NCBI GenBank assembly: GCA_025350905.1 | Contig: JANXWY010000341.1 | Span: 1 to 51,988 of the forward strand | Length of the DNA: 51,988 nucleotides | DNA from: Verrucomicrobiota bacterium | GTDB lineage: Bacteria > Verrucomicrobiota > Verrucomicrobiia > Limisphaerales > JADLHS01 | Direction: 5' to 3' | Part shown: positions 1-51,988 of the stretch, piece by piece | Numbering within the stretch: the first letter of the stretch is position 1 | Layout: the number at the start of each line of letters is the position of its first letter | Notes under the pieces: model-generated | Told to the model about the DNA's origin: nothing | The model's input: only the letters and a program-made list of their open reading frames with translations | Database searches by the model: none | Position numbers and translations under genes: made by a program

Positions 1-86
1 TTCTTGCGACCCCAGTTGTAAATGTCCTCCAGCGTCGTGGTGAAGACGCCCTGCTTCTGCAATTCGTTTTTGAGTCCTTCGTCCAT
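1..86 (-). CDS. nuoB: NADH-quinone oxidoreductase subunit B, N-terminal part (runs off window)
   Basis: Reverse strand from ATG at 86 reads MDEGLKNELQKQGVFTTTLEDIYNWGRK, matching the NuoB N-terminal pattern; directly downstream of nuoA. Confidence 0.8.
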   Translation of the reverse strand, partial: MDEGLKNELQKQGVFTTTLEDIYNWGRK

Positions 87-169
87 CCTCGAGTCTTGAT
101 CGCGACCTTAATTTTAGTCTTGCCCGTCATCACCCTTACGAAAAACCGATTTGAACCAGGCGGAGCAAG

Positions 170-547
170 TCACTTCCACGTCAGCACACCTTTCATCCAC
201 GCCCAAGCCAGCCCTTCGACCAGCAAGAGTATAAAAACGGCCATGGCGACAAACGCGCCTGCGCCCAGCCCAGTGAACGCCACCGCGAACGGCAAGAGGA
301 AAATGGTCTCGACGTCAAAAATTAGAAAGATGATGCCGTAGAGATAATATTCCGCCTTGAACTGGATCCAGGCATCGCCCTTCGATTCCAAACCACACTC
401 GTAGGTGGCGTTTTTGTCCGGCCCCGGTTTGTTGGGCGAATATTTCTTCGCCCACAACCAGGCGAGCAGGAGCGGCGTGGCCGCGAACGCAACTGCGGCG
501 ATCACCATGGTGACCACGAAGAGATAGGGACTGTATTCGCCCGGCAT
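170..547 (-). CDS. nuoA: NADH-quinone oxidoreductase subunit A
   Basis: 125 aa, 3 TM segments, YECG loop, FLIFDVE motif, C-terminal KGVLTW. Confidence 0.93.
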   Translation of the reverse strand: MPGEYSPYLFVVTMVIAAVAFAATPLLLAWLWAKKYSPNKPGPDKNATYECGLESKGDAWIQFKAEYYLYGIIFLIFDVETIFLLPFAVAFTGLGAGAFVAMAVFILLLVEGLAWAWMKGVLTWK

Positions 548-550
548 AGG

Positions 551-826
551 TCAGTTCGGTTTCGGTTTCGTGTCGCCTCGTTGCAAGCCGAATTCGTGGG
601 CGATGTCGTCAAATTCATCGTAGCTGACTTCGTGGAGTTGTTTGCCCTTGGCCTTGAGCTTCTCATTGATCTTGATGGCCTTCTCGGTCATCTGCTCATG
701 CGTCTCCTGCGTGCCGCCGACCAGGGCGAAATTCGGGCCGGTGGTGACCCGCTTGTGACCGTCGGAATCGAGGCCGACGCCGAGGAGCATTGCCCTGCGC
801 TTTTTCTTTGAACCGGCTTTCGCCAT
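551..826 (-). CDS. Hypothetical protein (91 aa)
   Basis: Protein-like ORF ending 3 nt before nuoA start; preceded by TTGACC-N17-TAGCCT. Confidence 0.75.
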   Translation of the reverse strand: MAKAGSKKKRRAMLLGVGLDSDGHKRVTTGPNFALVGGTQETHEQMTEKAIKINEKLKAKGKQLHEVSYDEFDDIAHEFGLQRGDTKPKPN

Positions 827-832
827 GCGGGC

Positions 833-861
833 AGGCTAGAGCGAAGCGCCGAAACGGTCAA
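833..861 (-). promoter_or_regulatory. Sigma70-like promoter 6 nt before ATG 826 (leaderless-type)
   Basis: TTGACC-17 nt-TAGCCT-6 nt-ATG. Confidence 0.55.
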
Positions 862-867
862 AGGATT

Positions 868-1593
868 TCACTCGCTCGCCGCGGGCAAAGCCACGGTCAG
901 TGGCTTGCCGTTATCGCCCGGCCCGAGTTGTAGGAGCAACGGGGCGGCGACCCGGGCCCATGCCTCGGCGGAAGGATAGTTCGCCGCCGAAACGCCAAAA
1001 CAGCTGCGCAGCATGTCCGTGTTGATGATCCCGGGGTTCAAGGCGAGCGCCGCCATGCTGGAGGGCAGCTCCTGCGCGAACGCTTGCGTCAAGCCTTCGA
1101 TCGCCCATTTGGTCGCACAATACGGCGCCACCTCCGCCTCCGTGACCCGGCCCCAACCCGAACTAAAATTCACGAACACGCCCTGCTTACGCCGCACCAT
1201 CTCCGGGGCGAAATGCCGGATTATATTGGCCACGCCTTTGAGGTTGGTGTCCACCACTTCGGAGAATTCGCGCGCGCTGATTTCCCAGAGCCGGGCATTG
1301 GCATTGATGACGCCGGCGTTGTTCAACACCAAATCCGGCACGCCCTGCGAACTCAGCACCACACTGGCCCACGTCTTCACCGCATCGTCGTCCGCCACGT
1401 TGACCGCGTAGAACGCGTGCGGCTTCCCGATGACCGAGCGCAGCTTTTCGATCTCCCGGGTCGAACGACCGCAACCCGCCACGATATGATCGAGCCGCGC
1501 GAATTCGTCCACCAAAGCGCGGCCCAAGCCGCGCGTGACGCCGGTGATCAAAATGAGTTTTCCGCTGGGCACTTTCGGATTCTGTTCCACCAA
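868..1593 (-). CDS. Short-chain dehydrogenase/reductase (SDR)
   Basis: TGxxxGxG (TGVTRGLG), NNAG, catalytic YxxxK (YCATK). Confidence 0.92.
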   Translation of the reverse strand: MVEQNPKVPSGKLILITGVTRGLGRALVDEFARLDHIVAGCGRSTREIEKLRSVIGKPHAFYAVNVADDDAVKTWASVVLSSQGVPDLVLNNAGVINANARLWEISAREFSEVVDTNLKGVANIIRHFAPEMVRRKQGVFVNFSSGWGRVTEAEVAPYCATKWAIEGLTQAFAQELPSSMAALALNPGIINTDMLRSCFGVSAANYPSAEAWARVAAPLLLQLGPGDNGKPLTVALPAASE

Positions 1594-1624
1594 CGCAGCG
1601 ATTCAAAGCCTTTTTTCCGCCCGC

Positions 1625-2656
1625 CTATTCGCGAGGCTTGAACTTTGATTCGTGCGCCAGCTTTTCCCAGAGCGCCCGTTCACCGTCCGCCACCTGCACC
1701 GGCACCTCCACCCGCGCCACGACGAGCAGGTCGCCGGGGCCCGCGTCCCGTTGCGGCAAGCCGCGGCCCCGCACACGCAACTTCTGGCCATTCTGGGTGC
1801 CGGGGGGAATCTTGATGTTGACGCGCCCGGCGAGCGTCGGCACGGAGAGGTTTGTGCCCAACACCGCTTCCCACGGCGCGAGCGCGGCTTCATAAATCAA
1901 ATTGGAATCCTCGACCTCGAAGTCCGGATGCCGGGCGAGGCGCACGCGCAAGATCAAATCGCCAGCCGCGCCACCCCGCGCGCCCGCTTCGCCGCGCCCG
2001 GCGACCCGCAGCCGCTGGCCTTCTGCAACCCCCGCCGGAATTTTCACCTGATACGTTTCAGACTTGGCCACCCGCCCTCCGCCGGCGCACGCCGGGCAAA
2101 CGCGTTGTCCCTGGCGGCCCGTGCCGGCACACTCAACGCAGGCAACCGCATGCCGCACATTCACCGCGCGTTGCGATCCTTGCATCGCTTCTTCGAGCGC
2201 CACCATCAAATCGCCCTCGACGTCGCGGCCCCGCTCACTCAAATCGTCCTCCGCAAAACGGCCAGTCCCGCCCGCGTGGCGCGCCCCGAACATTTCCTCA
2301 AAAAAATCGCTAAAGCCCGTGCCGCCGAATTGAAATTCAAAATCGGCCTTGCCCGGCCCGCCGTGGGTGCGGGTCCGGCCCCCATTGGCCCCGGCCCAAC
2401 CCGGCGGCGGACGAAACTCCGAACCGGATTTCCAATTCGCCCCCAATTGGTCGTAACGTTTGCGCTTCGCGGCGTCGCCCAGAACTTCGTACGCCTCGTT
2501 GATCTCCTTGAATTTTTCCTCAGCCTTCTTCTTATCTTTCGCGACATCGGGATGATATTCGCGCGCGAGTTTGCGAAACGCCTTTTTGAGCTCCGCCTCA
2601 CTGGCCGTGCGCGGCACGCCCAACGTCGCGTAATAGTCTTTGAATTGCAGGGCCAT
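1625..2656 (-). CDS. DnaJ-class co-chaperone (CbpA/DnaJ-like)
   Basis: J-domain with HPD, G/F-rich linker, two CxxCxGxG motifs, DnaJ C-terminal domain. Confidence 0.92.
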
Positions 2657-2913
2657 TTTAGTTTTGAGACCGCCCGCAGGCGGCGCAAGTAAAAATCATG
2701 CCCGCTGGCGGCGGATTGTCAAAGCCGCGTTGAAAGGCTCGGGGGAGTCCGCTTCGTGGCCAGCGCAATTCGCGAACATCGAAATTTCCAGCGCGACCGT
2801 CCCGGCCTCGTGTCGAATTCGCTTGGCGGCGCGGGATTCAGCGCTATTCACCAGATAGGAATGGAAACCCGCTGTCAAGGAAGCCAAGGCGGGAACTACC
2901 GCTTCCAAGGCTA

Positions 2914-2953
2914 AATTGAAAATCCGGTCGAGCCGTGGCTTCCTCGACCGGAT
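2914..2953 (-). terminator. Rho-independent terminator after degP-like gene
   Basis: ATCCGGTCGAG/CTCGACCGGAT 11-bp stem followed on the minus strand by TTTCAATTT. Confidence 0.6.
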
Positions 2954-2973
2954 CGTGCGAGGGGTATTGCAGA

Positions 2974-4500
2974 TTATTTCTTTTTTGGGCTCGTCGCCAC
3001 GGAAAGATAGCGCGAACCGCCGCTGGCCGAACTGTAAACGCGGAGCCAGATTCGATCGCCTTTTACATTGTGGGTCAGTTCCACGGCTTCGTCCGCACTC
3101 CGCACCGGATGACGATTGATCTCCACGATCACGTCACCCACTCGCAGCCGGGCTTCCGCGGCGGGCGAATCGGCTTCCACTTTTTTCACCAGCGCCCCCC
3201 GGATGCGCGGGGGAATTTCGTACTGCTGCCGCGCGCTGGCGTCCAGATCGGCGACTTCCACGCCTTCGAGCGCGTCCGTTTCGGGATCGGCTCGATCCGG
3301 GTTTAGCTCCGGCCTGCCATTGCGCCCGAAGTTTTCAGGCTGGGTTGCCATACTCACATTAAAACTCTGTTCCTTGCCATCCCGGAGAATCTTAATCGTC
3401 GCTTTTGCATCCGGCGAAACTTGGGAAACCATCAAACGGAGATGCGGACGGTCGGTAACCTTCTTCCCGTTAAACTCGATGATGACGTCGTCGCGCTGAA
3501 TCCCGGCCCGTTCCGCCGGGGTGTTGGGCAAGACCTCCGTGATGAGAACGCCGGTGGTATCCGGGAGATGAAATTCCCGGGCGATCTCCGGGGTGATCTC
3601 GGGTTGCATGGCCACGCCGAGATAGCCACGCGTCACTTTGCCATCCGCCACGATGCGCTCCAAAACTGAGCGCGCGAGATTGACGGGCACGGCAAAACCC
3701 ACGCCCGCGTTGCCGCCGCTTGGGCTGGCGATGGATTGGTTGATGCCAATCAGCCGGCCTTCCGCATCCACCAAGGCGCCGCCCGAATTGCCGGGGTTGA
3801 TGGCGGCGTCGGTCTGGATGAAATCTTCGTACTCCGCCATATTGCCAAACGGCATATCCGCCCGGCCCACCGCACTGATGATGCCCATCGAGACGCTTTG
3901 CCCGAGCCCAAATGGATTGCCGATCGCCAGCACCACATCACCCACTTCCAGTTGGTCACTATCCGCCAACGTCACGGCCGGGAGTTTCTTGGCCTCGATG
4001 CGCAACACTGCCAGATCGGTCCGCGGATCCGTGCCGATGATTTTCGCATCGTACTTGGTTTTCCCGTCGGCGAGCGCGATTTTTAAACTGTCGGCGTCCG
4101 CGCCTTCGATCACGTGATTGTTCGTGAGGATGTAGCCGTCTTCCGAGACAATGACGCCCGAGCCCTGGCTTTCTTCCCGGCGCCCACGCGATCCGCGGGG
4201 GCTGGCGTCCGGGTCTTCCCCGAAGAACCGGCGAAAGGCCGGATCTTCCATAAACGAGTTCCGCGATTGCCGGGTGTGGGTGGAATAAATCGTCACGACG
4301 CTGGGAGTGACGCGTTTGATCACCGGCGCGTAGCTAACGCCCCGGGCGGAGCGATCCACGGGCCGGTCGGACACCGTCGTTTTCAAGGGCTCGCGCGCCG
4401 CCAGCGTCAGCGCGGTCAGACAACTGAGACCCAGCACTCGGATCAAACTGGCTGGATACGGCATGGCAACAAAAACATTTTTCATTTTAAAAAACCACAT
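2974..4500 (-). CDS. degP: DegP/HtrA (Do-family) serine endoprotease with two PDZ domains; true start may be 4485 or 4464
   Basis: Signal peptide, TNNHV, DLAV, GNSGG catalytic motifs, two PDZ domains. Confidence 0.93.
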   Translation of the reverse strand: MWFFKMKNVFVAMPYPASLIRVLGLSCLTALTLAAREPLKTTVSDRPVDRSARGVSYAPVIKRVTPSVVTIYSTHTRQSRNSFMEDPAFRRFFGEDPDASPRGSRGRREESQGSGVIVSEDGYILTNNHVIEGADADSLKIALADGKTKYDAKIIGTDPRTDLAVLRIEAKKLPAVTLADSDQLEVGDVVLAIGNPFGLGQSVSMGIISAVGRADMPFGNMAEYEDFIQTDAAINPGNSGGALVDAEGRLIGINQSIASPSGGNAGVGFAVPVNLARSVLERIVADGKVTRGYLGVAMQPEITPEIAREFHLPDTTGVLITEVLPNTPAERAGIQRDDVIIEFNGKKVTDRPHLRLMVSQVSPDAKATIKILRDGKEQSFNVSMATQPENFGRNGRPELNPDRADPETDALEGVEVADLDASARQQYEIPPRIRGALVKKVEADSPAAEARLRVGDVIVEINRHPVRSADEAVELTHNVKGDRIWLRVYSSASGGSRYLSVATSPKKK

Positions 4501-4722
4501 TCCTCGGTTCAGGATTCAACTTAACACCAATTTTCCAGACTGGTGGCGAACCGTTCACGGGAATTGACATCGGGGATCGGGAATTTGTTCAACCGAGCTC
4601 CCAGGTCAGGAAGTGGTTGCGTGCCCCGGCGGAGACCGTCACCCGCTGCGACCGGCGGAGCGGTTCCTTTTTAAACCCTCATGGTTGACACCGTCTGGTG
4701 ATTTCGTTCAGCTAATCCGCAC

Positions 4723-6357
4723 ATGGCAAAATGCAAAATGCTTCAACTCATCCTGGCCGCGCTGGGCTGGGCCCTCCTGACGTTGGGCGCGGAGGTCTGT
4801 GCCGCGAGTTTCCCCGTGATTCCCAAGTGGCACCGGTTTGAGCTCACCCTCACGAGCCGCCACGCCTACACCAATGCGCTGCAGGAGGCCGAGGTGCGCG
4901 TGCTATTCGTCTCGCCGCTGGGGGAAACGAATCGCACGTACGGCTTTTGGGATGGCGGCAAAACCTGGCGCGTACGCTTCGCGCCGAATTTTCCCGGTCG
5001 TTGGCGCTATTACACCATGTGCTCGGACCCAGCCAATCCGGGGTTGAACGGACAGGCGGGCGAGTTTTTGTGCATCGCGGCGACCGGCGATTCGCGATTC
5101 GACGAACATGGTCCGATCCAGGTGGCACGGGATCAGGAACATTTTGAGCAGGCGGACCGCACGCCCTTTCTGTGGCTGGGGGACGCCGCGTGGGACGCGC
5201 CCCCCCGCGCGACGGATTCTGATTGGAAGCAGTACGCGCAGACCCGCGCCGCACAGAAGTTCAATACCGTGCAATGGCGATTGGCGCCCGCCGCGGCCAC
5301 CGCCGCCGCGCGGCCAACCCCGGAGCCGTACACGGGTCGGGAATGCATCACGCTTAATCTTGGTTTCTTCCAACATCTCGACGCCAAAGTGGATGGCCTC
5401 ACCCGCGCTGGATTACTCAACGCCATTGCGCCGCTTTGGGAAATTGGCGCGCGGGCGGACCAAAGTTTACCCGAGGATCAAGCCATCATCCTGTTGCGCT
5501 ATGCCGTCGCGCGCTGGGGGGGCAACCCGGTCGCGTGGATCGTCGCATTTGAAAGCGACAGCACCGGCGAGCAAGCGGCGCGCTGGCAACGCATCGGGCG
5601 GGCGGTGTTCAACCCCGTGACGCACGGGCCGGTGATCGTGTTGCCGGGCGAAGCGCCCTGGGTGCTGCCCGCTTTCCGAAAGGAATCCTGGGCGGATGCC
5701 TTGGGCTTCCAGACAACGCAGGTCACGGACGAAGACGCTTTGCCATGGCTGATCCAGGGCCCCCTTTCGCTCGAGCGACAAAAGCTCCCGGTTCGTCCGT
5801 TGATCACGCTGTCACCTGCCGTTGAATTACTGCCGGCGGAGGCGCGCGAGCAGCCTGACGCTACCAATTTTGTTCGCCGAGTCCTGTGGTGGAGTCTGTT
5901 GATTAACACGCCCGCCGGGGTGAGCTATTCCACCAGGGACGTTGCGGATTGGACTCGGGCGAAAACCGACGCTGCCGAGCCACCGTGGCGTACGGCACTC
6001 TCAATGCCGGGCGCGGAAGCGATGGCGCCGCTGGCGGAATGTTTTGGCGCGATCGATTTCTGGCGATTGAAGCCAGTCGCCCAAGGGGGAATGGTTCGGT
6101 CGGGAACCAGTTCCCTCAGCAACCCTGTGGCGGCCAGCAGCACAGACGGCGGCAACTTGCTTTTGATTTACATGCCGGCCGAACGCGCGTTCCAGTTACC
6201 GCCGGGATCCTGGGCCGTCTCGGAAAACGCAACATGGCTGGACCCGAGTACGGGGCAACGTCGCCCTGCCGCGGCCGTCGTCGCAAGTCCGGCGGGCTGG
6301 GAATTCACCAAGCCGGATGGGAAAGATTGGGTGCTGGTAGTTCGCGCTCGGCGTTGA
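4723..6357 (+). CDS. Secreted DUF5060/DUF4038 (apiosidase-like) glycoside hydrolase-family protein
   Basis: Signal peptide; GFWDGGKTWRVRFAP (DUF5060-like) followed by PFLWLGDAAW (DUF4038-like); C-terminal DWVLV. Confidence 0.75.
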   Translation: MAKCKMLQLILAALGWALLTLGAEVCAASFPVIPKWHRFELTLTSRHAYTNALQEAEVRVLFVSPLGETNRTYGFWDGGKTWRVRFAPNFPGRWRYYTMCSDPANPGLNGQAGEFLCIAATGDSRFDEHGPIQVARDQEHFEQADRTPFLWLGDAAWDAPPRATDSDWKQYAQTRAAQKFNTVQWRLAPAAATAAARPTPEPYTGRECITLNLGFFQHLDAKVDGLTRAGLLNAIAPLWEIGARADQSLPEDQAIILLRYAVARWGGNPVAWIVAFESDSTGEQAARWQRIGRAVFNPVTHGPVIVLPGEAPWVLPAFRKESWADALGFQTTQVTDEDALPWLIQGPLSLERQKLPVRPLITLSPAVELLPAEAREQPDATNFVRRVLWWSLLINTPAGVSYSTRDVADWTRAKTDAAEPPWRTALSMPGAEAMAPLAECFGAIDFWRLKPVAQGGMVRSGTSSLSNPVAASSTDGGNLLLIYMPAERAFQLPPGSWAVSENATWLDPSTGQRRPAAAVVASPAGWEFTKPDGKDWVLVVRARR

Positions 6358-6444
6358 TCCGGCGAGCGGGCCCGACGCAAAAAATTCGATGGCGTTATTG
6401 ACAACCCAAGACGGGGTTGGGATGTTGTGCGGCCTTTGCTGGTT

Positions 6445-6520
<76 letters not shown>

Positions 6521-6652
6521 CTTTTTCCCTGTGTGGCTTTGCACCGTGACCGCGGTAGCGGAATAAAAGTTTAACAAAGTCTGGCGTCGCCATCGGCTTT
6601 GTGTAAACGTCCCGCAACGGTTCGCGACAACGCGACGGAATGGCAGTGGATT

Positions 6653-7054
6653 ATGAGCAAGCCTGAAATTGTGCCCCGCAAAATTCTCGTGGTGGACGAT
6701 GAACCCTACGTCTGCGATGCCGTTCGAATGATGTTGGCGTTCGACGGACATCTGGTGGAGACCGCCGCCAGCGGCAAGGACGCGCTCGCCATGTTTACCC
6801 CGGGCAAGTACGACCTCGTCATCACCGATTACGCCATGCCCGCGATGAAAGGGGATGAACTAGCGGTGGCCATCAAATCTCGGGCGCCCAGCCAACCGGT
6901 CGTTTTGATCACAGCCTACGCCGAGATGCTCAAAGCCTCGGACGATCCACTCCCCGGCGTGGATTTTATCGTCAGCAAACCGTTCCTGCTGGAAAACCTC
7001 CGCGAGGCGGTCGAGAAAACGACCGCCGTCGTCAAAGACGTTGTAAAACACTGA
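6653..7054 (+). CDS. Single-domain response regulator (receiver)
   Basis: VVDDE, TDYAMP (phospho-Asp), ITAY, SKPF; start placed at the second Met. Confidence 0.9.
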   Translation: MSKPEIVPRKILVVDDEPYVCDAVRMMLAFDGHLVETAASGKDALAMFTPGKYDLVITDYAMPAMKGDELAVAIKSRAPSQPVVLITAYAEMLKASDDPLPGVDFIVSKPFLLENLREAVEKTTAVVKDVVKH

Positions 7055-7981
7055 GCCGAATCATTCCGGTGCCGCAGCCACCACGGTCAACCGAACGGCT
7101 TACTCCTCAGGTCCTCAATCCATCTCGCAGCACCGGCGGCCGGGTTCCGAGTGCGGCCGATAGGGAAAATGTGCGTGCCCCTTCTGACTCGGGAAACCTG
7201 GGTCTGCTGAAACACCGGTCCGGAGCCGGGTGGTCGGACCCGCTCAAAACGCCCAGCGCCACGGTCACCGGCTGACGCGCGAGGCGGACCAGGCTCCAGA
7301 AATCGGACCCGAGCAGCCGAAAGATAATTTCTCCGCAATTGAAAGTCTGCTTGACCGCAAAGGAAACGATCGCGGGAAACCTTTGAACGGAGAACCACCA
7401 CCGCGGTCGAACCACCACTGGAACACTTGGCGGCGCAACTGGACTGGCTCAAAAAGCAATTCTGGTAACCGAACGAATGTTTTTGCGCACAGCGCAGGTA
7501 GAATTGGCGCTTTCGTTCCGCGCCTGTGTGGGCAATGCGAGTTGCTCAAAACTAGGGGCAGCCCTTACCAAGGCGAACCAAGAAGCGAAACAGCAGAGAA
7601 CTTGAAATCGATGAAGCGGGTCAAAGCGCTCCAGCGCGAGGGCCGGCGGAGCGACGACCGCACCTGACCTGACCTGAGATCTGTTTTGGGAGGTCAAAGG
7701 AAGTAGCACGAAAAGGCTCATTGCGAAACAAACGAAACAAGAAGAGCGGGAAGCAGTAACTGCCATGGCCGTTGCGCTCCCCGGACCACAAATCCAATCC
7801 GGCGTGCAGGTGAAGTGAAAAAGCCAGTGACCCACGAACTCAAGAAAACGCACTTAGTTTGCTGCGCGCACGGTTCCAGCTTGAGGCCCCGTACGGCTCC
7901 CGAACTCCTCGAAGGTATCGAGTCCGTATTTTTCCATGGCATTTACGTAATCAATCCCATTGCTAACCGAGGCCGGTTCGG

Positions 7982-8608
7982 ATGAAACTCGCATATCACA
8001 ACAGTGCGGTGACGTTGGGTATGGATGTAGAAGCCAAGGGAAATGCGGAGGTAAGTACCAGTGCGAGCTCGCCGAACAGGAATGAACGCAAACGGGATTA
8101 TTTCGGCTTGGGGCGAAACATTATCCACCAAGTTCTCAGCTGTCTGTTGGTGGCGACGGCCGCGTACGGCTGCTTTCAATTCATCACGCATTTCGTACTG
8201 CAATCCGTCCAGGTCGTTGGCGGCAGTATGTCGCCCACATTGCACGACTCCGAGCGGTATCTTCTAAATCGCTGGGTTTATCATATTCGCGCACCCCAAC
8301 CCAAGGACATCGTGGTTTTGCTTGACCCGGAAGACAAAGGCTACGCGGTCAAACGGATTGTCGCCCAGTCAGGGGATATGGTTTATGTCAACAAAGCCGG
8401 GCAAATTTTCGTAAACGGAAAGCTGTTGACCGAACCGTACCTTCCGCCCGGCACGAAGACCTATGCCAGCGCGCGCGTGCGAGAGGAAATGTGGATTTGT
8501 GGCGTAAACCAATACTTTGTACTGGGGGATAACCGCAATAACAGCGCCGATAGCCGGATGTACGGCGCCGTCGCGCGGCAGGATATTTTGGGGCTGGTGC
8601 TACCTTGA
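7982..8608 (+). CDS. lepB: Signal peptidase I
   Basis: TM segment, GGSMSPTL (Ser), VKRIVA (Lys), GDNRNNSADSR. Confidence 0.9.
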   Translation: MKLAYHNSAVTLGMDVEAKGNAEVSTSASSPNRNERKRDYFGLGRNIIHQVLSCLLVATAAYGCFQFITHFVLQSVQVVGGSMSPTLHDSERYLLNRWVYHIRAPQPKDIVVLLDPEDKGYAVKRIVAQSGDMVYVNKAGQIFVNGKLLTEPYLPPGTKTYASARVREEMWICGVNQYFVLGDNRNNSADSRMYGAVARQDILGLVLP

Positions 8609-8687
8609 GCCAGCGGTCACCGGGCTTGCAAGCCAGTCGCTGGTAGTTATTCCGATGTCCCGTGGGGAATTGCCAGCGGCTGACCAG

Positions 8688-9449
8688 CTACCTCAATTTC
8701 CGGACCACGCCAGCTACATCCAGCAGCGCCACCAGTTCGCACTCGTTCCGCCGCAAACAAAATTCCACGTCGTCCCGCAAGTTCTCGTTGGCCATCAAGC
8801 GCCGCCCATTCTGCGAACGACTGATCGCGCCGCGCACGTCTCCGCGCACTTCCCCATGAACGCCGCGGGCGACTTCCGCCGAATCCAGCAATTCGGCACC
8901 CGCACACCGGTGCACCAACATCTCGCACAACGCCCCCGCGCCAACGATATCCTCCCACGCCGGCAACGCCGCGGTGCCGGCACAAACCAAAAGGATCCGT
9001 TCCGTGGCTTGCTGCGCCAGCCAGTCCGCGGTCGCATCGAGATTTAGAAAGGAAGCCACGACCACGCTCCGCGCCCGGGCGCAGGCTCGCAACGCCCGCG
9101 TCCCGTTCGTGGTGGTCGAGATGAGGGTCCGGCCGGCGACCCGCTGGCGGGTGTATTCACGCGGTGAATTGCCCAGATCGAATTCCACTCCCCCGCTTTG
9201 CTCCGCGGTAATCCGCAAGCCGTCGCGCTCGCCCGCAAGCAGCGCGTCCGGATGCCGGGCCCGCAACGCCAGCGCCTCGGAGATTTCGAGCGCCGGCACG
9301 AAGCCCGCCGCCCCATTTGCCAGTCCCGCGACCATTACGCTCGTCGCGCGCAACACATCCAACACTCCACAAACGGCATCCTCAAAACCAGTTGCCGCCC
9401 GCGCCTGATAGTCAGCTGGACCTAAACACACTTCGATGGTTACCGCCAT
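8688..9449 (-). CDS. comB: 2-phosphosulfolactate phosphatase family protein
   Basis: DVLRATS, LAGERDG, FDLGNSP, STTNGT, ED motifs; start re-placed to ATG 9449. Confidence 0.88.
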   Translation of the reverse strand: MAVTIEVCLGPADYQARAATGFEDAVCGVLDVLRATSVMVAGLANGAAGFVPALEISEALALRARHPDALLAGERDGLRITAEQSGGVEFDLGNSPREYTRQRVAGRTLISTTTNGTRALRACARARSVVVASFLNLDATADWLAQQATERILLVCAGTAALPAWEDIVGAGALCEMLVHRCAGAELLDSAEVARGVHGEVRGDVRGAISRSQNGRRLMANENLRDDVEFCLRRNECELVALLDVAGVVRKLR

Positions 9450-9486
9450 GCCGCATTGTAGGGTCGGCCGCTCGGCCCCAAAAGAT

Positions 9487-10347
9487 TTATCCGCGCCGCG
9501 TCCGGATGTGATGAAAAAGATATTGCTGGGCGTAACCCGCGTTGGGCCCAAAATGCTTGGCCGCGAATTGACGCAATCGCTCCGGTGGCATGGTGCGGCC
9601 GCGAAAATAGAATGTGCTCAGTGCGCGGGCGACCCAGACATCGATCGGAAACGCGGTTGGAAACCCATACGCAAAGAGCAACACACAGTCGGCAATTTTT
9701 TCTCCGACGCCGGGTAGCGCCAGCAACCGGGTGCGGGCCTCCGCCACCGGACACTGCTGGAGCTGTTCCGGCGCGAACTCGCCCGCCACGATCCGCCGGG
9801 CCGTGCCCAGCAGATACGGCGCGCGAAAGCCCATTTTGCATTCGCGCAACTCCGCCTCGCTCAAAGCGGCCACGCGCCGGGCGGTCGGAAAAGCAAACGC
9901 TAGCGAGCACCCGTCCGGCAGCGGGACGCGTTCGCCAAAACGCTCACTCAACGTCCGGACAATTTGCCGGATCTGCACAATCTGCTTGGTTGAGGACAAA
10001 ATAAATGATGCCAGACACTCCCATGGGTCCTGCCGCAAAAGCCGCAAACCGCGACAGGCGGCAACGGCAGCCTGCAAGTGTGGATCGTCCTGGGGAAAAG
10101 TAGCCAGCACTCCATTCAGTTCCACGTCGGCTTGCAGAAATGCGGTGAGCCAGGACCAATCGCGCTGCGGCTCGGCGGTTCGGCCCACGATGGTCTCTGC
10201 CGATTGTCGCAGATGTACCCCCCGCCCCTGCACCACGCCCACCCAGGCGTCGGCCACTCGCTCCCAGGCGAACACCTGACCCGAAGTCATTGTGGCGGTC
10301 AGATCGTAATTGCGCGCGGGCAGGCTGATTTCGGTCGTGGCCGCCAT
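9487..10347 (-). CDS. 8-oxoguanine DNA glycosylase (OGG1-like, HhH-GPD)
   Basis: SGQVFAW, GLRLLRQDPWECL, HhH LPGVGEKIADC, FPIDVW, GYAQQYLF. Confidence 0.9.
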   Translation of the reverse strand: MAATTEISLPARNYDLTATMTSGQVFAWERVADAWVGVVQGRGVHLRQSAETIVGRTAEPQRDWSWLTAFLQADVELNGVLATFPQDDPHLQAAVAACRGLRLLRQDPWECLASFILSSTKQIVQIRQIVRTLSERFGERVPLPDGCSLAFAFPTARRVAALSEAELRECKMGFRAPYLLGTARRIVAGEFAPEQLQQCPVAEARTRLLALPGVGEKIADCVLLFAYGFPTAFPIDVWVARALSTFYFRGRTMPPERLRQFAAKHFGPNAGYAQQYLFHHIRTRRG

Positions 10348-10351
10348 CGGG

Positions 10352-12601
10352 TCAGTGCAGATTTCGGCAGGTGAAGATCTCGAGGGTGTGCAACACCCGT
10401 CCCTGGTAGAGCACGACGTGGCGCCCAGTATTCGTCACGGAATCGAATTGCTTCACCAGCCAGGTGGGTGCGGGCGCAGCTTCATCCGGCGGCAAACAGA
10501 GATTGGTTTCGCCCTTTGCCCATTTCGTTAACCAGTCGGCCACCAGCTTCGTACTCTCGGCTTGACGAACGAACAGTGCGTTCTGACCCCGGCGCGCCTC
10601 CCCGTATCCGGGCCAAAAATAGTACTGGTTTTCCGGGAGTTCGGTGGGCGGGCAAAAAACCATCGGCGACTCCTTCACCTGCGACCGGGCAGCGGGCAAA
10701 TAAAACGTGAGCAAACTCGTAATCCCGTAGTGGGCGCCGATGAGGAAAACGGGTTGGCCTTCCTGGGCGAGTCGCCGCTCCGCCTGGCCCACCACGCGCG
10801 CCATTTCTTCGTAACCGCGCACACGCCGCAAGGGATCCAAGTTTGCGGGTAACGGGTGACCGGCGACCTTCCCGACCAGGTCCGTATTCAACATCACGGT
10901 CACCACTGCGGCGCCCACCACCAGACCGGTCGCCAGCCAAGGCTTGACGCCCCGGTCACTCGACCGCAGTCGACGATCCCAGTAAATCACCATCACGCAG
11001 AAAATAGGCAGCACGGCGGGCGCAATCCAGTTGGGTTGCACGCGAGAATTGAAGGCGAGCAAGACGTACAGTAGGAAAACTGGCGCGCCCATGCTGAAGA
11101 AATAAACCAGCCGTCCATCGCGCTGGGCGGTCCGCCACAGCGCCACGAGGGCAATCGTCGCCGCCACGAAGTAGACCGGATTTAGCAGCGCGAACTCGGT
11201 GCCGAGAAATTCGAGCAGCCACGAAAGGTGCTTAGCCAGGGGCTCGGCGGCTCGGCCCACACCTCCGTGGGCGGCGACATGCTTCAAGCTGATCCAGTCG
11301 TGCTGCCAGTTCCAAATGAGCACCGGCAGCGTACACAGCAGGTTGATCAACAAGGCGAGATATGGGCCGGGTCGGCGAAGCTGTCGCCGCGCGGGGGGCC
11401 ATACTACGAAAAACACTCCCCAACACAGCCACATCAATGGCGAACTGTATTTACTTAGAAAACCCAGGCCCAACCACAACCCGGTCCACAGCCACGAACT
11501 GAGTGGCGCGTCTTCCTGAACGGCCCGCCAGCCCGTCAACATCGCCGCGGTCCAGAATAATACCGTCAGCGGATCCACCGTCAGTAGCGTTGACCCTACT
11601 GCCAGCAACGGTGTGGTTGTGACAATGAGCATCAGAAAAAAACCGGCCCGCGCACTGACTTCGCGGGCAAAGAAACGCAGGAGCAGCCAGCCGACGGTCG
11701 CCCCGATCAAGGGCGAGAAAAACCGCACCCCGAAGGCCGTGTCGCCCCAGAGGGACGTGCCGAGGAACTGGGTCACGGCAATCAACGGCGGTTTGCTGTA
11801 GTACGACAGGGCGAGGTGTTTCGACCAGACCCATTGATAAGCTTCGTCTTCGGATAACTCGATCGTGCCACTCGCCAGGTAAATCCATCGGCCCAAGGTC
11901 ACGAGGCCGAGGAACAGGTAACCGGCGCGCAACCAATGTTGTTCGAGAATGGGGCGCAGAGCGGGGAACGTGGTCTCCGTGGCCCCTGTAGGTTCTGGGA
12001 GCTTAGCCGGACCGGGTAGTAGTGACGGCACCTGTTCGTGCCACAGCGGAAACCACTTTCTCCCGACGCTCTGCCACAGCGCATTGAGCGCAAACAAGAC
12101 TCCGAGTGCCGATCCCGCGCCGAGAATTGCGCCCACGAGCACATCGCTGGGATAATGCACGCCGTTGTACACGCGGGAGAAACTGATTGCGATGGCCAGC
12201 GGCACCATCACTCGCCAACTTCGGCGTCGGAAGAGAAAGGCCACCATCGCCACGGCAAACCAGTTCGCTGCATGACTGGAGGGCATACTGCCGCTGCCGC
12301 TGCAGCCGACCAGCAAACGGACATCCGCCAACGCCGAGCACGGACGCACCCGCCCGATGGCGTGCTTAAGCGTGTTGCTGACCAGCCCATCCGTGACGCC
12401 GACGGCCAAGGCGAGGAGCAGGAGAAACCAGGCGGCTTTGCTGCCTCCGCGCCAGAGCAAGCCCGCGATCACCACCAAAACCAGCGGAAGAAACAGCCGG
12501 TTCCCGCTCAGCCACGGCATCACGACGTCGAACAAAGGATTGCTCAACGTCAGATTGATGAACCGGAACAGGCTGACATCCAGCGTTTGCAGCCAATGCA
12601 T
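10352..12601 (-). CDS. PAP2 phosphatase fused to ArnT/PMT-type (GT-C) membrane glycosyltransferase
   Basis: N-terminal KHAIGRVRP, PSSH, SRVYNGVHYPSD; then DEAYQW, YYSKPPL, LSKY multi-TM domain. Confidence 0.87.
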   Translation of the reverse strand: MHWLQTLDVSLFRFINLTLSNPLFDVVMPWLSGNRLFLPLVLVVIAGLLWRGGSKAAWFLLLLALAVGVTDGLVSNTLKHAIGRVRPCSALADVRLLVGCSGSGSMPSSHAANWFAVAMVAFLFRRRSWRVMVPLAIAISFSRVYNGVHYPSDVLVGAILGAGSALGVLFALNALWQSVGRKWFPLWHEQVPSLLPGPAKLPEPTGATETTFPALRPILEQHWLRAGYLFLGLVTLGRWIYLASGTIELSEDEAYQWVWSKHLALSYYSKPPLIAVTQFLGTSLWGDTAFGVRFFSPLIGATVGWLLLRFFAREVSARAGFFLMLIVTTTPLLAVGSTLLTVDPLTVLFWTAAMLTGWRAVQEDAPLSSWLWTGLWLGLGFLSKYSSPLMWLCWGVFFVVWPPARRQLRRPGPYLALLINLLCTLPVLIWNWQHDWISLKHVAAHGGVGRAAEPLAKHLSWLLEFLGTEFALLNPVYFVAATIALVALWRTAQRDGRLVYFFSMGAPVFLLYVLLAFNSRVQPNWIAPAVLPIFCVMVIYWDRRLRSSDRGVKPWLATGLVVGAAVVTVMLNTDLVGKVAGHPLPANLDPLRRVRGYEEMARVVGQAERRLAQEGQPVFLIGAHYGITSLLTFYLPAARSQVKESPMVFCPPTELPENQYYFWPGYGEARRGQNALFVRQAESTKLVADWLTKWAKGETNLCLPPDEAAPAPTWLVKQFDSVTNTGRHVVLYQGRVLHTLEIFTCRNLH

Positions 12602-12870
12602 GATGGCAGTGTGCGTCGCGACCAGCTAATTTGCGAGAACGAAGCGTGCCGCGCGTTGCTGATCCCCGCGGTGTCGATCAATCGCCGCGTCGAATGGAAA
12701 TCCGGCGAACCGATAAGCCTAGAAAAACCGAGTCTGGGATCTAGTTTGTCACCGCGGCCGGAAGCGACTTTGCCGTCCGGCTACGGTGGGTGCGCGGGAT
12801 TGGGTATAGTGCTTTTGGCTTCTCAAGGCTGGGTGATTTCAGGCAAATTCCTCCCTAGTTCAATTCCAAA

Positions 12871-14004
12871 ATGCGAATCCTCATTGCCACAGTCACCGCC
12901 GGCGGCGGACACCTCGCGGCCGCCGCGGCCCTGGATGAAGCCTGGCGGGCTGTGCGGCCCTGCGACGTCGTCGAGCGGGTTGATCTGGTGAAATTCTTTT
13001 CGCCCTTACATCGGAAGCTGCACGTGGAAGGCTACGTGAAACTCGTCGAACGCGCCCCAGAACTATGGGGAATGATTTTCGCCAAGACCGACAATCCCGC
13101 CGTGGCGCGACGGCTGAACCGGATTCAGCAATTGTTCCCCGGCCGATCACGTGCCCGTTTTGCGCGCTTCGTAAAGCAGTTCTGGCCGGACGTTGTGCTC
13201 TGTACACACTACGCGCCGGTGGAAGCCTTGGGCGAGATGCGCCAGCAGCAGAAGGACAAGCCGCCCTTCGTGGCCAGTATCGTCACCGATTTCGAGGCGC
13301 ACGCGCTGTGGATGGACGCCGGCGTGGCTTTGTATTGCGTCGCGGCCGAGGCCACCAAGGCGCGATTGGTGGCCCGCGGGGCCGCCGCGGCGAGCGTGGT
13401 CGCCACGGGCATTCCCATCGCTGCAAAATTTTCCGCGAAGCTCGACGCTCAGGCCGTGCGTCGGACCCTTGGCCTGCGGGATGACTTGCCCGTGTTGCTC
13501 GTCTTGAGCGGCGGCTTCGGCATGGGGCCGGTCGGAAAAATTCTCCGCGAGCTCGACCGGGTGGCCTCCGCGTTTCAAACGCTCGTCGTCTGCGGCCGAA
13601 ACGAAGCGCTGCGTCGCGGGCTGGCGGCGGAAGACCGCCAGCATCCAACGCACGTGCTGGGTTTCGCCACGAACATGCACGAATTGATGGCGGTGGCGGA
13701 TTTGATCATCACGAAACCCGGCGGGCTGACCGCGTCCGAAGCGCTGGCCCTAGGCAAACCCCTGTTCATTCTCGATCCAATTCCCGGTCAGGAGGCGGCC
13801 AACAGTGATTTTCTGCTCGAACGCGGCGCAGCGGTAAAGGTGAATCGAGTAGAGGACTTGCCCTATCGCGTGACGCAATTACTCGGTTCAAAAAAGTTAG
13901 GAGACATGGCGAAGGCAGCCAAATCGCTGGGGCGAATGAAGGCAGCAGCAGCAATCTGTCGAGAGGTTTTGAGCCGGCTCGGTAGCTCCGGCAAAAAGGA
14001 ATGA
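12871..14004 (+). CDS. UgtP/MGDG-synthase-like diacylglycerol glycosyltransferase
   Basis: GGGH, CTHY, VTDF, TGIPI, GGFGMG, ITKPGGLT, PGQE..N. Confidence 0.88.
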   Translation: MRILIATVTAGGGHLAAAAALDEAWRAVRPCDVVERVDLVKFFSPLHRKLHVEGYVKLVERAPELWGMIFAKTDNPAVARRLNRIQQLFPGRSRARFARFVKQFWPDVVLCTHYAPVEALGEMRQQQKDKPPFVASIVTDFEAHALWMDAGVALYCVAAEATKARLVARGAAAASVVATGIPIAAKFSAKLDAQAVRRTLGLRDDLPVLLVLSGGFGMGPVGKILRELDRVASAFQTLVVCGRNEALRRGLAAEDRQHPTHVLGFATNMHELMAVADLIITKPGGLTASEALALGKPLFILDPIPGQEAANSDFLLERGAAVKVNRVEDLPYRVTQLLGSKKLGDMAKAAKSLGRMKAAAAICREVLSRLGSSGKKE

Positions 14005-15260
14005 ACGATGTCCGCCCTCACCCTGCCCTGCTCCCCCGAGGCGAGGGAACGGCAACGTTCGTCTGCCAAAATTCCAGCGACTTAGCTTTCGCCGACCGAC
14101 GGAAGATAAATTTCCCTCGCCCAACGGGGGAGAGTTGGGGTGGATGGATTCGGCGGGTCTGGCTCCTATTTAGCCTTTGGTTTTCGATCACAGCTTCGGC
14201 TCAGCACACGCAGCTTAAACGCGACGAACAGATCGTTTTCTATCCGAGCGTGGCCCAACGCGTCGCCGGCGACACAAACTTTTGGCGCGCGGAAATTCGT
14301 GGCTGCGTTTTCGAGGTGGAGCAGCGCACCGTCCTGCTGGCGGCGTTGCGCGCGGCACTGGATTTGAAAGACGTCACCATGACCGCGGCCGAAGCGAAAG
14401 TTTTCAACGAGCGCGCACGACTTTTTCTCGTGGACCACAAGCCCGGCAAAAAGGTATTCATCCGCTGCGGCACGAATGAATTCTTGGTAGGCAAGTCCGG
14501 GGTGGATGGGCGATTCGCGGGCTCGGTTCGATTGCGCGACATGGATTGGGGCCGCCGGCCGCCGAGCGGGCGCGAGGACGACCGCGCCGCAGTACCCGCC
14601 GGGTCGGAGACTGGCGCTCCGTTTACGGCCGTGCTCAGCGCTGGTGACCAGCGGATTTTCTCCGGCGAGGTGTTCTTCCTGGAGGACCAGGGGCTGAGCG
14701 TGATCTCGGATATTGACGACACCATCAAGGTCACCGAAGTACGGAACCGTCCCGCGACGTTGCGCAACACCTTCCTGCGTGAGTTCCAACCCGTGCCGGG
14801 CTTGGCAGAGCTTTACCAGTCGTGGGCGCATTCGAATCGCGCGGCGTTTCATTACGTTTCCGCGAGTCCCTGGCAGCTTTATGAACCGTTGAGCACGTTT
14901 ATTCAGATGCACGGATTTCCCTCAGGAACTTTCGCCTTAAAGCAGTTTCGCTGGAAAGATGGCAGCTTCTTCAGCCTGTTTGCCGGCCCAGAGCAATACA
15001 AGCGGCGGGTCATTGAACCCTTGTTGCAAAAGTTTCCGAGTCGCCAGTTCATCCTGATTGGTGATTCGGGTGAGCGCGATCCGGAAATTTACGCGACGCT
15101 GGCGCGAAAGTATCCCCGGAGGATCGCGCGGATCTACCTTCGCGATGTGACAGGCGAAGCGGCGGACGCGGATCGATACGTCCAAGCGTTCCTCGGTGTG
15201 CCGCGCGGGCGCTGGCAGATTTTTCGCGAGCCGGGCGAATTGACGATCGCTTCCGAGTGA
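14001..15260 (+). CDS. App1-family phosphatidate phosphatase (DUF2183)
   Basis: ISDIDDTIK (DxDxT), HYVSASPWQL, LIGDSGERDPEIY; ATGA overlap with upstream gene. Confidence 0.87.
   Translation: MNDVRPHPALLPRGEGTATFVCQNSSDLAFADRRKINFPRPTGESWGGWIRRVWLLFSLWFSITASAQHTQLKRDEQIVFYPSVAQRVAGDTNFWRAEIRGCVFEVEQRTVLLAALRAALDLKDVTMTAAEAKVFNERARLFLVDHKPGKKVFIRCGTNEFLVGKSGVDGRFAGSVRLRDMDWGRRPPSGREDDRAAVPAGSETGAPFTAVLSAGDQRIFSGEVFFLEDQGLSVISDIDDTIKVTEVRNRPATLRNTFLREFQPVPGLAELYQSWAHSNRAAFHYVSASPWQLYEPLSTFIQMHGFPSGTFALKQFRWKDGSFFSLFAGPEQYKRRVIEPLLQKFPSRQFILIGDSGERDPEIYATLARKYPRRIARIYLRDVTGEAADADRYVQAFLGVPRGRWQIFREPGELTIASE
14015..14144. repeat. Palindromic element (CCCTCACCC family) within App1 N-terminus
   Basis: CTCCCCCG..GCGAGGGAA pairs with TTCCCTCGC..CGGGGGAG; related to 35572-35633. 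Confidence 0.65.
14547..14620. repeat. Degenerate GGAG-capped palindrome in frame within App1
   Basis: Right arm GCCGGGTCGGAGACTGGCGCTCC, decayed left arm; encodes WGRRPPSGREDDRAAVPAGSETGAP. Confidence 0.55.
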
Positions 15261-15280
15261 ATTTCGGCTAACTTGGGCGC

Positions 15281-16078
15281 GTGGCCAAACCCACTTCCAT
15301 CGAACTACCCGGCGTGCCGCCGATCCCGATTCTCTATGAAGACCGGTCGGTCCTGGCGATTGACAAGCCGCGGGGTTGGATGCTCGTGCCGTTTTCGTGG
15401 CAGAAGACGAACTGGAATTTGCAGGCGGCCATCGTGTCGTCCATCGGCGCGGGCGATTTCTGGGCGCGGTCGCGCGGATTGAAATTTCTCAAGTTCGTCC
15501 ATCGGCTGGATGCGGAGACGACGGGAATTTTGCTCTTCGCCAAAAGCCCGGGCGCGGTGGAGTCATATTCGGACTTGTTCGAGGATCGGCGGATGGAGAA
15601 GACGTATCTGGCCGTTGTGGAAGGCGTGCCGAAGCAAACAACCTGGACGTGTCACCTGAAACTCGGTCCCGCCCCCGGCCAGATCGGACGGATGCGGGTG
15701 GACGAACGCGAAGGCAAGGACGCCGAGACGCACTTTCGTATGTTGCAGACGAATGACGGGCGTAGCCGCCGACGGGAGGCGGCGGAAGCGGACCCAAGGG
15801 CCATATCAAATGACCGCCTCGCTGCCACCGCCGTTTCGTCACTTGTCGAAGCCCGCCCGCTCACGGGACGTACGCACCAAATCCGCCTGCACCTGGCCGA
15901 GACCGCCGGGCCGGTGGTGGGCGACGACATTTACGGCCGCCGGACGATTCGTGGCCAACTGGGACTGCGAGCCGTGCGCCTGACGTTCGCGGATCCGTTC
16001 ACGCGGCGCCGTATCGACATTCGCGCCCCGGTCGAGGAATTTTGTCGCGAATATGGATTCGACATTCCCACGCTTTAG
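15281..16078 (+). CDS. RluA-family pseudouridine synthase
   Basis: DKPRG, HRLDAETTG (catalytic Asp), TGRTHQIR, GDDIYG. Confidence 0.92.
   Translation: MAKPTSIELPGVPPIPILYEDRSVLAIDKPRGWMLVPFSWQKTNWNLQAAIVSSIGAGDFWARSRGLKFLKFVHRLDAETTGILLFAKSPGAVESYSDLFEDRRMEKTYLAVVEGVPKQTTWTCHLKLGPAPGQIGRMRVDEREGKDAETHFRMLQTNDGRSRRREAAEADPRAISNDRLAATAVSSLVEARPLTGRTHQIRLHLAETAGPVVGDDIYGRRTIRGQLGLRAVRLTFADPFTRRRIDIRAPVEEFCREYGFDIPTL
15761..15838. repeat. GTAG-capped REP-like element in frame within RluA
   Basis: CGTAGCCGCCGACGGGAGGCGGCGGA matches intergenic 30714-30739 at 24/26 nt; right arm decayed. Confidence 0.75.
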
Positions 16079-16096
16079 GGCAAATTCCGCGCCCAC

Positions 16097-16597
16097 ATGG
16101 AAAATAGCGTTGCCTCTCCGCCGGCGGAAATCGGTGTTGTTATCTGCGAAACGGAACTGATTCAGTTCCGCCTTTCGCGGATTCACGGCACCGGTGGTTA
16201 TGCCCGCCAAACCATTGCCGCCGGAACGCGGGTCATTGAATACCTCGGCGAGCGGATCTCCAAAGCCGAATCGCTCGTCCTGTGCGAGGCCGACAACGTG
16301 TATATTTTCGACATCGATGACGAGTTTGATCTGAATGGCAATGTGGCTTGGAACCCGGCGCGGTTTCTCAATCACGGCTGCGCGCCCAACTGTGAGGCGG
16401 AGCAGGACGAGGCGCGGATCTGGATCCTGGCGTTGCGTGATATCCCGGTCGGAGAGGAGTTGACCTTCAACTATGGCTACGGCCTGGAAGATCACCTTGA
16501 CCATCCGTGTCGCTGCGGGGCGTCGGCGTGTGTCGGTTATATCGTGGCGGAGGAATTCTTCGACCAATTGCGCCCGCAAGCAGCACTACCGGCGTGA
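16097..16597 (+). CDS. SET-domain protein-lysine methyltransferase with post-SET cysteines
   Basis: IHGTGGYA, IEYLGE, RFLNHGCAPN, ELTFNY, CRCGASAC. Confidence 0.9.
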   Translation: MENSVASPPAEIGVVICETELIQFRLSRIHGTGGYARQTIAAGTRVIEYLGERISKAESLVLCEADNVYIFDIDDEFDLNGNVAWNPARFLNHGCAPNCEAEQDEARIWILALRDIPVGEELTFNYGYGLEDHLDHPCRCGASACVGYIVAEEFFDQLRPQAALPA

Positions 16598-16694
16598 GGT
16601 GGCTATTTGGGACTGCGGTAGCTCGCATCCCCTCCTGGAATAGTCGCCGCGGGAAAGCTTGCAGTGGCCTGGGTCCAGCGGGAAACTAAACGGC

Positions 16695-17324
16695 GTGACG
16701 AGTGACCAATCATTTCGGCTCGGCGTGCTCGGTTCGGGCAGAGGCTCGAACTTCGTCGCCCTTGCGGACGCGATCACGGCCGGAAGCATTCCGGCGCAGA
16801 TCGCGACCGTGCTGAGCGACGTGGCGGCCGCGGGAATTCTGGAACAGGCGCGCCAACGCCAGCTTCCGGCCCAATTCATCGCCCCGGGAAAATTCCGCAC
16901 GAAACTGGATGAGGAAGCGGAGCGCGCTTATGTCCTGGCGTTGCAAGCCGCCCGCGTGGATTTAATCGTGTTGGCGGGTTTCATGCGCGTGCTCAAAGGT
17001 GATTTCCTTCGGGCCTTCGAGGGCCGGATTGTGAACATACATCCCTCTTTGCTGCCGTCGTTTCCTGGCCTGGAAGCGTGGAAACAGGCGTTGGATCAAG
17101 GCGTGAAGGTGACGGGTTGCACGGTGCATTTCGTGGATGCCGGCGTGGATGCCGGCGCGATCATCGACCAGCAAACGGTGGCGGTGCTGGACGACGACAC
17201 GGCCGCGACATTGCACGCGCGGATTCATGCAGCGGAGCATGAGTTGTATCCCAAGTGCGTGGCCGCGATTGCGCGTGGGGAGATCTTGGTTCAGGGGCGT
17301 CGGGTGATCCGGAAAGTCGGTTGA
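16695..17324 (+). CDS. purN: Phosphoribosylglycinamide formyltransferase
   Basis: [34 protein letters not shown]; start placed at GTG 16695. Confidence 0.95.
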
Positions 17325-17390
17325 AACCACTCGATACACCAAATACACGAAATGAATTCAGATTTCGTGCGGTTCGCGTATGCCGTAGTT
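17325..17390. repeat. Palindromic element (AACCAC...TACACGAAA family)
   Basis: Imperfect inverted repeat; same family as 29349-29434. Confidence 0.65.
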
Positions 17391-17468
17391 AATCCATCAG
17401 CCGCACAAAGCACACAGCTTGGCCGCGATGGACTTGGCCAATAATTCCCGCTACGCTGGAAATAATTT

Positions 17469-18350
17469 ATGAGCATTAAGCAGATACTCCGCTTCGGTTT
17501 GCCCAAGGGCAGCCTGCAGGAGGCCACCGTGCAAAAAATGGCCAAGGCCGGCTGGAACATCTCGGTCAGCAGCCGGTCCTACATCCCCTATGTGGACGAT
17601 CCGGAGATGGAAATCCGCCTCATCCGCGCGCAGGAAATCAGCCGTTACGTCGAACACGGCTACCTGGATTGCGGCATCACCGGTTACGACTGGATCATGG
17701 AGAACGGCTCGAAGGTTCACGAGGTGGGCGAATTTCTGTTCAGCAAAGCCACTCGCAAACCCGCCCGCTGGGTGTTGTGCGTGCCGGAAGATTCGCCCAT
17801 CAAATCGGTGAAGGACTTGAAGGGCAAACGTATCGCCACAGAGGTCGTCAACCTCACCAAGAAATATTTGAAAAAGCACGGCGTCAAGGCCGAGGTGGAA
17901 TTTTCCTGGGGCGCCACCGAGGTGAAGGCGCACGAGCTGGTGGACGCCATCGTCGAAGTCACCGAAACCGGTTCCTCGCTGCGCGCGAACAAGCTGCGCA
18001 TCGTGGACGAATTGCTCTGCTCCACGCCCCGACTGATCGCGAATCCGGCCGCGTGGAAGAACAAATGGAAGCGGAAAAAGATCGAGACGATCGCCCTTCT
18101 GCTCAAAGGCGCGCTCGAAGCTGAAACCAAAGTCGGTTTGAAAATGAACATCCGCGAAAAGGATTTGCCCCGGCTGCTCGCCAACCTGCCGGCGCTGCGT
18201 AATCCGACCATCTCCAACCTCAGCCTCAAGGGCTGGGTCGCGGTGGAGACAATCATTGACGAACACATCGTGCGCGAATTGATTCCCGCCCTCAAAGCCG
18301 CCGGCGCGGAAGGCGTCACCGAGTATCCGCTGAACAAGGTGGTTTACTGA
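17469..18350 (+). CDS. hisG: ATP phosphoribosyltransferase (long form)
   Basis: [32 protein letters not shown]-terminal regulatory domain. Confidence 0.96.
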
Positions 18351-18364
18351 AGCCGACCGGCGAG

Positions 18365-18485
18365 GTTGAAACCGCTAATCCTCGCTCATCACCGCTAATT
18401 CAAAGGAGTTCACCGTTGCGACGGCGTGCGTTTGCGGGCGGGCCGCCCGCGATTAGCGTTTATCAGCGCAAATTAGCGGTTCAAC
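18365..18485. repeat. Palindromic element with internal CGCTAAT units
   Basis: GTTGAAACCGCTAAT...ACCGCTAAT pairs with ATTAGCG...ATTAGCGGTTCAAC. Confidence 0.65.
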
Positions 18486-18511
18486 TTTGTGTATCGTCAT
18501 TTCGGGACGGT

Positions 18512-18859
18512 CTACTTTGCAGCCAGCGTCATCTGATTCGTCAGGCCGGGAGCGACCGCGTAAACCTCAAGCCTGCCATCGGAATTCTCAATGAAATCAA
18601 CCCGATCATGCTGCCTGAGTTGCAGCCCGTCGCCAGAATGCTTCGAGAAGGCAGAAAGCTCTTCTTAGTTCTTGGGCCATCGCAGGATTGCTTGCCGAAA
18701 TTTGGCGACCTAAAGACTTAGCTCAAGTGGCAGAGTGATTGCCTGACTGACCGCCGCGGTAACCACGGCGTTTCCGAAATCGTGAGCAATGCATCCCGTG
18801 AAGAAGGCGACGCAGGCTCCGACCAAACCAAGCAACCCGTATTTCGTAAAGCAGCGCAC
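18512..18859 (-). pseudogene. Lipoprotein pseudogene (cassette-like) with two in-frame stops
   Basis: GTG 18859, lipobox FFTGC; frame stays protein-like through TAG (18710) and TAA (18665) to TAG 18512; preceded by GTTAGGC. Confidence 0.5.
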
Positions 18860-18981
18860 AACTGTCTGGAGGATAATACAGCAAACTACGCCTAACTTCA
18901 CACCGGGCGGAGAGCACCATTCGCACGGCGAACGATTCATTTAGGGAAACATAATTGTGGCGGCGTTAGAGCGCATTGGTG

Positions 18982-19242
18982 TCAGTGTTTCTCCTCCTCT
19001 TTATGAAGTGCGGCGCGAAGTAGCCAGCCTCCAGCAATCGCGCAAGCAACCGGAACTATGAGGGCCAACGCGCCAGACAATCTGCCGGGAACCTGAGTCT
19101 GCCCGCCTCCGCGGTCCAAGAAAACAGGAACTCCATCTACGAGGATCTCCCGCAACATCTCGAAGCCCGTGACCCAACAAATCACCCCACCCACTGCCAA
19201 GAGCAGGAGCACGCTGCCACCAAATATCGAGAAAGCTCTCAT
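18982..19242 (-). CDS. Small hypothetical membrane protein (2 TM)
   Basis: 86 aa with two hydrophobic segments; in the cassette-like run. Confidence 0.6.
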   Translation of the reverse strand: MRAFSIFGGSVLLLLAVGGVICWVTGFEMLREILVDGVPVFLDRGGGQTQVPGRLSGALALIVPVACAIAGGWLLRAALHKEEEKH

Positions 19243-19329
19243 GGGTCGAATGTAACCGTTGTCATAGAGTTCTGACCATGTGTTTGGATGTTCTGCGTCA
19301 TGCGTCCCTTCTGATTGGTTGGCTTGCGG

Positions 19330-19767
19330 TTATTGGGCGGTTGGGTTCATCAAGACCTCGCCAAGGTTAGTGACCGACCCGGAATAGAATGGAATGGTCG
19401 CCGGTTCGTAGCCATCCCGCCGTAACACCAGCGTCCCACCTTGCGGAGACTCGCCAAATTTCATCAACGGCCACCAAAGCAATGTGAAACCGAAAACCAA
19501 TGACCGCTCCGCTGGCACGGAAAATCGCCCAGCCTCATCAGTGTGTATCGTCGGCGAGCGTAACGCAGCCAGCACATTAGCAAGGGAGAGCGAAGGGTCA
19601 GATGTTTGGGAGACGGCCACTTCCGCGCCCTGAATGGGAGAACGTGACTGTGAATCCAGCACGACTCCCTTCGCTCCGGGACTCTCTGTCTGATGAAATA
19701 TGACGCAGCCGGAACAAAGCAGTCCAGCCATCAGGAACAAAGTGAGATTCTGTACGAAGCTTTTCAT
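19330..19767 (-). CDS. Lipoprotein with carboxypeptidase-regulatory-like (transthyretin-like) domain
   Basis: Lipobox LCSGC; GVVLDSQSRSPIQGAEV...TDEAGRF...RDGY pattern. Confidence 0.7.
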   Translation of the reverse strand: MKSFVQNLTLFLMAGLLCSGCVIFHQTESPGAKGVVLDSQSRSPIQGAEVAVSQTSDPSLSLANVLAALRSPTIHTDEAGRFSVPAERSLVFGFTLLWWPLMKFGESPQGGTLVLRRDGYEPATIPFYSGSVTNLGEVLMNPTAQ

Positions 19768-19823
19768 AATTCGTGTTGTTTACGCCGGCTAGACGGCCTT
19801 GTTTTTGTGCGCTGCATGGGATC

Positions 19824-20240
19824 TCAAGTCTTCGGATTCAAGCGTTTGGAAATCAAATCCCAAATCCGCCGCCACCGGCGACTCCAACCTCGAAACCACC
19901 TGCGTTTCGGGCCGCGACTGTTCCGGTCCAGCTTGTGAAGAACGGCGGGGTCGTAGAGTTCGGCCGTTTGATTGTCAGGGGTCAACGCCTCGGCGGCGGG
20001 TTTGCCATAAATTCCGCCGAGGCTTTCGCCCGCGTCGTGCGCCGCTTGATCAAGTTCCTTCGCCACGAAACCCAGACTCCGGCGGAACTCGGAAAACCCT
20101 TCTCCCAGCCCCCGCAACAACTCGGGAAGTTTCCTGGCTCCGATGAGGATCAGGATCACGGCTAGAATCAACATGATCTCCCAGCCGCCAACGATGTCGG
20201 CGAGGATTGGAGGATTTGTTAGCAGCGATTTGTTCGGCAT
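19824..20240 (-). CDS. TatA/TatE-like protein with extended C-terminus
   Basis: GGWEIMLILAVILILIGARKLPELLRGLGEGFSEFRR matches the TatA TM plus amphipathic helix. Confidence 0.7.
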   Translation of the reverse strand: MPNKSLLTNPPILADIVGGWEIMLILAVILILIGARKLPELLRGLGEGFSEFRRSLGFVAKELDQAAHDAGESLGGIYGKPAAEALTPDNQTAELYDPAVLHKLDRNSRGPKRRWFRGWSRRWRRIWDLISKRLNPKT

Positions 20241-20653
20241 CAGCTCTGTCTCCGAAAAGTCCCTTCCCCATTGGGTTGCTCTTCCGGCTGCAGAACCAAT
20301 TCTCGATCGTCCAGCCGGACTATGCGTGTCCGCTCGACGAATGGTAGTCGGGCGTTGGTATCGCTGTGGCTCGTCGTAGTATCGGTCAGAACCCCGCCCC
20401 GGAACAGGATTGTCCCCGACTCGCTGTCCCTCCGCGTTTCATTGGACTTCACAGTTGTCATCTCCGCGAGGTAACTGCCATCCGCCGCAATAGTAACGAC
20501 GTCTCTGTGTTCGCCGTCGATATTCGTTTTCTCCATTAACCAAGTACCCGCAAGCTTCGCCTGTATCTCCGCGTCACCCTCCACCGGGGATGCGTGGCGC
20601 TGCCCACAAGCTGTCAGCAGCATGCTCAACATGATCATCGAAACAAATCTCAT
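20240..20653 (-). CDS. Hypothetical lipoprotein (lipocalin-like), gene-cassette ORF
   Basis: Lipobox LLTAC, LAGTW motif; flanked by complementary TTCGGCA / TGCCGAAC core-like sites. Confidence 0.7.
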   Translation of the reverse strand: MRFVSMIMLSMLLTACGQRHASPVEGDAEIQAKLAGTWLMEKTNIDGEHRDVVTIAADGSYLAEMTTVKSNETRRDSESGTILFRGGVLTDTTTSHSDTNARLPFVERTRIVRLDDRELVLQPEEQPNGEGTFRRQS

Positions 20654-20660
20654 GGGAACT

Positions 20661-20763
20661 GCCGAAGGGCCAAACGATCAGAGCACGCGAGGGCAAACCA
20701 CGTGAACCGCGAAGCGGAACTGGACCGGCCATCCCGCGTTGCCTGCAGCGATTTGTGTGCGCC
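20661..20763 (-). mobile_element. Degenerate attC-like recombination site
   Basis: About 100-bp imperfect palindrome (GCAGGCAACGCGGG...CCTCGCGTGC) between cassette ORFs; decayed core sites GCGCACAC and CTTCGGC; ACAAATCGCTGC recurs at 20222-20233 next to GCCGAAC. Confidence 0.55.
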
Positions 20764-20770
20764 TGACATG

Positions 20771-20816
20771 GGTGTGAGCTGATGGGGTGAAAGGCCAATC
20801 CTCCCGCCTACCCGAT
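20771..20816 (+). mobile_element. Probable 3' remnant (end of domain V plus domain VI) of a group IIC-attC intron
   Basis: GGTGTGAG...CCTCCCGCCTACCCGAT joined directly to TAGCTGC, the bottom strand of the cassette core site. Confidence 0.5.
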
Positions 20817-21268
20817 TAGCTGCCTTTGTCACGACCATCTTTTCGTCTCCTCTCTTTCAGTGTCTCCTCTGCTTTCAGACAGGCTGCTTCTGACCAAGCC
20901 TGAAATCCAGTGTCGCTAGAAAAGGATAAAAAGGAACTCGTCGCTTCGCTTCGCTGTAAAAGGTCAGGGCGCTCGGCTACGACCAAATCCGAGAGAACGC
21001 GCATGAGCTCACGACCACAATCGAAGCACCAATTGGTCGCTCTACCGTTCGCGCCAATCTCTCCAGAGTCCGCGTCCTTGCCACAAAACTCGCACTTCTT
21101 CCCGAGGACGGACAATGCCTCAATCTCCTTCCAGTCCAACTTGTGGCGATCGAATCCGGTGGGTGGAGCGCAGTCCGGGCAAAGGGGAACGGTCTCCTCC
21201 TCCGCACCATCCACCACCATCCTGAAGTGGATCGTCGCCTCCTTCTGATGACACTTGGCACAACGCAT
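20816..21268 (-). CDS. Zinc-finger protein with McsA-like N-terminus, gene-cassette ORF
   Basis: CAKC..EATIH..LCPDC, CEFC, CFDC; bounded by GTTAGCTGC upstream and GCAGCTAA at the stop. Confidence 0.7.
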   Translation of the reverse strand: MRCAKCHQKEATIHFRMVVDGAEEETVPLCPDCAPPTGFDRHKLDWKEIEALSVLGKKCEFCGKDADSGEIGANGRATNWCFDCGRELMRVLSDLVVAERPDLLQRSEATSSFLSFSSDTGFQAWSEAACLKAEETLKERRRKDGRDKGS

Positions 21269-21349
21269 GGGCGATAGCAGCTAACAGAAATATTCACCGA
21301 AAGTCAGCGCTCGCGGATTAGGGGTGGTTTGAGGCGGCTTCATGGGGCG

Positions 21350-21378
21350 ACTTTAGGCCGCGACCCGCAGGGCGTCAA
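21350..21378 (-). promoter_or_regulatory. Sigma70-like promoter facing the cassette run
   Basis: TTGACG-17 nt-TAAAGT-6 nt-ATG 21343 of a 20-aa ORF that stops at the GTTAG core site. Confidence 0.55.
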
Positions 21379-21537
21379 CTTACGTTTCGGGGGGAATGAA
21401 AAACTCAAAATGCAGAAGGTAAACTGGGGGCGTAGGGCGGAGGCGGGTTGAGCGGCGGGGCGGCAGGAGCAGGTCAGAATCGGTGAGCGTCCCAACGGCA
21501 TCTTGACCCGTGCCGCGCATCGGGCCATCCTTACGGC

Positions 21538-21765
21538 GTGACGACGACCATTTCCAGCAAAGGCCAGGTGGTTATTCCGCGCCCGATCCGCGAGCGACAC
21601 AAATTTCGCGCGGGCGATGATTTTCTGCTCTTCGAGCTTGCCAATGGCGACATTATGCTGCGCCGGGTGCGTTCACCGAAGCAATCGCTCGCGTGGCATT
21701 TTCGCCGTCTGCGCGGCCTCACCCTGGAGCGCCGCCGCGAGCGGGTCCGGGAGGTCGCCTTTTGA
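21538..21765 (+). CDS. vapB: AbrB/MazE-type antitoxin (VapB)
   Basis: TTISSKGQVVIPRPIRE swapped-hairpin motif; upstream of a PIN toxin. Confidence 0.88.
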   Translation: MTTTISSKGQVVIPRPIRERHKFRAGDDFLLFELANGDIMLRRVRSPKQSLAWHFRRLRGLTLERRRERVREVAF

Positions 21766-22178
21766 ACTGGCTACTCGATACCAACACGCTTTCCGAACTG
21801 ACCAAGCCTTCACCCCACGCTGGTCTGCTCACCGGGCTGGAGGCGAACGAAGCGGAAGCCGCCATCAGCGCGATCAGCATTGGCGAAATCGTGGCCGGCA
21901 TCGAACATCTGCCGGCCAGCAAGCGGCAGCGTTCACTCGAACGCACCTTCAAGTTCCTCCGCGAAGATTATGCGGGCCGGATTCTGGATTTCAACGAAGG
22001 CGTGGCGGTGGAATGGGGACGGCTCGTGGCCGAGGCCAAAAGGCAAGGACGCATCCTGTCAGTCCGCGACAGCCAGATTGAAGCCACAGCCATTCACTTC
22101 GGCCTGACGGTGGTAACCCGCAACGGCGACGACTTCTATTATCCGGTCTTCAACCCGTGGTCACCGTCGGCATCTTGA
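21762..22178 (+). CDS. vapC: PIN-domain toxin (VapC)
   Basis: WLLDTN, SIGEI, DSQIEATA, VVTRN..DF; TTG start overlaps the antitoxin stop (TTGA). Confidence 0.9.
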   Translation: MNWLLDTNTLSELTKPSPHAGLLTGLEANEAEAAISAISIGEIVAGIEHLPASKRQRSLERTFKFLREDYAGRILDFNEGVAVEWGRLVAEAKRQGRILSVRDSQIEATAIHFGLTVVTRNGDDFYYPVFNPWSPSAS

Positions 22179-22227
22179 AGTCAAACCTCGCGCTCACCCG
22201 GCCCAAACTCATGCTCTCGACGCTGAT

Positions 22228-22623
22228 TCAGTCTTTAACTTTTACAATCCGATAGCCACCCGCGTCTTCTGGCAGCTTTGCGATCTGGGACAGCGACAAA
22301 TTATGAACGACTCGCTGCCTGCGGCACAACTCGACAATGCCAGTGTTCGCCGGCGTTGCGTCGGCAATCTTGATGACGCCGAAGAGATACTTGGTGCAGC
22401 CCCGGCGGAACGGCGGCACCGTGAAAGTCACACGACCATCTGGCGTGAATGGGTAATCTGAGGGTGGCTCGGTTGCCGTCACGCGGATGGCATAGCCTTC
22501 GAACCGTGCCGCCTGTAATTGGAGTCTTACCTCCGTACGTAGGCTGAAAGGCTGAAGCGAATAAGCACACCCCGTGAGCAGGGTGACCAGCAAGAGCTTA
22601 AGGAATGAAAGGTGGCGTATCAC
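22228..22623 (-). CDS. Hypothetical lipoprotein
   Basis: Lipobox LLTGC, 131 aa. Confidence 0.65.
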   Translation of the reverse strand: MIRHLSFLKLLLVTLLTGCAYSLQPFSLRTEVRLQLQAARFEGYAIRVTATEPPSDYPFTPDGRVTFTVPPFRRGCTKYLFGVIKIADATPANTGIVELCRRQRVVHNLSLSQIAKLPEDAGGYRIVKVKD

Positions 22624-22633
22624 GTGCCTGGCA

Positions 22634-24553
22634 CTAACGCGACGGGGGCGTCACGGTGGATGGCAGTCCCCGCAAATGTTCGTGGAGGACACGTCGCACT
22701 TCCTCGATCGCCGCCGGTTTGTCCTGGCAGGAATGGCCGCTGCGCACGATGAGCTCCGACTCCGCGTAGTCCACATGCGCGCTGGTGTATTTCACCACGC
22801 CGTCGTCGCCCGCAGGGGGTTGGTCGTCGCCCTTGATCGCAATGATGGAATTGGCTTTGATCGGCGGCGCGACCGGGAGCTCGGCCAGCTTCAGGAGAAA
22901 CGGATTCTTGGGTGACATGCCATCCACACTGGTGGGCATCTTGCCACGAAAAGAGGCGGGCAGTTTTACGTCCTGGCTGTGCAGCAAGAAATCCGTGCTC
23001 TTTTGCACCATGGCCTCGGGCAAAGAAACCAGTTTGCGAACGAGATTGCGCACAAAGTCGCCCGCCATATAGCTACCGCGATGGGGCGTGCTGATGAACA
23101 CCACCCGCCGCACGAACGGCAACGGTTTCAGGAACAGGTAACTGCGAATCAGTTCGCGCTGGGCTTCAGTGAAGTTTGCCTCCGCCAGCGGCTTATCACT
23201 GAATACGCTCCAAAGCTGGTCGCCGGTGTCGGTGGCCGTGAGCTTGGTCAGCAACCCGCCCTGGCTATGACCGATGACGACCATTTGGCGCAGGGCCGGA
23301 TCCTTCCCGTCGGGGTCCAGTTTTTGAATCGTGGCCGAGAGTTCCGCGCGGAGTTCGGAGGCGGACACCGGCAATGGGTTGCTGCTGCGATAGAGGAACT
23401 GCCAGATTTGAAAGCGCTCGCGCAGCACCGGGTCGGCATTCAGCGTGTTGACCATTTCCGCCCACCAGACGGGGCTGGAAAACGTTCCATGAACGAAGAC
23501 CACCGGCACCCGGCCACGCTGATACGGCCGCGACAAGAGCAATTGACTTCGCAAGCCCTGCCCGGGATTAAAAAACTGCAGCCGCTCCAATTGCCAGACA
23601 AAGGACTGGTTCAGCAGGTAAGCCGACGGCGCGGTAATATCAGTTTCCAACGGCACCTTGACCTCGCCCACCTGGACACTGGTCTGGTCGAAGGGACAAA
23701 ACAATTCCAGGGACGCAACACTTTTGCCCGCAGCCAGGTTGGCCAGCGAGTTCGTCACCCGAAGAAAGACGGTGGCGGGCGCGACCCCCTGAAAGCGCAG
23801 GTCCGGGTCCAATTTACGGACGGCGATCAACGGCGCGCCGACGCCGGCGTCACGATTGCGCACACTCGCTCCCCGCACTCGGAATTTGTCGGCCACCAGG
23901 AAATGTTCGAATTGGTCCAGCGGCCACGGAAAGCCCGGCGCGCTGAAACGCAATTCGATTTCACCCACGGGCAAGCGGCGATGACCTCCCACCAGCCGCA
24001 CGACGGCATTAGTGCCGCCCCGCTCGCCAAGCGCCCAGCCCAACCCGAAATTGTAGAGATCGCAAGCGATGCGGAACCGCCGATCAAATGCAACGGGTTT
24101 GGCGTCGCGGCCTTCGCCAAACAAAAAGAGGTACGCATACACCGCCGAACCGAGATAGTAATCGCGCGGGTCCAAGGTTTCCCACGGCTTGACGTTGCGC
24201 CGCAACTTTTCGCCCGCCAGATAACTCACCTCGGCCAGCGCAAACAGCAGGTCGCGCTCGCCGGTAGCCAGCGCCTTCGCATGCAGCTGGCCGACGGCCG
24301 CAACCGGTTGCGCCGCCACCAGGGCATCCAGATCGTAGCGGTGCAGCAGCGAAACGGTGTCCGCGCTGGGTCGGCCAGTACTGAGCACGTTGGCCGACAC
24401 TTGATTGTAGGCCGCTCGCGGCGAAACGCGATCCGCACCCATGCGCGTGGTGCAACCGGCCAGCAGCAAGAGCCACAAGTTGAGTGCGGTCATCGGAAGC
24501 CGAAGGATTTCGAACTGCCGCTTTGGATTTTGGCTGTTGGCTCCCGGCTTCAT
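22634..24553 (-). CDS. Alpha/beta-hydrolase (esterase/lipase-like) lipoprotein
   Basis: Lipobox LLAGC, VFVHG, GHSQGG nucleophile elbow, STPHRGS, DGVV, SGHS. Confidence 0.85.
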   Translation of the reverse strand: MKPGANSQNPKRQFEILRLPMTALNLWLLLLAGCTTRMGADRVSPRAAYNQVSANVLSTGRPSADTVSLLHRYDLDALVAAQPVAAVGQLHAKALATGERDLLFALAEVSYLAGEKLRRNVKPWETLDPRDYYLGSAVYAYLFLFGEGRDAKPVAFDRRFRIACDLYNFGLGWALGERGGTNAVVRLVGGHRRLPVGEIELRFSAPGFPWPLDQFEHFLVADKFRVRGASVRNRDAGVGAPLIAVRKLDPDLRFQGVAPATVFLRVTNSLANLAAGKSVASLELFCPFDQTSVQVGEVKVPLETDITAPSAYLLNQSFVWQLERLQFFNPGQGLRSQLLLSRPYQRGRVPVVFVHGTFSSPVWWAEMVNTLNADPVLRERFQIWQFLYRSSNPLPVSASELRAELSATIQKLDPDGKDPALRQMVVIGHSQGGLLTKLTATDTGDQLWSVFSDKPLAEANFTEAQRELIRSYLFLKPLPFVRRVVFISTPHRGSYMAGDFVRNLVRKLVSLPEAMVQKSTDFLLHSQDVKLPASFRGKMPTSVDGMSPKNPFLLKLAELPVAPPIKANSIIAIKGDDQPPAGDDGVVKYTSAHVDYAESELIVRSGHSCQDKPAAIEEVRRVLHEHLRGLPSTVTPPSR

Positions 24554-24735
24554 GGTTTGTTTCCGGGCGAAGCTTGACGCATCCGTCGCGAAAAATCCAC
24601 CTCCTTGACCACCAGCTTTACTGGCGCTGATTGAAGGGGGTTGAGGAAAAGCGTTTGGCGTTGTTTGGGAGTCCTCCGCACCGGGCAGAAGTCGATTGGG
24701 CGACCACCGTCCGCACTAAAGGTATTGGCCCGCCC

Positions 24736-26031
24736 TCAAGCCGCCGCCTGATCCTGCTTGCGGCGGACGATCGGCTTGATCTCCCCCAACACGACGGACC
24801 GCGTCACTTTGATGTCCAGGATGTCGCCGTTTTCGGGCACATCGTACATCACGTCCAGCATCAACCGCTCGATCAGTCCGCGTAACGCCCGGGCCCCCGT
24901 GCCCTTCTTGTGGGCTTGGATCGCCAGTTCGCGCAGCGCATCCGGCGTGAAATGCAGGTCCACCCCCTCCATCGCCAGCAACTTCGCGTACTGTTTGATC
25001 AACGCGTTCTTCGGTTCGATGAGAATGGAAACCAGCTGATCTTCATTCAACTCCGCGAGGGTGGTCACGACCGGCAGGCGGCCGACGAATTCCGGAATGA
25101 AACCGTAATTCAGCAAATCCTCCGGCTCAACATGCGCGAGCATTTCGTCGCGCGGGATTTCCTTCGCGATGGCCGTCTTACCCGTCGCGTTGAAACCCAT
25201 CGTGTGGCGACCGAGCCGCCGCTGGATGACCTTCTCCAGCCCCACGAACGCCCCGCCGCAGATGAACAGGATATTCGTGGTATCCACCTTGATGTATTCC
25301 TGCTGCGGATGTTTGCGTCCGCCCTGCGGCGGCACGTTGCAAACCGTGCTTTCCAGGATTTTGAGCAGCGCTTGTTGCACGCCCTCGCCGCTCACGTCGC
25401 GCGTGATGGATGGGCCTTCGGATTTGCGCGTAATCTTGTCAATTTCGTCGATGTAAATGATGCCGCGCTGGGCGCGCTTCACGTCGTAGTCGGCGCTTTG
25501 CAACAGCCGCAAAATAATGTTCTCGACGTCCTCGCCGACATAACCGGCTTCCGTGAGCGTGGTGGCGTCCGCAATGGCGAACGGCACATCCAGCACGCGC
25601 GCCAGCGTTCGCGCCAGCAGCGTCTTACCGGAACCGGTCGGTCCCACCATTAAAATATTGCTCTTTTCAATTTCAACTTCCGCGTGGAGCCGCGCCGGAG
25701 TTGGCTTGGGCGACTCCTCGCCTTCCGCCAGTGGCGGTTCGATTTGGATCCGTTTGAAGTGGTTGTGGACCGCCACGGCCAAAGTCTTTTTTGCCTGCCC
25801 CTGACCAATGCAATGCACATCCAGCTGGCGCTTGATGTCGGCGGGCTTGGGCACCGCGAACCGCGGCTGCCGCTTCTGCTCCAGCATCTGCGTCTCGCGG
25901 TCGAGCACGTTCTTGCAAAGGATGATGCAGTTGTCGCAGATATAGACGCCCGGTCCGGCGATGAGCTTCTTCACTTCCGCGTGCGATTTGCCGCAGAAGC
26001 TGCACATGGTAATGTTGGTCGGGCGGGCCAT
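24736..26031 (-). CDS. clpX: ATP-dependent Clp protease ATP-binding subunit ClpX
   Basis: CSFC/CDNC zinc finger, [27 protein letters not shown] loop. Confidence 0.97.
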
Positions 26032-26099
26032 TTCAAATCCAGAAAGTTGAACGACGGAGGTCGAAGGGCAGGAGCCGATACGGTTTCATGCGTTTGTCC

Positions 26100-26747
26100 T
26101 CATGGGATCATCGACGGCTTCTCGGGCAAGCCGGGGATTTCCTTCCGCGATTGCACGACGTGGTCCACCAGGCCATAATGCATAGCTTCCTCGGCGCTCA
26201 TGTAATTGTCGCGATCACAATCCTTCTCGACCTGCTCAATGGGTTTGCCCGTGTGTTTGGACAGGATGCCGTTCAACGTCAGCTTCAGCTTGAGCATGTG
26301 CTTGACGCGGATCTCCACGTCGCTGGCCTGCCCTTCGGCCCCGCCCAACACCTGGTGGATCATGATGTTCGCGTTCGGCAACGCGTAGCGTTTGCCTTTC
26401 GCCCCCGCCGCCAACAGCACCGCGCCCATGCTCGCGGCCTGACCGATGCAATACGTGTTCACATCGCAGGTCATGTATTGAATCGTGTCGTAGATGGCCA
26501 GCCCCGCCGTGACGCTGCCACCCGGTGAATTGATATAAAGGTGAATATCTTTCTTCGGATCGGACATCTGGAGGAACAAGAACTGCGCGATGATGATGTT
26601 GGCGACGTTGTCGTCCACCGGCGTGCCGAGGAAGAGAATGCGGTCCACCAGCAGCCGTGAATAAATGTCCCAGCTCCGTTCGCCCCGCCCGGTTTGTTCA
26701 ACCACGATGGGAACGAGAAAATTTTGCATGTTCGATTCTTTACTCAT
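26100..26747 (-). CDS. clpP: ATP-dependent Clp protease proteolytic subunit (start 26747 or 26729)
   Basis: DIYSRLL, INSPGG, AASMG (Ser), MIHQ (His), DRDNY. Confidence 0.96.
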
Positions 26748-26943
26748 CTGGTGCGCAAAGTAGCGGAGGCACCGGACAGCGTCAAGCCGCACACGGACCG
26801 CACACGGAGCGCCGAACACAGATTCGGCACGGTGGCCGGAGATTGATGCGGTGGGGCACCCGACACCAAACGTAATTTCATCCGGCCATTGCCTAGGGTA
26901 GGGTTTTGCTTGCGCAAGCCGTGACACCCACTAATTTCAATTC

Positions 26944-27156
26944 ATGGCATTGAACAACCTCACGGTCGCGGAGGAGGTACTCGGCCTCTCGCAAGGAGAA
27001 CGGGCCGAACTGGCAAAATTGCTGATCGCCAGCCTCGCCGACGACCCCCGCAGTGATGAAGAGATCAAAGCTGACCTGACTCGACGACTGAATGACATGA
27101 TCGCCGGGAACGACTCTGGACTGACCTTCAAGGATGTTTTCGACGCCCCCTTGTGA
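26944..27156 (+). CDS. Addiction-module antitoxin component
   Basis: 70 aa, LSQGERAELAKLLIASL...RRL pattern; GTGA overlap with downstream toxin. Confidence 0.7.
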   Translation: MALNNLTVAEEVLGLSQGERAELAKLLIASLADDPRSDEEIKADLTRRLNDMIAGNDSGLTFKDVFDAPL

Positions 27157-27452
27157 AGGCGCTCTTCAGCCGACAATTTCGCAACGATCTGCGGCGGGAG
27201 GAAGCGAATTACCGCGACAGTTCGGATCGATTGGCGAGTGCCTTTCGGGAGCGCGTCGCCGGACAAACGCGTGAGGTTATTCGTTGGCAGGGCGGCGATC
27301 ATGTCGGACCGCATGGTTTCCCTTGTCGGCGAACGCGGCCATTTCCCTTCTACATCTATTATTTCATCAAGGGCGATGTGATTTATTTTCTGGGCCTCGT
27401 GCATGAACGTCGCCACCCGGATTTTCTGAAAGGGCAACTGAAGAAACCCTGA
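27153..27452 (+). CDS. RelE/ParE-family toxin
   Basis: 99 aa basic protein with FPFYIYY and VHERRHP motifs. Confidence 0.75.
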   Translation: MKALFSRQFRNDLRREEANYRDSSDRLASAFRERVAGQTREVIRWQGGDHVGPHGFPCRRTRPFPFYIYYFIKGDVIYFLGLVHERRHPDFLKGQLKKP

Positions 27453-27508
27453 CCCTAGAACACAGTCAGAGTTGGCAATCGCTCGTCACCTCCGTAACTT
27501 TAAGCAGC

Positions 27509-28786
27509 ATGACCATTTTGGACGAACTCAACTGGCGCGGCCTCGTCGCCGACTGCACGGACACGGCGGAACTGACCAAGCGGCTCGCCGCCCCCACCAC
27601 GCTTTACGCGGGCTTTGACCCCACCGCCGACAGCCTGCATGTCGGCAACCTCGTGCCCCTGCTCGCGCTCCGGCGTTTTCAACTGCTTGGCCACTCGCCG
27701 ATTGCCCTCGCCGGCGGCGCCACCGGCAGCATTGGGGATCCGAGCGGCAAGACGGCGGAACGACAGCTCCTCACCAGGGAAATTCTCGACCACAACATCG
27801 CCAGCGTGAAAGTCCAAATGGCCAGACTGCTCGACTTCGACACGAAGCAAAATCCCGCGCGCCTGCTCGACAACGCGACTTGGACTGCGCCGGTCAGTTA
27901 TCTCGATTTCCTGCGCGACATCGGCAAGCATTTTTCCGTCAATCAGATGGTCGCCAAGGAAAGTGTGCGGGCACGCATGGAAGACCGCGAGGTCGGCATC
28001 AGCTACACCGAGTTCAGCTACATGCTGCTTCAGGCGTTTGATTTTTATCATTTGCGCAAAGAGTTCAATTGCGAGTTGCAGGTGGGCGCGACCGATCAAT
28101 GGGGCAACATCACGGCGGGAACGGAGCTCTGCCGAAAAAAACTCGGGGCGACCGTGTTTGGACTCACCTTCCCTCTCATGACCAAGGCGGACGGGACGAA
28201 ATACGGCAAGACCGCGAGCGGCACCGTGTGGCTTGCGGCCGAAAGAACCAGCCCCTATCGCTTCTACCAGTTCTTCATTCAGCTCGACGACACCGACGTG
28301 ATCAAAATCCTGAAGATGCTCTCCTTCGCCAACCAGCCACAGATTTCGGAACTGGAGCAACAGCACGCCGCCAATGCCGGCGCGCGCGCGCCACACAAAT
28401 TCCTTGCCGCCGAACTCACGGAGCTCCTTCACGGGAAAACGGCGGCGGACGACGCCCGGCGCGCGAGTGAAATTCTTTTTGGCGGCAATCTCGACGGCAT
28501 TTCCGAAGCCACCTTCCGCGAGATCGTGGGCGAAGTTCCCACCAAAGACATCGAGAAAGCCACACTTGACGGAACGGGCATCTTGCTCGTGGAATTACTG
28601 GTCCACTCAGGATTATGCCCGTCCAAAGGCCAAGCTCGCAAAGACCTCGAAGGTGGGGGCGTGAACCTCAACAACGTCCGCGAGGCCAACGCTGCCCGCG
28701 CCGTAACCACGAACGATTTGCTTTTCGGCAAACACGTCCTGCTGCGGAAAGGGAAGAAGAATTACGTCGTGGTGACGGCGAAGTGA
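27509..28786 (+). CDS. tyrS: Tyrosine--tRNA ligase
   Basis: YAGFDPTADSLHVGN, QVGATDQWGNI, KYGKT, C-terminal S4 domain with RKGKKNY. Confidence 0.97.
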   Translation: MTILDELNWRGLVADCTDTAELTKRLAAPTTLYAGFDPTADSLHVGNLVPLLALRRFQLLGHSPIALAGGATGSIGDPSGKTAERQLLTREILDHNIASVKVQMARLLDFDTKQNPARLLDNATWTAPVSYLDFLRDIGKHFSVNQMVAKESVRARMEDREVGISYTEFSYMLLQAFDFYHLRKEFNCELQVGATDQWGNITAGTELCRKKLGATVFGLTFPLMTKADGTKYGKTASGTVWLAAERTSPYRFYQFFIQLDDTDVIKILKMLSFANQPQISELEQQHAANAGARAPHKFLAAELTELLHGKTAADDARRASEILFGGNLDGISEATFREIVGEVPTKDIEKATLDGTGILLVELLVHSGLCPSKGQARKDLEGGGVNLNNVREANAARAVTTNDLLFGKHVLLRKGKKNYVVVTAK

Positions 28787-28814
28787 ACTTCGCAGAAGAG
28801 CGGGCTTCAGCCAG

Positions 28815-28968
28815 CCAGCGCCGTAGGCGCGGAATCTTCGTAGCCTGCACGGTCCGTTTTTCGCAAGCTCCGTCAGGAGCGGCATATTCCCCGACGATAT
28901 CGCTCCTAAGGAGCTTGGGATTGTTTTAGGGCGGAGGTTCTACAAATATGCCGCGCCGCTGGCGCTGG
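28815..28968. repeat. Nested palindromic element
   Basis: Outer CCAGCGCC..GGCGCGG..TAG / CTAC..CCGCGCC..GGCGCTGG; inner CAAGCTCC..AGGAGCG / CGCTCCT..GGAGCTTG. Confidence 0.7.
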
Positions 28969-28976
28969 TAAATGGC

Positions 28977-29045
28977 GTAGCGGCGACTCGGCAGAGCGCG
29001 GCCCTTTGGAATTCCGTCAGGGGCAGTCTGCTGACACACCGCTAT
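28977..29045. repeat. GTAG-capped REP-like palindrome (GTAGCGG...CCGCTA)
   Basis: GTAGCGGCGACTCGGCAGA pairs imperfectly with TCTGCTGACACACCGCTAT; shorter relative at 42694-42724. Confidence 0.6.
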
Positions 29046-29147
29046 GGGGAGAATGTGAATTACGCCGTGAAGACCAGTTAGCGCCCGTGCTTTCGGGAAT
29101 CAGGGCCCGGAGTGGCCGCCAGACTGAAAGAGCCGAACACGAAAGAG

Positions 29148-29210
29148 ATGAAGTTGGAGGAGGTCGTCAAATTGGTCGAACAAGCGGCCGTGCTTGTGCT
29201 CGTGTACTGA
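29148..29210 (+). CDS. Putative small peptide or gene-end remnant MKLEEVVKLVEQAAVLVLVY
   Basis: 20-aa ORF (32 aa from GTG 29112); 14/18 aa identical to the unit at 29287-29343. Confidence 0.35.
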   Translation: MKLEEVVKLVEQAAVLVLVY

Positions 29211-29214
29211 CCCT

Positions 29215-29282
29215 GTAGCAGCCGACGTGAGGAGGCTCATTTCAAACGCAGGAAGTCAGAGCCTCGTCACCTCGGCTGCTAC
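29215..29282. repeat. GTAG-capped REP-like palindrome (GTAGCAGCCGACGTGAGGAGGC family)
   Basis: 24-nt arms pairing 22/24; relatives at 15761 and 30714. Confidence 0.8.
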
Positions 29283-29286
29283 GATT

Positions 29287-29343
29287 TTGGAGGTGGTGGT
29301 GAAGGAGGCGGCGCAAGCGGCGGTGCTGGTGTTGGTTTACTAA
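29287..29343 (+). other. Second copy of peptide unit LEVVVKEAAQAAVLVLVY-stop
   Basis: Recoded copy of 29154-29210 with 7 synonymous codon changes and a TGA-to-TAA stop change. Confidence 0.5.
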
Positions 29344-29348
29344 TGTTC

Positions 29349-29434
29349 AACCACGAAATACACCAAACACACGAAAGGAACACTGCCCAGAATCGCCCGC
29401 CAGGTTTTTCGTGTGGTTCGTGTATTTCGTGGTT
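29349..29434. repeat. Palindromic element (AACCACGAAATACAC family)
   Basis: AACCACGAAATACAC...CACACGAAA / TTTCGTGTG...GTGTATTTCGTGGTT. Confidence 0.8.
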
Positions 29435-29645
29435 AAAAACCCCTTGAAACCGGCGGAGCGCGCGGCGGGGTTGGGGTTGGTTCACCAGCAAAATCTGGTA
29501 ATAAAACGCCAACAATCAATTGGCCCAACCGCCAGAATCCCCTACCCTCCTCCGCGTGAACGAGTGTCGGCTTTCCGGATATCCGGAACGACCTCTCCCC
29601 GCCTGCGGGAATATTTTGGCAGGTAAACGCAATCGACATTGAAAT

Positions 29646-30704
29646 ATGAACCACAAGATCACGCAACTCCTCGGCGATTCCGCCCCGGCGCTCCTCGAAC
29701 ATCAATGCAAAACCGTGCCCAAGGAAAACCTGCACCTTCCCGGCCCCGACTTCGTTGACCGCGTCATGGCCTGCACGGACCGCACTCCCCAGGTGCTGCG
29801 CAGCCTCCAGCAAATGTTCAACACCGGCCGTCTCGGCGGCACCGGTTATTTGTCCATCCTGCCGGTGGACCAGGGCATCGAACATTCGGCAGGCGCCAGC
29901 TTCGCCCCGAACCCGGATTACTTTGATCCGGAAAACATCGTGAAACTCGCCCTCGAAGGCGGCTGTAACGCCGTCGCATCCACGCTCGGCGTGCTCGGCA
30001 TGGTTTCGCGCAAATACGCGCACCGCATTCCGTTTATGGTGAAGCTGAATCACAACGAGCTGATGACCTGCCCGAACAAATTCGACCAGATTTATTTCGC
30101 GCAAGTCGAACAGGCCTGGAACCTCGGGGCGACCGCGGTGGGGGCGACCATTTACTTCGGTTCGGCGGAATCGGCGCGGCAGATTGTCGAGACCAGCCTA
30201 GCGTTCAAGCGGGCGCATGAACTCGGGCTGGCCACCGTGCTTTGGTGTTACCTCCGGAACAATGCATTCAAGACGAAGGAAAAGGATTATCACGTCAGCG
30301 CCGATCTCACCGGCCAGGCGAATCATCTCGGCGTAACGATCCAAGCCGACATCATCAAGCAGAAGCTGCCGGAGAACAACGGCGGCTATAAGGCCGTCCC
30401 GAATTACGGCAAAACCCATGAGAGGGTTTACACGGAATTGACAACCGATCATCCGATTGATCTGTGTCGGTATCAGGTATTGAACTGTTATTCCGGTCGC
30501 GCCGGCTTGATTAATTCCGGAGGCGAATCCAAGGGCAAGGGCGACCTCGAAGCCGCGGTGAAAACGGCCGTGATCAACAAACGCGCGGGCGGCACCGGCT
30601 TGATTTCCGGCCGCAAGGCGTTTCAACGGCCCCTGGTGGAGGGCGTCGAATTGCTCAATGCGATTCAGGACGTCTATCTGGACAAGGATATCACGGTGGC
30701 CTGA
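29646..30704 (+). CDS. fbaB: Class I fructose-bisphosphate aldolase (DhnA/FbaB)
   Basis: [30 protein letters not shown] (Schiff-base Lys), [10 protein letters not shown]. Confidence 0.95.
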
Positions 30705-30713
30705 CCTGCATAG

Positions 30714-30785
30714 CGTAGCCGCCGACGTGAGGAGGCGGATTCTGGAGATTCGAGCCGCCCGCCGACTTCTAAGGCGGCGGCGACA
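30714..30785. repeat. GTAG-capped REP-like element downstream of fbaB
   Basis: CGTAGCCGCCGACGTGAGGAGGCGG with decayed right arm ...GGCGGCGGCGAC. Confidence 0.7.
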
Positions 30786-30868
30786 GTGCTTGCTCCGGCT
30801 ATCACTTGGAGACTAAAAGGGCCGTGGTGCAGCACGCACGACGGTCGTTTGAAATTTTGCGACCCGCA

Positions 30869-31261
30869 TCAACTCTTCCAGTCAAACGCCTTCTTCTTCA
30901 CTGCGTAGATGTAGCCGATAAAAAGAATGCCGAGGAAGGAAACCATCGAGCCGAGAATCAGGTTCCGCGTGGCCGGGTCTTGCAGCATGGACTTGTAGAT
31001 CACCGCCCACGGATACATGAACACGACTTCAATATCGAACAGGATAAACAGCATCGCCACGAGGTAGAATTTCACCGACATCCGGGTGCTGCCTTCGCCA
31101 ATTGGCAGCATGCCGCACTCGTACGCGGTGTCCTTGATCTTGCTGGTCCGCCCGCGTTTGCCGAGCACCATCGAAAGGCCAATCATGCCGCCGGTGGCCG
31201 CCACAGCGAGCACGAACAGGATCAGCACGGCGAGGTATTGGGGAAACTGCGACGATTCCAT
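30869..31261 (-). CDS. nuoA: NADH-quinone oxidoreductase subunit A (second, stand-alone copy)
   Basis: YECG loop, FYLVAMLFILFDIEVVFMYPWA, AFDW. Confidence 0.92.
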   Translation of the reverse strand: MESSQFPQYLAVLILFVLAVAATGGMIGLSMVLGKRGRTSKIKDTAYECGMLPIGEGSTRMSVKFYLVAMLFILFDIEVVFMYPWAVIYKSMLQDPATRNLILGSMVSFLGILFIGYIYAVKKKAFDWKS

Positions 31262-31318
31262 GGACTGAAGTTAAGAAAAGCACCGGGGCCTTGGCAAGTG
31301 TTACCGGGACGCCGTCGC

Positions 31319-31470
31319 GGTAGGGTCGTCGCGCTGCGATGACCCCGGCCCGGGCAGGACTCGAACACCTTTTTGCGTACGTCCGGGTTCAGAGTGCGAC
31401 CCAGCGTCAACTGCCTTGCCGCCGTTGCGCCCCTGCACGGGGCGCTGGTCATCACAGCGCGATGACCCTA
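31319..31470. repeat. GTAGGG-family REP-like palindrome
   Basis: TAGGGTCGTCGCGCTGCGATGACC / GGTCATCACAGCGCGATGACCCTA (22/24); related to 33991-34118. Confidence 0.8.
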
Positions 31471-33384
31471 GCCGGGGGTCGCGACCTCAAGTTTTGTGAA
31501 ACCTTCCTCGATGGTGGAAGTGTTTTGGATCCGGGCGAGTCGGGCATACAGCCCGTCCTGCGCCAGCAAATCCTCGTGCGCACCGCGCTCGATGATCTGC
31601 CCATGCCGCAGCACCAGGATTTGATCCGCCCGCCGAATCGTGCTGAGCCGATGCGCGATGACGAAGCTCGTGCGATTGGCCATGAGCCGCTCGAGCGCCT
31701 CCTGAATCAAGCGCTCCGTGGCGGTGTCCACGCTGGCGGTCGCTTCGTCGAGAATGAGGATGGGGGCGTTTTTGAGCAGCGCCCGGGCAATGCTCACGCG
31801 TTGCTTTTCGCCGACGCTCAACTTCACGCCGCGCTCGCCGACGCGGGTATCAAAACTCTGCGGCAGGTTCGCGATGAATTCGTAACAATTCGCCGCGCGG
31901 GCAGCGGCCAGCAACTCAGCTTCGGTCGCATCCAATTTGCCATAGAGAATGTTTTCTCGAATCGTGCCGTTGAAGAGGAACGGCTCCTGACTGACCACGC
32001 TGATGTGTTCGCGCAACGATTCGAGCGCAACGTTACTGATGTCCTGCCCGTCCACCAAAATGCGGCCGGAGGTGAGTTCGTAGAGCGCAGGCAGCAGGTT
32101 TACCACTGTGGATTTACCAGCGCCGGTTGGCCCGACCAGCGCAATCATTTCACCCGGTTGGGCGTGCAGCGAAATGTTGTTCAAGACTGTCCGCTCGACT
32201 TTCGGAGCGCCGAGCACCGTCTCGGCTTGATTCAGATCGGTTTCCCAAACTTGCCGAGTCGGCGCTCGGCGCTCCGGTTCGGAGGCGTAACTGAAACCGA
32301 CATTTTCATAAACCACTTCGCCGCGCACCGGTCGGTGCAGAGCCTCGCGGCGCTTGTCGTCGTCGCGTTCTTTTGTCGCATCCAGAATATCCAGCACGCG
32401 CTCGCCCGCCGCCCGCCCGCTTTGCAGCAATTGATTCAGCCCGTGTAACTGGCCGATCGGGGTGTAAAACATGCCAAGGTAAAGCAGATACCCCACCAGC
32501 GCGCCCGGCTCCATCTGGTGTTGAATGACCTGCCGCCCGCCCACCCAGAGCACGAGCGCAAAACCGATCGCGCCGGCAAAACTCATCACCGGCGAGTAGA
32601 TCGCCCACACCCGCATGATGCCCAGCGTTCCCCGCCGGAGCGCATCCGCCCGCTCACTGAAGCGCTGGTCCTCGTGGGCTTCCCGCCCAAAGGCCTTGAT
32701 CTGCCGGACGCCTTGCAGATTGTCCATCAACAGCGCATTCATGGCACTCGATGCTTCGCGTTGCCGCCGATAACGTCGATGCGCCGTCAGCGTGTACCAC
32801 AGCGCCCCCAGCGCCAGCACGGGGATGGGGGACATCGCGACCAACGCGAGCCACGGATTGGAATAAATCAGAATGGCGCCTACGCCCAGGACGCCGACCA
32901 ACGCCACCACGCCCTGCTCCGTTCCGTCGATCAACACGCGCTCCACGGAGTTCACGTCTTCAATGACGCGGGTCATCAGATCGCCGGACGCGCGCTGGTC
33001 GAAATAGCCGACCGGCAGTCGTTGCAGCCGCGCATAAACCTCGCGGCGCATGTCGAAAATCACGTTTTGCTCGAAGTGATTGTTGACGAGAATGCGCAAC
33101 CCGCTGAAAAGGTCGCGCAGCAAGAACGCACCGATCAAACCGAGCATCACCGCGGTCAATTGCTCGGTGCGCCCCTGCCGAATCACATCGTCAATGGCAT
33201 AGGCCGTGAGTTTGGGAAACGCGAACGACGCCAGGAGCGAAAGGACGGTGCACGCGACTGTCGCCACCGAGGCCAGTTTGTACGGCCGCAGGTAAATGGC
33301 GACGCGTCGGACCACTTCCCAAGTCGAACGCGACTTCGCGGAGAAGGTGGGATCGGCTTCGGTTGAGGGAGCGCCATGGGCCAT
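31468..33384 (-). CDS. ABC exporter, fused permease/ATPase (MsbA/MdlB-like)
   Basis: TM domain, Walker A GPTGAGKS, LSVGEKQR signature, ILDEATA, IAHRLST; start placed at ATG 33384. Confidence 0.93.
   Translation of the reverse strand: MAHGAPSTEADPTFSAKSRSTWEVVRRVAIYLRPYKLASVATVACTVLSLLASFAFPKLTAYAIDDVIRQGRTEQLTAVMLGLIGAFLLRDLFSGLRILVNNHFEQNVIFDMRREVYARLQRLPVGYFDQRASGDLMTRVIEDVNSVERVLIDGTEQGVVALVGVLGVGAILIYSNPWLALVAMSPIPVLALGALWYTLTAHRRYRRQREASSAMNALLMDNLQGVRQIKAFGREAHEDQRFSERADALRRGTLGIMRVWAIYSPVMSFAGAIGFALVLWVGGRQVIQHQMEPGALVGYLLYLGMFYTPIGQLHGLNQLLQSGRAAGERVLDILDATKERDDDKRREALHRPVRGEVVYENVGFSYASEPERRAPTRQVWETDLNQAETVLGAPKVERTVLNNISLHAQPGEMIALVGPTGAGKSTVVNLLPALYELTSGRILVDGQDISNVALESLREHISVVSQEPFLFNGTIRENILYGKLDATEAELLAAARAANCYEFIANLPQSFDTRVGERGVKLSVGEKQRVSIARALLKNAPILILDEATASVDTATERLIQEALERLMANRTSFVIAHRLSTIRRADQILVLRHGQIIERGAHEDLLAQDGLYARLARIQNTSTIEEGFTKLEVATPG
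32203..32276. repeat. GGAG-capped palindrome in frame within the ABC ATPase domain
   Basis: CGGAGCGCCGAGCACCGTCTCGGC / GCCGAGTCGGCGCTCGGCGCTCCG (22/24); encodes PERRAPTRQVWETDLNQAETVLGAP. Confidence 0.85.
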
Positions 33385-33406
33385 AAAACGAATCGGGCGG
33401 CGTGAT

Positions 33407-33919
33407 TCAACCGCGCGCCAAGAAATCCACCATCGCCTTTGCAAACGGAGCCAGGTCCAGCGGCGTACGGCTGGAAATCAAATTGCCGTCCACCACCACC
33501 GGCTCGTTCACCCAGTAGGCGCCGGCGTTTTCCAAATCGTCCTTGATTCCAAGTGAACCGGTAACGCGTTTGCCGTTCAGGATGCGGGCCGAAATCGGAA
33601 TCCAGCCCCCATGACAGATGAACGCGACCACTTTGCCCTGCTCAAAAAATTCGCGCGTAAGCGAAAGCACCTTGAGATCGCGCCGCAGTTTGTCCGGCAT
33701 GAAACCACCCGGCACGAGCAACCCACAAAAGTCCGCACTCCGCGCGTCGCGCAACAGCAGATCCGCTTTGGCGGGATAACCGTGCTTGCCGGTGTAGATT
33801 TTCAACTCCGGACCCGCCAACCGCATCGCATAGCCGGCTTCTTCACAGCGCAATTTCGGATACCACAACTCCAAGTCTTCGTAGAGATCGTCCACGAACG
33901 TCAGCAACGTTTTCGACAT
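33407..33919 (-). CDS. PfpI/DJ-1 family protease/deglycase
   Basis: YEDLELWYP, VPGGFMPD, ICHG, VVDGNLISSR; start re-placed to ATG 33919. Confidence 0.9.
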   Translation of the reverse strand: MSKTLLTFVDDLYEDLELWYPKLRCEEAGYAMRLAGPELKIYTGKHGYPAKADLLLRDARSADFCGLLVPGGFMPDKLRRDLKVLSLTREFFEQGKVVAFICHGGWIPISARILNGKRVTGSLGIKDDLENAGAYWVNEPVVVDGNLISSRTPLDLAPFAKAMVDFLARG

Positions 33920-33990
33920 GGCTGATGCTAGCGGACCCCACTGACTTTGGGCAAGCGGCGCAATATCGAGGTCGTGCCTTGATTCGACGA

Positions 33991-34118
33991 GGTAGGGACA
34001 TTGCGCTGCGATGTCCCCGCCCGTAAAGCGGGCGGAACGTGTGAAATGGATGAGCATTTTTCCAGTTCCTTGCGCCGCTATTCCGCAGCGCGGGACGGCG
34101 CAGCGCGCCATCCCCACC
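33991..34118. repeat. GTAGGG-family REP-like palindrome
   Basis: GGTAGGGACATTGCGCTGCGATGTCCC / GGGACGGCGCAGCGCGCCATCCCCACC. Confidence 0.72.
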
Positions 34119-34203
34119 AGATTAGGCCACCGCCTAATGCGGTCGCGTAAACGGACGAGGGCGAAGCTTGGAAACCTTCTGCGGGCGGACTAGACTGCGC
34201 CGC

Positions 34204-36288
34204 ATGTCGCGCGACTACGTTTTGCAACCCTTCCAAGCTGCCGTCCACTTGCAGATTGATTATGCGCGCGAACTCAACCAGCAACAGTGCGCCGCCGTCA
34301 CCGCGCCGCCCGGCCCGGCGCTGGTCATTGCCGGCGCCGGTTCGGGCAAGACCCGCACGCTCATTTATCGCGTTGCGTATTTGCTCGAACAGGGCATTCC
34401 GCCCGATCGCATCCTGCTGCTCACGTTCACCAACAAAGCCGCCGGCGAAATGATGCGGCGCGTCACGGATTTGCTCGGGCACGAACTGACCGCGTTGTGG
34501 GGCGGGACCTTTCATTCCATCGGCAATCGCATCCTCCGCCAGCACGCGGCCCTGCTGGGCTACGGGCGGGATTTCACCATCCTGGATCGCGACGACGCCA
34601 AGCATCACATCAGCAGCTGCGTCGCGGAGTCGGACATTGACGTCAAAGCCACCCGCTTCCCCAAGGCCGAGGTGCTCGGAGATATTTTCTCGCTCGCGGT
34701 CAATACCCATAAATCCATCCCGGAAATTCTCGGCACGGAATACGGTTACTTCGCCGACCTCGCGCCGCAGATCGAAGCCATGCAACAGAGCTACCGCGCC
34801 CGGAAGCTGGCCACTAACGCCGTCGACTTCGACGACCTGCTGGTCCTTTGGCTCAAGTTGCTTCAGACTCACGCCGACGTTTGCGAGCACTACCAGCGAC
34901 GCTTCCAGTTCCTGCTCGTGGACGAATACCAGGACACGAACAAACTGCAGAGCGACCTCATTGATCTACTGGCCGCGCGCCATCGGAACGTGATGGTAGT
35001 GGGTGATGACGCGCAAAGCATCTACGCCTGGCGCGGCGCGAATTTTCAAAATATTCTCAAATTCCCGGAACGTTATCCGGGGGCCCAGACCTACAAGATC
35101 GAAACCAACTATCGCAGCACACCGGAAATCCTGACCGTGGCCAACGCCGCCATCGCCGCCAACGTCCAGCAATTTGCCAAGCAGCTCGCGCCCGCCCGCA
35201 AGTCCGGCGCGAAGCCCGTCCTGGTGACATGCAACGACGCCGCCGAGCAGGCCGCCTTCGTCGCTCAACGTGTGCTGGAACTGCGCGAGGAAGGCGGGGA
35301 CATGAACCAGATGGCAGTGCTGTACCGCTCCCACTTTCACGCGCTCGAACTGCAGTTGGAACTCACGCGCCGCAACATCCCGTTCAGCATCACCAGCGGC
35401 ATCCGTTTCTTTGAGCAGGCGCACATCAAGGACGTGACGGCGCATCTCAAACTGGTGACCAATCCGCGCGACGAACTTTCGTTCAAGCGGATCGCCCAGC
35501 TCCTCCCCGGGGTCGGCGGCAAGGGGGCGGACAAATTGTGGCGGACTTTCAACGGTGAACACGCAAACAGTCCCCTCACCCGTCCTGCAGACACCCTCTC
35601 CCCATCCGATGAGGAGAGGGACGGGGTGGGGGGTGCTCCAGTTGCAAACCGCAAGCACATCGCCACCGCTCTCCAAGCTTGCGCCAAGCATGTCCCCAAA
35701 AAAGCCTTGTTGGCTTGGGCGCAGTTGACGGCGACCGTCGCCCAGCTCGAAGCGCCTGACGTTCGCACCAGCGCCGCCCGGATGATTCCACTCGTAATCG
35801 AAGCGGGGTACGACGATCACCTGAAGGAAAACTTTGCCAACTACCGCTCCCGCTTGGAGGACTTGAAACAACTGGCGGTCTTCGCGCAACAATTTCCGAC
35901 GGTGGATGAATTCCTCACCCAGCTGGCGCTGCTCACGAACGTTGAGGCCGAGGCGGAGCAGCAGCCCGCCAACCGCGATGACGAGAAACTGCGCCTGTCC
36001 ACGATCCACCAAGCCAAGGGCCTGGAGTTCGACGTGGTGTTCATCCTCATGCTCTGCGATGGGCTCTTTCCCTCCGCCCGCTCGATGGAATCCACCGAAG
36101 GCGAAGAAGAAGAACGGCGGTTGTTTTACGTCGCGGTGACCCGCGCCCGCAACGAACTTTACCTCAGCTACCCGCTCCTGCGCGCCGGCTACGGCAACAC
36201 GGGCGCTACGATGCAACAACCGTCGAGATTTTTGGAAGAAATCCCGAAGGCGCTGTTGGACGAGTGGAATCTGCGGTCGTACGGGTGA
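34204..36288 (+). CDS. UvrD/PcrA-family ATP-dependent DNA helicase
   Basis: AGAGSGKT, TFTNKAA, VDEYQD, GDDAQSIY.WRGA, NYRS, TIHQAKGLEF, EERRLFYVAVTRA. Confidence 0.95.
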   Translation: MSRDYVLQPFQAAVHLQIDYARELNQQQCAAVTAPPGPALVIAGAGSGKTRTLIYRVAYLLEQGIPPDRILLLTFTNKAAGEMMRRVTDLLGHELTALWGGTFHSIGNRILRQHAALLGYGRDFTILDRDDAKHHISSCVAESDIDVKATRFPKAEVLGDIFSLAVNTHKSIPEILGTEYGYFADLAPQIEAMQQSYRARKLATNAVDFDDLLVLWLKLLQTHADVCEHYQRRFQFLLVDEYQDTNKLQSDLIDLLAARHRNVMVVGDDAQSIYAWRGANFQNILKFPERYPGAQTYKIETNYRSTPEILTVANAAIAANVQQFAKQLAPARKSGAKPVLVTCNDAAEQAAFVAQRVLELREEGGDMNQMAVLYRSHFHALELQLELTRRNIPFSITSGIRFFEQAHIKDVTAHLKLVTNPRDELSFKRIAQLLPGVGGKGADKLWRTFNGEHANSPLTRPADTLSPSDEERDGVGGAPVANRKHIATALQACAKHVPKKALLAWAQLTATVAQLEAPDVRTSAARMIPLVIEAGYDDHLKENFANYRSRLEDLKQLAVFAQQFPTVDEFLTQLALLTNVEAEAEQQPANRDDEKLRLSTIHQAKGLEFDVVFILMLCDGLFPSARSMESTEGEEEERRLFYVAVTRARNELYLSYPLLRAGYGNTGATMQQPSRFLEEIPKALLDEWNLRSYG
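35572..35633. repeat. CCCTCACCC-family palindrome in frame within UvrD
   Basis: CCCCTCACCCGTCC..CCCTCTCC..GGAGAGGGACGGGGTGGGGGG; encodes PLTRPADTLSPSDEERDGVGG. Confidence 0.75.
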
Positions 36289-36344
36289 GCGGGAGTCGTA
36301 ATGGTTGCCATTGTGATTCTCACAGCCAAGGCATCGACACACAG

Positions 36345-36665
36345 CTAGGGCTCATGGTCGAACGCAATGTATTTGTCGCGGTGGCATACCAGTCGATCAA
36401 GAAGGATCATGGGCGAAAAGATGGCTCCAGCCCAATTGAAGCCAGAACGATCAAAACGGGCGTGATATGGTTCCAAAATGTAGGAATCGCGAAGCGCCCA
36501 GCCACTATTTTTCAAGCGGGTTTTTCCTGCGACATACGGCCCGTAATAATCACCGTGTAGCGTCAAAAGCAAATAGGTGACAAAATATACGGCCCAAAAG
36601 GCGACAAGACTGCGCCTCATCCACTTACCCGCACAAAAGTCACGGAATTGCTTCGTTACTTTCAT
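36345..36665 (-). CDS. Hypothetical membrane protein (visibly lower GC)
   Basis: 106-aa ORF with a TM segment, between recJ and the helicase. Confidence 0.6.
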   Translation of the reverse strand: MKVTKQFRDFCAGKWMRRSLVAFWAVYFVTYLLLTLHGDYYGPYVAGKTRLKNSGWALRDSYILEPYHARFDRSGFNWAGAIFSPMILLDRLVCHRDKYIAFDHEP

Positions 36666-36696
36666 TGAATTTCTGATTGGCGACGCTCGCTTGATT

Positions 36697-38421
36697 TCAC
36701 GCAGGCCGCCAGTCCAAAATTTTCAACTGTACGGTGCGTCTGCCATTGTAGTCATTGACCTGCGGAGCAAAGGCCACGTCGAATTTCCCTTCCGGCACCG
36801 ATTCCTTGCCCGCGTTCCACCACACGGCCTCATGGCTCGTTTGGCCGTCGGTCAACCACAGTTTGATGTGTTGCTTCTCCGCGCCCATCCGCAGGAGCGG
36901 CCGTTGCTGCGTGAGGCCACGGGCGAAGAATTGCACCATCGGATTCCCCATCCCGGTCGGTTTGAACTGATCGAGTTCCGCCAGTGCGGCCAGCGAAATG
37001 TCTCCCAGGCGGATTTCGGCGTCGAGCCGGAGGGGCGGTTGCAAATCTTCCGGTTTGAGGGTCCGCCGGGCGAGATCGTTGAGGCGCGCGCGAAAGGCAG
37101 TGAGTTGGTCAGGGCGAATCGTGATGCCGGCCGCCATCGCATGCCCTCCGTGTCGCACGAGCAAGTCATCGCATTCCCGCAGGGCGGCCGCGAGATCAAA
37201 GCCGGCGATGCTCCGACCGGAGCCGCGCCATTGATCGCCGTCCCCGCCCACGATGAAAGTGGGCCGATAAAATTCCTGCACCACGCGCGACGCGACAATG
37301 CCCACCACGCCGATGTGCCAGAGCAATTGCCCCTGGACGATGACGAAGTCAGTCTCCGGATGGAAGTTGGCCCGCACCGCGCCCAAGACCTCGTCCACGA
37401 TGCTGCGCTCGATCTTTTGCCGCTCGCGATTCTGGGCATCGAGCTGCTGCGCGATTGGCAGGGCCGCCGACAAATCCCGCGCCCGCAGCAACTGCAAGGC
37501 TGCCTCCGCCGTTTCCAACCGCCCGGCCGCATTCAAGCGCGGGCCCAGTTGAAAGCCAACTTCGTAGGTGCCGAGCGTCGGTGGGCATTGGGCGACTTGT
37601 TTTAACGCGACCAGACCGGGCCGCTTCGTGTCGCTCAGTCGTTCGAGTCCGGCGGCAACCAGGATGCGGTTTTCGCCCACGAGCGGCACGAGATCGGCAA
37701 TCGTTCCCAGTGCCACCAGATCGAGCAGCGGTCGCAAATCATATTCCGCCGCGTCCGGCAGGCCGATTTCGCGTCCGCGCTTGACCAGGGCGTGCGCGAG
37801 TTTGAAGGCGAGGCCGGCGGAACAAAGTTCGGTGAAAGCGGTTGAGGGTTGAGCGTTGAGCGTTGAGAGCTGCGGGTTGACCAACGCCACCGCGGCGGGC
37901 GCCGGGGACGAAACCTGATGGTGATCGAGCACGATCACGTCCACCCCACGCGCTTGCAACCACGCAATGGTCGCGACGGCGGTGGAGCCACAGTCCACGG
38001 CCAGCAGGAGCTGGGTCGGAAATTTTTTCAGACAATTTTCCACACCGTCCTGACTCAGGCCGTAACCTTCCTCCAGCCGATGCGGCAGATACGCATTCAC
38101 CGACCAGCCCAGCGCGCCGAACACTTCGGCCAGCAGCGTGGTGGCGGTGACGCCATCCACATCGTAATCGCCAAAAATAACCAGGGCTTCCCCGGCTTCG
38201 CGGGCGCGCAGCAAACGCTCGACGGCGGCGGGCATGTTCGGCAGGAGGAACGGGTCGGCGAGTTGCTTGAGCCGGGGGTGGAGAAAGTGTTCGATTGCGT
38301 CCGGCTCGCTCAGACCCCGATTGATCAGGCATTGCGCGAACAGCGGGGAAAGTTTGAGGTCCGCCGCCAGTTTGAGGGCCAGCAAGGGTTGGGGCGGCGC
38401 GGGCAACCAGCGGTGTTTCAT
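36697..38421 (-). CDS. recJ: Single-stranded-DNA exonuclease RecJ
   Basis: GDYDVDG, VDCG, DHH, GTIADLVPL, PRLNAAGR, GSGRS, GGHAMAAG. Confidence 0.96.
   Translation of the reverse strand: MKHRWLPAPPQPLLALKLAADLKLSPLFAQCLINRGLSEPDAIEHFLHPRLKQLADPFLLPNMPAAVERLLRAREAGEALVIFGDYDVDGVTATTLLAEVFGALGWSVNAYLPHRLEEGYGLSQDGVENCLKKFPTQLLLAVDCGSTAVATIAWLQARGVDVIVLDHHQVSSPAPAAVALVNPQLSTLNAQPSTAFTELCSAGLAFKLAHALVKRGREIGLPDAAEYDLRPLLDLVALGTIADLVPLVGENRILVAAGLERLSDTKRPGLVALKQVAQCPPTLGTYEVGFQLGPRLNAAGRLETAEAALQLLRARDLSAALPIAQQLDAQNRERQKIERSIVDEVLGAVRANFHPETDFVIVQGQLLWHIGVVGIVASRVVQEFYRPTFIVGGDGDQWRGSGRSIAGFDLAAALRECDDLLVRHGGHAMAAGITIRPDQLTAFRARLNDLARRTLKPEDLQPPLRLDAEIRLGDISLAALAELDQFKPTGMGNPMVQFFARGLTQQRPLLRMGAEKQHIKLWLTDGQTSHEAVWWNAGKESVPEGKFDVAFAPQVNDYNGRRTVQLKILDWRPA
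37840..37867. repeat. Heptamer tandem repeat (SGTTGAG x4) inside recJ
   Basis: GGTTGAG GGTTGAG CGTTGAG CGTTGAG; encodes LSTLNAQPST. Confidence 0.65.
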
Positions 38422-38462
38422 CCCGGAGAGCTTCGCCGGAAACGGCGAGCGGCGTCAATGCG

Positions 38463-38629
38463 CGTAGCGTCGGGCGCCTCGCCTGACGTAAAGCGTGGCA
38501 CCTTGCCACCCAGAAAGGACGCTCGCACTTGCCCACCGCTCACGAAATCTTGCAGCAATGGCTATCCCCGGGCGTTTTCCGCCGGGCGGGACGCCCGGCT
38601 CTACGGCAGGCGGGACGCCCACCGCCACG
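38463..38629. repeat. GTAG-capped long palindrome
   Basis: CGTAGCGTCGGGCGCCTCGCCTGACGTAAAGC / GCTCTACGGCAGGCGGGACGCCCACCGCCACG. Confidence 0.7.
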
Positions 38630-38632
38630 CCG

Positions 38633-39616
38633 TCAGGATTTGCGCGCTGCCTGCTGGTCGCGGCGGCCCGCAACCACGGAGAGCGCAATCGAGGTGACAA
38701 TGATCGCGGCCACGACCAGTAACGATACGCTGCTGGTGATCTCCACCTGAAACCAGGCGGATGGGTGGCCGTGCGGGTCGAGCAGCATCTTGCCGCCGAT
38801 GAACACGAGAACAAAAGAAAGGCCGATTTTGAGGTAGCGGAAGTACTCAATTGCCCCGGCCAGCACGAAGTAAAGCGAGCGCAGGCCGAGAATGGCGAAG
38901 ACATTGGACGTGAAAACAATGAACGGTTTTTGGGTCACGGCAAAAATCGCCGGAATGGAATCCACGGCAAAAATCAAGTCGGTGGTCTCCACCACCAAAA
39001 GCACCAAGGCCAACGGGGTCAAGGTGAGCTGGCCCGTTCCGCGGACCGTGAAGTTCTGGCCGTGATAATCGGGCGTGACCCGGAAAAGTCTTTTTGCCAG
39101 GCGGAGCAGGAGGTTCTTTTCCGGATGAACGTCAACCTCACTCACGAAGAGCATCTTTAGGCCGGTGAAAACCAGGAAGGCCCCGAACAGGTAAAGCGTC
39201 CACATGAACCGACTGATGAGCGCGGTGCCGGCCCCGATCATCGCCCCGCGCATCAGGAGCGCGCCGAGGATCCCCCAGAACAACACGCGATGCTGGTACT
39301 GCGGGGGCACCCGGAAATAGGTGAAGATCAGCGCCATCACGAAGACATTGTCCATCGAAAGCGACAGTTCGATGATGTAGCCGGTCACGAATTCCACCGA
39401 GTCCTGCTTGCCCCAGCCCGTGACCAAGGCCGGCGCGAGGAGCAAACCAAAACCGAAAGAAAGCGTCACCCAGATCGTCGTCCAGGTCAGGGCCTCCCGG
39501 AATTTGACCACGTGGGCGGCCCGATGAAACACGCCCAGATCCAGCGCGAGAAAGAAGATCACGCACAGGATGAAGCCCGCCCAATGCCAGGCGGTGATTT
39601 CGATCAAGGCAACCAT
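38633..39616 (-). CDS. TerC/Alx-family membrane protein
   Basis: IELSLSMDNVF, QHRVLFWGILGA, ETTDLIFAVDSIPA, TSNVFAILGLRSLYF. Confidence 0.93.
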   Translation of the reverse strand: MVALIEITAWHWAGFILCVIFFLALDLGVFHRAAHVVKFREALTWTTIWVTLSFGFGLLLAPALVTGWGKQDSVEFVTGYIIELSLSMDNVFVMALIFTYFRVPPQYQHRVLFWGILGALLMRGAMIGAGTALISRFMWTLYLFGAFLVFTGLKMLFVSEVDVHPEKNLLLRLAKRLFRVTPDYHGQNFTVRGTGQLTLTPLALVLLVVETTDLIFAVDSIPAIFAVTQKPFIVFTSNVFAILGLRSLYFVLAGAIEYFRYLKIGLSFVLVFIGGKMLLDPHGHPSAWFQVEITSSVSLLVVAAIIVTSIALSVVAGRRDQQAARKS

Positions 39617-39621
39617 AGTTC

Positions 39622-39682
39622 AAAGATTAGGGTTCAATCCTAATCTTTCGGTTAAGCTTAATCCCGCCCAAAGATTAAGCTT
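39622..39682. repeat. AT-rich tandem hairpins between secDF and terC-like gene
   Basis: AAAGATTAGG/CCTAATCTTT and AAGCTTAATC/GATTAAGCTT. Confidence 0.55.
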
Positions 39683-39715
39683 CAGGGTAGGCTTCAGAGT
39701 AAGAATAATCGCCGA

Positions 39716-42268
39716 TCAGGACTTTGCCGCGAGCTTCTCCGGGACCGCACTTTCCAACACGACCCCCGAGCCCAGATTGGGTCGGTGGCCCTTGTGCCAC
39801 CACAGGACGATGACGCTGGCGATGTAGATCGAGGAATACGTGCCGGTCAAAATGCCGACCAGGAACGTAAAGGCGAAATCGTTCACCGGTCCGCCACCAA
39901 ACAGATACAGCGAAAGCGTCGCCAGGAACACCGTGCCCGACGTAATTATCGTGCGGCTCAGGGTTTGATTGAGCGCCTGGTTGATCACTTCGCGGAACGT
40001 CCCACGGACCCCCAGTTTCAGGTCTTCGCGAATGCGGTCGAAGATCACAATCGTATCGTTGATCGAAAAGCCAATGATGGTCAAGAGCGCTGCAACCGTA
40101 GTCGCATTCATCTGTCGGCCAACCAGGAAATACCAACCCGTCGTCATGAGCAAGTCATGGATGATCGCGATGACTGCGCCGAGAGCGAATGAGAATTCGT
40201 AACGAAAAGCCACATACACCAGGATCATGAACAAAGCGGCCACGGACGCGAGAATCGCCGTGTCCCGGATTTCTCCACCCACGGTCGGACCAACATTTCG
40301 AGCGGCGCCGGCCGTAAATTTCGCGGCGGGAAAATCCCCCTGGATCTGGCTGATCACCTTCTGGCTGGCGGCCGCGCCCTCTTTTTCGTCCACGGCGCGC
40401 ACCGTCACCATCAAGGTGCGCGTGCCGGTCACGAGTTCCTTTTGGTAAGCAATCAAGGCATCGCCGACGCCGGTTTTCGTGACGGACTTGCGAATTTCAT
40501 CCACGCCGACGGTCTGGCTCTGATCAAAGGTCAAGGTGGTCTGTGTTCCGCCGGTAAACTCGACCCCCATCACGTCCTTGCCGCGATAAATACCATAGCC
40601 GTTGCCGATGAGGATCAGCAACCAGGTGGCAATGAATGCCGGCTTGGCCCAGCGCATAAAGTCGATCTTGGTGTTGCGGATGATGTGCAACATGTTTAGC
40701 TGCTTAATCAGATTACGACCGAGCAGCCAGTCGAAGATCAGCCGCGTCACAACCAAAGCCGTAAACAAACTGGCCGCGACGCCGATGGTCAGCGTAACGC
40801 CGAAGCCTTTGACGGGACCGGTACCCATGAAAATCAAGATGATCGACGAGATGAGCGTGGTCACGTGGGAATCGAAAATGGTACTGAACGCGCGATCATA
40901 ACCCGCAGCGATGGCGCCGCGAAGTGATTTGCCTTTGGCCATTTCCTCCCGGATCCGTTCAAAGATCAGCACATTGGCATCCACCGCCATGCCGATGGTC
41001 AGCACGATGCCTGCGATGCCCGGAAGCGTCAGCGTGGTGTTGATGGAACACATCACGCCCATGAGGATGATGATGTTGAGCATCAAAGCCACATTCGCCA
41101 CCACGCCCGCCAGCATGTAATACACGAGCATGAAGCCCGCGACGGCAATAACACCGTAAATGGCCGCGCGCATGCCGCTGTTGATGGAATCCTTGCCCAG
41201 CGTGGGGTCCACATCGGTGGAGTCGAGGATGTGCAACGGCGCGCGCAACGGATTCTCCAGCACCCCCGCCAGCTCGCGCGCCTCCACTTCGGAAAAATCG
41301 CCGGTGATCTGGCCATTGCCGGTTTCGATCGGGACCTTGATGTTCGGCGCCGAGTACAGTTCGCCGTCCAATACGATCGCCAGCTTGCGGCCGACAAACT
41401 CCCGGGTGATCTCCGCAAAGCGCGCGGCGCCCGCGTCATTCAGCTGAAAATTGATTTCGGGCTCCCCAAAATTGCCGGGCACGGCCATCGCCCGTTTGAC
41501 AATGCTGCCGGTCAGACCGGGTTCGCCCTTCTTCTTGACGATTACTTGTTCGAGGCGTTCGCCGCCACTGCGCGGGCGGGATTTACGTTGGAGCAATTGA
41601 TAGCCGGGCGGAACTTCGCCCAATTTCACCAACTCATCGGTCTGCTCATGGGCCAGGCGGAATTCGAGGAATGCGGGTTTCTGAATAGTGACCTTCGCAC
41701 GCACGCGGTCATCTTCGGACAAACCGGGCAACTGAATCTCAATGCGGTTGTTGCCCGACGGACGAATCACCGGCTCCTTGACGCCATCCGGATCCAAGCG
41801 CTTGCGCAACACCTCGACCGCCTGCGACAGGGCGCCGCTGATTTCGTTGGTGTCGGACAACTTCGTCATGTCCATCTCGACGAGGAAGGATGTGCCTCCC
41901 TGGAGGTCGATGCCTAGCAGGATCCTGCCCGCCGCCTCGCGTTGAAGCCGATTCAAAATATAGGTCGTCGGCGCGGGCTCATTCCGCGCATCAAACTCGA
42001 AGTAGGGCCGAATATCATTCGTCCCGATGGCGATCCGAAGGTTGGCAAACGCGTGGTCGGCATTCGACTTTTGCAGGGCGCGCGCGGTGAAGACAATGTT
42101 GGAAAAGGTTGTCTCCGTCGGCGCCACTCGGGCGCGTTCCGCGAAGTGTTCCACGAGATCCAGGCCTTTCGGCGGAACGAAGCGATAATCGCGGAAAAAA
42201 ATCTCGTAACACGAGAACAGCAGGACCAGGATGACAATGCTCAACCGCCAGAAATTGTTTCGACTCAT
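39716..42268 (-). CDS. secD: Fused protein translocase subunit SecDF
   Basis: LGIDLQGG, GMAVDANVLIFERIREE (SecD); GVEFTGG, GFSINDTIVIFDRIRE, TYSSIYIA (SecF). Confidence 0.96.
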   Translation of the reverse strand: MSRNNFWRLSIVILVLLFSCYEIFFRDYRFVPPKGLDLVEHFAERARVAPTETTFSNIVFTARALQKSNADHAFANLRIAIGTNDIRPYFEFDARNEPAPTTYILNRLQREAAGRILLGIDLQGGTSFLVEMDMTKLSDTNEISGALSQAVEVLRKRLDPDGVKEPVIRPSGNNRIEIQLPGLSEDDRVRAKVTIQKPAFLEFRLAHEQTDELVKLGEVPPGYQLLQRKSRPRSGGERLEQVIVKKKGEPGLTGSIVKRAMAVPGNFGEPEINFQLNDAGAARFAEITREFVGRKLAIVLDGELYSAPNIKVPIETGNGQITGDFSEVEARELAGVLENPLRAPLHILDSTDVDPTLGKDSINSGMRAAIYGVIAVAGFMLVYYMLAGVVANVALMLNIIILMGVMCSINTTLTLPGIAGIVLTIGMAVDANVLIFERIREEMAKGKSLRGAIAAGYDRAFSTIFDSHVTTLISSIILIFMGTGPVKGFGVTLTIGVAASLFTALVVTRLIFDWLLGRNLIKQLNMLHIIRNTKIDFMRWAKPAFIATWLLILIGNGYGIYRGKDVMGVEFTGGTQTTLTFDQSQTVGVDEIRKSVTKTGVGDALIAYQKELVTGTRTLMVTVRAVDEKEGAAASQKVISQIQGDFPAAKFTAGAARNVGPTVGGEIRDTAILASVAALFMILVYVAFRYEFSFALGAVIAIIHDLLMTTGWYFLVGRQMNATTVAALLTIIGFSINDTIVIFDRIREDLKLGVRGTFREVINQALNQTLSRTIITSGTVFLATLSLYLFGGGPVNDFAFTFLVGILTGTYSSIYIASVIVLWWHKGHRPNLGSGVVLESAVPEKLAAKS

Positions 42269-42286
42269 GGGATGTGCAGGACGGGT

Positions 42287-42628
42287 TTAACTCTCGCTCT
42301 TTTCATTGCCGCGTTCGGTGATTTCAGCCACGGCAGCTTTGGTGATTTCCAACTTGGCATCGGCCGACCGGATCGTAACGGTTTTTTCCTTCACGCTGAG
42401 GACCACGCCGAGGATGCCGCTGGTCGTGGTGACTTTGTCGCCCGTCTTGACGGTCTTGAGCAAGGCCGCATGCTCTTTGGCCCGCTTCTGTTGCGGCCGC
42501 AGGGCGACGAAATAGAACATCACGCCCATCAAGCCGAGCATGCCCACCAGCTTGATCATTTCGCCCTTGGGATCGGGCTGCATGGCCGGTGCTTGGGCCA
42601 GCAAAAGGTTGCCGAGATTCATTTCCAT
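42287..42628 (-). CDS. yajC: Preprotein translocase subunit YajC
   Basis: FYFVALRPQQKR, GDKVTTTSGILG; upstream of secDF. Confidence 0.94.
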   Translation of the reverse strand: MEMNLGNLLLAQAPAMQPDPKGEMIKLVGMLGLMGVMFYFVALRPQQKRAKEHAALLKTVKTGDKVTTTSGILGVVLSVKEKTVTIRSADAKLEITKAAVAEITERGNEKSES

Positions 42629-42845
42629 ATTTCGATAAACGGGCGCTTAATCTATGGCAGGAAATGCGTTTGGCAAGCGTTATGAATGGCCCGGTAGCGA
42701 CGCATCGCATGCGGACACCGCTACGGAAGCTCACCTGCGGTGGCATCGAAACACCCTTTGCCGCGCCTGCCGCGGGGTTGGACTGGTGGTGGCCGCCTCA
42801 GGTCGGCGGCGTCCCGGGGGCCCGGCCGGGATTCGCCCCGGCGAC

Positions 42846-43655
42846 TCAAACCTCAATTCGCCCGGTAAAAACGAAATCCGCCGGCCCGGTCAAGCGCACG
42901 TTTTCAAACGCCGCGCCGCCCTCCTGAAAGCTCACCGCGAGCTGGTCGCCGCCCTGGACTTGAACCTTGACAGGCGACGTGAAACCATGAAGGCGCGCAG
43001 AAATGAGCGCCGCCGCGCTGACGCCCGTGCCGCACGCGAGCGTTTCACCTTCCACGCCGCGTTCGTACGTGCGCACGCGAATGTGGTTCGCCCCCAGCAC
43101 TTGAACGAAGTTCACGTTCGTCCCGCGGGGCCCGAAATGGGCATGCCCGCGAATCTCAGGCCCGAGTTGCATGACCATCGCCTGGTTCGCGTCCGCCACG
43201 TAAACGACGGCATGCGGCACGCCGGTGTTGAGCGAGTGGATCGTGGCCGGTCCCGCCGCGAGCAGCACGGTTTCATCCAAGCGCAATTCTTTGGGCGGCG
43301 TGAGATTCACGGTCACCTGCTCGCCCTGAAAACTGGCGGTGATGATTCCCGCCGTCGTCTCAAAACGGAAATCGCGATTCGCGCCGGTCAACCGCTGCAC
43401 ATAACGGCCAAAGCACCGCGCGCCGTTGCCGCACATTTCCGCGGCGCTGCCGTCGCTGTTGTAAAAGTCCCACGCCCAGTCCGCTGCGGGGGTGCGCGCC
43501 GGCACCAACAACATCACCCCATCCGCGCCGACGCCGCGATGGCGGTCACACAGGCGAATCACCTGCGCGGGTGTGAGGTTGATTTTTTGGGCGCGATTAT
43601 CCACGAGCACGAAGTCGTTCCCCGCGCCGTTCATCTTGGTGAATTCCAAAATCAT
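42846..43655 (-). CDS. dapF: Diaminopimelate epimerase
   Basis: KMNGAGNDF, EMCGNGARC, TGVPH, ERGVEGETLACGTG. Confidence 0.96.
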   Translation of the reverse strand: MILEFTKMNGAGNDFVLVDNRAQKINLTPAQVIRLCDRHRGVGADGVMLLVPARTPAADWAWDFYNSDGSAAEMCGNGARCFGRYVQRLTGANRDFRFETTAGIITASFQGEQVTVNLTPPKELRLDETVLLAAGPATIHSLNTGVPHAVVYVADANQAMVMQLGPEIRGHAHFGPRGTNVNFVQVLGANHIRVRTYERGVEGETLACGTGVSAAALISARLHGFTSPVKVQVQGGDQLAVSFQEGGAAFENVRLTGPADFVFTGRIEV

Positions 43656-44137
43656 GAACCGACACTATATATTCGCTGCGCGAACGAGGAAAATGAAAAT
43701 CTAGCGGCTCGGAATGGTCTGGGCGCATGCCGCGCGTTGCACTCGAGGTCGCGGGTCGCGCCGCGAAGACCAGCGGCGCGTCATGGCGGCGCAATTGCGT
43801 TCCGAGCATGACACCCAAAGTCAGCCACGCCACGTTCGGTTTGCCCGCGCTCGCGGGCGGGCGCGTCGCTGCGCAACGAACCCCACCATTCGCGAAAGCG
43901 CCTGTTTCGTTCCAAAGGCCCGAGGAGATTGTAGGTGCCGGGCGCGATGATTTGCCGTTTGATGCTCGCAGAGTATGAATGGCAACTGGTTCAAGCTGAC
44001 ACCCAACGACCGGCCGAACCTTAGTACGTCAGCCGGCGAAGGGTGGCTCGAGGCCGGCGACGCAATCGATCTCGTTTCCTGCTTGCTAGAGTGCGCCCTT
44101 GAGCTTTTACTCTGACCGGAGCAACCGAACGAAACCT

Positions 44138-44704
44138 ATGACCATGCTCATTTACATTATTTGTCTCGGGGTCGGACTTGCCTTCACCCTCATCAGCGCA
44201 TTCTTTGGCCACATCTTTGGCGGCGGTCATGAAGGGCACGTGGATGGCAGCGGCGGACACGCGGAAGCGGGCGTGGACAGCAGCGACATGCCGGGCGTCT
44301 CCGTCCTGAGTCCAACCATCATCGCCTCCTTCGTCACGGCATTCGGCGGTTTCGGCATCATTTTGTCCCAATTCCACCTTACCAAAGCGCCGATCATCAG
44401 CGCGCCGCTGTCGGTGCTGGGCGGGTTTGTGATTGCCGGGTGCGTGCTCCTGCTGTTGCGTTCACTCTTCAGCCACACCCAGAGTTCCAGCGAGTCCAAG
44501 GTCGCGAGCCTGGCGGGCATGACGGCGACCATCATTACGCCGATTCCGACCAATGGGGTTGGGGAAATTGCCTACGTGCAGGCGGGTTCGCGCTACACCG
44601 CGCCGGCCCGCCTGGAAAACGGGGACACCTCGCTGGCCAATGGCAAACTCGTCCGCATCACCCGCGTGGTCGGCTCCCAGTTCTACGTCACCCCAACCGA
44701 TTGA
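44138..44704 (+). CDS. NfeD-like membrane protein (flotillin partner)
   Basis: TM helices plus C-terminal OB-like domain (ATIITPIP..GVGEI); directly upstream of flotillin. Confidence 0.8.
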   Translation: MTMLIYIICLGVGLAFTLISAFFGHIFGGGHEGHVDGSGGHAEAGVDSSDMPGVSVLSPTIIASFVTAFGGFGIILSQFHLTKAPIISAPLSVLGGFVIAGCVLLLLRSLFSHTQSSSESKVASLAGMTATIITPIPTNGVGEIAYVQAGSRYTAPARLENGDTSLANGKLVRITRVVGSQFYVTPTD

Positions 44705-44740
44705 TCTACTCAGGTTCCACCAAAACAAAACCCAAACCCT

Positions 44741-46270
44741 ATGAATCCAATACCCCTGCTCGCCGAAATCGGCTCCATTTTTTCTGGCGGGATCATTCTC
44801 ATCGCCATCGTGGTGATTGCGCTGGTCGTGTTCATCGGCATCGCCGTGGTGCTGAGCCGTTACACCAAAGTCGGACCGAATGAAGTGCTCGTCGTTTCCG
44901 GACGCAAGCACCGCTTCACCGACCCGGACGGCACGGACCGCACGCGTGGGTTCCGCATCGTCAAGGGCGGCGGCACGTTCGTGTATCCGGTCGTGGAAAA
45001 GGTGGACATTCTCTCCCTCGAACTGCTCACGATTGATGTGCAGACGCCGGAAGTTTATACCAGCAAAGGCGTGCCGGTGAAGGTGGACGGCGTCGCGCAG
45101 ATCAAGGTGAAAGGGGACGACATTTCCATCGCGACCGCGGCCGAGCAGTTCCTGAGCAAGGACACCGCCGCCATCATGAACATCGCGATGCAGACCATGG
45201 AAGGCCATCTGCGCGCGATTCTCGGCACCATGACGGTCGAGGAGATTTACCAAAACCGCGATGCCTTTGCCGCCAAGGTGCAGGAAGTGGCCGCCGGCGA
45301 CATGGCAAACATGGGCCTCGGCATCGTCAGCTTCACCATCCGCGACATCCGCGATACGCAAGGCTACCTCGACGCGCTCGGCAAACCACGCATTGCCCAA
45401 GTCAAACGCGACGCGCAGATCGCGCAAGCCGAAGCCGACCGCGATGCGATGATCAAGTCCTCGCAAGCCACACAAGCGGGCCAGGAGGCCAAGTTCCAAG
45501 CCGACTCAAAAATTGCCGAAGCGCAGCGGGATTACCAATCCAACGTCGCCGGTTATCAAGCCACGGTAAATCAGAAGAAAGCCGAGGCCGACCTGGCTTA
45601 CGATTTGCAGAAATACAAGACCGGGCAGCTGGTGAAGGCCGAGGAAGTTCAGGTCGAAATCGTCGCCAAGCAAAAGCAGATCGAGCTGCAGCAACAGGAA
45701 ATTCTCCGCAAGCAACGTCAGCTCGAAGCCGACGTCCAGAAACCGGCCGACGCCGAGCGGTACCGGGTGGAAACCCTCGCCAACGCCACCAAGTTCCAAC
45801 TGGAAACGGAAGCGGCCGGGGCCGCTTCGGCCGCCAAGGCCAAAGGCTTCGCCGCCGCGGACGTCGCCAAAGCCACGGGTGTGGCCGAAGCCGAAGCGAA
45901 CAAGGCACGCGGTCTGGCCGAAGCCTCCGTCATCGAAGCTCAAGGCAAGGCGACCGCGTCCGCCATGCACGCCAAGGCGGAATCGTTCAAGCAATACAAC
46001 GAAGCCGCGGTCATCGAAATGATCGTGCGCGTGCTGCCGGAAGTCGCGGGCCGGATCAGCGAGCCGCTGTCCAAGATGGAGAAGATGGTCATCATCAATT
46101 CCGGCAATGGGCCCGGTGGCGGCGCGAGTAAACTGACCGGTGATGTGACCCAGATCATCGCGCAATTGCCGCCGGTGCTGGAAAGCTTGACGGGCGTGAA
46201 GTTTGAGAAGTTGCTGGAACAAGTCCCAGCACTGCGGAACGCGATGGGAAAAGGGGAAACCGAAAAGTAG
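44741..46270 (+). CDS. Flotillin/SPFH-domain protein
   Basis: N-terminal TM, SPFH domain (EGHLRAILGTMTVEEIY), AEA-rich coiled coil. Confidence 0.92.
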   Translation: MNPIPLLAEIGSIFSGGIILIAIVVIALVVFIGIAVVLSRYTKVGPNEVLVVSGRKHRFTDPDGTDRTRGFRIVKGGGTFVYPVVEKVDILSLELLTIDVQTPEVYTSKGVPVKVDGVAQIKVKGDDISIATAAEQFLSKDTAAIMNIAMQTMEGHLRAILGTMTVEEIYQNRDAFAAKVQEVAAGDMANMGLGIVSFTIRDIRDTQGYLDALGKPRIAQVKRDAQIAQAEADRDAMIKSSQATQAGQEAKFQADSKIAEAQRDYQSNVAGYQATVNQKKAEADLAYDLQKYKTGQLVKAEEVQVEIVAKQKQIELQQQEILRKQRQLEADVQKPADAERYRVETLANATKFQLETEAAGAASAAKAKGFAAADVAKATGVAEAEANKARGLAEASVIEAQGKATASAMHAKAESFKQYNEAAVIEMIVRVLPEVAGRISEPLSKMEKMVIINSGNGPGGGASKLTGDVTQIIAQLPPVLESLTGVKFEKLLEQVPALRNAMGKGETEK

Positions 46271-46301
46271 GAGAATCGTCCTCCCTATGGTTGAAGGATC
46301 C

Positions 46302-46532
46302 ATGAATGCGCAACCAAAATGTCCCAAGTGCGGCAAAAAAATGGAAGAGGGTTGTACGTTAGGGCGGGCGGAATTTCCAGCTTATGCGTATGTGACCGTA
46401 TGGACGTCTGGAGTGCCGAAGCGAGGTAAAAACGGGTTGGTGGATATAGACGGTAAGAATGTTATTGAAACCCGCACTTTCCGATGCTCTTGGTGCGGTT
46501 ATTTGGAATCGTACGCCATCAAGCCGAATTGA
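46302..46532 (+). CDS. Small zinc-ribbon protein (CPKC...CSWC)
   Basis: CPKCGKKMEEG...RCSWCGYLESYA pattern. Confidence 0.7.
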   Translation: MNAQPKCPKCGKKMEEGCTLGRAEFPAYAYVTVWTSGVPKRGKNGLVDIDGKNVIETRTFRCSWCGYLESYAIKPN

Positions 46533-46576
46533 AGACATGGAGTAGAACGGCCCCGCCTGAACCCGATGCCGATGTG

Positions 46577-47257
46577 ATGAACTCCGAAGCAATCAAAGCG
46601 TGGCTGAAGCGGAAGAAGACTTCCGGCACCCTCTCGCGCAAGGTGATGGCCATCGGCGCGGCGCTGGCGGGAATGGCGGTTCTGTTGCTCACTTTCTGGT
46701 TCACTTACGCGATTATCTGGGTCGGCTTTCAGGGAGTTGCTGCGTTCGCCAGTTTGGTTTTCGCCAAGCGATTGCACCTGGCGCACGAATGGCGGCTTCT
46801 CGGCAGTGGGATCTTTATTTTGCTCCTGTTCCTCCAACACTTTCGTACGAATCCCTGGTATTGGGGCGATTACCCGGAGCGCGATTACGCCACGTCCCGA
46901 TCGTTGCCGGCCTCGGCGGGGGTTATGGGCGGATTGGGGCTCATGCTCGCGTATCCCGGCGCCTCGGCCAACATGATTGCCGACATTCTATTGAGTGGCC
47001 CCCGGTTGCTGACGGGCGCATGGAATCTGTGGCAGGAATCGCGGCGCCTGGCGCAGCTCGACGAGGAAGTCTGCGGCCAGTTACTGGAATTTCTGGCTCG
47101 TCGCCCAGCCGTCGTGCCCTACGAAGAATTGCGGGCCGCCGGGTGGGAGGCATGGTTCGGTCAGCTCCGCAACATTGACGGGATCGTGTTTTTGGAAAAA
47201 GGTCTCAACTTATCGTCCGAATTGAGGCAGGAGTTTAGCAAATTGAAGCCAGGTTAA
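46577..47257 (+). CDS. Hypothetical membrane protein
   Basis: Hydrophobic ORF, co-oriented, ending 5 nt before the next gene. Confidence 0.65.
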   Translation: MNSEAIKAWLKRKKTSGTLSRKVMAIGAALAGMAVLLLTFWFTYAIIWVGFQGVAAFASLVFAKRLHLAHEWRLLGSGIFILLLFLQHFRTNPWYWGDYPERDYATSRSLPASAGVMGGLGLMLAYPGASANMIADILLSGPRLLTGAWNLWQESRRLAQLDEEVCGQLLEFLARRPAVVPYEELRAAGWEAWFGQLRNIDGIVFLEKGLNLSSELRQEFSKLKPG

Positions 47258-47262
47258 TTCCC

Positions 47263-48180
47263 ATGCGCCTGTTCGAAGCCATCATTGAAGCAAACCACCG
47301 CGCGGTGGCGGGCGACCCGGATGCCGGTCTGCATCCCGCGGACTTTGCCGATTCACTGCCCATCGCGGCGCTGACGTGCATTGACGTGCGGTTGAATCCG
47401 CTCATGCCGTCCGTGCTGGGCGTGCCGGAGGATCAGTTCATCTGGCTGCGCAACGCCGGCAACATCGTCACCAGCCCGCTCTCCAGCACGATGCGGTCGT
47501 TGTCGCTGGCCTGTGCGGTCAAGGGTGCGGAGGAGGTGGCCGTCATCGGCCACACGGACTGCCAGGTGTGCAAGACGACAACGACCCAATTGCTCGAGCG
47601 GCTCAAGAATCTCGGCATCCAGCGACAGATGTTGCCCGACAATGTGAACGAGTTTTTTGGGATGTTCGGCAGCGAGCGGCAGAATGTCATCAAGGCGTGT
47701 GAAATCGTGCGGGCCAGTCCGCTCATCGGGCCGAAGATTCCGGTGCACGGGCTGTTGCTCGACATCCAAACGGGCAAACTGGAATGGTTGGTCAATGGCT
47801 ACGAGGCGTGGGCCACGATGAGCAGCAAATGGAACGACGTCGTCCGATCGGCCGGGGAGACCGTGGACAAATTGAAGCCGCTCATGGATTTCAGTATTGG
47901 TGAGATGAAATTTCCCGAGACGAAAATCGGCGAGACGGTCACGCAGGCCACCGACTGGCTGTCGCAGAAAGTCGGCAGTCTGCAAGTGCCGCCAGCGGAA
48001 GCGCCCCCGACCGAATTGGCCCCCGCGCCGAAAGCGATGAATATTGCCGCACGGATTGTGGACGTCGCGCAGCAACATTGGCCGAAGCCCCCGATCGCAC
48101 CGGCACGGCCCTTCCAGAAGCCCCCGATCCCGCCGCCGATTCGCGTGCGCCCGCCCTTTCCCAAGGGCGGCAAGAAGTGA
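47263..48180 (+). CDS. Beta-class carbonic anhydrase with C-terminal Pro-rich extension
   Basis: CIDVR (CxDxR), RNAGN, HTDC (HxxC) zinc ligands. Confidence 0.85.
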   Translation: MRLFEAIIEANHRAVAGDPDAGLHPADFADSLPIAALTCIDVRLNPLMPSVLGVPEDQFIWLRNAGNIVTSPLSSTMRSLSLACAVKGAEEVAVIGHTDCQVCKTTTTQLLERLKNLGIQRQMLPDNVNEFFGMFGSERQNVIKACEIVRASPLIGPKIPVHGLLLDIQTGKLEWLVNGYEAWATMSSKWNDVVRSAGETVDKLKPLMDFSIGEMKFPETKIGETVTQATDWLSQKVGSLQVPPAEAPPTELAPAPKAMNIAARIVDVAQQHWPKPPIAPARPFQKPPIPPPIRVRPPFPKGGKK

Positions 48181-48225
48181 AGCCCTGACTCCGCATCGCC
48201 CAACGCATCCAACTCCCGCTGAACC

Positions 48226-48888
48226 ATGATCGAGCCCAACGCAGTCACCCCCGCCGCCAAACCGCGCGGCTGTTTATTTTACGGCTGCCTCACCGCCGTC
48301 GTGCTGCTGTTAATTGCGGGTTTGCTGGGGTTCCTGGCCGTCCGGTTTGTGCGGAACAAAATTAATTCCTACACGGAGGCGCAACCGCTGAAGATGCCCA
48401 CGACGAAAATGACCGACGCCGATTTCCAAATTCTCCAACAAAGGGTGAAAGCCTTCGCTGGCGGACTGGAACAAGGAAAGGGACTCGAGCCTTTGATCCT
48501 CACCGAGGACGACCTCAATGCGCTGCTCGCCCGGTCCGCGGACACGAAGGCCCTGGCCGATAAAGTTTATGTTTCGTTGAGCGGGAACGAAGTCAAAGGG
48601 TTGGTGAGCATCCCGCTTTCCGGCCTTGGCTGGTTAGGCAAGGGTCGCTATCTCAACGGCAATGCCACCTTCAAGGTTTCCCTGGAAAATGGCGTGTTGA
48701 TTGTCACGGCCGAGCAAATTCAGGTCAAAGGCCTGGCCGTTCCCGAAACGGTCATGAGTCAAATCCGCCGCGAAAACCTGGCCAAGGAGGCGTACCAGGA
48801 TCCGAAAAATGCCGCCGCCATTCGAAAGGTTGAGAGCATTCGCGTGGAGAACAGTCAGGTGACCATCAAGGCGCGCGCGGGGAACTGA
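48226..48888 (+). CDS. Hypothetical membrane-anchored protein
   Basis: RGCLFYGC followed by a TM segment and a soluble domain. Confidence 0.7.
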   Translation: MIEPNAVTPAAKPRGCLFYGCLTAVVLLLIAGLLGFLAVRFVRNKINSYTEAQPLKMPTTKMTDADFQILQQRVKAFAGGLEQGKGLEPLILTEDDLNALLARSADTKALADKVYVSLSGNEVKGLVSIPLSGLGWLGKGRYLNGNATFKVSLENGVLIVTAEQIQVKGLAVPETVMSQIRRENLAKEAYQDPKNAAAIRKVESIRVENSQVTIKARAGN

Positions 48889-48975
48889 CACTGGCCATCG
48901 CCTCCGGGAAGCGGCGGATGGTGGCTCGGCCATCGCCAGCGGCCAATCCACCGACGCACCTCGGCCACAGGCTAC

Positions 48976-50127
48976 TCACCCGTTCGTCCCGAGCCACCGT
49001 TGATGCTCTTGCATCACGTAACGGTCCGTCATGCCGGCAAGGTAATCGCAGACGGCACGCGGGAGTCCTTCCCGCCGAATCCGTTTGCGGGCGAGTTCAC
49101 CCAGCGCGCGCGGATGGGCGAGGTAGAAATTGAAAAGTTCGGCGAGAATGCGGACCGCCCGCGTGTTGGCCTCATCCACCTGCCGGCTGAAGTAGAGATT
49201 TTGGTGCAGATACTTCCGCATTTCCTGGTTCCATTTGCGGCGCGGCGGGCTGTATTGCACCAACGGACGCGGATGCAGACGCACCGCATCGGCGCTTTGC
49301 ACCCCGGCGCGGGTGATCAATTTCTCGGTCGTCAGCACCACATCGCGCACCTGTTCGTCAATCATGGTGCGAATTATGAAATAGCGACGACACTCATCCG
49401 GCAGTTCGCCCTGCTCTCGTTTCACCTTGCCCGCCGCCTCGCGCCACACGGACACTCGCTCATTCAATTCGCTCTCGCGCAACAAGCCGGCGTCGAGGCC
49501 GTCGTCGAGGTCGTGGCTGTAATATGTGATTTCATCGGCGAGGTTGGCCACCTGCGCTTCGAGCGAGGAATGCTTGGCCGCAAAACCAGCCCGCCGGCTG
49601 GGATGTGCGTCGGCGTCAAAATGTTTCACCAAACCTTCACGCACTTCCCAGGTCAGGTTCAGGCCGGAGAAGCCGGGATATTTTTGCTCCAGTTCTTCCA
49701 CGACGCGCAAGCTCTGCCGATTATGCTCGAAGCCACCGTAAGCTTTCATCAAGCGGTCCAGGACATGTTCCCCGCGGTGACCAAACGGCGAATGACCGAG
49801 GTCATGGGCCAGCGCGATCGTCTCGGTCAAATCCTCATTGAGCTTGAGGGCCCGGGCAATGCCGCGGGCAATGGCGGCGACTTCCATCGTGTGGGTGAGC
49901 CGCGTGCGCAAATGGTCGCCGGTGCCGTTGAGGAAGACCTGCGTCTTGTATTCCAGCCGGCGAAAGGCGCGCGAGTGGATGACGCGGTCGCGATCGCGCT
50001 GGTACTCCGTGCGCCAGTCGGCGGCCAGTTCCGGATGCTGCCGCCCCCGGGACGCCCCACTCAACTGCGCGTAGGGGGCGAGGCACTGCCGTTCGAGTTG
50101 TTCCAGCTCCTGACGCGTACGAGGCAT
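48976..50127 (-). CDS. dgt: Deoxyguanosinetriphosphate triphosphohydrolase (dGTPase-like)
   Basis: RDRDRVIHSRAFRRL, RTRLTH, HDLGHSPFGH, DYLAGMTD; start re-placed to ATG 50127. Confidence 0.93.
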   Translation of the reverse strand: MPRTRQELEQLERQCLAPYAQLSGASRGRQHPELAADWRTEYQRDRDRVIHSRAFRRLEYKTQVFLNGTGDHLRTRLTHTMEVAAIARGIARALKLNEDLTETIALAHDLGHSPFGHRGEHVLDRLMKAYGGFEHNRQSLRVVEELEQKYPGFSGLNLTWEVREGLVKHFDADAHPSRRAGFAAKHSSLEAQVANLADEITYYSHDLDDGLDAGLLRESELNERVSVWREAAGKVKREQGELPDECRRYFIIRTMIDEQVRDVVLTTEKLITRAGVQSADAVRLHPRPLVQYSPPRRKWNQEMRKYLHQNLYFSRQVDEANTRAVRILAELFNFYLAHPRALGELARKRIRREGLPRAVCDYLAGMTDRYVMQEHQRWLGTNG

Positions 50128-50186
50128 GGGGGCGGTCGCAAAATAAAAATGAACCGGACCAAAACCAAAACGGAATGCCGGCCCGA

Positions 50187-51422
50187 TCAATTCGCCAGCA
50201 ACGACTGCACCGAGATGCCGCGCAACTCGAACAACCGGCGAATGGTGTCTTCGATCAAATTGTTCGGGCAGCTCGCGCCGGCCGTAATACCGACGGTGAT
50301 CTTTCCGGCGGGCAGCCAGTTGCGGGTTTCCACCTCCTGATGCTGGTGCTGGTTGTAATGCACGATCAGGCTATCCGAGACCATCTTGCCCGCATTCTTG
50401 ATAAAAAAGGTCGGCAGCTTGGCTTCGCCCATTTCCGCGAGATGCGAGGTGTTCGAGGAATTGTAGCCCCCGATGACGATGAGCAGGTTGAGCGGGTCGT
50501 TAAACAGCTTTTGCAGTGCGTCCTGCCGGTCCTGCGTCGCGCCGCAAATCGTATCAAAAAAGCGGAAATGCTTGTCGATGTCCGGCTCGCCATATTTCTC
50601 AATCATCGCCTGCTTGATGCGGTGTTGCACTTCCATCGTCTCGCCGCGCAACATGGTCGTTTGATTCGCCACCCCGACGGTTTTCAAGTGGAGATCCGGC
50701 TCGAACCCCTCGGAATGGGCGCCTCGGAACTTCTCCAGAAATTCCGCCTTGTTGCCCCCGTGCAGGATGTACTCACAAACGTAGTCGGTCTCCGCGAGCG
50801 TAAAGACGACGAGATAATGGCCGCTGCCGTAGGCCCGGGCCTGCGAGGTGGTGGCTTTGGTTTCCTCGTGCTTCGCCTTGCCGTGGATGATGCTCGTGAC
50901 ATTTTCCTTTGAATATTGCCGCACGCGTTTCCAGACGCTCATCACGTCGCCGCACGTGGTATCCACCAGCTCGCAGCCCTTGGCCGCGAGCTTCTGCCGG
51001 GTGGCCACCTCGGTGCCGAAGGCCGGAATGATGACGGCGTCGCCGGCTTGGAGGCGCGCCATTTCGGCTTCGGTGGGATTGGGAGAAATGATCTGGATGC
51101 CAAGATTGCGAATCTGGTCGTTGACTTCCGGATTGTGAATGATTTCCCCGAGCAGATAGATCGGCGTGTTCGGGGAAACCTCGGAAAAATGTTTTTGTGC
51201 GGCGTACGCCAGATCAATCGCCCGCTCGACGCCGTAGCAGAAGCCGAATTCCTTGGCGAGCTTGATGGTCAGATCCCCGGCGGAAAGCACGTTGCCGTGG
51301 GCCCGAATGCGTTCGACCAGTTCGCTCCGATAATGCGAGAGCACCTGGGCCTGGACCGCTTCCATAATGTCGGGACGGCGGAGGTTGATTTTTTGGGGGG
51401 CGGCAGGAGCGTGCGTTGACAT
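50187..51422 (-). CDS. ispH: 4-hydroxy-3-methylbut-2-enyl diphosphate reductase
   Basis: GFCYGVERA, IIHN, DTTC, HEET, NQTT, TICGATQDRQ, SSNT, AGASCP. Confidence 0.96.
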   Translation of the reverse strand: MSTHAPAAPQKINLRRPDIMEAVQAQVLSHYRSELVERIRAHGNVLSAGDLTIKLAKEFGFCYGVERAIDLAYAAQKHFSEVSPNTPIYLLGEIIHNPEVNDQIRNLGIQIISPNPTEAEMARLQAGDAVIIPAFGTEVATRQKLAAKGCELVDTTCGDVMSVWKRVRQYSKENVTSIIHGKAKHEETKATTSQARAYGSGHYLVVFTLAETDYVCEYILHGGNKAEFLEKFRGAHSEGFEPDLHLKTVGVANQTTMLRGETMEVQHRIKQAMIEKYGEPDIDKHFRFFDTICGATQDRQDALQKLFNDPLNLLIVIGGYNSSNTSHLAEMGEAKLPTFFIKNAGKMVSDSLIVHYNQHQHQEVETRNWLPAGKITVGITAGASCPNNLIEDTIRRLFELRGISVQSLLAN

Positions 51423-51603
51423 GGCAACCCTATTCTAATGGTCGCCGTCCCGGCGTCGAGCAGAAAGCCACGGAGGTGGCGCAATCGCGGCCGGCTAGAT
51501 TCCCTTAACCCTTTGACTCCGTCCGGGTGGCGCACGAGGCCGGTTCACTGCCCGCAAAAAATAATTGCACACCGCCGATTTCATGGGATGATGCGCGCGG
51601 TGA

Positions 51604-51681
51604 CGGAGCGTAGCTCAGCCCGGCTAGAGCGCGTGGTTTGGGTCCACGAAGTCGCAGGTTCAAATCCTGTCGCTCCGACCA
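51604..51681 (+). tRNA. tRNA-Pro (anticodon TGG)
   Basis: CGGAGCG/CGCTCCG acceptor stem, CGTGG-TT-TGG-GT-CCACG anticodon arm, TTCAAAT, encoded CCA. Confidence 0.95.
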
Positions 51682-51851
51682 ATTTCCTCCCAGCAAATTA
51701 TCTTCCAAATCTTATTGGGGTTTCCCGCTTGCTCAGTTTGCTTGGCTTCAGGCAGGACCGTACAATAGCCCAAACCGCGATGGCATCCTCACTGCTCAAC
51801 GAAATGGCGACCAGCGCTCAGGCTTGGCAGCCTCGGGGTTTGGCGATCTAA

Positions 51852-51988
51852 GGAAACGCTGATTTAATCCGCATGGATTTCTTTTGAACGAGGAGGCTGA
51901 TTTTCTCGTCTGTGTTGCATGACCCACCAGACCAGTTTCACGCACGCCGAGTTTGCCGCCAAAAAGAAGACCACACGCCGCGAGAAGT
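51852..51988 (+). mobile_element. IS5-family insertion sequence, left end (truncated by window)
   Basis: CTAA (YTAR target) followed by GGAAACGCTGATTTA terminal-repeat-like end, then a transposase start. Confidence 0.75.
51919..51988 (+). CDS. IS5-family transposase, N-terminal part
   Basis: [23 protein letters not shown] resembles the IS5-subgroup N-terminus (QxxF..xEF..KxxxTRxE). Confidence 0.78.

Follow-up and report, generated by a model that had tools for sequence, protein, structure and literature searches.

In-frame REP-like palindromic elements in conserved genes of a Limisphaerales genome

The stretch of DNA analysed here (the window; 51,988 nucleotides of contig JANXWY010000341.1) comes from a soil/sediment bacterium of the order Limisphaerales (Verrucomicrobiota) with a genome of 6.27 Mb. 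The assembly is a fragmented draft MAG (489 contigs, 95% complete), so the repeat and transposase counts given below are lower bounds. Four conserved genes are of interest. An App1-type phosphatidate phosphatase of 419 aa (Pfam PF09949, E = 4.6e-51) is encoded on the plus strand at 14001..15260, and its ATG at 14001 overlaps the stop of the upstream gene as ATGA. Also on the plus strand are genes for an RluA-family pseudouridine synthase of 265 aa (15281..16078; PF00849, E = 6.3e-27) and a UvrD-family helicase of 706 aa (34168..36288; PF00580, PF13361), and an ABC exporter of 658 aa with transmembrane and nucleotide-binding domains (PF00664, PF00005) lies on the minus strand at 31468..33444. 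A preliminary description of this DNA placed five palindromic elements inside these genes, two of them in App1. The coordinates are correct, all five elements lie within open frames, and further genomic copies exist for every one of them.

These elements had been read as several distinct hairpin families. There is indeed more than one family, although the five elements represent three families (here F1, F2, and F3) and not up to five. F1 (UvrD, App1 N-terminus) has the ends CCCTCACCC…GGGTGAGGG, F2 (RluA) is a GTAG…CTAC hairpin, and F3 (ABC, App1 middle) has the ends GGAGCGCC…GGCGCTCC; a GTAG or CGTC cap is present in F2 and absent in F1 and F3. Hairpin strength was expressed as a z-score relative to 200 mononucleotide shuffles, and intact copies range from -4.3 to -8.7. 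That the App1 middle and ABC copies belong to one superfamily had been missed earlier.

The UvrD insert is a 62-nt F1 element in frame on the plus strand at 35572..35633 (aa469-489; z = -4.5), and contigs from public runs place the ends of the unit at exactly these two positions. This genome and its relatives contain many 62-nt F1 copies like it, 87-95% identical. The insert near the App1 N-terminus (App1_N; 14015..14144, plus strand, in frame, aa5-48) is a 130-nt member of the F1 superfamily, as a profile seeded with it converges on F1. It is built from a pair of inverted REP-like units and a spacer (hairpin z = -4.3), and its size fits the 100-149 nt class of CCCTCACCC…GGGTGAGGG pairs. Its proposed kinship with the UvrD copy holds: 163 of the 249 matches of the App1_N-seeded profile overlap UvrD-seeded matches. 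Because App1_N follows the first ATG and precedes the signal peptide, we are less sure of its translation than we are for the other four inserts. No canonical in-frame start besides the first ATG was found before the signal peptide; should translation begin at an unseen start, the element may be left untranslated.

The ABC insert, an F3 element, is in frame within the nucleotide-binding domain (32203..32276, minus strand, aa390-414) and has 24-nt arms that are 92% complementary (z = -7.3). The remaining two inserts are decayed. In RluA, an F2 element, recognized from the alignment of relatives, is in frame at 15761..15838 (plus strand, aa161-186), and its hairpin is no longer significant in this genome (z = -0.4). 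In the middle of App1, an F3 element (14547..14620, plus strand, in frame, aa183-207; F3 profile E = 4.6e-4) has also lost its hairpin here (z = +0.1, not significant). Profiles seeded with these two copies matched only themselves (one match each); the copies are too decayed for profiles of their own and their family was therefore assigned via relatives. They are known as elements because one surviving arm matches other loci and because relatives have intact palindromes at the same sites. The left arm of the RluA copy is identical at 25 of 27 positions to 30713-30739, within an intergenic F2-like element of the same subfamily (30713..30785), as expected from the near-identical intergenic relatives described for this copy. 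A second intergenic F2 element (29215..29282; 24-nt arms, 92% complementary; z = -8.7) is intact, has flanks classed as non-coding on both sides, and served as the seed of the F2 profile.

Across the draft genome, nhmmer profiles gave 252 matches for F1, 259 for F2, and 77 for F3, which collapse to 169, 130, and 39 loci, respectively. A codon-usage classifier, which was right about the frame for 98.5% of 2000 60-codon test windows, placed 89 of these loci in frame within genes: 37 of 156 non-edge loci for F1, 38 of 126 for F2, and 14 of 38 for F3 (24-37%). F1-F3 units also occur in non-coding DNA, and an AT-rich family, F4, has one of 26 loci in frame. The resulting 90 in-frame loci are spread over 77 ORFs, 76 of which have a Pfam match at E <= 1e-5, and which include UvrA, MutS, DnaE, RecQ, LigA, Hsp70, and ValRS. 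A rate of one event per ~10 kb had been suggested; this applies locally in the window, but 90 loci in 6.27 Mb amount to about one per 70 kb genome-wide, itself an underestimate because decayed copies such as those in RluA and the middle of App1 escape the profiles of this genome. Among copies scoring at least 50 bits, 21 of 32 (F1) and 19 of 43 (F2) are in frame, compared with 1461 of 2915 random positions, and the best-preserved F1 copies fall in genes no less frequently than random positions do. Genes show no deficit of near-consensus F1 and F2 copies, an observation that we did not find in print in a limited literature search. Location is not predominantly extragenic in these families, in contrast to REPs and REPINs.

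Not one of the 38 in-frame F2 loci is in the phase in which the TAG of the GTAG cap would be a stop codon, and the two open phases are used unequally (29 vs. 9, binomial p = 0.0017); F1 also has a phase preference (24/33). The canonical F1 unit, at 62 nt, is not divisible by three. Insert length modulo three, taken from profile boundaries, gave 13/27 versus 2/11 for F1 (Fisher p = 0.14) and a chi-square p of 0.16 for F2; for F3, the 72-nt form accounts for 7/11 versus 3/19 (p = 0.015), which is suggestive only. The flanks of 36 full-length F1 copies revealed no target-site duplication or conserved target; beyond the element, no position exceeds 0.6 bit (the terminal C and GG of F1, at 1.4-2.0 bits, were counted within the 62-nt unit).

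The inserts had been expected to add about 20-45 aa as protein loops, and orthologue alignments, the genome census, and structure models agree on about 21-44 residues. Close orthologues of the host proteins lack the inserts. For RluA, 77 of 81 orthologues across the order have no insert of any kind, the empty form being a short β-turn, and the alignment gap at the empty site is 75 nt. The ABC site is empty, with a basal three codons, in six of 16 loci, and the middle App1 site has its basal eight codons in six of 15 relatives' loci. Where the structure was modelled (RluA and ABC), the inserts form low-confidence AlphaFold loops at β-hairpin turns. The AF2 model of RluA has a mean pLDDT of 83, falling to 46-51 in the insert, which lies between strands 146-158 and 186-193. 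The model of the ABC nucleotide-binding domain is of moderate confidence only (mean pLDDT 69); the insert (pLDDT <50, without secondary structure) separates strands 13-24 and 52-64 and falls in the turn that links the domain's first and second β-strands.

Filled sites in related genomes are informative. In genome G002, the RluA site is filled by an intact GTAG…CTAC copy, from which the right arm in G000 differs through substitutions alone; the insert peptides of the two are identical at 13 of 26 positions and the whole proteins at 87%. The middle App1 site holds intact F3 palindromes in G008, G004, G002, and G007, and among relatives' orthologues App1_N is common to G008 only. At the UvrD site, G002, G010, and G011 have F1, and G006 and G017 have F2. 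Overall, at all five sites examined (UvrD, RluA, App1, the ABC nucleotide-binding domain, and an Hsp70-family protein), sister genomes have differing families, subfamilies, orientations, or nested copies in the same loop. A limited search of the literature found no account of one orthologous loop recurrently holding different REP families.

A search with the NCBIfam model NF047646 (cut-off 80 bits) gave 18 matches to genes resembling those for REP-associated tyrosine transposases (RAYTs), four of them above the cut-off. One such gene (C187, 80.7-82.2 bits) is flanked on either side by GGAGCGCC-capped palindromes and contains another, and two RAYT-like genes that score below the cut-off (C415, 50.6 bits; C475, 43.7 bits) have F2 copies on both sides. 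The link to RAYT genes that had been put forward is borne out for the F3 superfamily and, by way of these sub-threshold RAYT-like genes, for F2. Next to F1, neither a RAYT nor any other transposase was found in the draft genome. Pfam Y1_Tnp has 16 matches, the best five of which are IS200-type genes with small palindromes of their own that are unrelated to F1-F3. Ten pairs of F1 outer arms spaced 200-4000 nt apart yielded no candidate for an autonomous F1 parent; the five pairs inspected overlap parts of large ordinary ORFs.

Two well-known systems invite comparison. REPINs of Pseudomonas and E. coli are hairpin repeats, or doublets of two inverted REPs, present in tens to hundreds of copies and almost all extragenic; the RAYT is a single-copy-type Y1/HUH transposase gene flanked by its own repeat. 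The families described here are likewise dispersed hairpins, and F2 and F3 have repeat-flanked RAYT-like (F2) or RAYT (F3) genes. However, about a quarter to more than a third of their non-edge loci are in frame within genes, and this genome combines many RAYT-like genes with several repeat families. Rickettsia palindromic elements (RPEs), from an obligate intracellular alphaproteobacterium, occur in frame in conserved genes, are compatible with function, are missing from orthologues, and are thought to be surface-located; RPE-1 is ~100-150 bp, and we know of no dedicated transposase for RPEs. Our inserts resemble them in being missing from orthologues and in lying in loops (in the two proteins modelled), and differ in that RPE-1 is longer and two of our families flank RAYT or RAYT-like genes.

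Rickettsia had been cited as the known precedent for in-frame insertion. It is a precedent but not the sole one, as such insertions were reported earlier for Opitutus terrae and other species (Di Nocera, De Gregorio & Rocco 2013, BMC Genomics 14:522, PMC3733652). In the parts of that survey on which we draw, GTAG-capped REPs lie wholly within ORFs of known proteins and code for 20-30 residues. The largest number of intragenic ones was reported for Opitutus terrae, which has the families GTAG-17 to -20 and also belongs to the Verrucomicrobiota. Across species, the genes hit include those for UvrD/REP helicase, uvrA, DNA ligase, tRNA synthetases, and pseudouridine synthases. Its authors argue that intragenic REPs occupy linkers or loops and that their insertion is probably neutral. 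With in-frame REPs already published for Opitutus terrae (PMC3733652), the present case is a further example of a known phenomenon, and the 90 loci in frame in recognizable protein ORFs are the counterpart of those intragenic REPs. Relative to what those parts of the survey describe, the differences are that two of our three families lack a GTAG or CGTC cap, that the host order is Limisphaerales, that one orthologous loop holds different families or subfamilies among sister genomes, that genes show no shortage of near-consensus copies, and that RAYT genes themselves carry in-frame copies.

In our view, the five segments represent three REP/REPIN-like mobile families that inserted into Limisphaerales genes and survived where frame, stops, and a turn allowed it (we put the probability of this reading at roughly 0.82). 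Insertions would have persisted if the net length change preserved the reading frame, if the G+C-rich palindromes, free of stops in two of three frames, landed in an open phase, and if they fell in a tolerant surface turn. Judging from frame conservation, the inserts are most likely translated, and they would then form hydrophilic loops, disordered and 21-28 residues long (44 residues in App1_N, if translated). Once in place, the palindrome is free to decay so long as the frame is kept, as in RluA and the middle of App1, and the inserts would be neutral. From the flanking repeats we infer that F2 and the F3 superfamily were spread by REP-associated tyrosine (HUH/Y1) transposases. It is possible, although doubtful, that the repeats have gone further and are now coding-compatible (G+C-rich, free of stops, and specifying disordered hydrophilic peptides), reusing β-turn and linker codons of housekeeping genes as heritable landing pads that are repeatedly hit or overwritten, with coding DNA as a refuge, not a graveyard, and the process as a systematic, targeted generator of loop diversity in conserved proteins. 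If site re-use does reflect targeting and not selection alone, it would be a new property of RAYT/REPIN insertion. Under insertion and tolerated survival, these loci indicate how far UvrA, MutS, DnaE, Hsp70, tRNA synthetases, and ABC ATPases absorb selfish-DNA inserts of 20-30 residues, and show, as a map drawn by nature, which loop sites of essential proteins are permissive. For the annotation of Verrucomicrobiota MAGs, they explain why low-complexity peptides recur and why conserved genes vary in length.

The inserts could instead be selected functional modules, acting as a peptide or as an mRNA or DNA hairpin in, for example, regulated proteolysis, binding, or ribosome pausing, or as recombination signals. 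A purpose would explain their persistence in housekeeping genes and their recurrence at the same sites, which sister genomes re-occupy, and the retention of near-consensus copies in genes and the strong phase preference can be read in this way. So can the 90-95% identity of F1 copies between genomes, one of them from another family. Yet the proteins encoded by the 77 insert-bearing ORFs are unrelated, close relatives function without inserts, the palindrome decays in place while the insert peptide diverges far more than its host protein, the insert regions are disordered in models, and stops combined with peptide tolerance can also yield a phase preference; we therefore consider selection for a function unlikely. 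Removal of the inserts from the mature proteins by RNA processing, translational bypass, or protein splicing is highly improbable. All that speaks for it is that a strong hairpin in a coding RNA might, in principle, favour bypass. Removal would make it needless to be stop-free and in phase, yet F2 avoids the TAG phase altogether and all 89 F1-F3 loci are open; decayed copies without a hairpin (RluA, App1 middle) nevertheless keep the frame, and in the window Rfam at its gathering threshold detected two tRNAs and nothing else, with no intein or intron family.

We give hardly any credence to the remaining reading, in which the segments are ancestral and were lost by relatives, or are metagenome assembly artefacts at repeats, with palindromy incidental. 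It draws on the fragmented state of the MAG and on the breakage of contigs from public DNA runs within the F1 unit, where loose contig ends fall at 35572 and 35633. The near-absence of the RluA insert across the order, where the empty form is a short β-turn, argues against it, as do the occurrence of the same DNA units in non-coding DNA and the filled sites common to independent genomes (RluA and UvrD in G002, App1 in G008). The UvrD stretch is present in four DNA runs from one study, and RNA runs carry small shares only; a spike in RNA-library depth over the UvrD element was rejected as a sign of expression, as the signal comes from many other loci or organisms. No empty UvrD allele and no joints were seen in the run contigs, which drop rare variants. 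Both junctions of the UvrD insert are bridged by run contigs with zero differences, and the insert is not an assembly error.

The palindromic elements in the conserved enzyme genes of the window (contig C61 of a 6.27 Mb draft genome in 489 contigs, with 59.7% G+C) are real, and their interpretation as in-frame palindromic insertions is correct. Two lie in the gene for an App1-type phosphatidate phosphatase (14001-15260, + strand), at its N-terminal end (14015-14144, App1_N) and in its middle (14547-14620). The others are in the genes for an RluA-family pseudouridine synthase (15281-16078, +; element at 15761-15838), an ABC exporter (31468-33444, −; 32203-32276) and a UvrD helicase (34168-36288, +; 35572-35633). 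All five segments are in continuous open frames, as expected from the preliminary description of coding-region elements without frameshifts, and all five have sequence matches elsewhere in the genome. Relative to shuffled controls, the hairpins of App1_N (z = -4.3), ABC (z = -7.3) and UvrD (z = -4.5) are strong; the RluA (z = -0.4) and App1 middle (z = +0.1) copies show no strong hairpin by this comparison.

Four repeat families were defined by iterated nhmmer profiles on the genome. F1 (252 hits, ~169 loci) has CCCTCACCC…GGGTGAGGG ends and an inner CCCTCTCCCC/GGGGAGAGGG stem; F2 (259 hits, 130 loci) is a GTAG…CTAC hairpin of ~70 nt; F3 (77 hits, 39 loci) is a hairpin of ~72 nt with the cap GGAGCGCC…GGCGCTCC; and F4 (26 loci) is AT-rich and intergenic. 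The UvrD and App1_N elements belong to F1, because 163 of 249 App1_N-seeded matches overlap F1 matches, which bears out the proposed relationship between the two copies. The ABC element is a member of F3. Relatives retain intact copies at the sites of the other two, which show the RluA element to be a decayed F2 and the App1 middle element a decayed F3. In contigs of public runs the F1 unit ends at exactly 35572 and 35633 (62 nt), and both junctions of the UvrD insert are spanned by such contigs without difference. App1_N follows an ATG that shares bases with the upstream stop, and precedes the signal peptide; no other canonical start in this frame occurs in between, and translation of App1_N is plausible, if less certain.

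Orthologues reveal what the sites look like when empty. Among 81 RluA loci (G000, the genome holding the window, and 80 public loci), 77 lack the insert and have a short β-turn, three have a 25-residue GTAG insert, and one has a different, 34-residue insert. The gap relative to empty sites is 75 nt; the relative G002 retains an intact GTAG…CTAC copy, and the right arm in G000 is altered by substitutions only. At the ABC site, G006, G008 and G004 (flanks 90-93% identical) and three others have a basal form of 3 codons. For App1 middle (locus L046 was left out, as it had no anchor), basal 8 codons occur in 6 of 15 relatives' loci, and F3 is found in five genomes, including G000. App1_N is common to G000 and G008 only, among the relatives compared. 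The nearest public records are all metagenome-assembled genomes (MAGs). Several of them bear the label "uncultured Bifidobacterium/Bifidobacteriaceae", "beta proteobacterium" or "Candidatus Sulfotelmatobacter", yet the RluA genes of these records fall with those of Verrucomicrobiota MAGs, and the labels are probably wrong.

In AlphaFold2 models built with orthologue alignments as input, the RluA and ABC inserts are low-pLDDT segments between strands. The RluA insert (residues 161-186) has pLDDT 46-51 in a model with mean 83, and falls between strands 146-158 and 186-193. The model of the ABC nucleotide-binding domain has a mean pLDDT of 69; its insert, at fragment residues 25-51, scores <50, has no secondary structure and lies between the first two strands, directly after the FSY motif, whose tyrosine is the putative adenine-stacking A-loop residue.

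For a genome-wide count of coding versus intergenic copies, we used a codon log-likelihood score trained on long ORFs, which chose correctly among the six frames for 98.5% of 2000 60-codon test windows. A locus was called in frame when the same frame was best on both 180-nt flanks and was open across the element; loci <183 nt from a contig end were excluded (13 for F1, 4 for F2, 1 for F3). In-frame loci number 37 of 156 for F1, 38 of 126 for F2, 14 of 38 for F3 and 1 of 26 for F4, and random 63-nt positions were in frame in 1461 of 2915 non-edge draws. Near-consensus copies (≥50 bits) are in frame at 21/32 (F1) and 19/43 (F2) loci, neither differing from the random 50%; weaker F1 matches are mainly non-coding (8/75 and 8/50 in frame in the two lower score bands). 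The 90 in-frame loci are spread over 77 ORFs, of which 76 have Pfam domains at E ≤ 1e-5 and 11 carry two or three inserts. These ORFs include RecQ, UvrA (twice), DnaE, MutS, LigA, Hsp70, ValRS (three inserts), IleRS, GatB, PurL, ArgJ, KsgA, RlmN, AcrB and type I restriction subunits. The ValRS ORF (L170, C79:9733-12993) has two adjacent F1 units (a 145-nt doublet) and one F2.

The forms of F1 found in genes are the short, stop-free ones, since the in-frame share by distance between outer arms is 13 of 18 pairs (50-99 nt), 5 of 15 (100-149 nt; two inverted units and a spacer, as in App1_N) and 2 of 31 (150-199 nt). Reading phase is also uneven. None of the 38 in-frame F2 loci is in the phase in which the GTAG cap would yield a TAG stop; 29 are in the phase giving SSRREEA…SLLTSAAT and 9 in that giving VAADVRRL… (p = 0.0017). 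A single phase is preferred at 24 of 33 F1 loci and 10 of 13 F3 loci.

Other elements occur at the same turn in relatives at all five sites compared (four in the window plus an Hsp70-family gene), a biased sample in that the sites were picked for an insert in G000, the fifth from the census. The UvrD site has F1 in four genomes, F2 in two and none detected in nine. The ABC site has F3 in G000 and G012, F1 in G002, G015 and G010 (and in reversed orientation in G011), F2 nested within the left half of F1 in G009 and, in G017, only the right arm of an F3. The App1 middle site is shared by two F3 subfamilies whose arms differ in a compensatory way. At the RluA site, G002 and G007 have F2, and unrelated inserts 34 and 50 codons long occur in others. 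At the Hsp70 site, G000 and G006 have one F2 subfamily in one phase, and G008, G004 and G002 another subfamily in the other phase, with a 2-nt offset. In our judgement, re-use at five of five sites exceeds the expectation from selection on random insertions alone; the pattern is interesting and unexplained. Within the genus, F1 is present in 18 of 18 genomes, F2 in 16 and F3 in 11; among 12 other families of the order, the counts are 4, 7 and 1. F1 copies are up to 95% identical over 62 nt between genomes, one of these from another family.

In-frame REP insertion is a known kind of event in the same phylum, because passages of Di Nocera et al. (2013; PMC3733652) on intragenic REPs report precedents: GTAG and CGTC REPs within ORFs, most in Opitutus terrae and R. 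conorii, adding 20-30 residues; among the targets are UvrD/REP helicase, uvrA, DNA ligase, tRNA synthetases and pseudouridine synthases. The authors also warn that apparent insertions at the N-terminus could be extragenic. The in-frame GTAG family (F2) and the UvrD, UvrA and RluA-family hosts resemble those described there, whereas F1 and F3 are non-GTAG. Full-text literature searches found no earlier report of these non-GTAG families, of family turnover at one orthologous loop, of near-consensus copies not depleted from genes, or of RAYT genes with in-frame copies.

The NCBIfam model for REP-associated tyrosine transposases (RAYTs) matched 18 places, 4 above its cut-off. Flanked RAYT or RAYT-like genes were found for F2 and the F3 type; for F1, the genome search found no flanked transposase gene, and its flanks contain neither a target motif nor a duplication. 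F2 has one copy upstream and two downstream of a RAYT-like gene on C415 (50.6 bits, HLH motif), and lies on both sides of a gene on C475. On both sides of the RAYT gene on C187 (L073:1051-1872; 80.7-82.2 bits) there are palindromes capped with GGAGCGCC, and the gene itself contains one in frame, of the same family as its flanks. A RAYT-like gene on C423 (L224) has an in-frame F3 copy, and another at C153:3576-4367 contains an in-frame palindrome of the same family as its flanks, a further family (GGGAGGGTGAGAG…). C415 also holds an ORF (L223, C415:24002-27109) that encodes IS66-family transposase and RNase_H_2 domains and has an in-frame F2 copy; several further F2 copies are clustered just upstream, some 3 kb away from the RAYT-like gene that F2 flanks.

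A subset of F3 copies has conserved ~15-nt flanks on both sides, which suggests that they are part of a larger composite repeat unit. F4, with copies at 29346-29437 and 17323-17392 and arms built of CACGAAA-like repeats, is essentially intergenic (in frame at 0/16 loci among copies ≥35 bits). An inverted repeat at 18370-18481 (30-nt arms, 80% complementary, 52 nt between) has no second genome copy. The sole Rfam matches in the window are tRNA genes at 6445-6517 and 51604-51678. Classical short GTAG-capped REP hairpins flank the ABC gene on both sides in intergenic positions, at 31313-31350 (54 short-blast matches in the genome) and 33985-34022 (6 matches).

Follow-up and report, generated by a model that had tools for sequence, protein, structure and literature searches.

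The spacer between tyrS and fbaB in the genome studied here (28787–29645 of the window) contains a short unit that appears twice, and in decayed form a third time, with the same peptide ending spelled by different codons. Are these units small peptides that are translated and kept under selection, or are they the remains of something larger? The window is the whole stretch of DNA that was analysed, 51,988 nucleotides long. G000 denotes the window's own genome, the other G numbers the genomes of relatives, and C numbers contigs. The features of the interval are listed in Table 1.

Table 1. Features of the tyrS–fbaB interval and its two neighbouring genes, with positions in the window
Feature	Position	Strand	Remarks
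tyrS (tyrosyl-tRNA synthetase), upstream neighbour	27509–28786	+	Pfam tRNA-synt_1b 4.8e-72, SYY_C-terminal 3e-18
rep0, composite REP-like repeat between tyrS and H0	28860–28975	+	partial copies at C474, C296, C407
H0, weak imperfect palindrome abutting the 5' side of the pseudogene remnant	28977–29045	.	fold -15.5 kcal/mol, z -1.1
5'-truncated Sel1/Trypsin_2 protease pseudogene remnant	29046–29210	+	last 54 codons and stop; TAG at 29079–29081
Unit 1, final 57 nt of the pseudogene remnant	29154–29210	+	
palA, 68-nt REP/REPIN-like hairpin repeat	29215–29282	.	fold -24.4 kcal/mol, z -6.9
Unit 2, displaced older 57-nt 3' end of the common 'A-type' gene end	29287–29343	+	
palB, hairpin repeat of the AACC[AG]CGAA...TTCG[CT]GGTT family	29349–29437	.	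fold -27.1 kcal/mol, z -7.9
Unit 3, oldest and decayed 3'-end remnant, abutting the fbaB leader	29445–29488	+	
fbaB leader, fixed right edge of the array, outside the debris	29489–29645	+	conserved in five genomes
fbaB-like class I aldolase, downstream neighbour	29646–30704	+	Pfam DeoC/LacD aldolase 4.4e-62

Three units between tyrS and fbaB

Unit 1 translates as LEEVVKLVEQAAVLVLVY and unit 2 as LEVVVKEAAQAAVLVLVY (asterisks mark stop codons). The two share 14 of 18 residues, the final nine being the same, and 41 of 57 bases. Seven codons differ synonymously and four non-synonymously, and the stop codon changes from TGA to TAA. The coordinates of these two units, the shared residues, the identical last nine, the synonymous codons and the change of stop codon are all as the first-pass annotation of this DNA had given them. 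The decayed third unit that it described is also present, and is the most decayed of the three. The anchored match of unit 3 to the gene ends of the family described below scored 13.5, and the best of 300 dinucleotide shuffles reached 8; for unit 2 the score was 34.5, and the best of 300 such shuffles reached 10.5. The score of the real unit was reached in 0 of 300 shuffles in each case. At the nucleotide level, unit 3 matches the best family gene end at 32 of 44 bases, and unit 2 matches the best other gene end at 49 of 57 bases, compared to the 41 of 57 that it shares with unit 1. The three units lie in three different reading frames.

A palindrome of a different family had been placed upstream of each unit. 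This is right for units 2 and 3, which follow the strong hairpins palA and palB; the palindrome before unit 1, H0, is weak and single, with no second copy in its own genome at E<1e-3. palA begins with GTAG and ends with CTAC, has arms of 24 nt, and is found as 111 blast segments at 79 places in the genome, while palB is found as 40 segments at 23 places. Blast counts are used for palA in place of a strict regular expression, which was too strict and returned 4 elements (8 strand-wise matches). As a dispersed, multi-copy palindrome with a terminal GTAG, palA has the defining trait of REP/REPIN elements. The first ~24 nt of rep0 flank a Y1_Tnp (IS200/RAYT-like) gene at C407 as inverted hairpins, with palA ~1 kb off and not flanking; there are 16 Y1_Tnp matches in G000. 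Another copy of rep0 adjoins a truncated copy of the array on C474.

When the flanks of hairpins were screened for low-copy matches at other places, 396 of 1903 had non-self matches, too mixed with other repeats and paralogues to interpret. The GTTCAAC...GTTAAAA ends of palB prompted a reading of the array as integron cassettes with attC hairpins, which was dropped, given that the two hairpins occur at 79 and 23 dispersed places and that the 'cassettes' are gene tails. A diversity-generating retroelement was rejected by reading the sequences – the differences between units 1 and 2 are not adenine-specific, and the tail does not vary across the family.

A protease family as the source of the units

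Unit 1 had been taken for a free-standing peptide, a claim that its own reading frame contradicts. The frame continues upstream to 29046, where it reads ...GENVNYAVKTS*RPCFRESGPGVAARLKEPNTKEMK... and matches the C-terminal region of a protease; from the remnant to the end it reads ...GENVNYAVKTS*RPCFRESGPGVAARLKEPNTKEMKLEEVVKLVEQAAVLVLVY*. By tblastn, it has two paralogues within its own genome, C145:79-237 (71.7% over 53 aa, E 3.6e-17) and C102:37400-37236 (61.8% over 55 aa, E 2.5e-11). The C102 paralogue is an open frame of 655 aa that ends in ...KFEDVVKEAEQAAVLVLVY (...EQAAVLVLVY), and its protein has six Sel1 repeats (3e-53) and a Trypsin_2 domain (9.4e-26). The family shares a C-terminal extension with the motif ...ENVNYAVKSS..KFEDVVK.AEQAAVLVLVY*, to which the remnant is homologous. 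The translated remnant, with 54 codons left and an in-frame TAG at 29079, matched no Pfam domain. It is not a living protease gene, as no open frame runs through the Sel1 repeats and Trypsin_2.

The same family was found in public data. With the 79-aa tail of C145 as the query, 2437 longer public proteins matched at E ≤ 1e-3, and PF13365 is present in 117 of the 120 best of these. Named matches include 'S1-C subfamily serine protease', 'TPR repeat protein' and 'SEL1-like repeat protein [Verrucomicrobia bacterium]'. The 25 related public loci come mostly from Verrucomicrobiota, Limisphaerales or subdivision 3 MAGs. Within G000, six of the eight matches to a 24-nt core of the unit are at protease-related places, and the remaining two have 5 mismatches each. 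The possibility that the unit is a generic dispersed repeat was rejected on these grounds, its occurrences in G000 being limited to protease-related places. The first-pass annotation had asked whether homologues would be stand-alone or the C-termini of longer proteins; among longer proteins they are protease C-termini, so the units are gene debris. They are, firmly, the last 18 codons of a Sel1-repeat and Trypsin_2 (S1-C) serine protease family. For annotation, this means that the tyrS–fbaB spacer holds no gene, just the tail of a protease pseudogene and repeats.

The synonymous differences between units 1 and 2 have a simple source in this family. The end of the C145 gene matches unit 1 at 92% identity over 50 nt, and that of the C102 gene matches unit 2 at 90% over 41 nt. 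Units 1 and 2 are thus the offspring of different functional paralogues, and they differ synonymously because these parents had already diverged as functional genes. Purifying selection acted on the functional paralogues, not on the fragments. The first-pass annotation had read the peptide-level conservation as a sign that the units were translated under selection; the conservation is real, but it was inherited. This is a caution for the discovery of small ORFs and peptides, as the synonymous excess between two short repeats mimicked proof of selection on a translated peptide.

Copies of the array and tail remnants at other loci

The block of tail, palA, remnant, hairpin and remnant occurs three times in G000: in the window, on C145 and on C474. 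The C145 and C474 copies are 90% identical over 245 nt. The window and C145 copies are 84% identical over 302 nt, and this stretch of unit 1, palA and unit 2 is better conserved than the pseudogene remnant, which is 75% identical to C145 over the last 240 nt; in the nucleotide alignment, decay has gone further in the stretch before unit 1. palA followed by a unit 2 remnant is found at C145, C474 and also G004:C383. The C474 and C145 contigs have an exact overlap of 82 nt and therefore join as one gene with the cassette on both sides, and the frame of this gene stays open across both contigs. In the C145 and C474 copies, a hairpin of a family other than palB separates the remnants of units 2 and 3, although these have the same boundaries and derived changes as in the window. 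One example is the unit 3 copy on C145, which has the same derived GGGGTTGGGGTTGG. These paralogous remnant copies are frameshifted or interrupted by stop codons, with C145 reading ...ERQRCGS* and C474 reading ...RRRCG*.

A comparison of the tyrS–fbaB interval across relatives, which had been proposed as a check, turned up the missing gene. In G019 (C39), a full-length, frameshifted Sel1/protease gene is directly 5' of fbaB; after it come a palB-like hairpin and then a tail remnant of 46 nt, which borders directly on the conserved fbaB leader. The layout in G004 (C93) is the same, with a protease gene end upstream of fbaB. Both genomes have a palB-related hairpin at the matching position, and both have a counterpart of unit 3 with an identical left boundary beside the leader. 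In G008 a decayed remnant stands alone at the position of unit 3, more decayed than the copy in the window. The array is absent from G002 (C20), in which tyrS and fbaB are ~112 nt apart. Conservation of the fbaB leader was established from the upstream sequences of G000, G002, G004, G008 and G019. The window order of unit 2, palB, unit 3 and leader is collinear with the G019 order of gene end, hairpin, remnant and leader, so that unit 2 was once the resident gene end and unit 3 is an older one. A protease gene once lay between tyrS and fbaB, and its body is gone while its tails are left.

To place this locus within the family, 21 gene ends from relatives and 25 from public MAGs were pooled to 43, after dropping two duplicates (L064 = L021, L077 = L012) and L069, which has no family end. 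Downstream of these ends there were 18 tail remnants of 13–57 nt each, found at 13 of the 43 non-redundant loci. The same scan gave 0 remnants on the reverse complement and 2 on shuffled sequence, both at the threshold score, and the three weakest of the 18 (scores 9–10.5) are possibly chance. Among the sequences inspected, the hairpin starts 0–7 nt past the preceding stop codon, and the remnant starts 0–10 nt past the 3' foot of the hairpin and runs to a stop codon. The hairpins at the inspected remnant loci represent at least eight different families. One longer fossil, L056, is broken by a further hairpin.

The remnants do not resemble the genes that they follow. None of the 18 is most like the gene end directly before it, which has a median rank of 28 of 43; setting the best of 42 other ends against one own end is biased upward, so that the rank is the fairer measure, though family members are not independent. 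The remnant at G011:C23 matches another genome's gene end at 36 of 36 bases and its own at 27 of 36. Most of the 43 gene ends encode the same tail peptide, and no ORF accompanies the tails. The A and B labels of gene ends are based on the last 60 nt, a tree of 240 nt being too short and noisy for clean clades. An exact pattern of two GGTTTACTGA ends 90–125 nt apart was found in 0 of 24 genus genomes and in 1 of 301 order genomes (the G028 locus), and is too strict for decayed remnants.

Stacking of gene end, hairpin and partial tail thus recurs at about a third of the examined loci of this family in Verrucomicrobiota (Limisphaerales-type). The traits of an orphan 3' end array are present: a complete gene has behind it copies of its own 3' region that lack their 5' part, and the older copies are more distal.

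Origin of the stacks and known displacement systems

At these loci the left junction, inside the gene, is seamless, the tail and its hairpin are of foreign type, and the right junction falls at varying points of the resident tail. The distal remnants are older and more decayed, as with unit 3, which is shared with G019 and G004 and further decayed in G008. The array is non-coding debris, three nested 3'-end remnants (165, 57 and 44 nt) that were probably made by repeated 3'-end displacement via one-sided recombination, followed by loss of the gene body. One of the two options in the first-pass annotation was that 3' ends of a single gene had been acquired one after another, each bringing a hairpin of its own, and the comparison of loci shows essentially this.

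Displacement would begin with homology inside the conserved, multi-copy gene, which would anchor recombination between diverged copies. The homology would end at the stop codon, where each copy has a different REP-like hairpin, and because of this the far end would be joined illegitimately, at the foot of the hairpin, from a few to ~57 nt upstream of the resident stop codon. Such an event could be one-sided homology-facilitated illegitimate recombination or synthesis running past the end of homology. Every event would add a new tail and hairpin and shift the old tail downstream to decay. At the window locus, the gene body would later have been lost upstream of the weak H0, with rep0 between H0 and tyrS. 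We infer this route from its end products, among which there was no fresh event with a nameable donor and recipient.

Some observations ask for more than this. The donor-side junction is at the hairpin foot in every inspected case, which simple illegitimate joining does not predict; hairpin mobility, or a nick directed by the hairpin (Y1/RAYT-type), may participate. The presence of palB in the window and of a hairpin of another family between the matching remnants on C145 and C474 demands an extra hairpin swap. A more ambitious reading, which we put forward tentatively, sees in the protease tail and the REP-like hairpins a directional system of 'tail-stacking' that recurs: recombination between gene copies would be resolved time and again at the hairpin foot, perhaps with the help of a Y1/RAYT-type nick, and the remnants would be portable homology arms for adding or swapping cassettes between loci and genomes. 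If so, the stacks would preserve a history of one-sided recombination and of REP turnover in Verrucomicrobiota, and C-terminal displacement would for the first time be seen outside the genes of polymorphic toxins.

Several other histories could leave similar debris. The cassette of palA, remnant, hairpin and remnant on both sides of the C474/C145 gene also fits a tandem pair of protease genes, followed by deletion from a hairpin foot (e.g. REP/RAYT-promoted) that left the last bases of the downstream gene. Under this scenario it is natural that both the window copy and the C474 copy lack their 5' part and have rep0 just upstream, rep0 being the repeat that flanks a Y1 transposase gene, and that longer fossils exist, namely L056 and G003:C136, where a 102-codon 3' fragment of tyrS is located after hairpins. 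However, random deletion endpoints would spread through a gene of 1.5–2 kb, and the remnants cluster at 13–57 nt; a diverged tandem pair would be needed before each of at least eight independent junctions; and an intact tandem pair was absent among the loci examined. We consider this history unlikely. Insertion of a hairpin into the last codons with a long target-site duplication of variable length would likewise produce a direct repeat around a hairpin whose right-hand copy ends at the stop codon, in a genome with 16 Y1_Tnp matches and many mobile hairpin families. Adjacent units would then have been identical at first, which is at odds with the best matches of the 18 remnants, none of which is its own upstream end, and with the G011:C23 remnant (36/36 foreign, 27/36 own). 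Nor did the 864 hairpins examined genome-wide have long flank repeats: a shared word of at least 9 nt was found in 46, compared to 26 and 20 in offset controls, and the longest was 15 nt. IS200/RAYT-type elements are not known to make target duplications. This origin is improbable.

The remaining alternatives give the units a function of their own. As portable homology arms, or as RNA or termination elements serving tyrS or fbaB, the units could be kept for a non-coding role, which might account for matching remnant flanks around different hairpin families in the window and C145, for remnants that are undecayed (36/36), and for the better conservation of the unit 1–palA–unit 2 block (84%) than of the pseudogene remnant (75%). 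Against a retained function are the frameshifts, stop codons and decay of G-runs in the remnants, and the absence of the array from G002, where the two genes are simply close together. No Rfam family was found in the array or the fbaB leader, the two matches at E 0.55–0.66 being far under gathering scores, and the 3 terminator-like sites are no excess over the 1.6 ± 1.3 in shuffles. Such a role is very improbable. The case for small hydrophobic-tailed peptides (toxin, signal or degron) under purifying selection, the other option of the first-pass annotation, consists of two ORFs, at 29112–29210 (GTG start, 32 aa) and 29194–29343 (TTG start, 49 aa), and of the synonymous excess between units 1 and 2, which is real. 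The peptide sequence, however, is the tail of long Sel1/Trypsin_2 proteases, the units are in three frames, the 49-aa ORF runs through the palA repeat, and the predicted-site scan found 0 sigma-70-like promoters. The downstream copies are partial, frameshifted or interrupted, down to remnants of 13 nt in relatives. Stand-alone peptides are therefore hardly credible, and displacement of gene ends by one-sided recombination remains the reading that we prefer.

With stacking at 13 of 43 loci, one-sided recombination at REP-like hairpins may be a regular source of small rearrangements in soil and freshwater Verrucomicrobiota. If it is, the stacks give relative ages for hairpin insertions and gene replacements. 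The protease family itself is known, and recurrent tail stacking is a modest new variation on C-terminal displacement, which is also known.

The closest parallel is the displacement of 3' ends in T6SS modules and rhs genes. Passages of PMC5361080, which cites Jackson et al. 2009 on rhs, describe sequential displacement that leaves orphaned 3' regions, and propose homology-facilitated illegitimate recombination as the route. As in those loci, a conserved 5' part serves as the anchor, a new 3' end comes in and its predecessor moves downstream, so that the oldest ends lie farthest away. In the loci that those passages describe, however, what is displaced are variable toxin domains that come with immunity genes, and selection for their diversity drives the displacement, whereas the protease tail is invariant as protein and brings no evident benefit. 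The remnants here are also short, 13–57 nt (165 nt in the fossil), and the non-homologous cargo is a REP-like hairpin. The array resembles orphan 3' end arrays in its working, but it is not a polymorphic-toxin locus, the tails being mostly invariant as protein and unaccompanied by an ORF.

Homology-facilitated illegitimate recombination itself is treated in parts of PMC3240628 and in de Vries & Wackernagel 2002 and Meier & Wackernagel 2003 (both as cited in PMC5361080). One end is homologous and the other illegitimate, which gives a seamless left and a variable right junction, as observed here. The laboratory events in these accounts involve transforming or conjugating DNA; those at the protease loci are read from their end products, and the donor break is at a hairpin foot.

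The hairpins have their own relatives. GTAG-tagged REPs mostly lie just downstream of genes, according to sections of PMC3733652; REP/REPIN elements with RAYT (Y1) transposases are also the subject of PMC2817692. With its GTAG...CTAC ends, palA is likewise a dispersed, multi-copy hairpin just after stop codons. It differs from classical REPs of 20–40 bp in its length (68 nt, with 24-nt arms), and the Y1 gene at C407 is flanked by rep0, not by palA. We know of no REPs that leave duplicated gene tails.

Gene 3' ends are also displaced by the integration of mobile elements, such as the e14 prophage in icd and islands in tRNA genes. The outcome in these cases is similar to that in the window, in that a substitute 3' end with synonymous differences is upstream and the original 3' end is downstream as a pseudo-copy. 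There, a whole element with an integrase separates the two copies, whereas here it is a hairpin of 70–100 nt alone.

Gene remnants in related genomes

In G003, a relative, nested hairpins lie downstream of the end of a protease gene, and beyond them comes a tyrS 3' fragment of 102 codons (locus L047); a second match to the tyrS 3' end is on a separate contig, C260. Hairpin-adjacent 3' remnants are therefore not confined to the gene for the Sel1-repeat + Trypsin_2 (S1-C) serine protease.

A longer protease fossil is found at L056, after the first hairpin and ~110–330 nt 3' of the gene's stop. It reads ENVEYAV... and then ...FLESVPEISAKLKEPN..., and is split by another hairpin insertion. In relatives, frameshifts or in-frame stops interrupt many protease-family copies, and many of the matches run off the end of a contig. 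The family has the look of a multi-copy gene with fast birth-and-death turnover that breaks assemblies.

Locations of the features discussed (G000 is the window's own genome)
Feature	Location	Remarks
Protease gene end, nested hairpins and tyrS 3' fragment	G003:C136, locus 1504-1988	L047
Broken or cut protease-family copies	L017 (G019:C39); G019:C15; G019:C5; G024:C259; L075; L078
~152-nt hairpin cores (examples)	G000 C472:21186-21337; C179:13837-13988; C79:5684-5835; C67:8461-8612; C469:26221-26372
palA-arm cluster	G000 C415:24200-28110
Y1_Tnp (IS200/RAYT-like) gene	G000 C407:5419-6040	L081; 88.7 bits
fbaB leader	window 29489-29645	~150 nt, upstream of fbaB; matching stretches in L017, L035, L036, L037

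The fbaB leader

Comparison of upstream sequences showed a leader common to five genomes (G000, G002, G004, G008 and G019), whose shared blocks include GGCAAAATC; AACGCCAA.AATCA.TTGGCC; AAACGAGCGTCTCGTT; and CGCCTGCGGG...TTTTGGCAGG. The leader upstream of fbaB differs from this one in G001, G005 and G009. No Rfam family matched the window's leader.

Other repeats in G000

A separate, MITE-like hairpin family has cores of ~152 nt with 9-nt direct repeats on either side at fixed offsets. These repeats resemble target-site duplications of 9 bp left by an element that would exceed the core in length by ~35 nt. Matches to the arms of the palA hairpin repeat are clustered on C415 (at least nine in 4 kb), which could be a REP cluster or a mosaic region. 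Of 16 Y1_Tnp matches, the one on C407 lies between copies, in inverted orientation, of the ~24 nt that open rep0, a composite REP-like repeat; the arrangement is like that of a REPtron.
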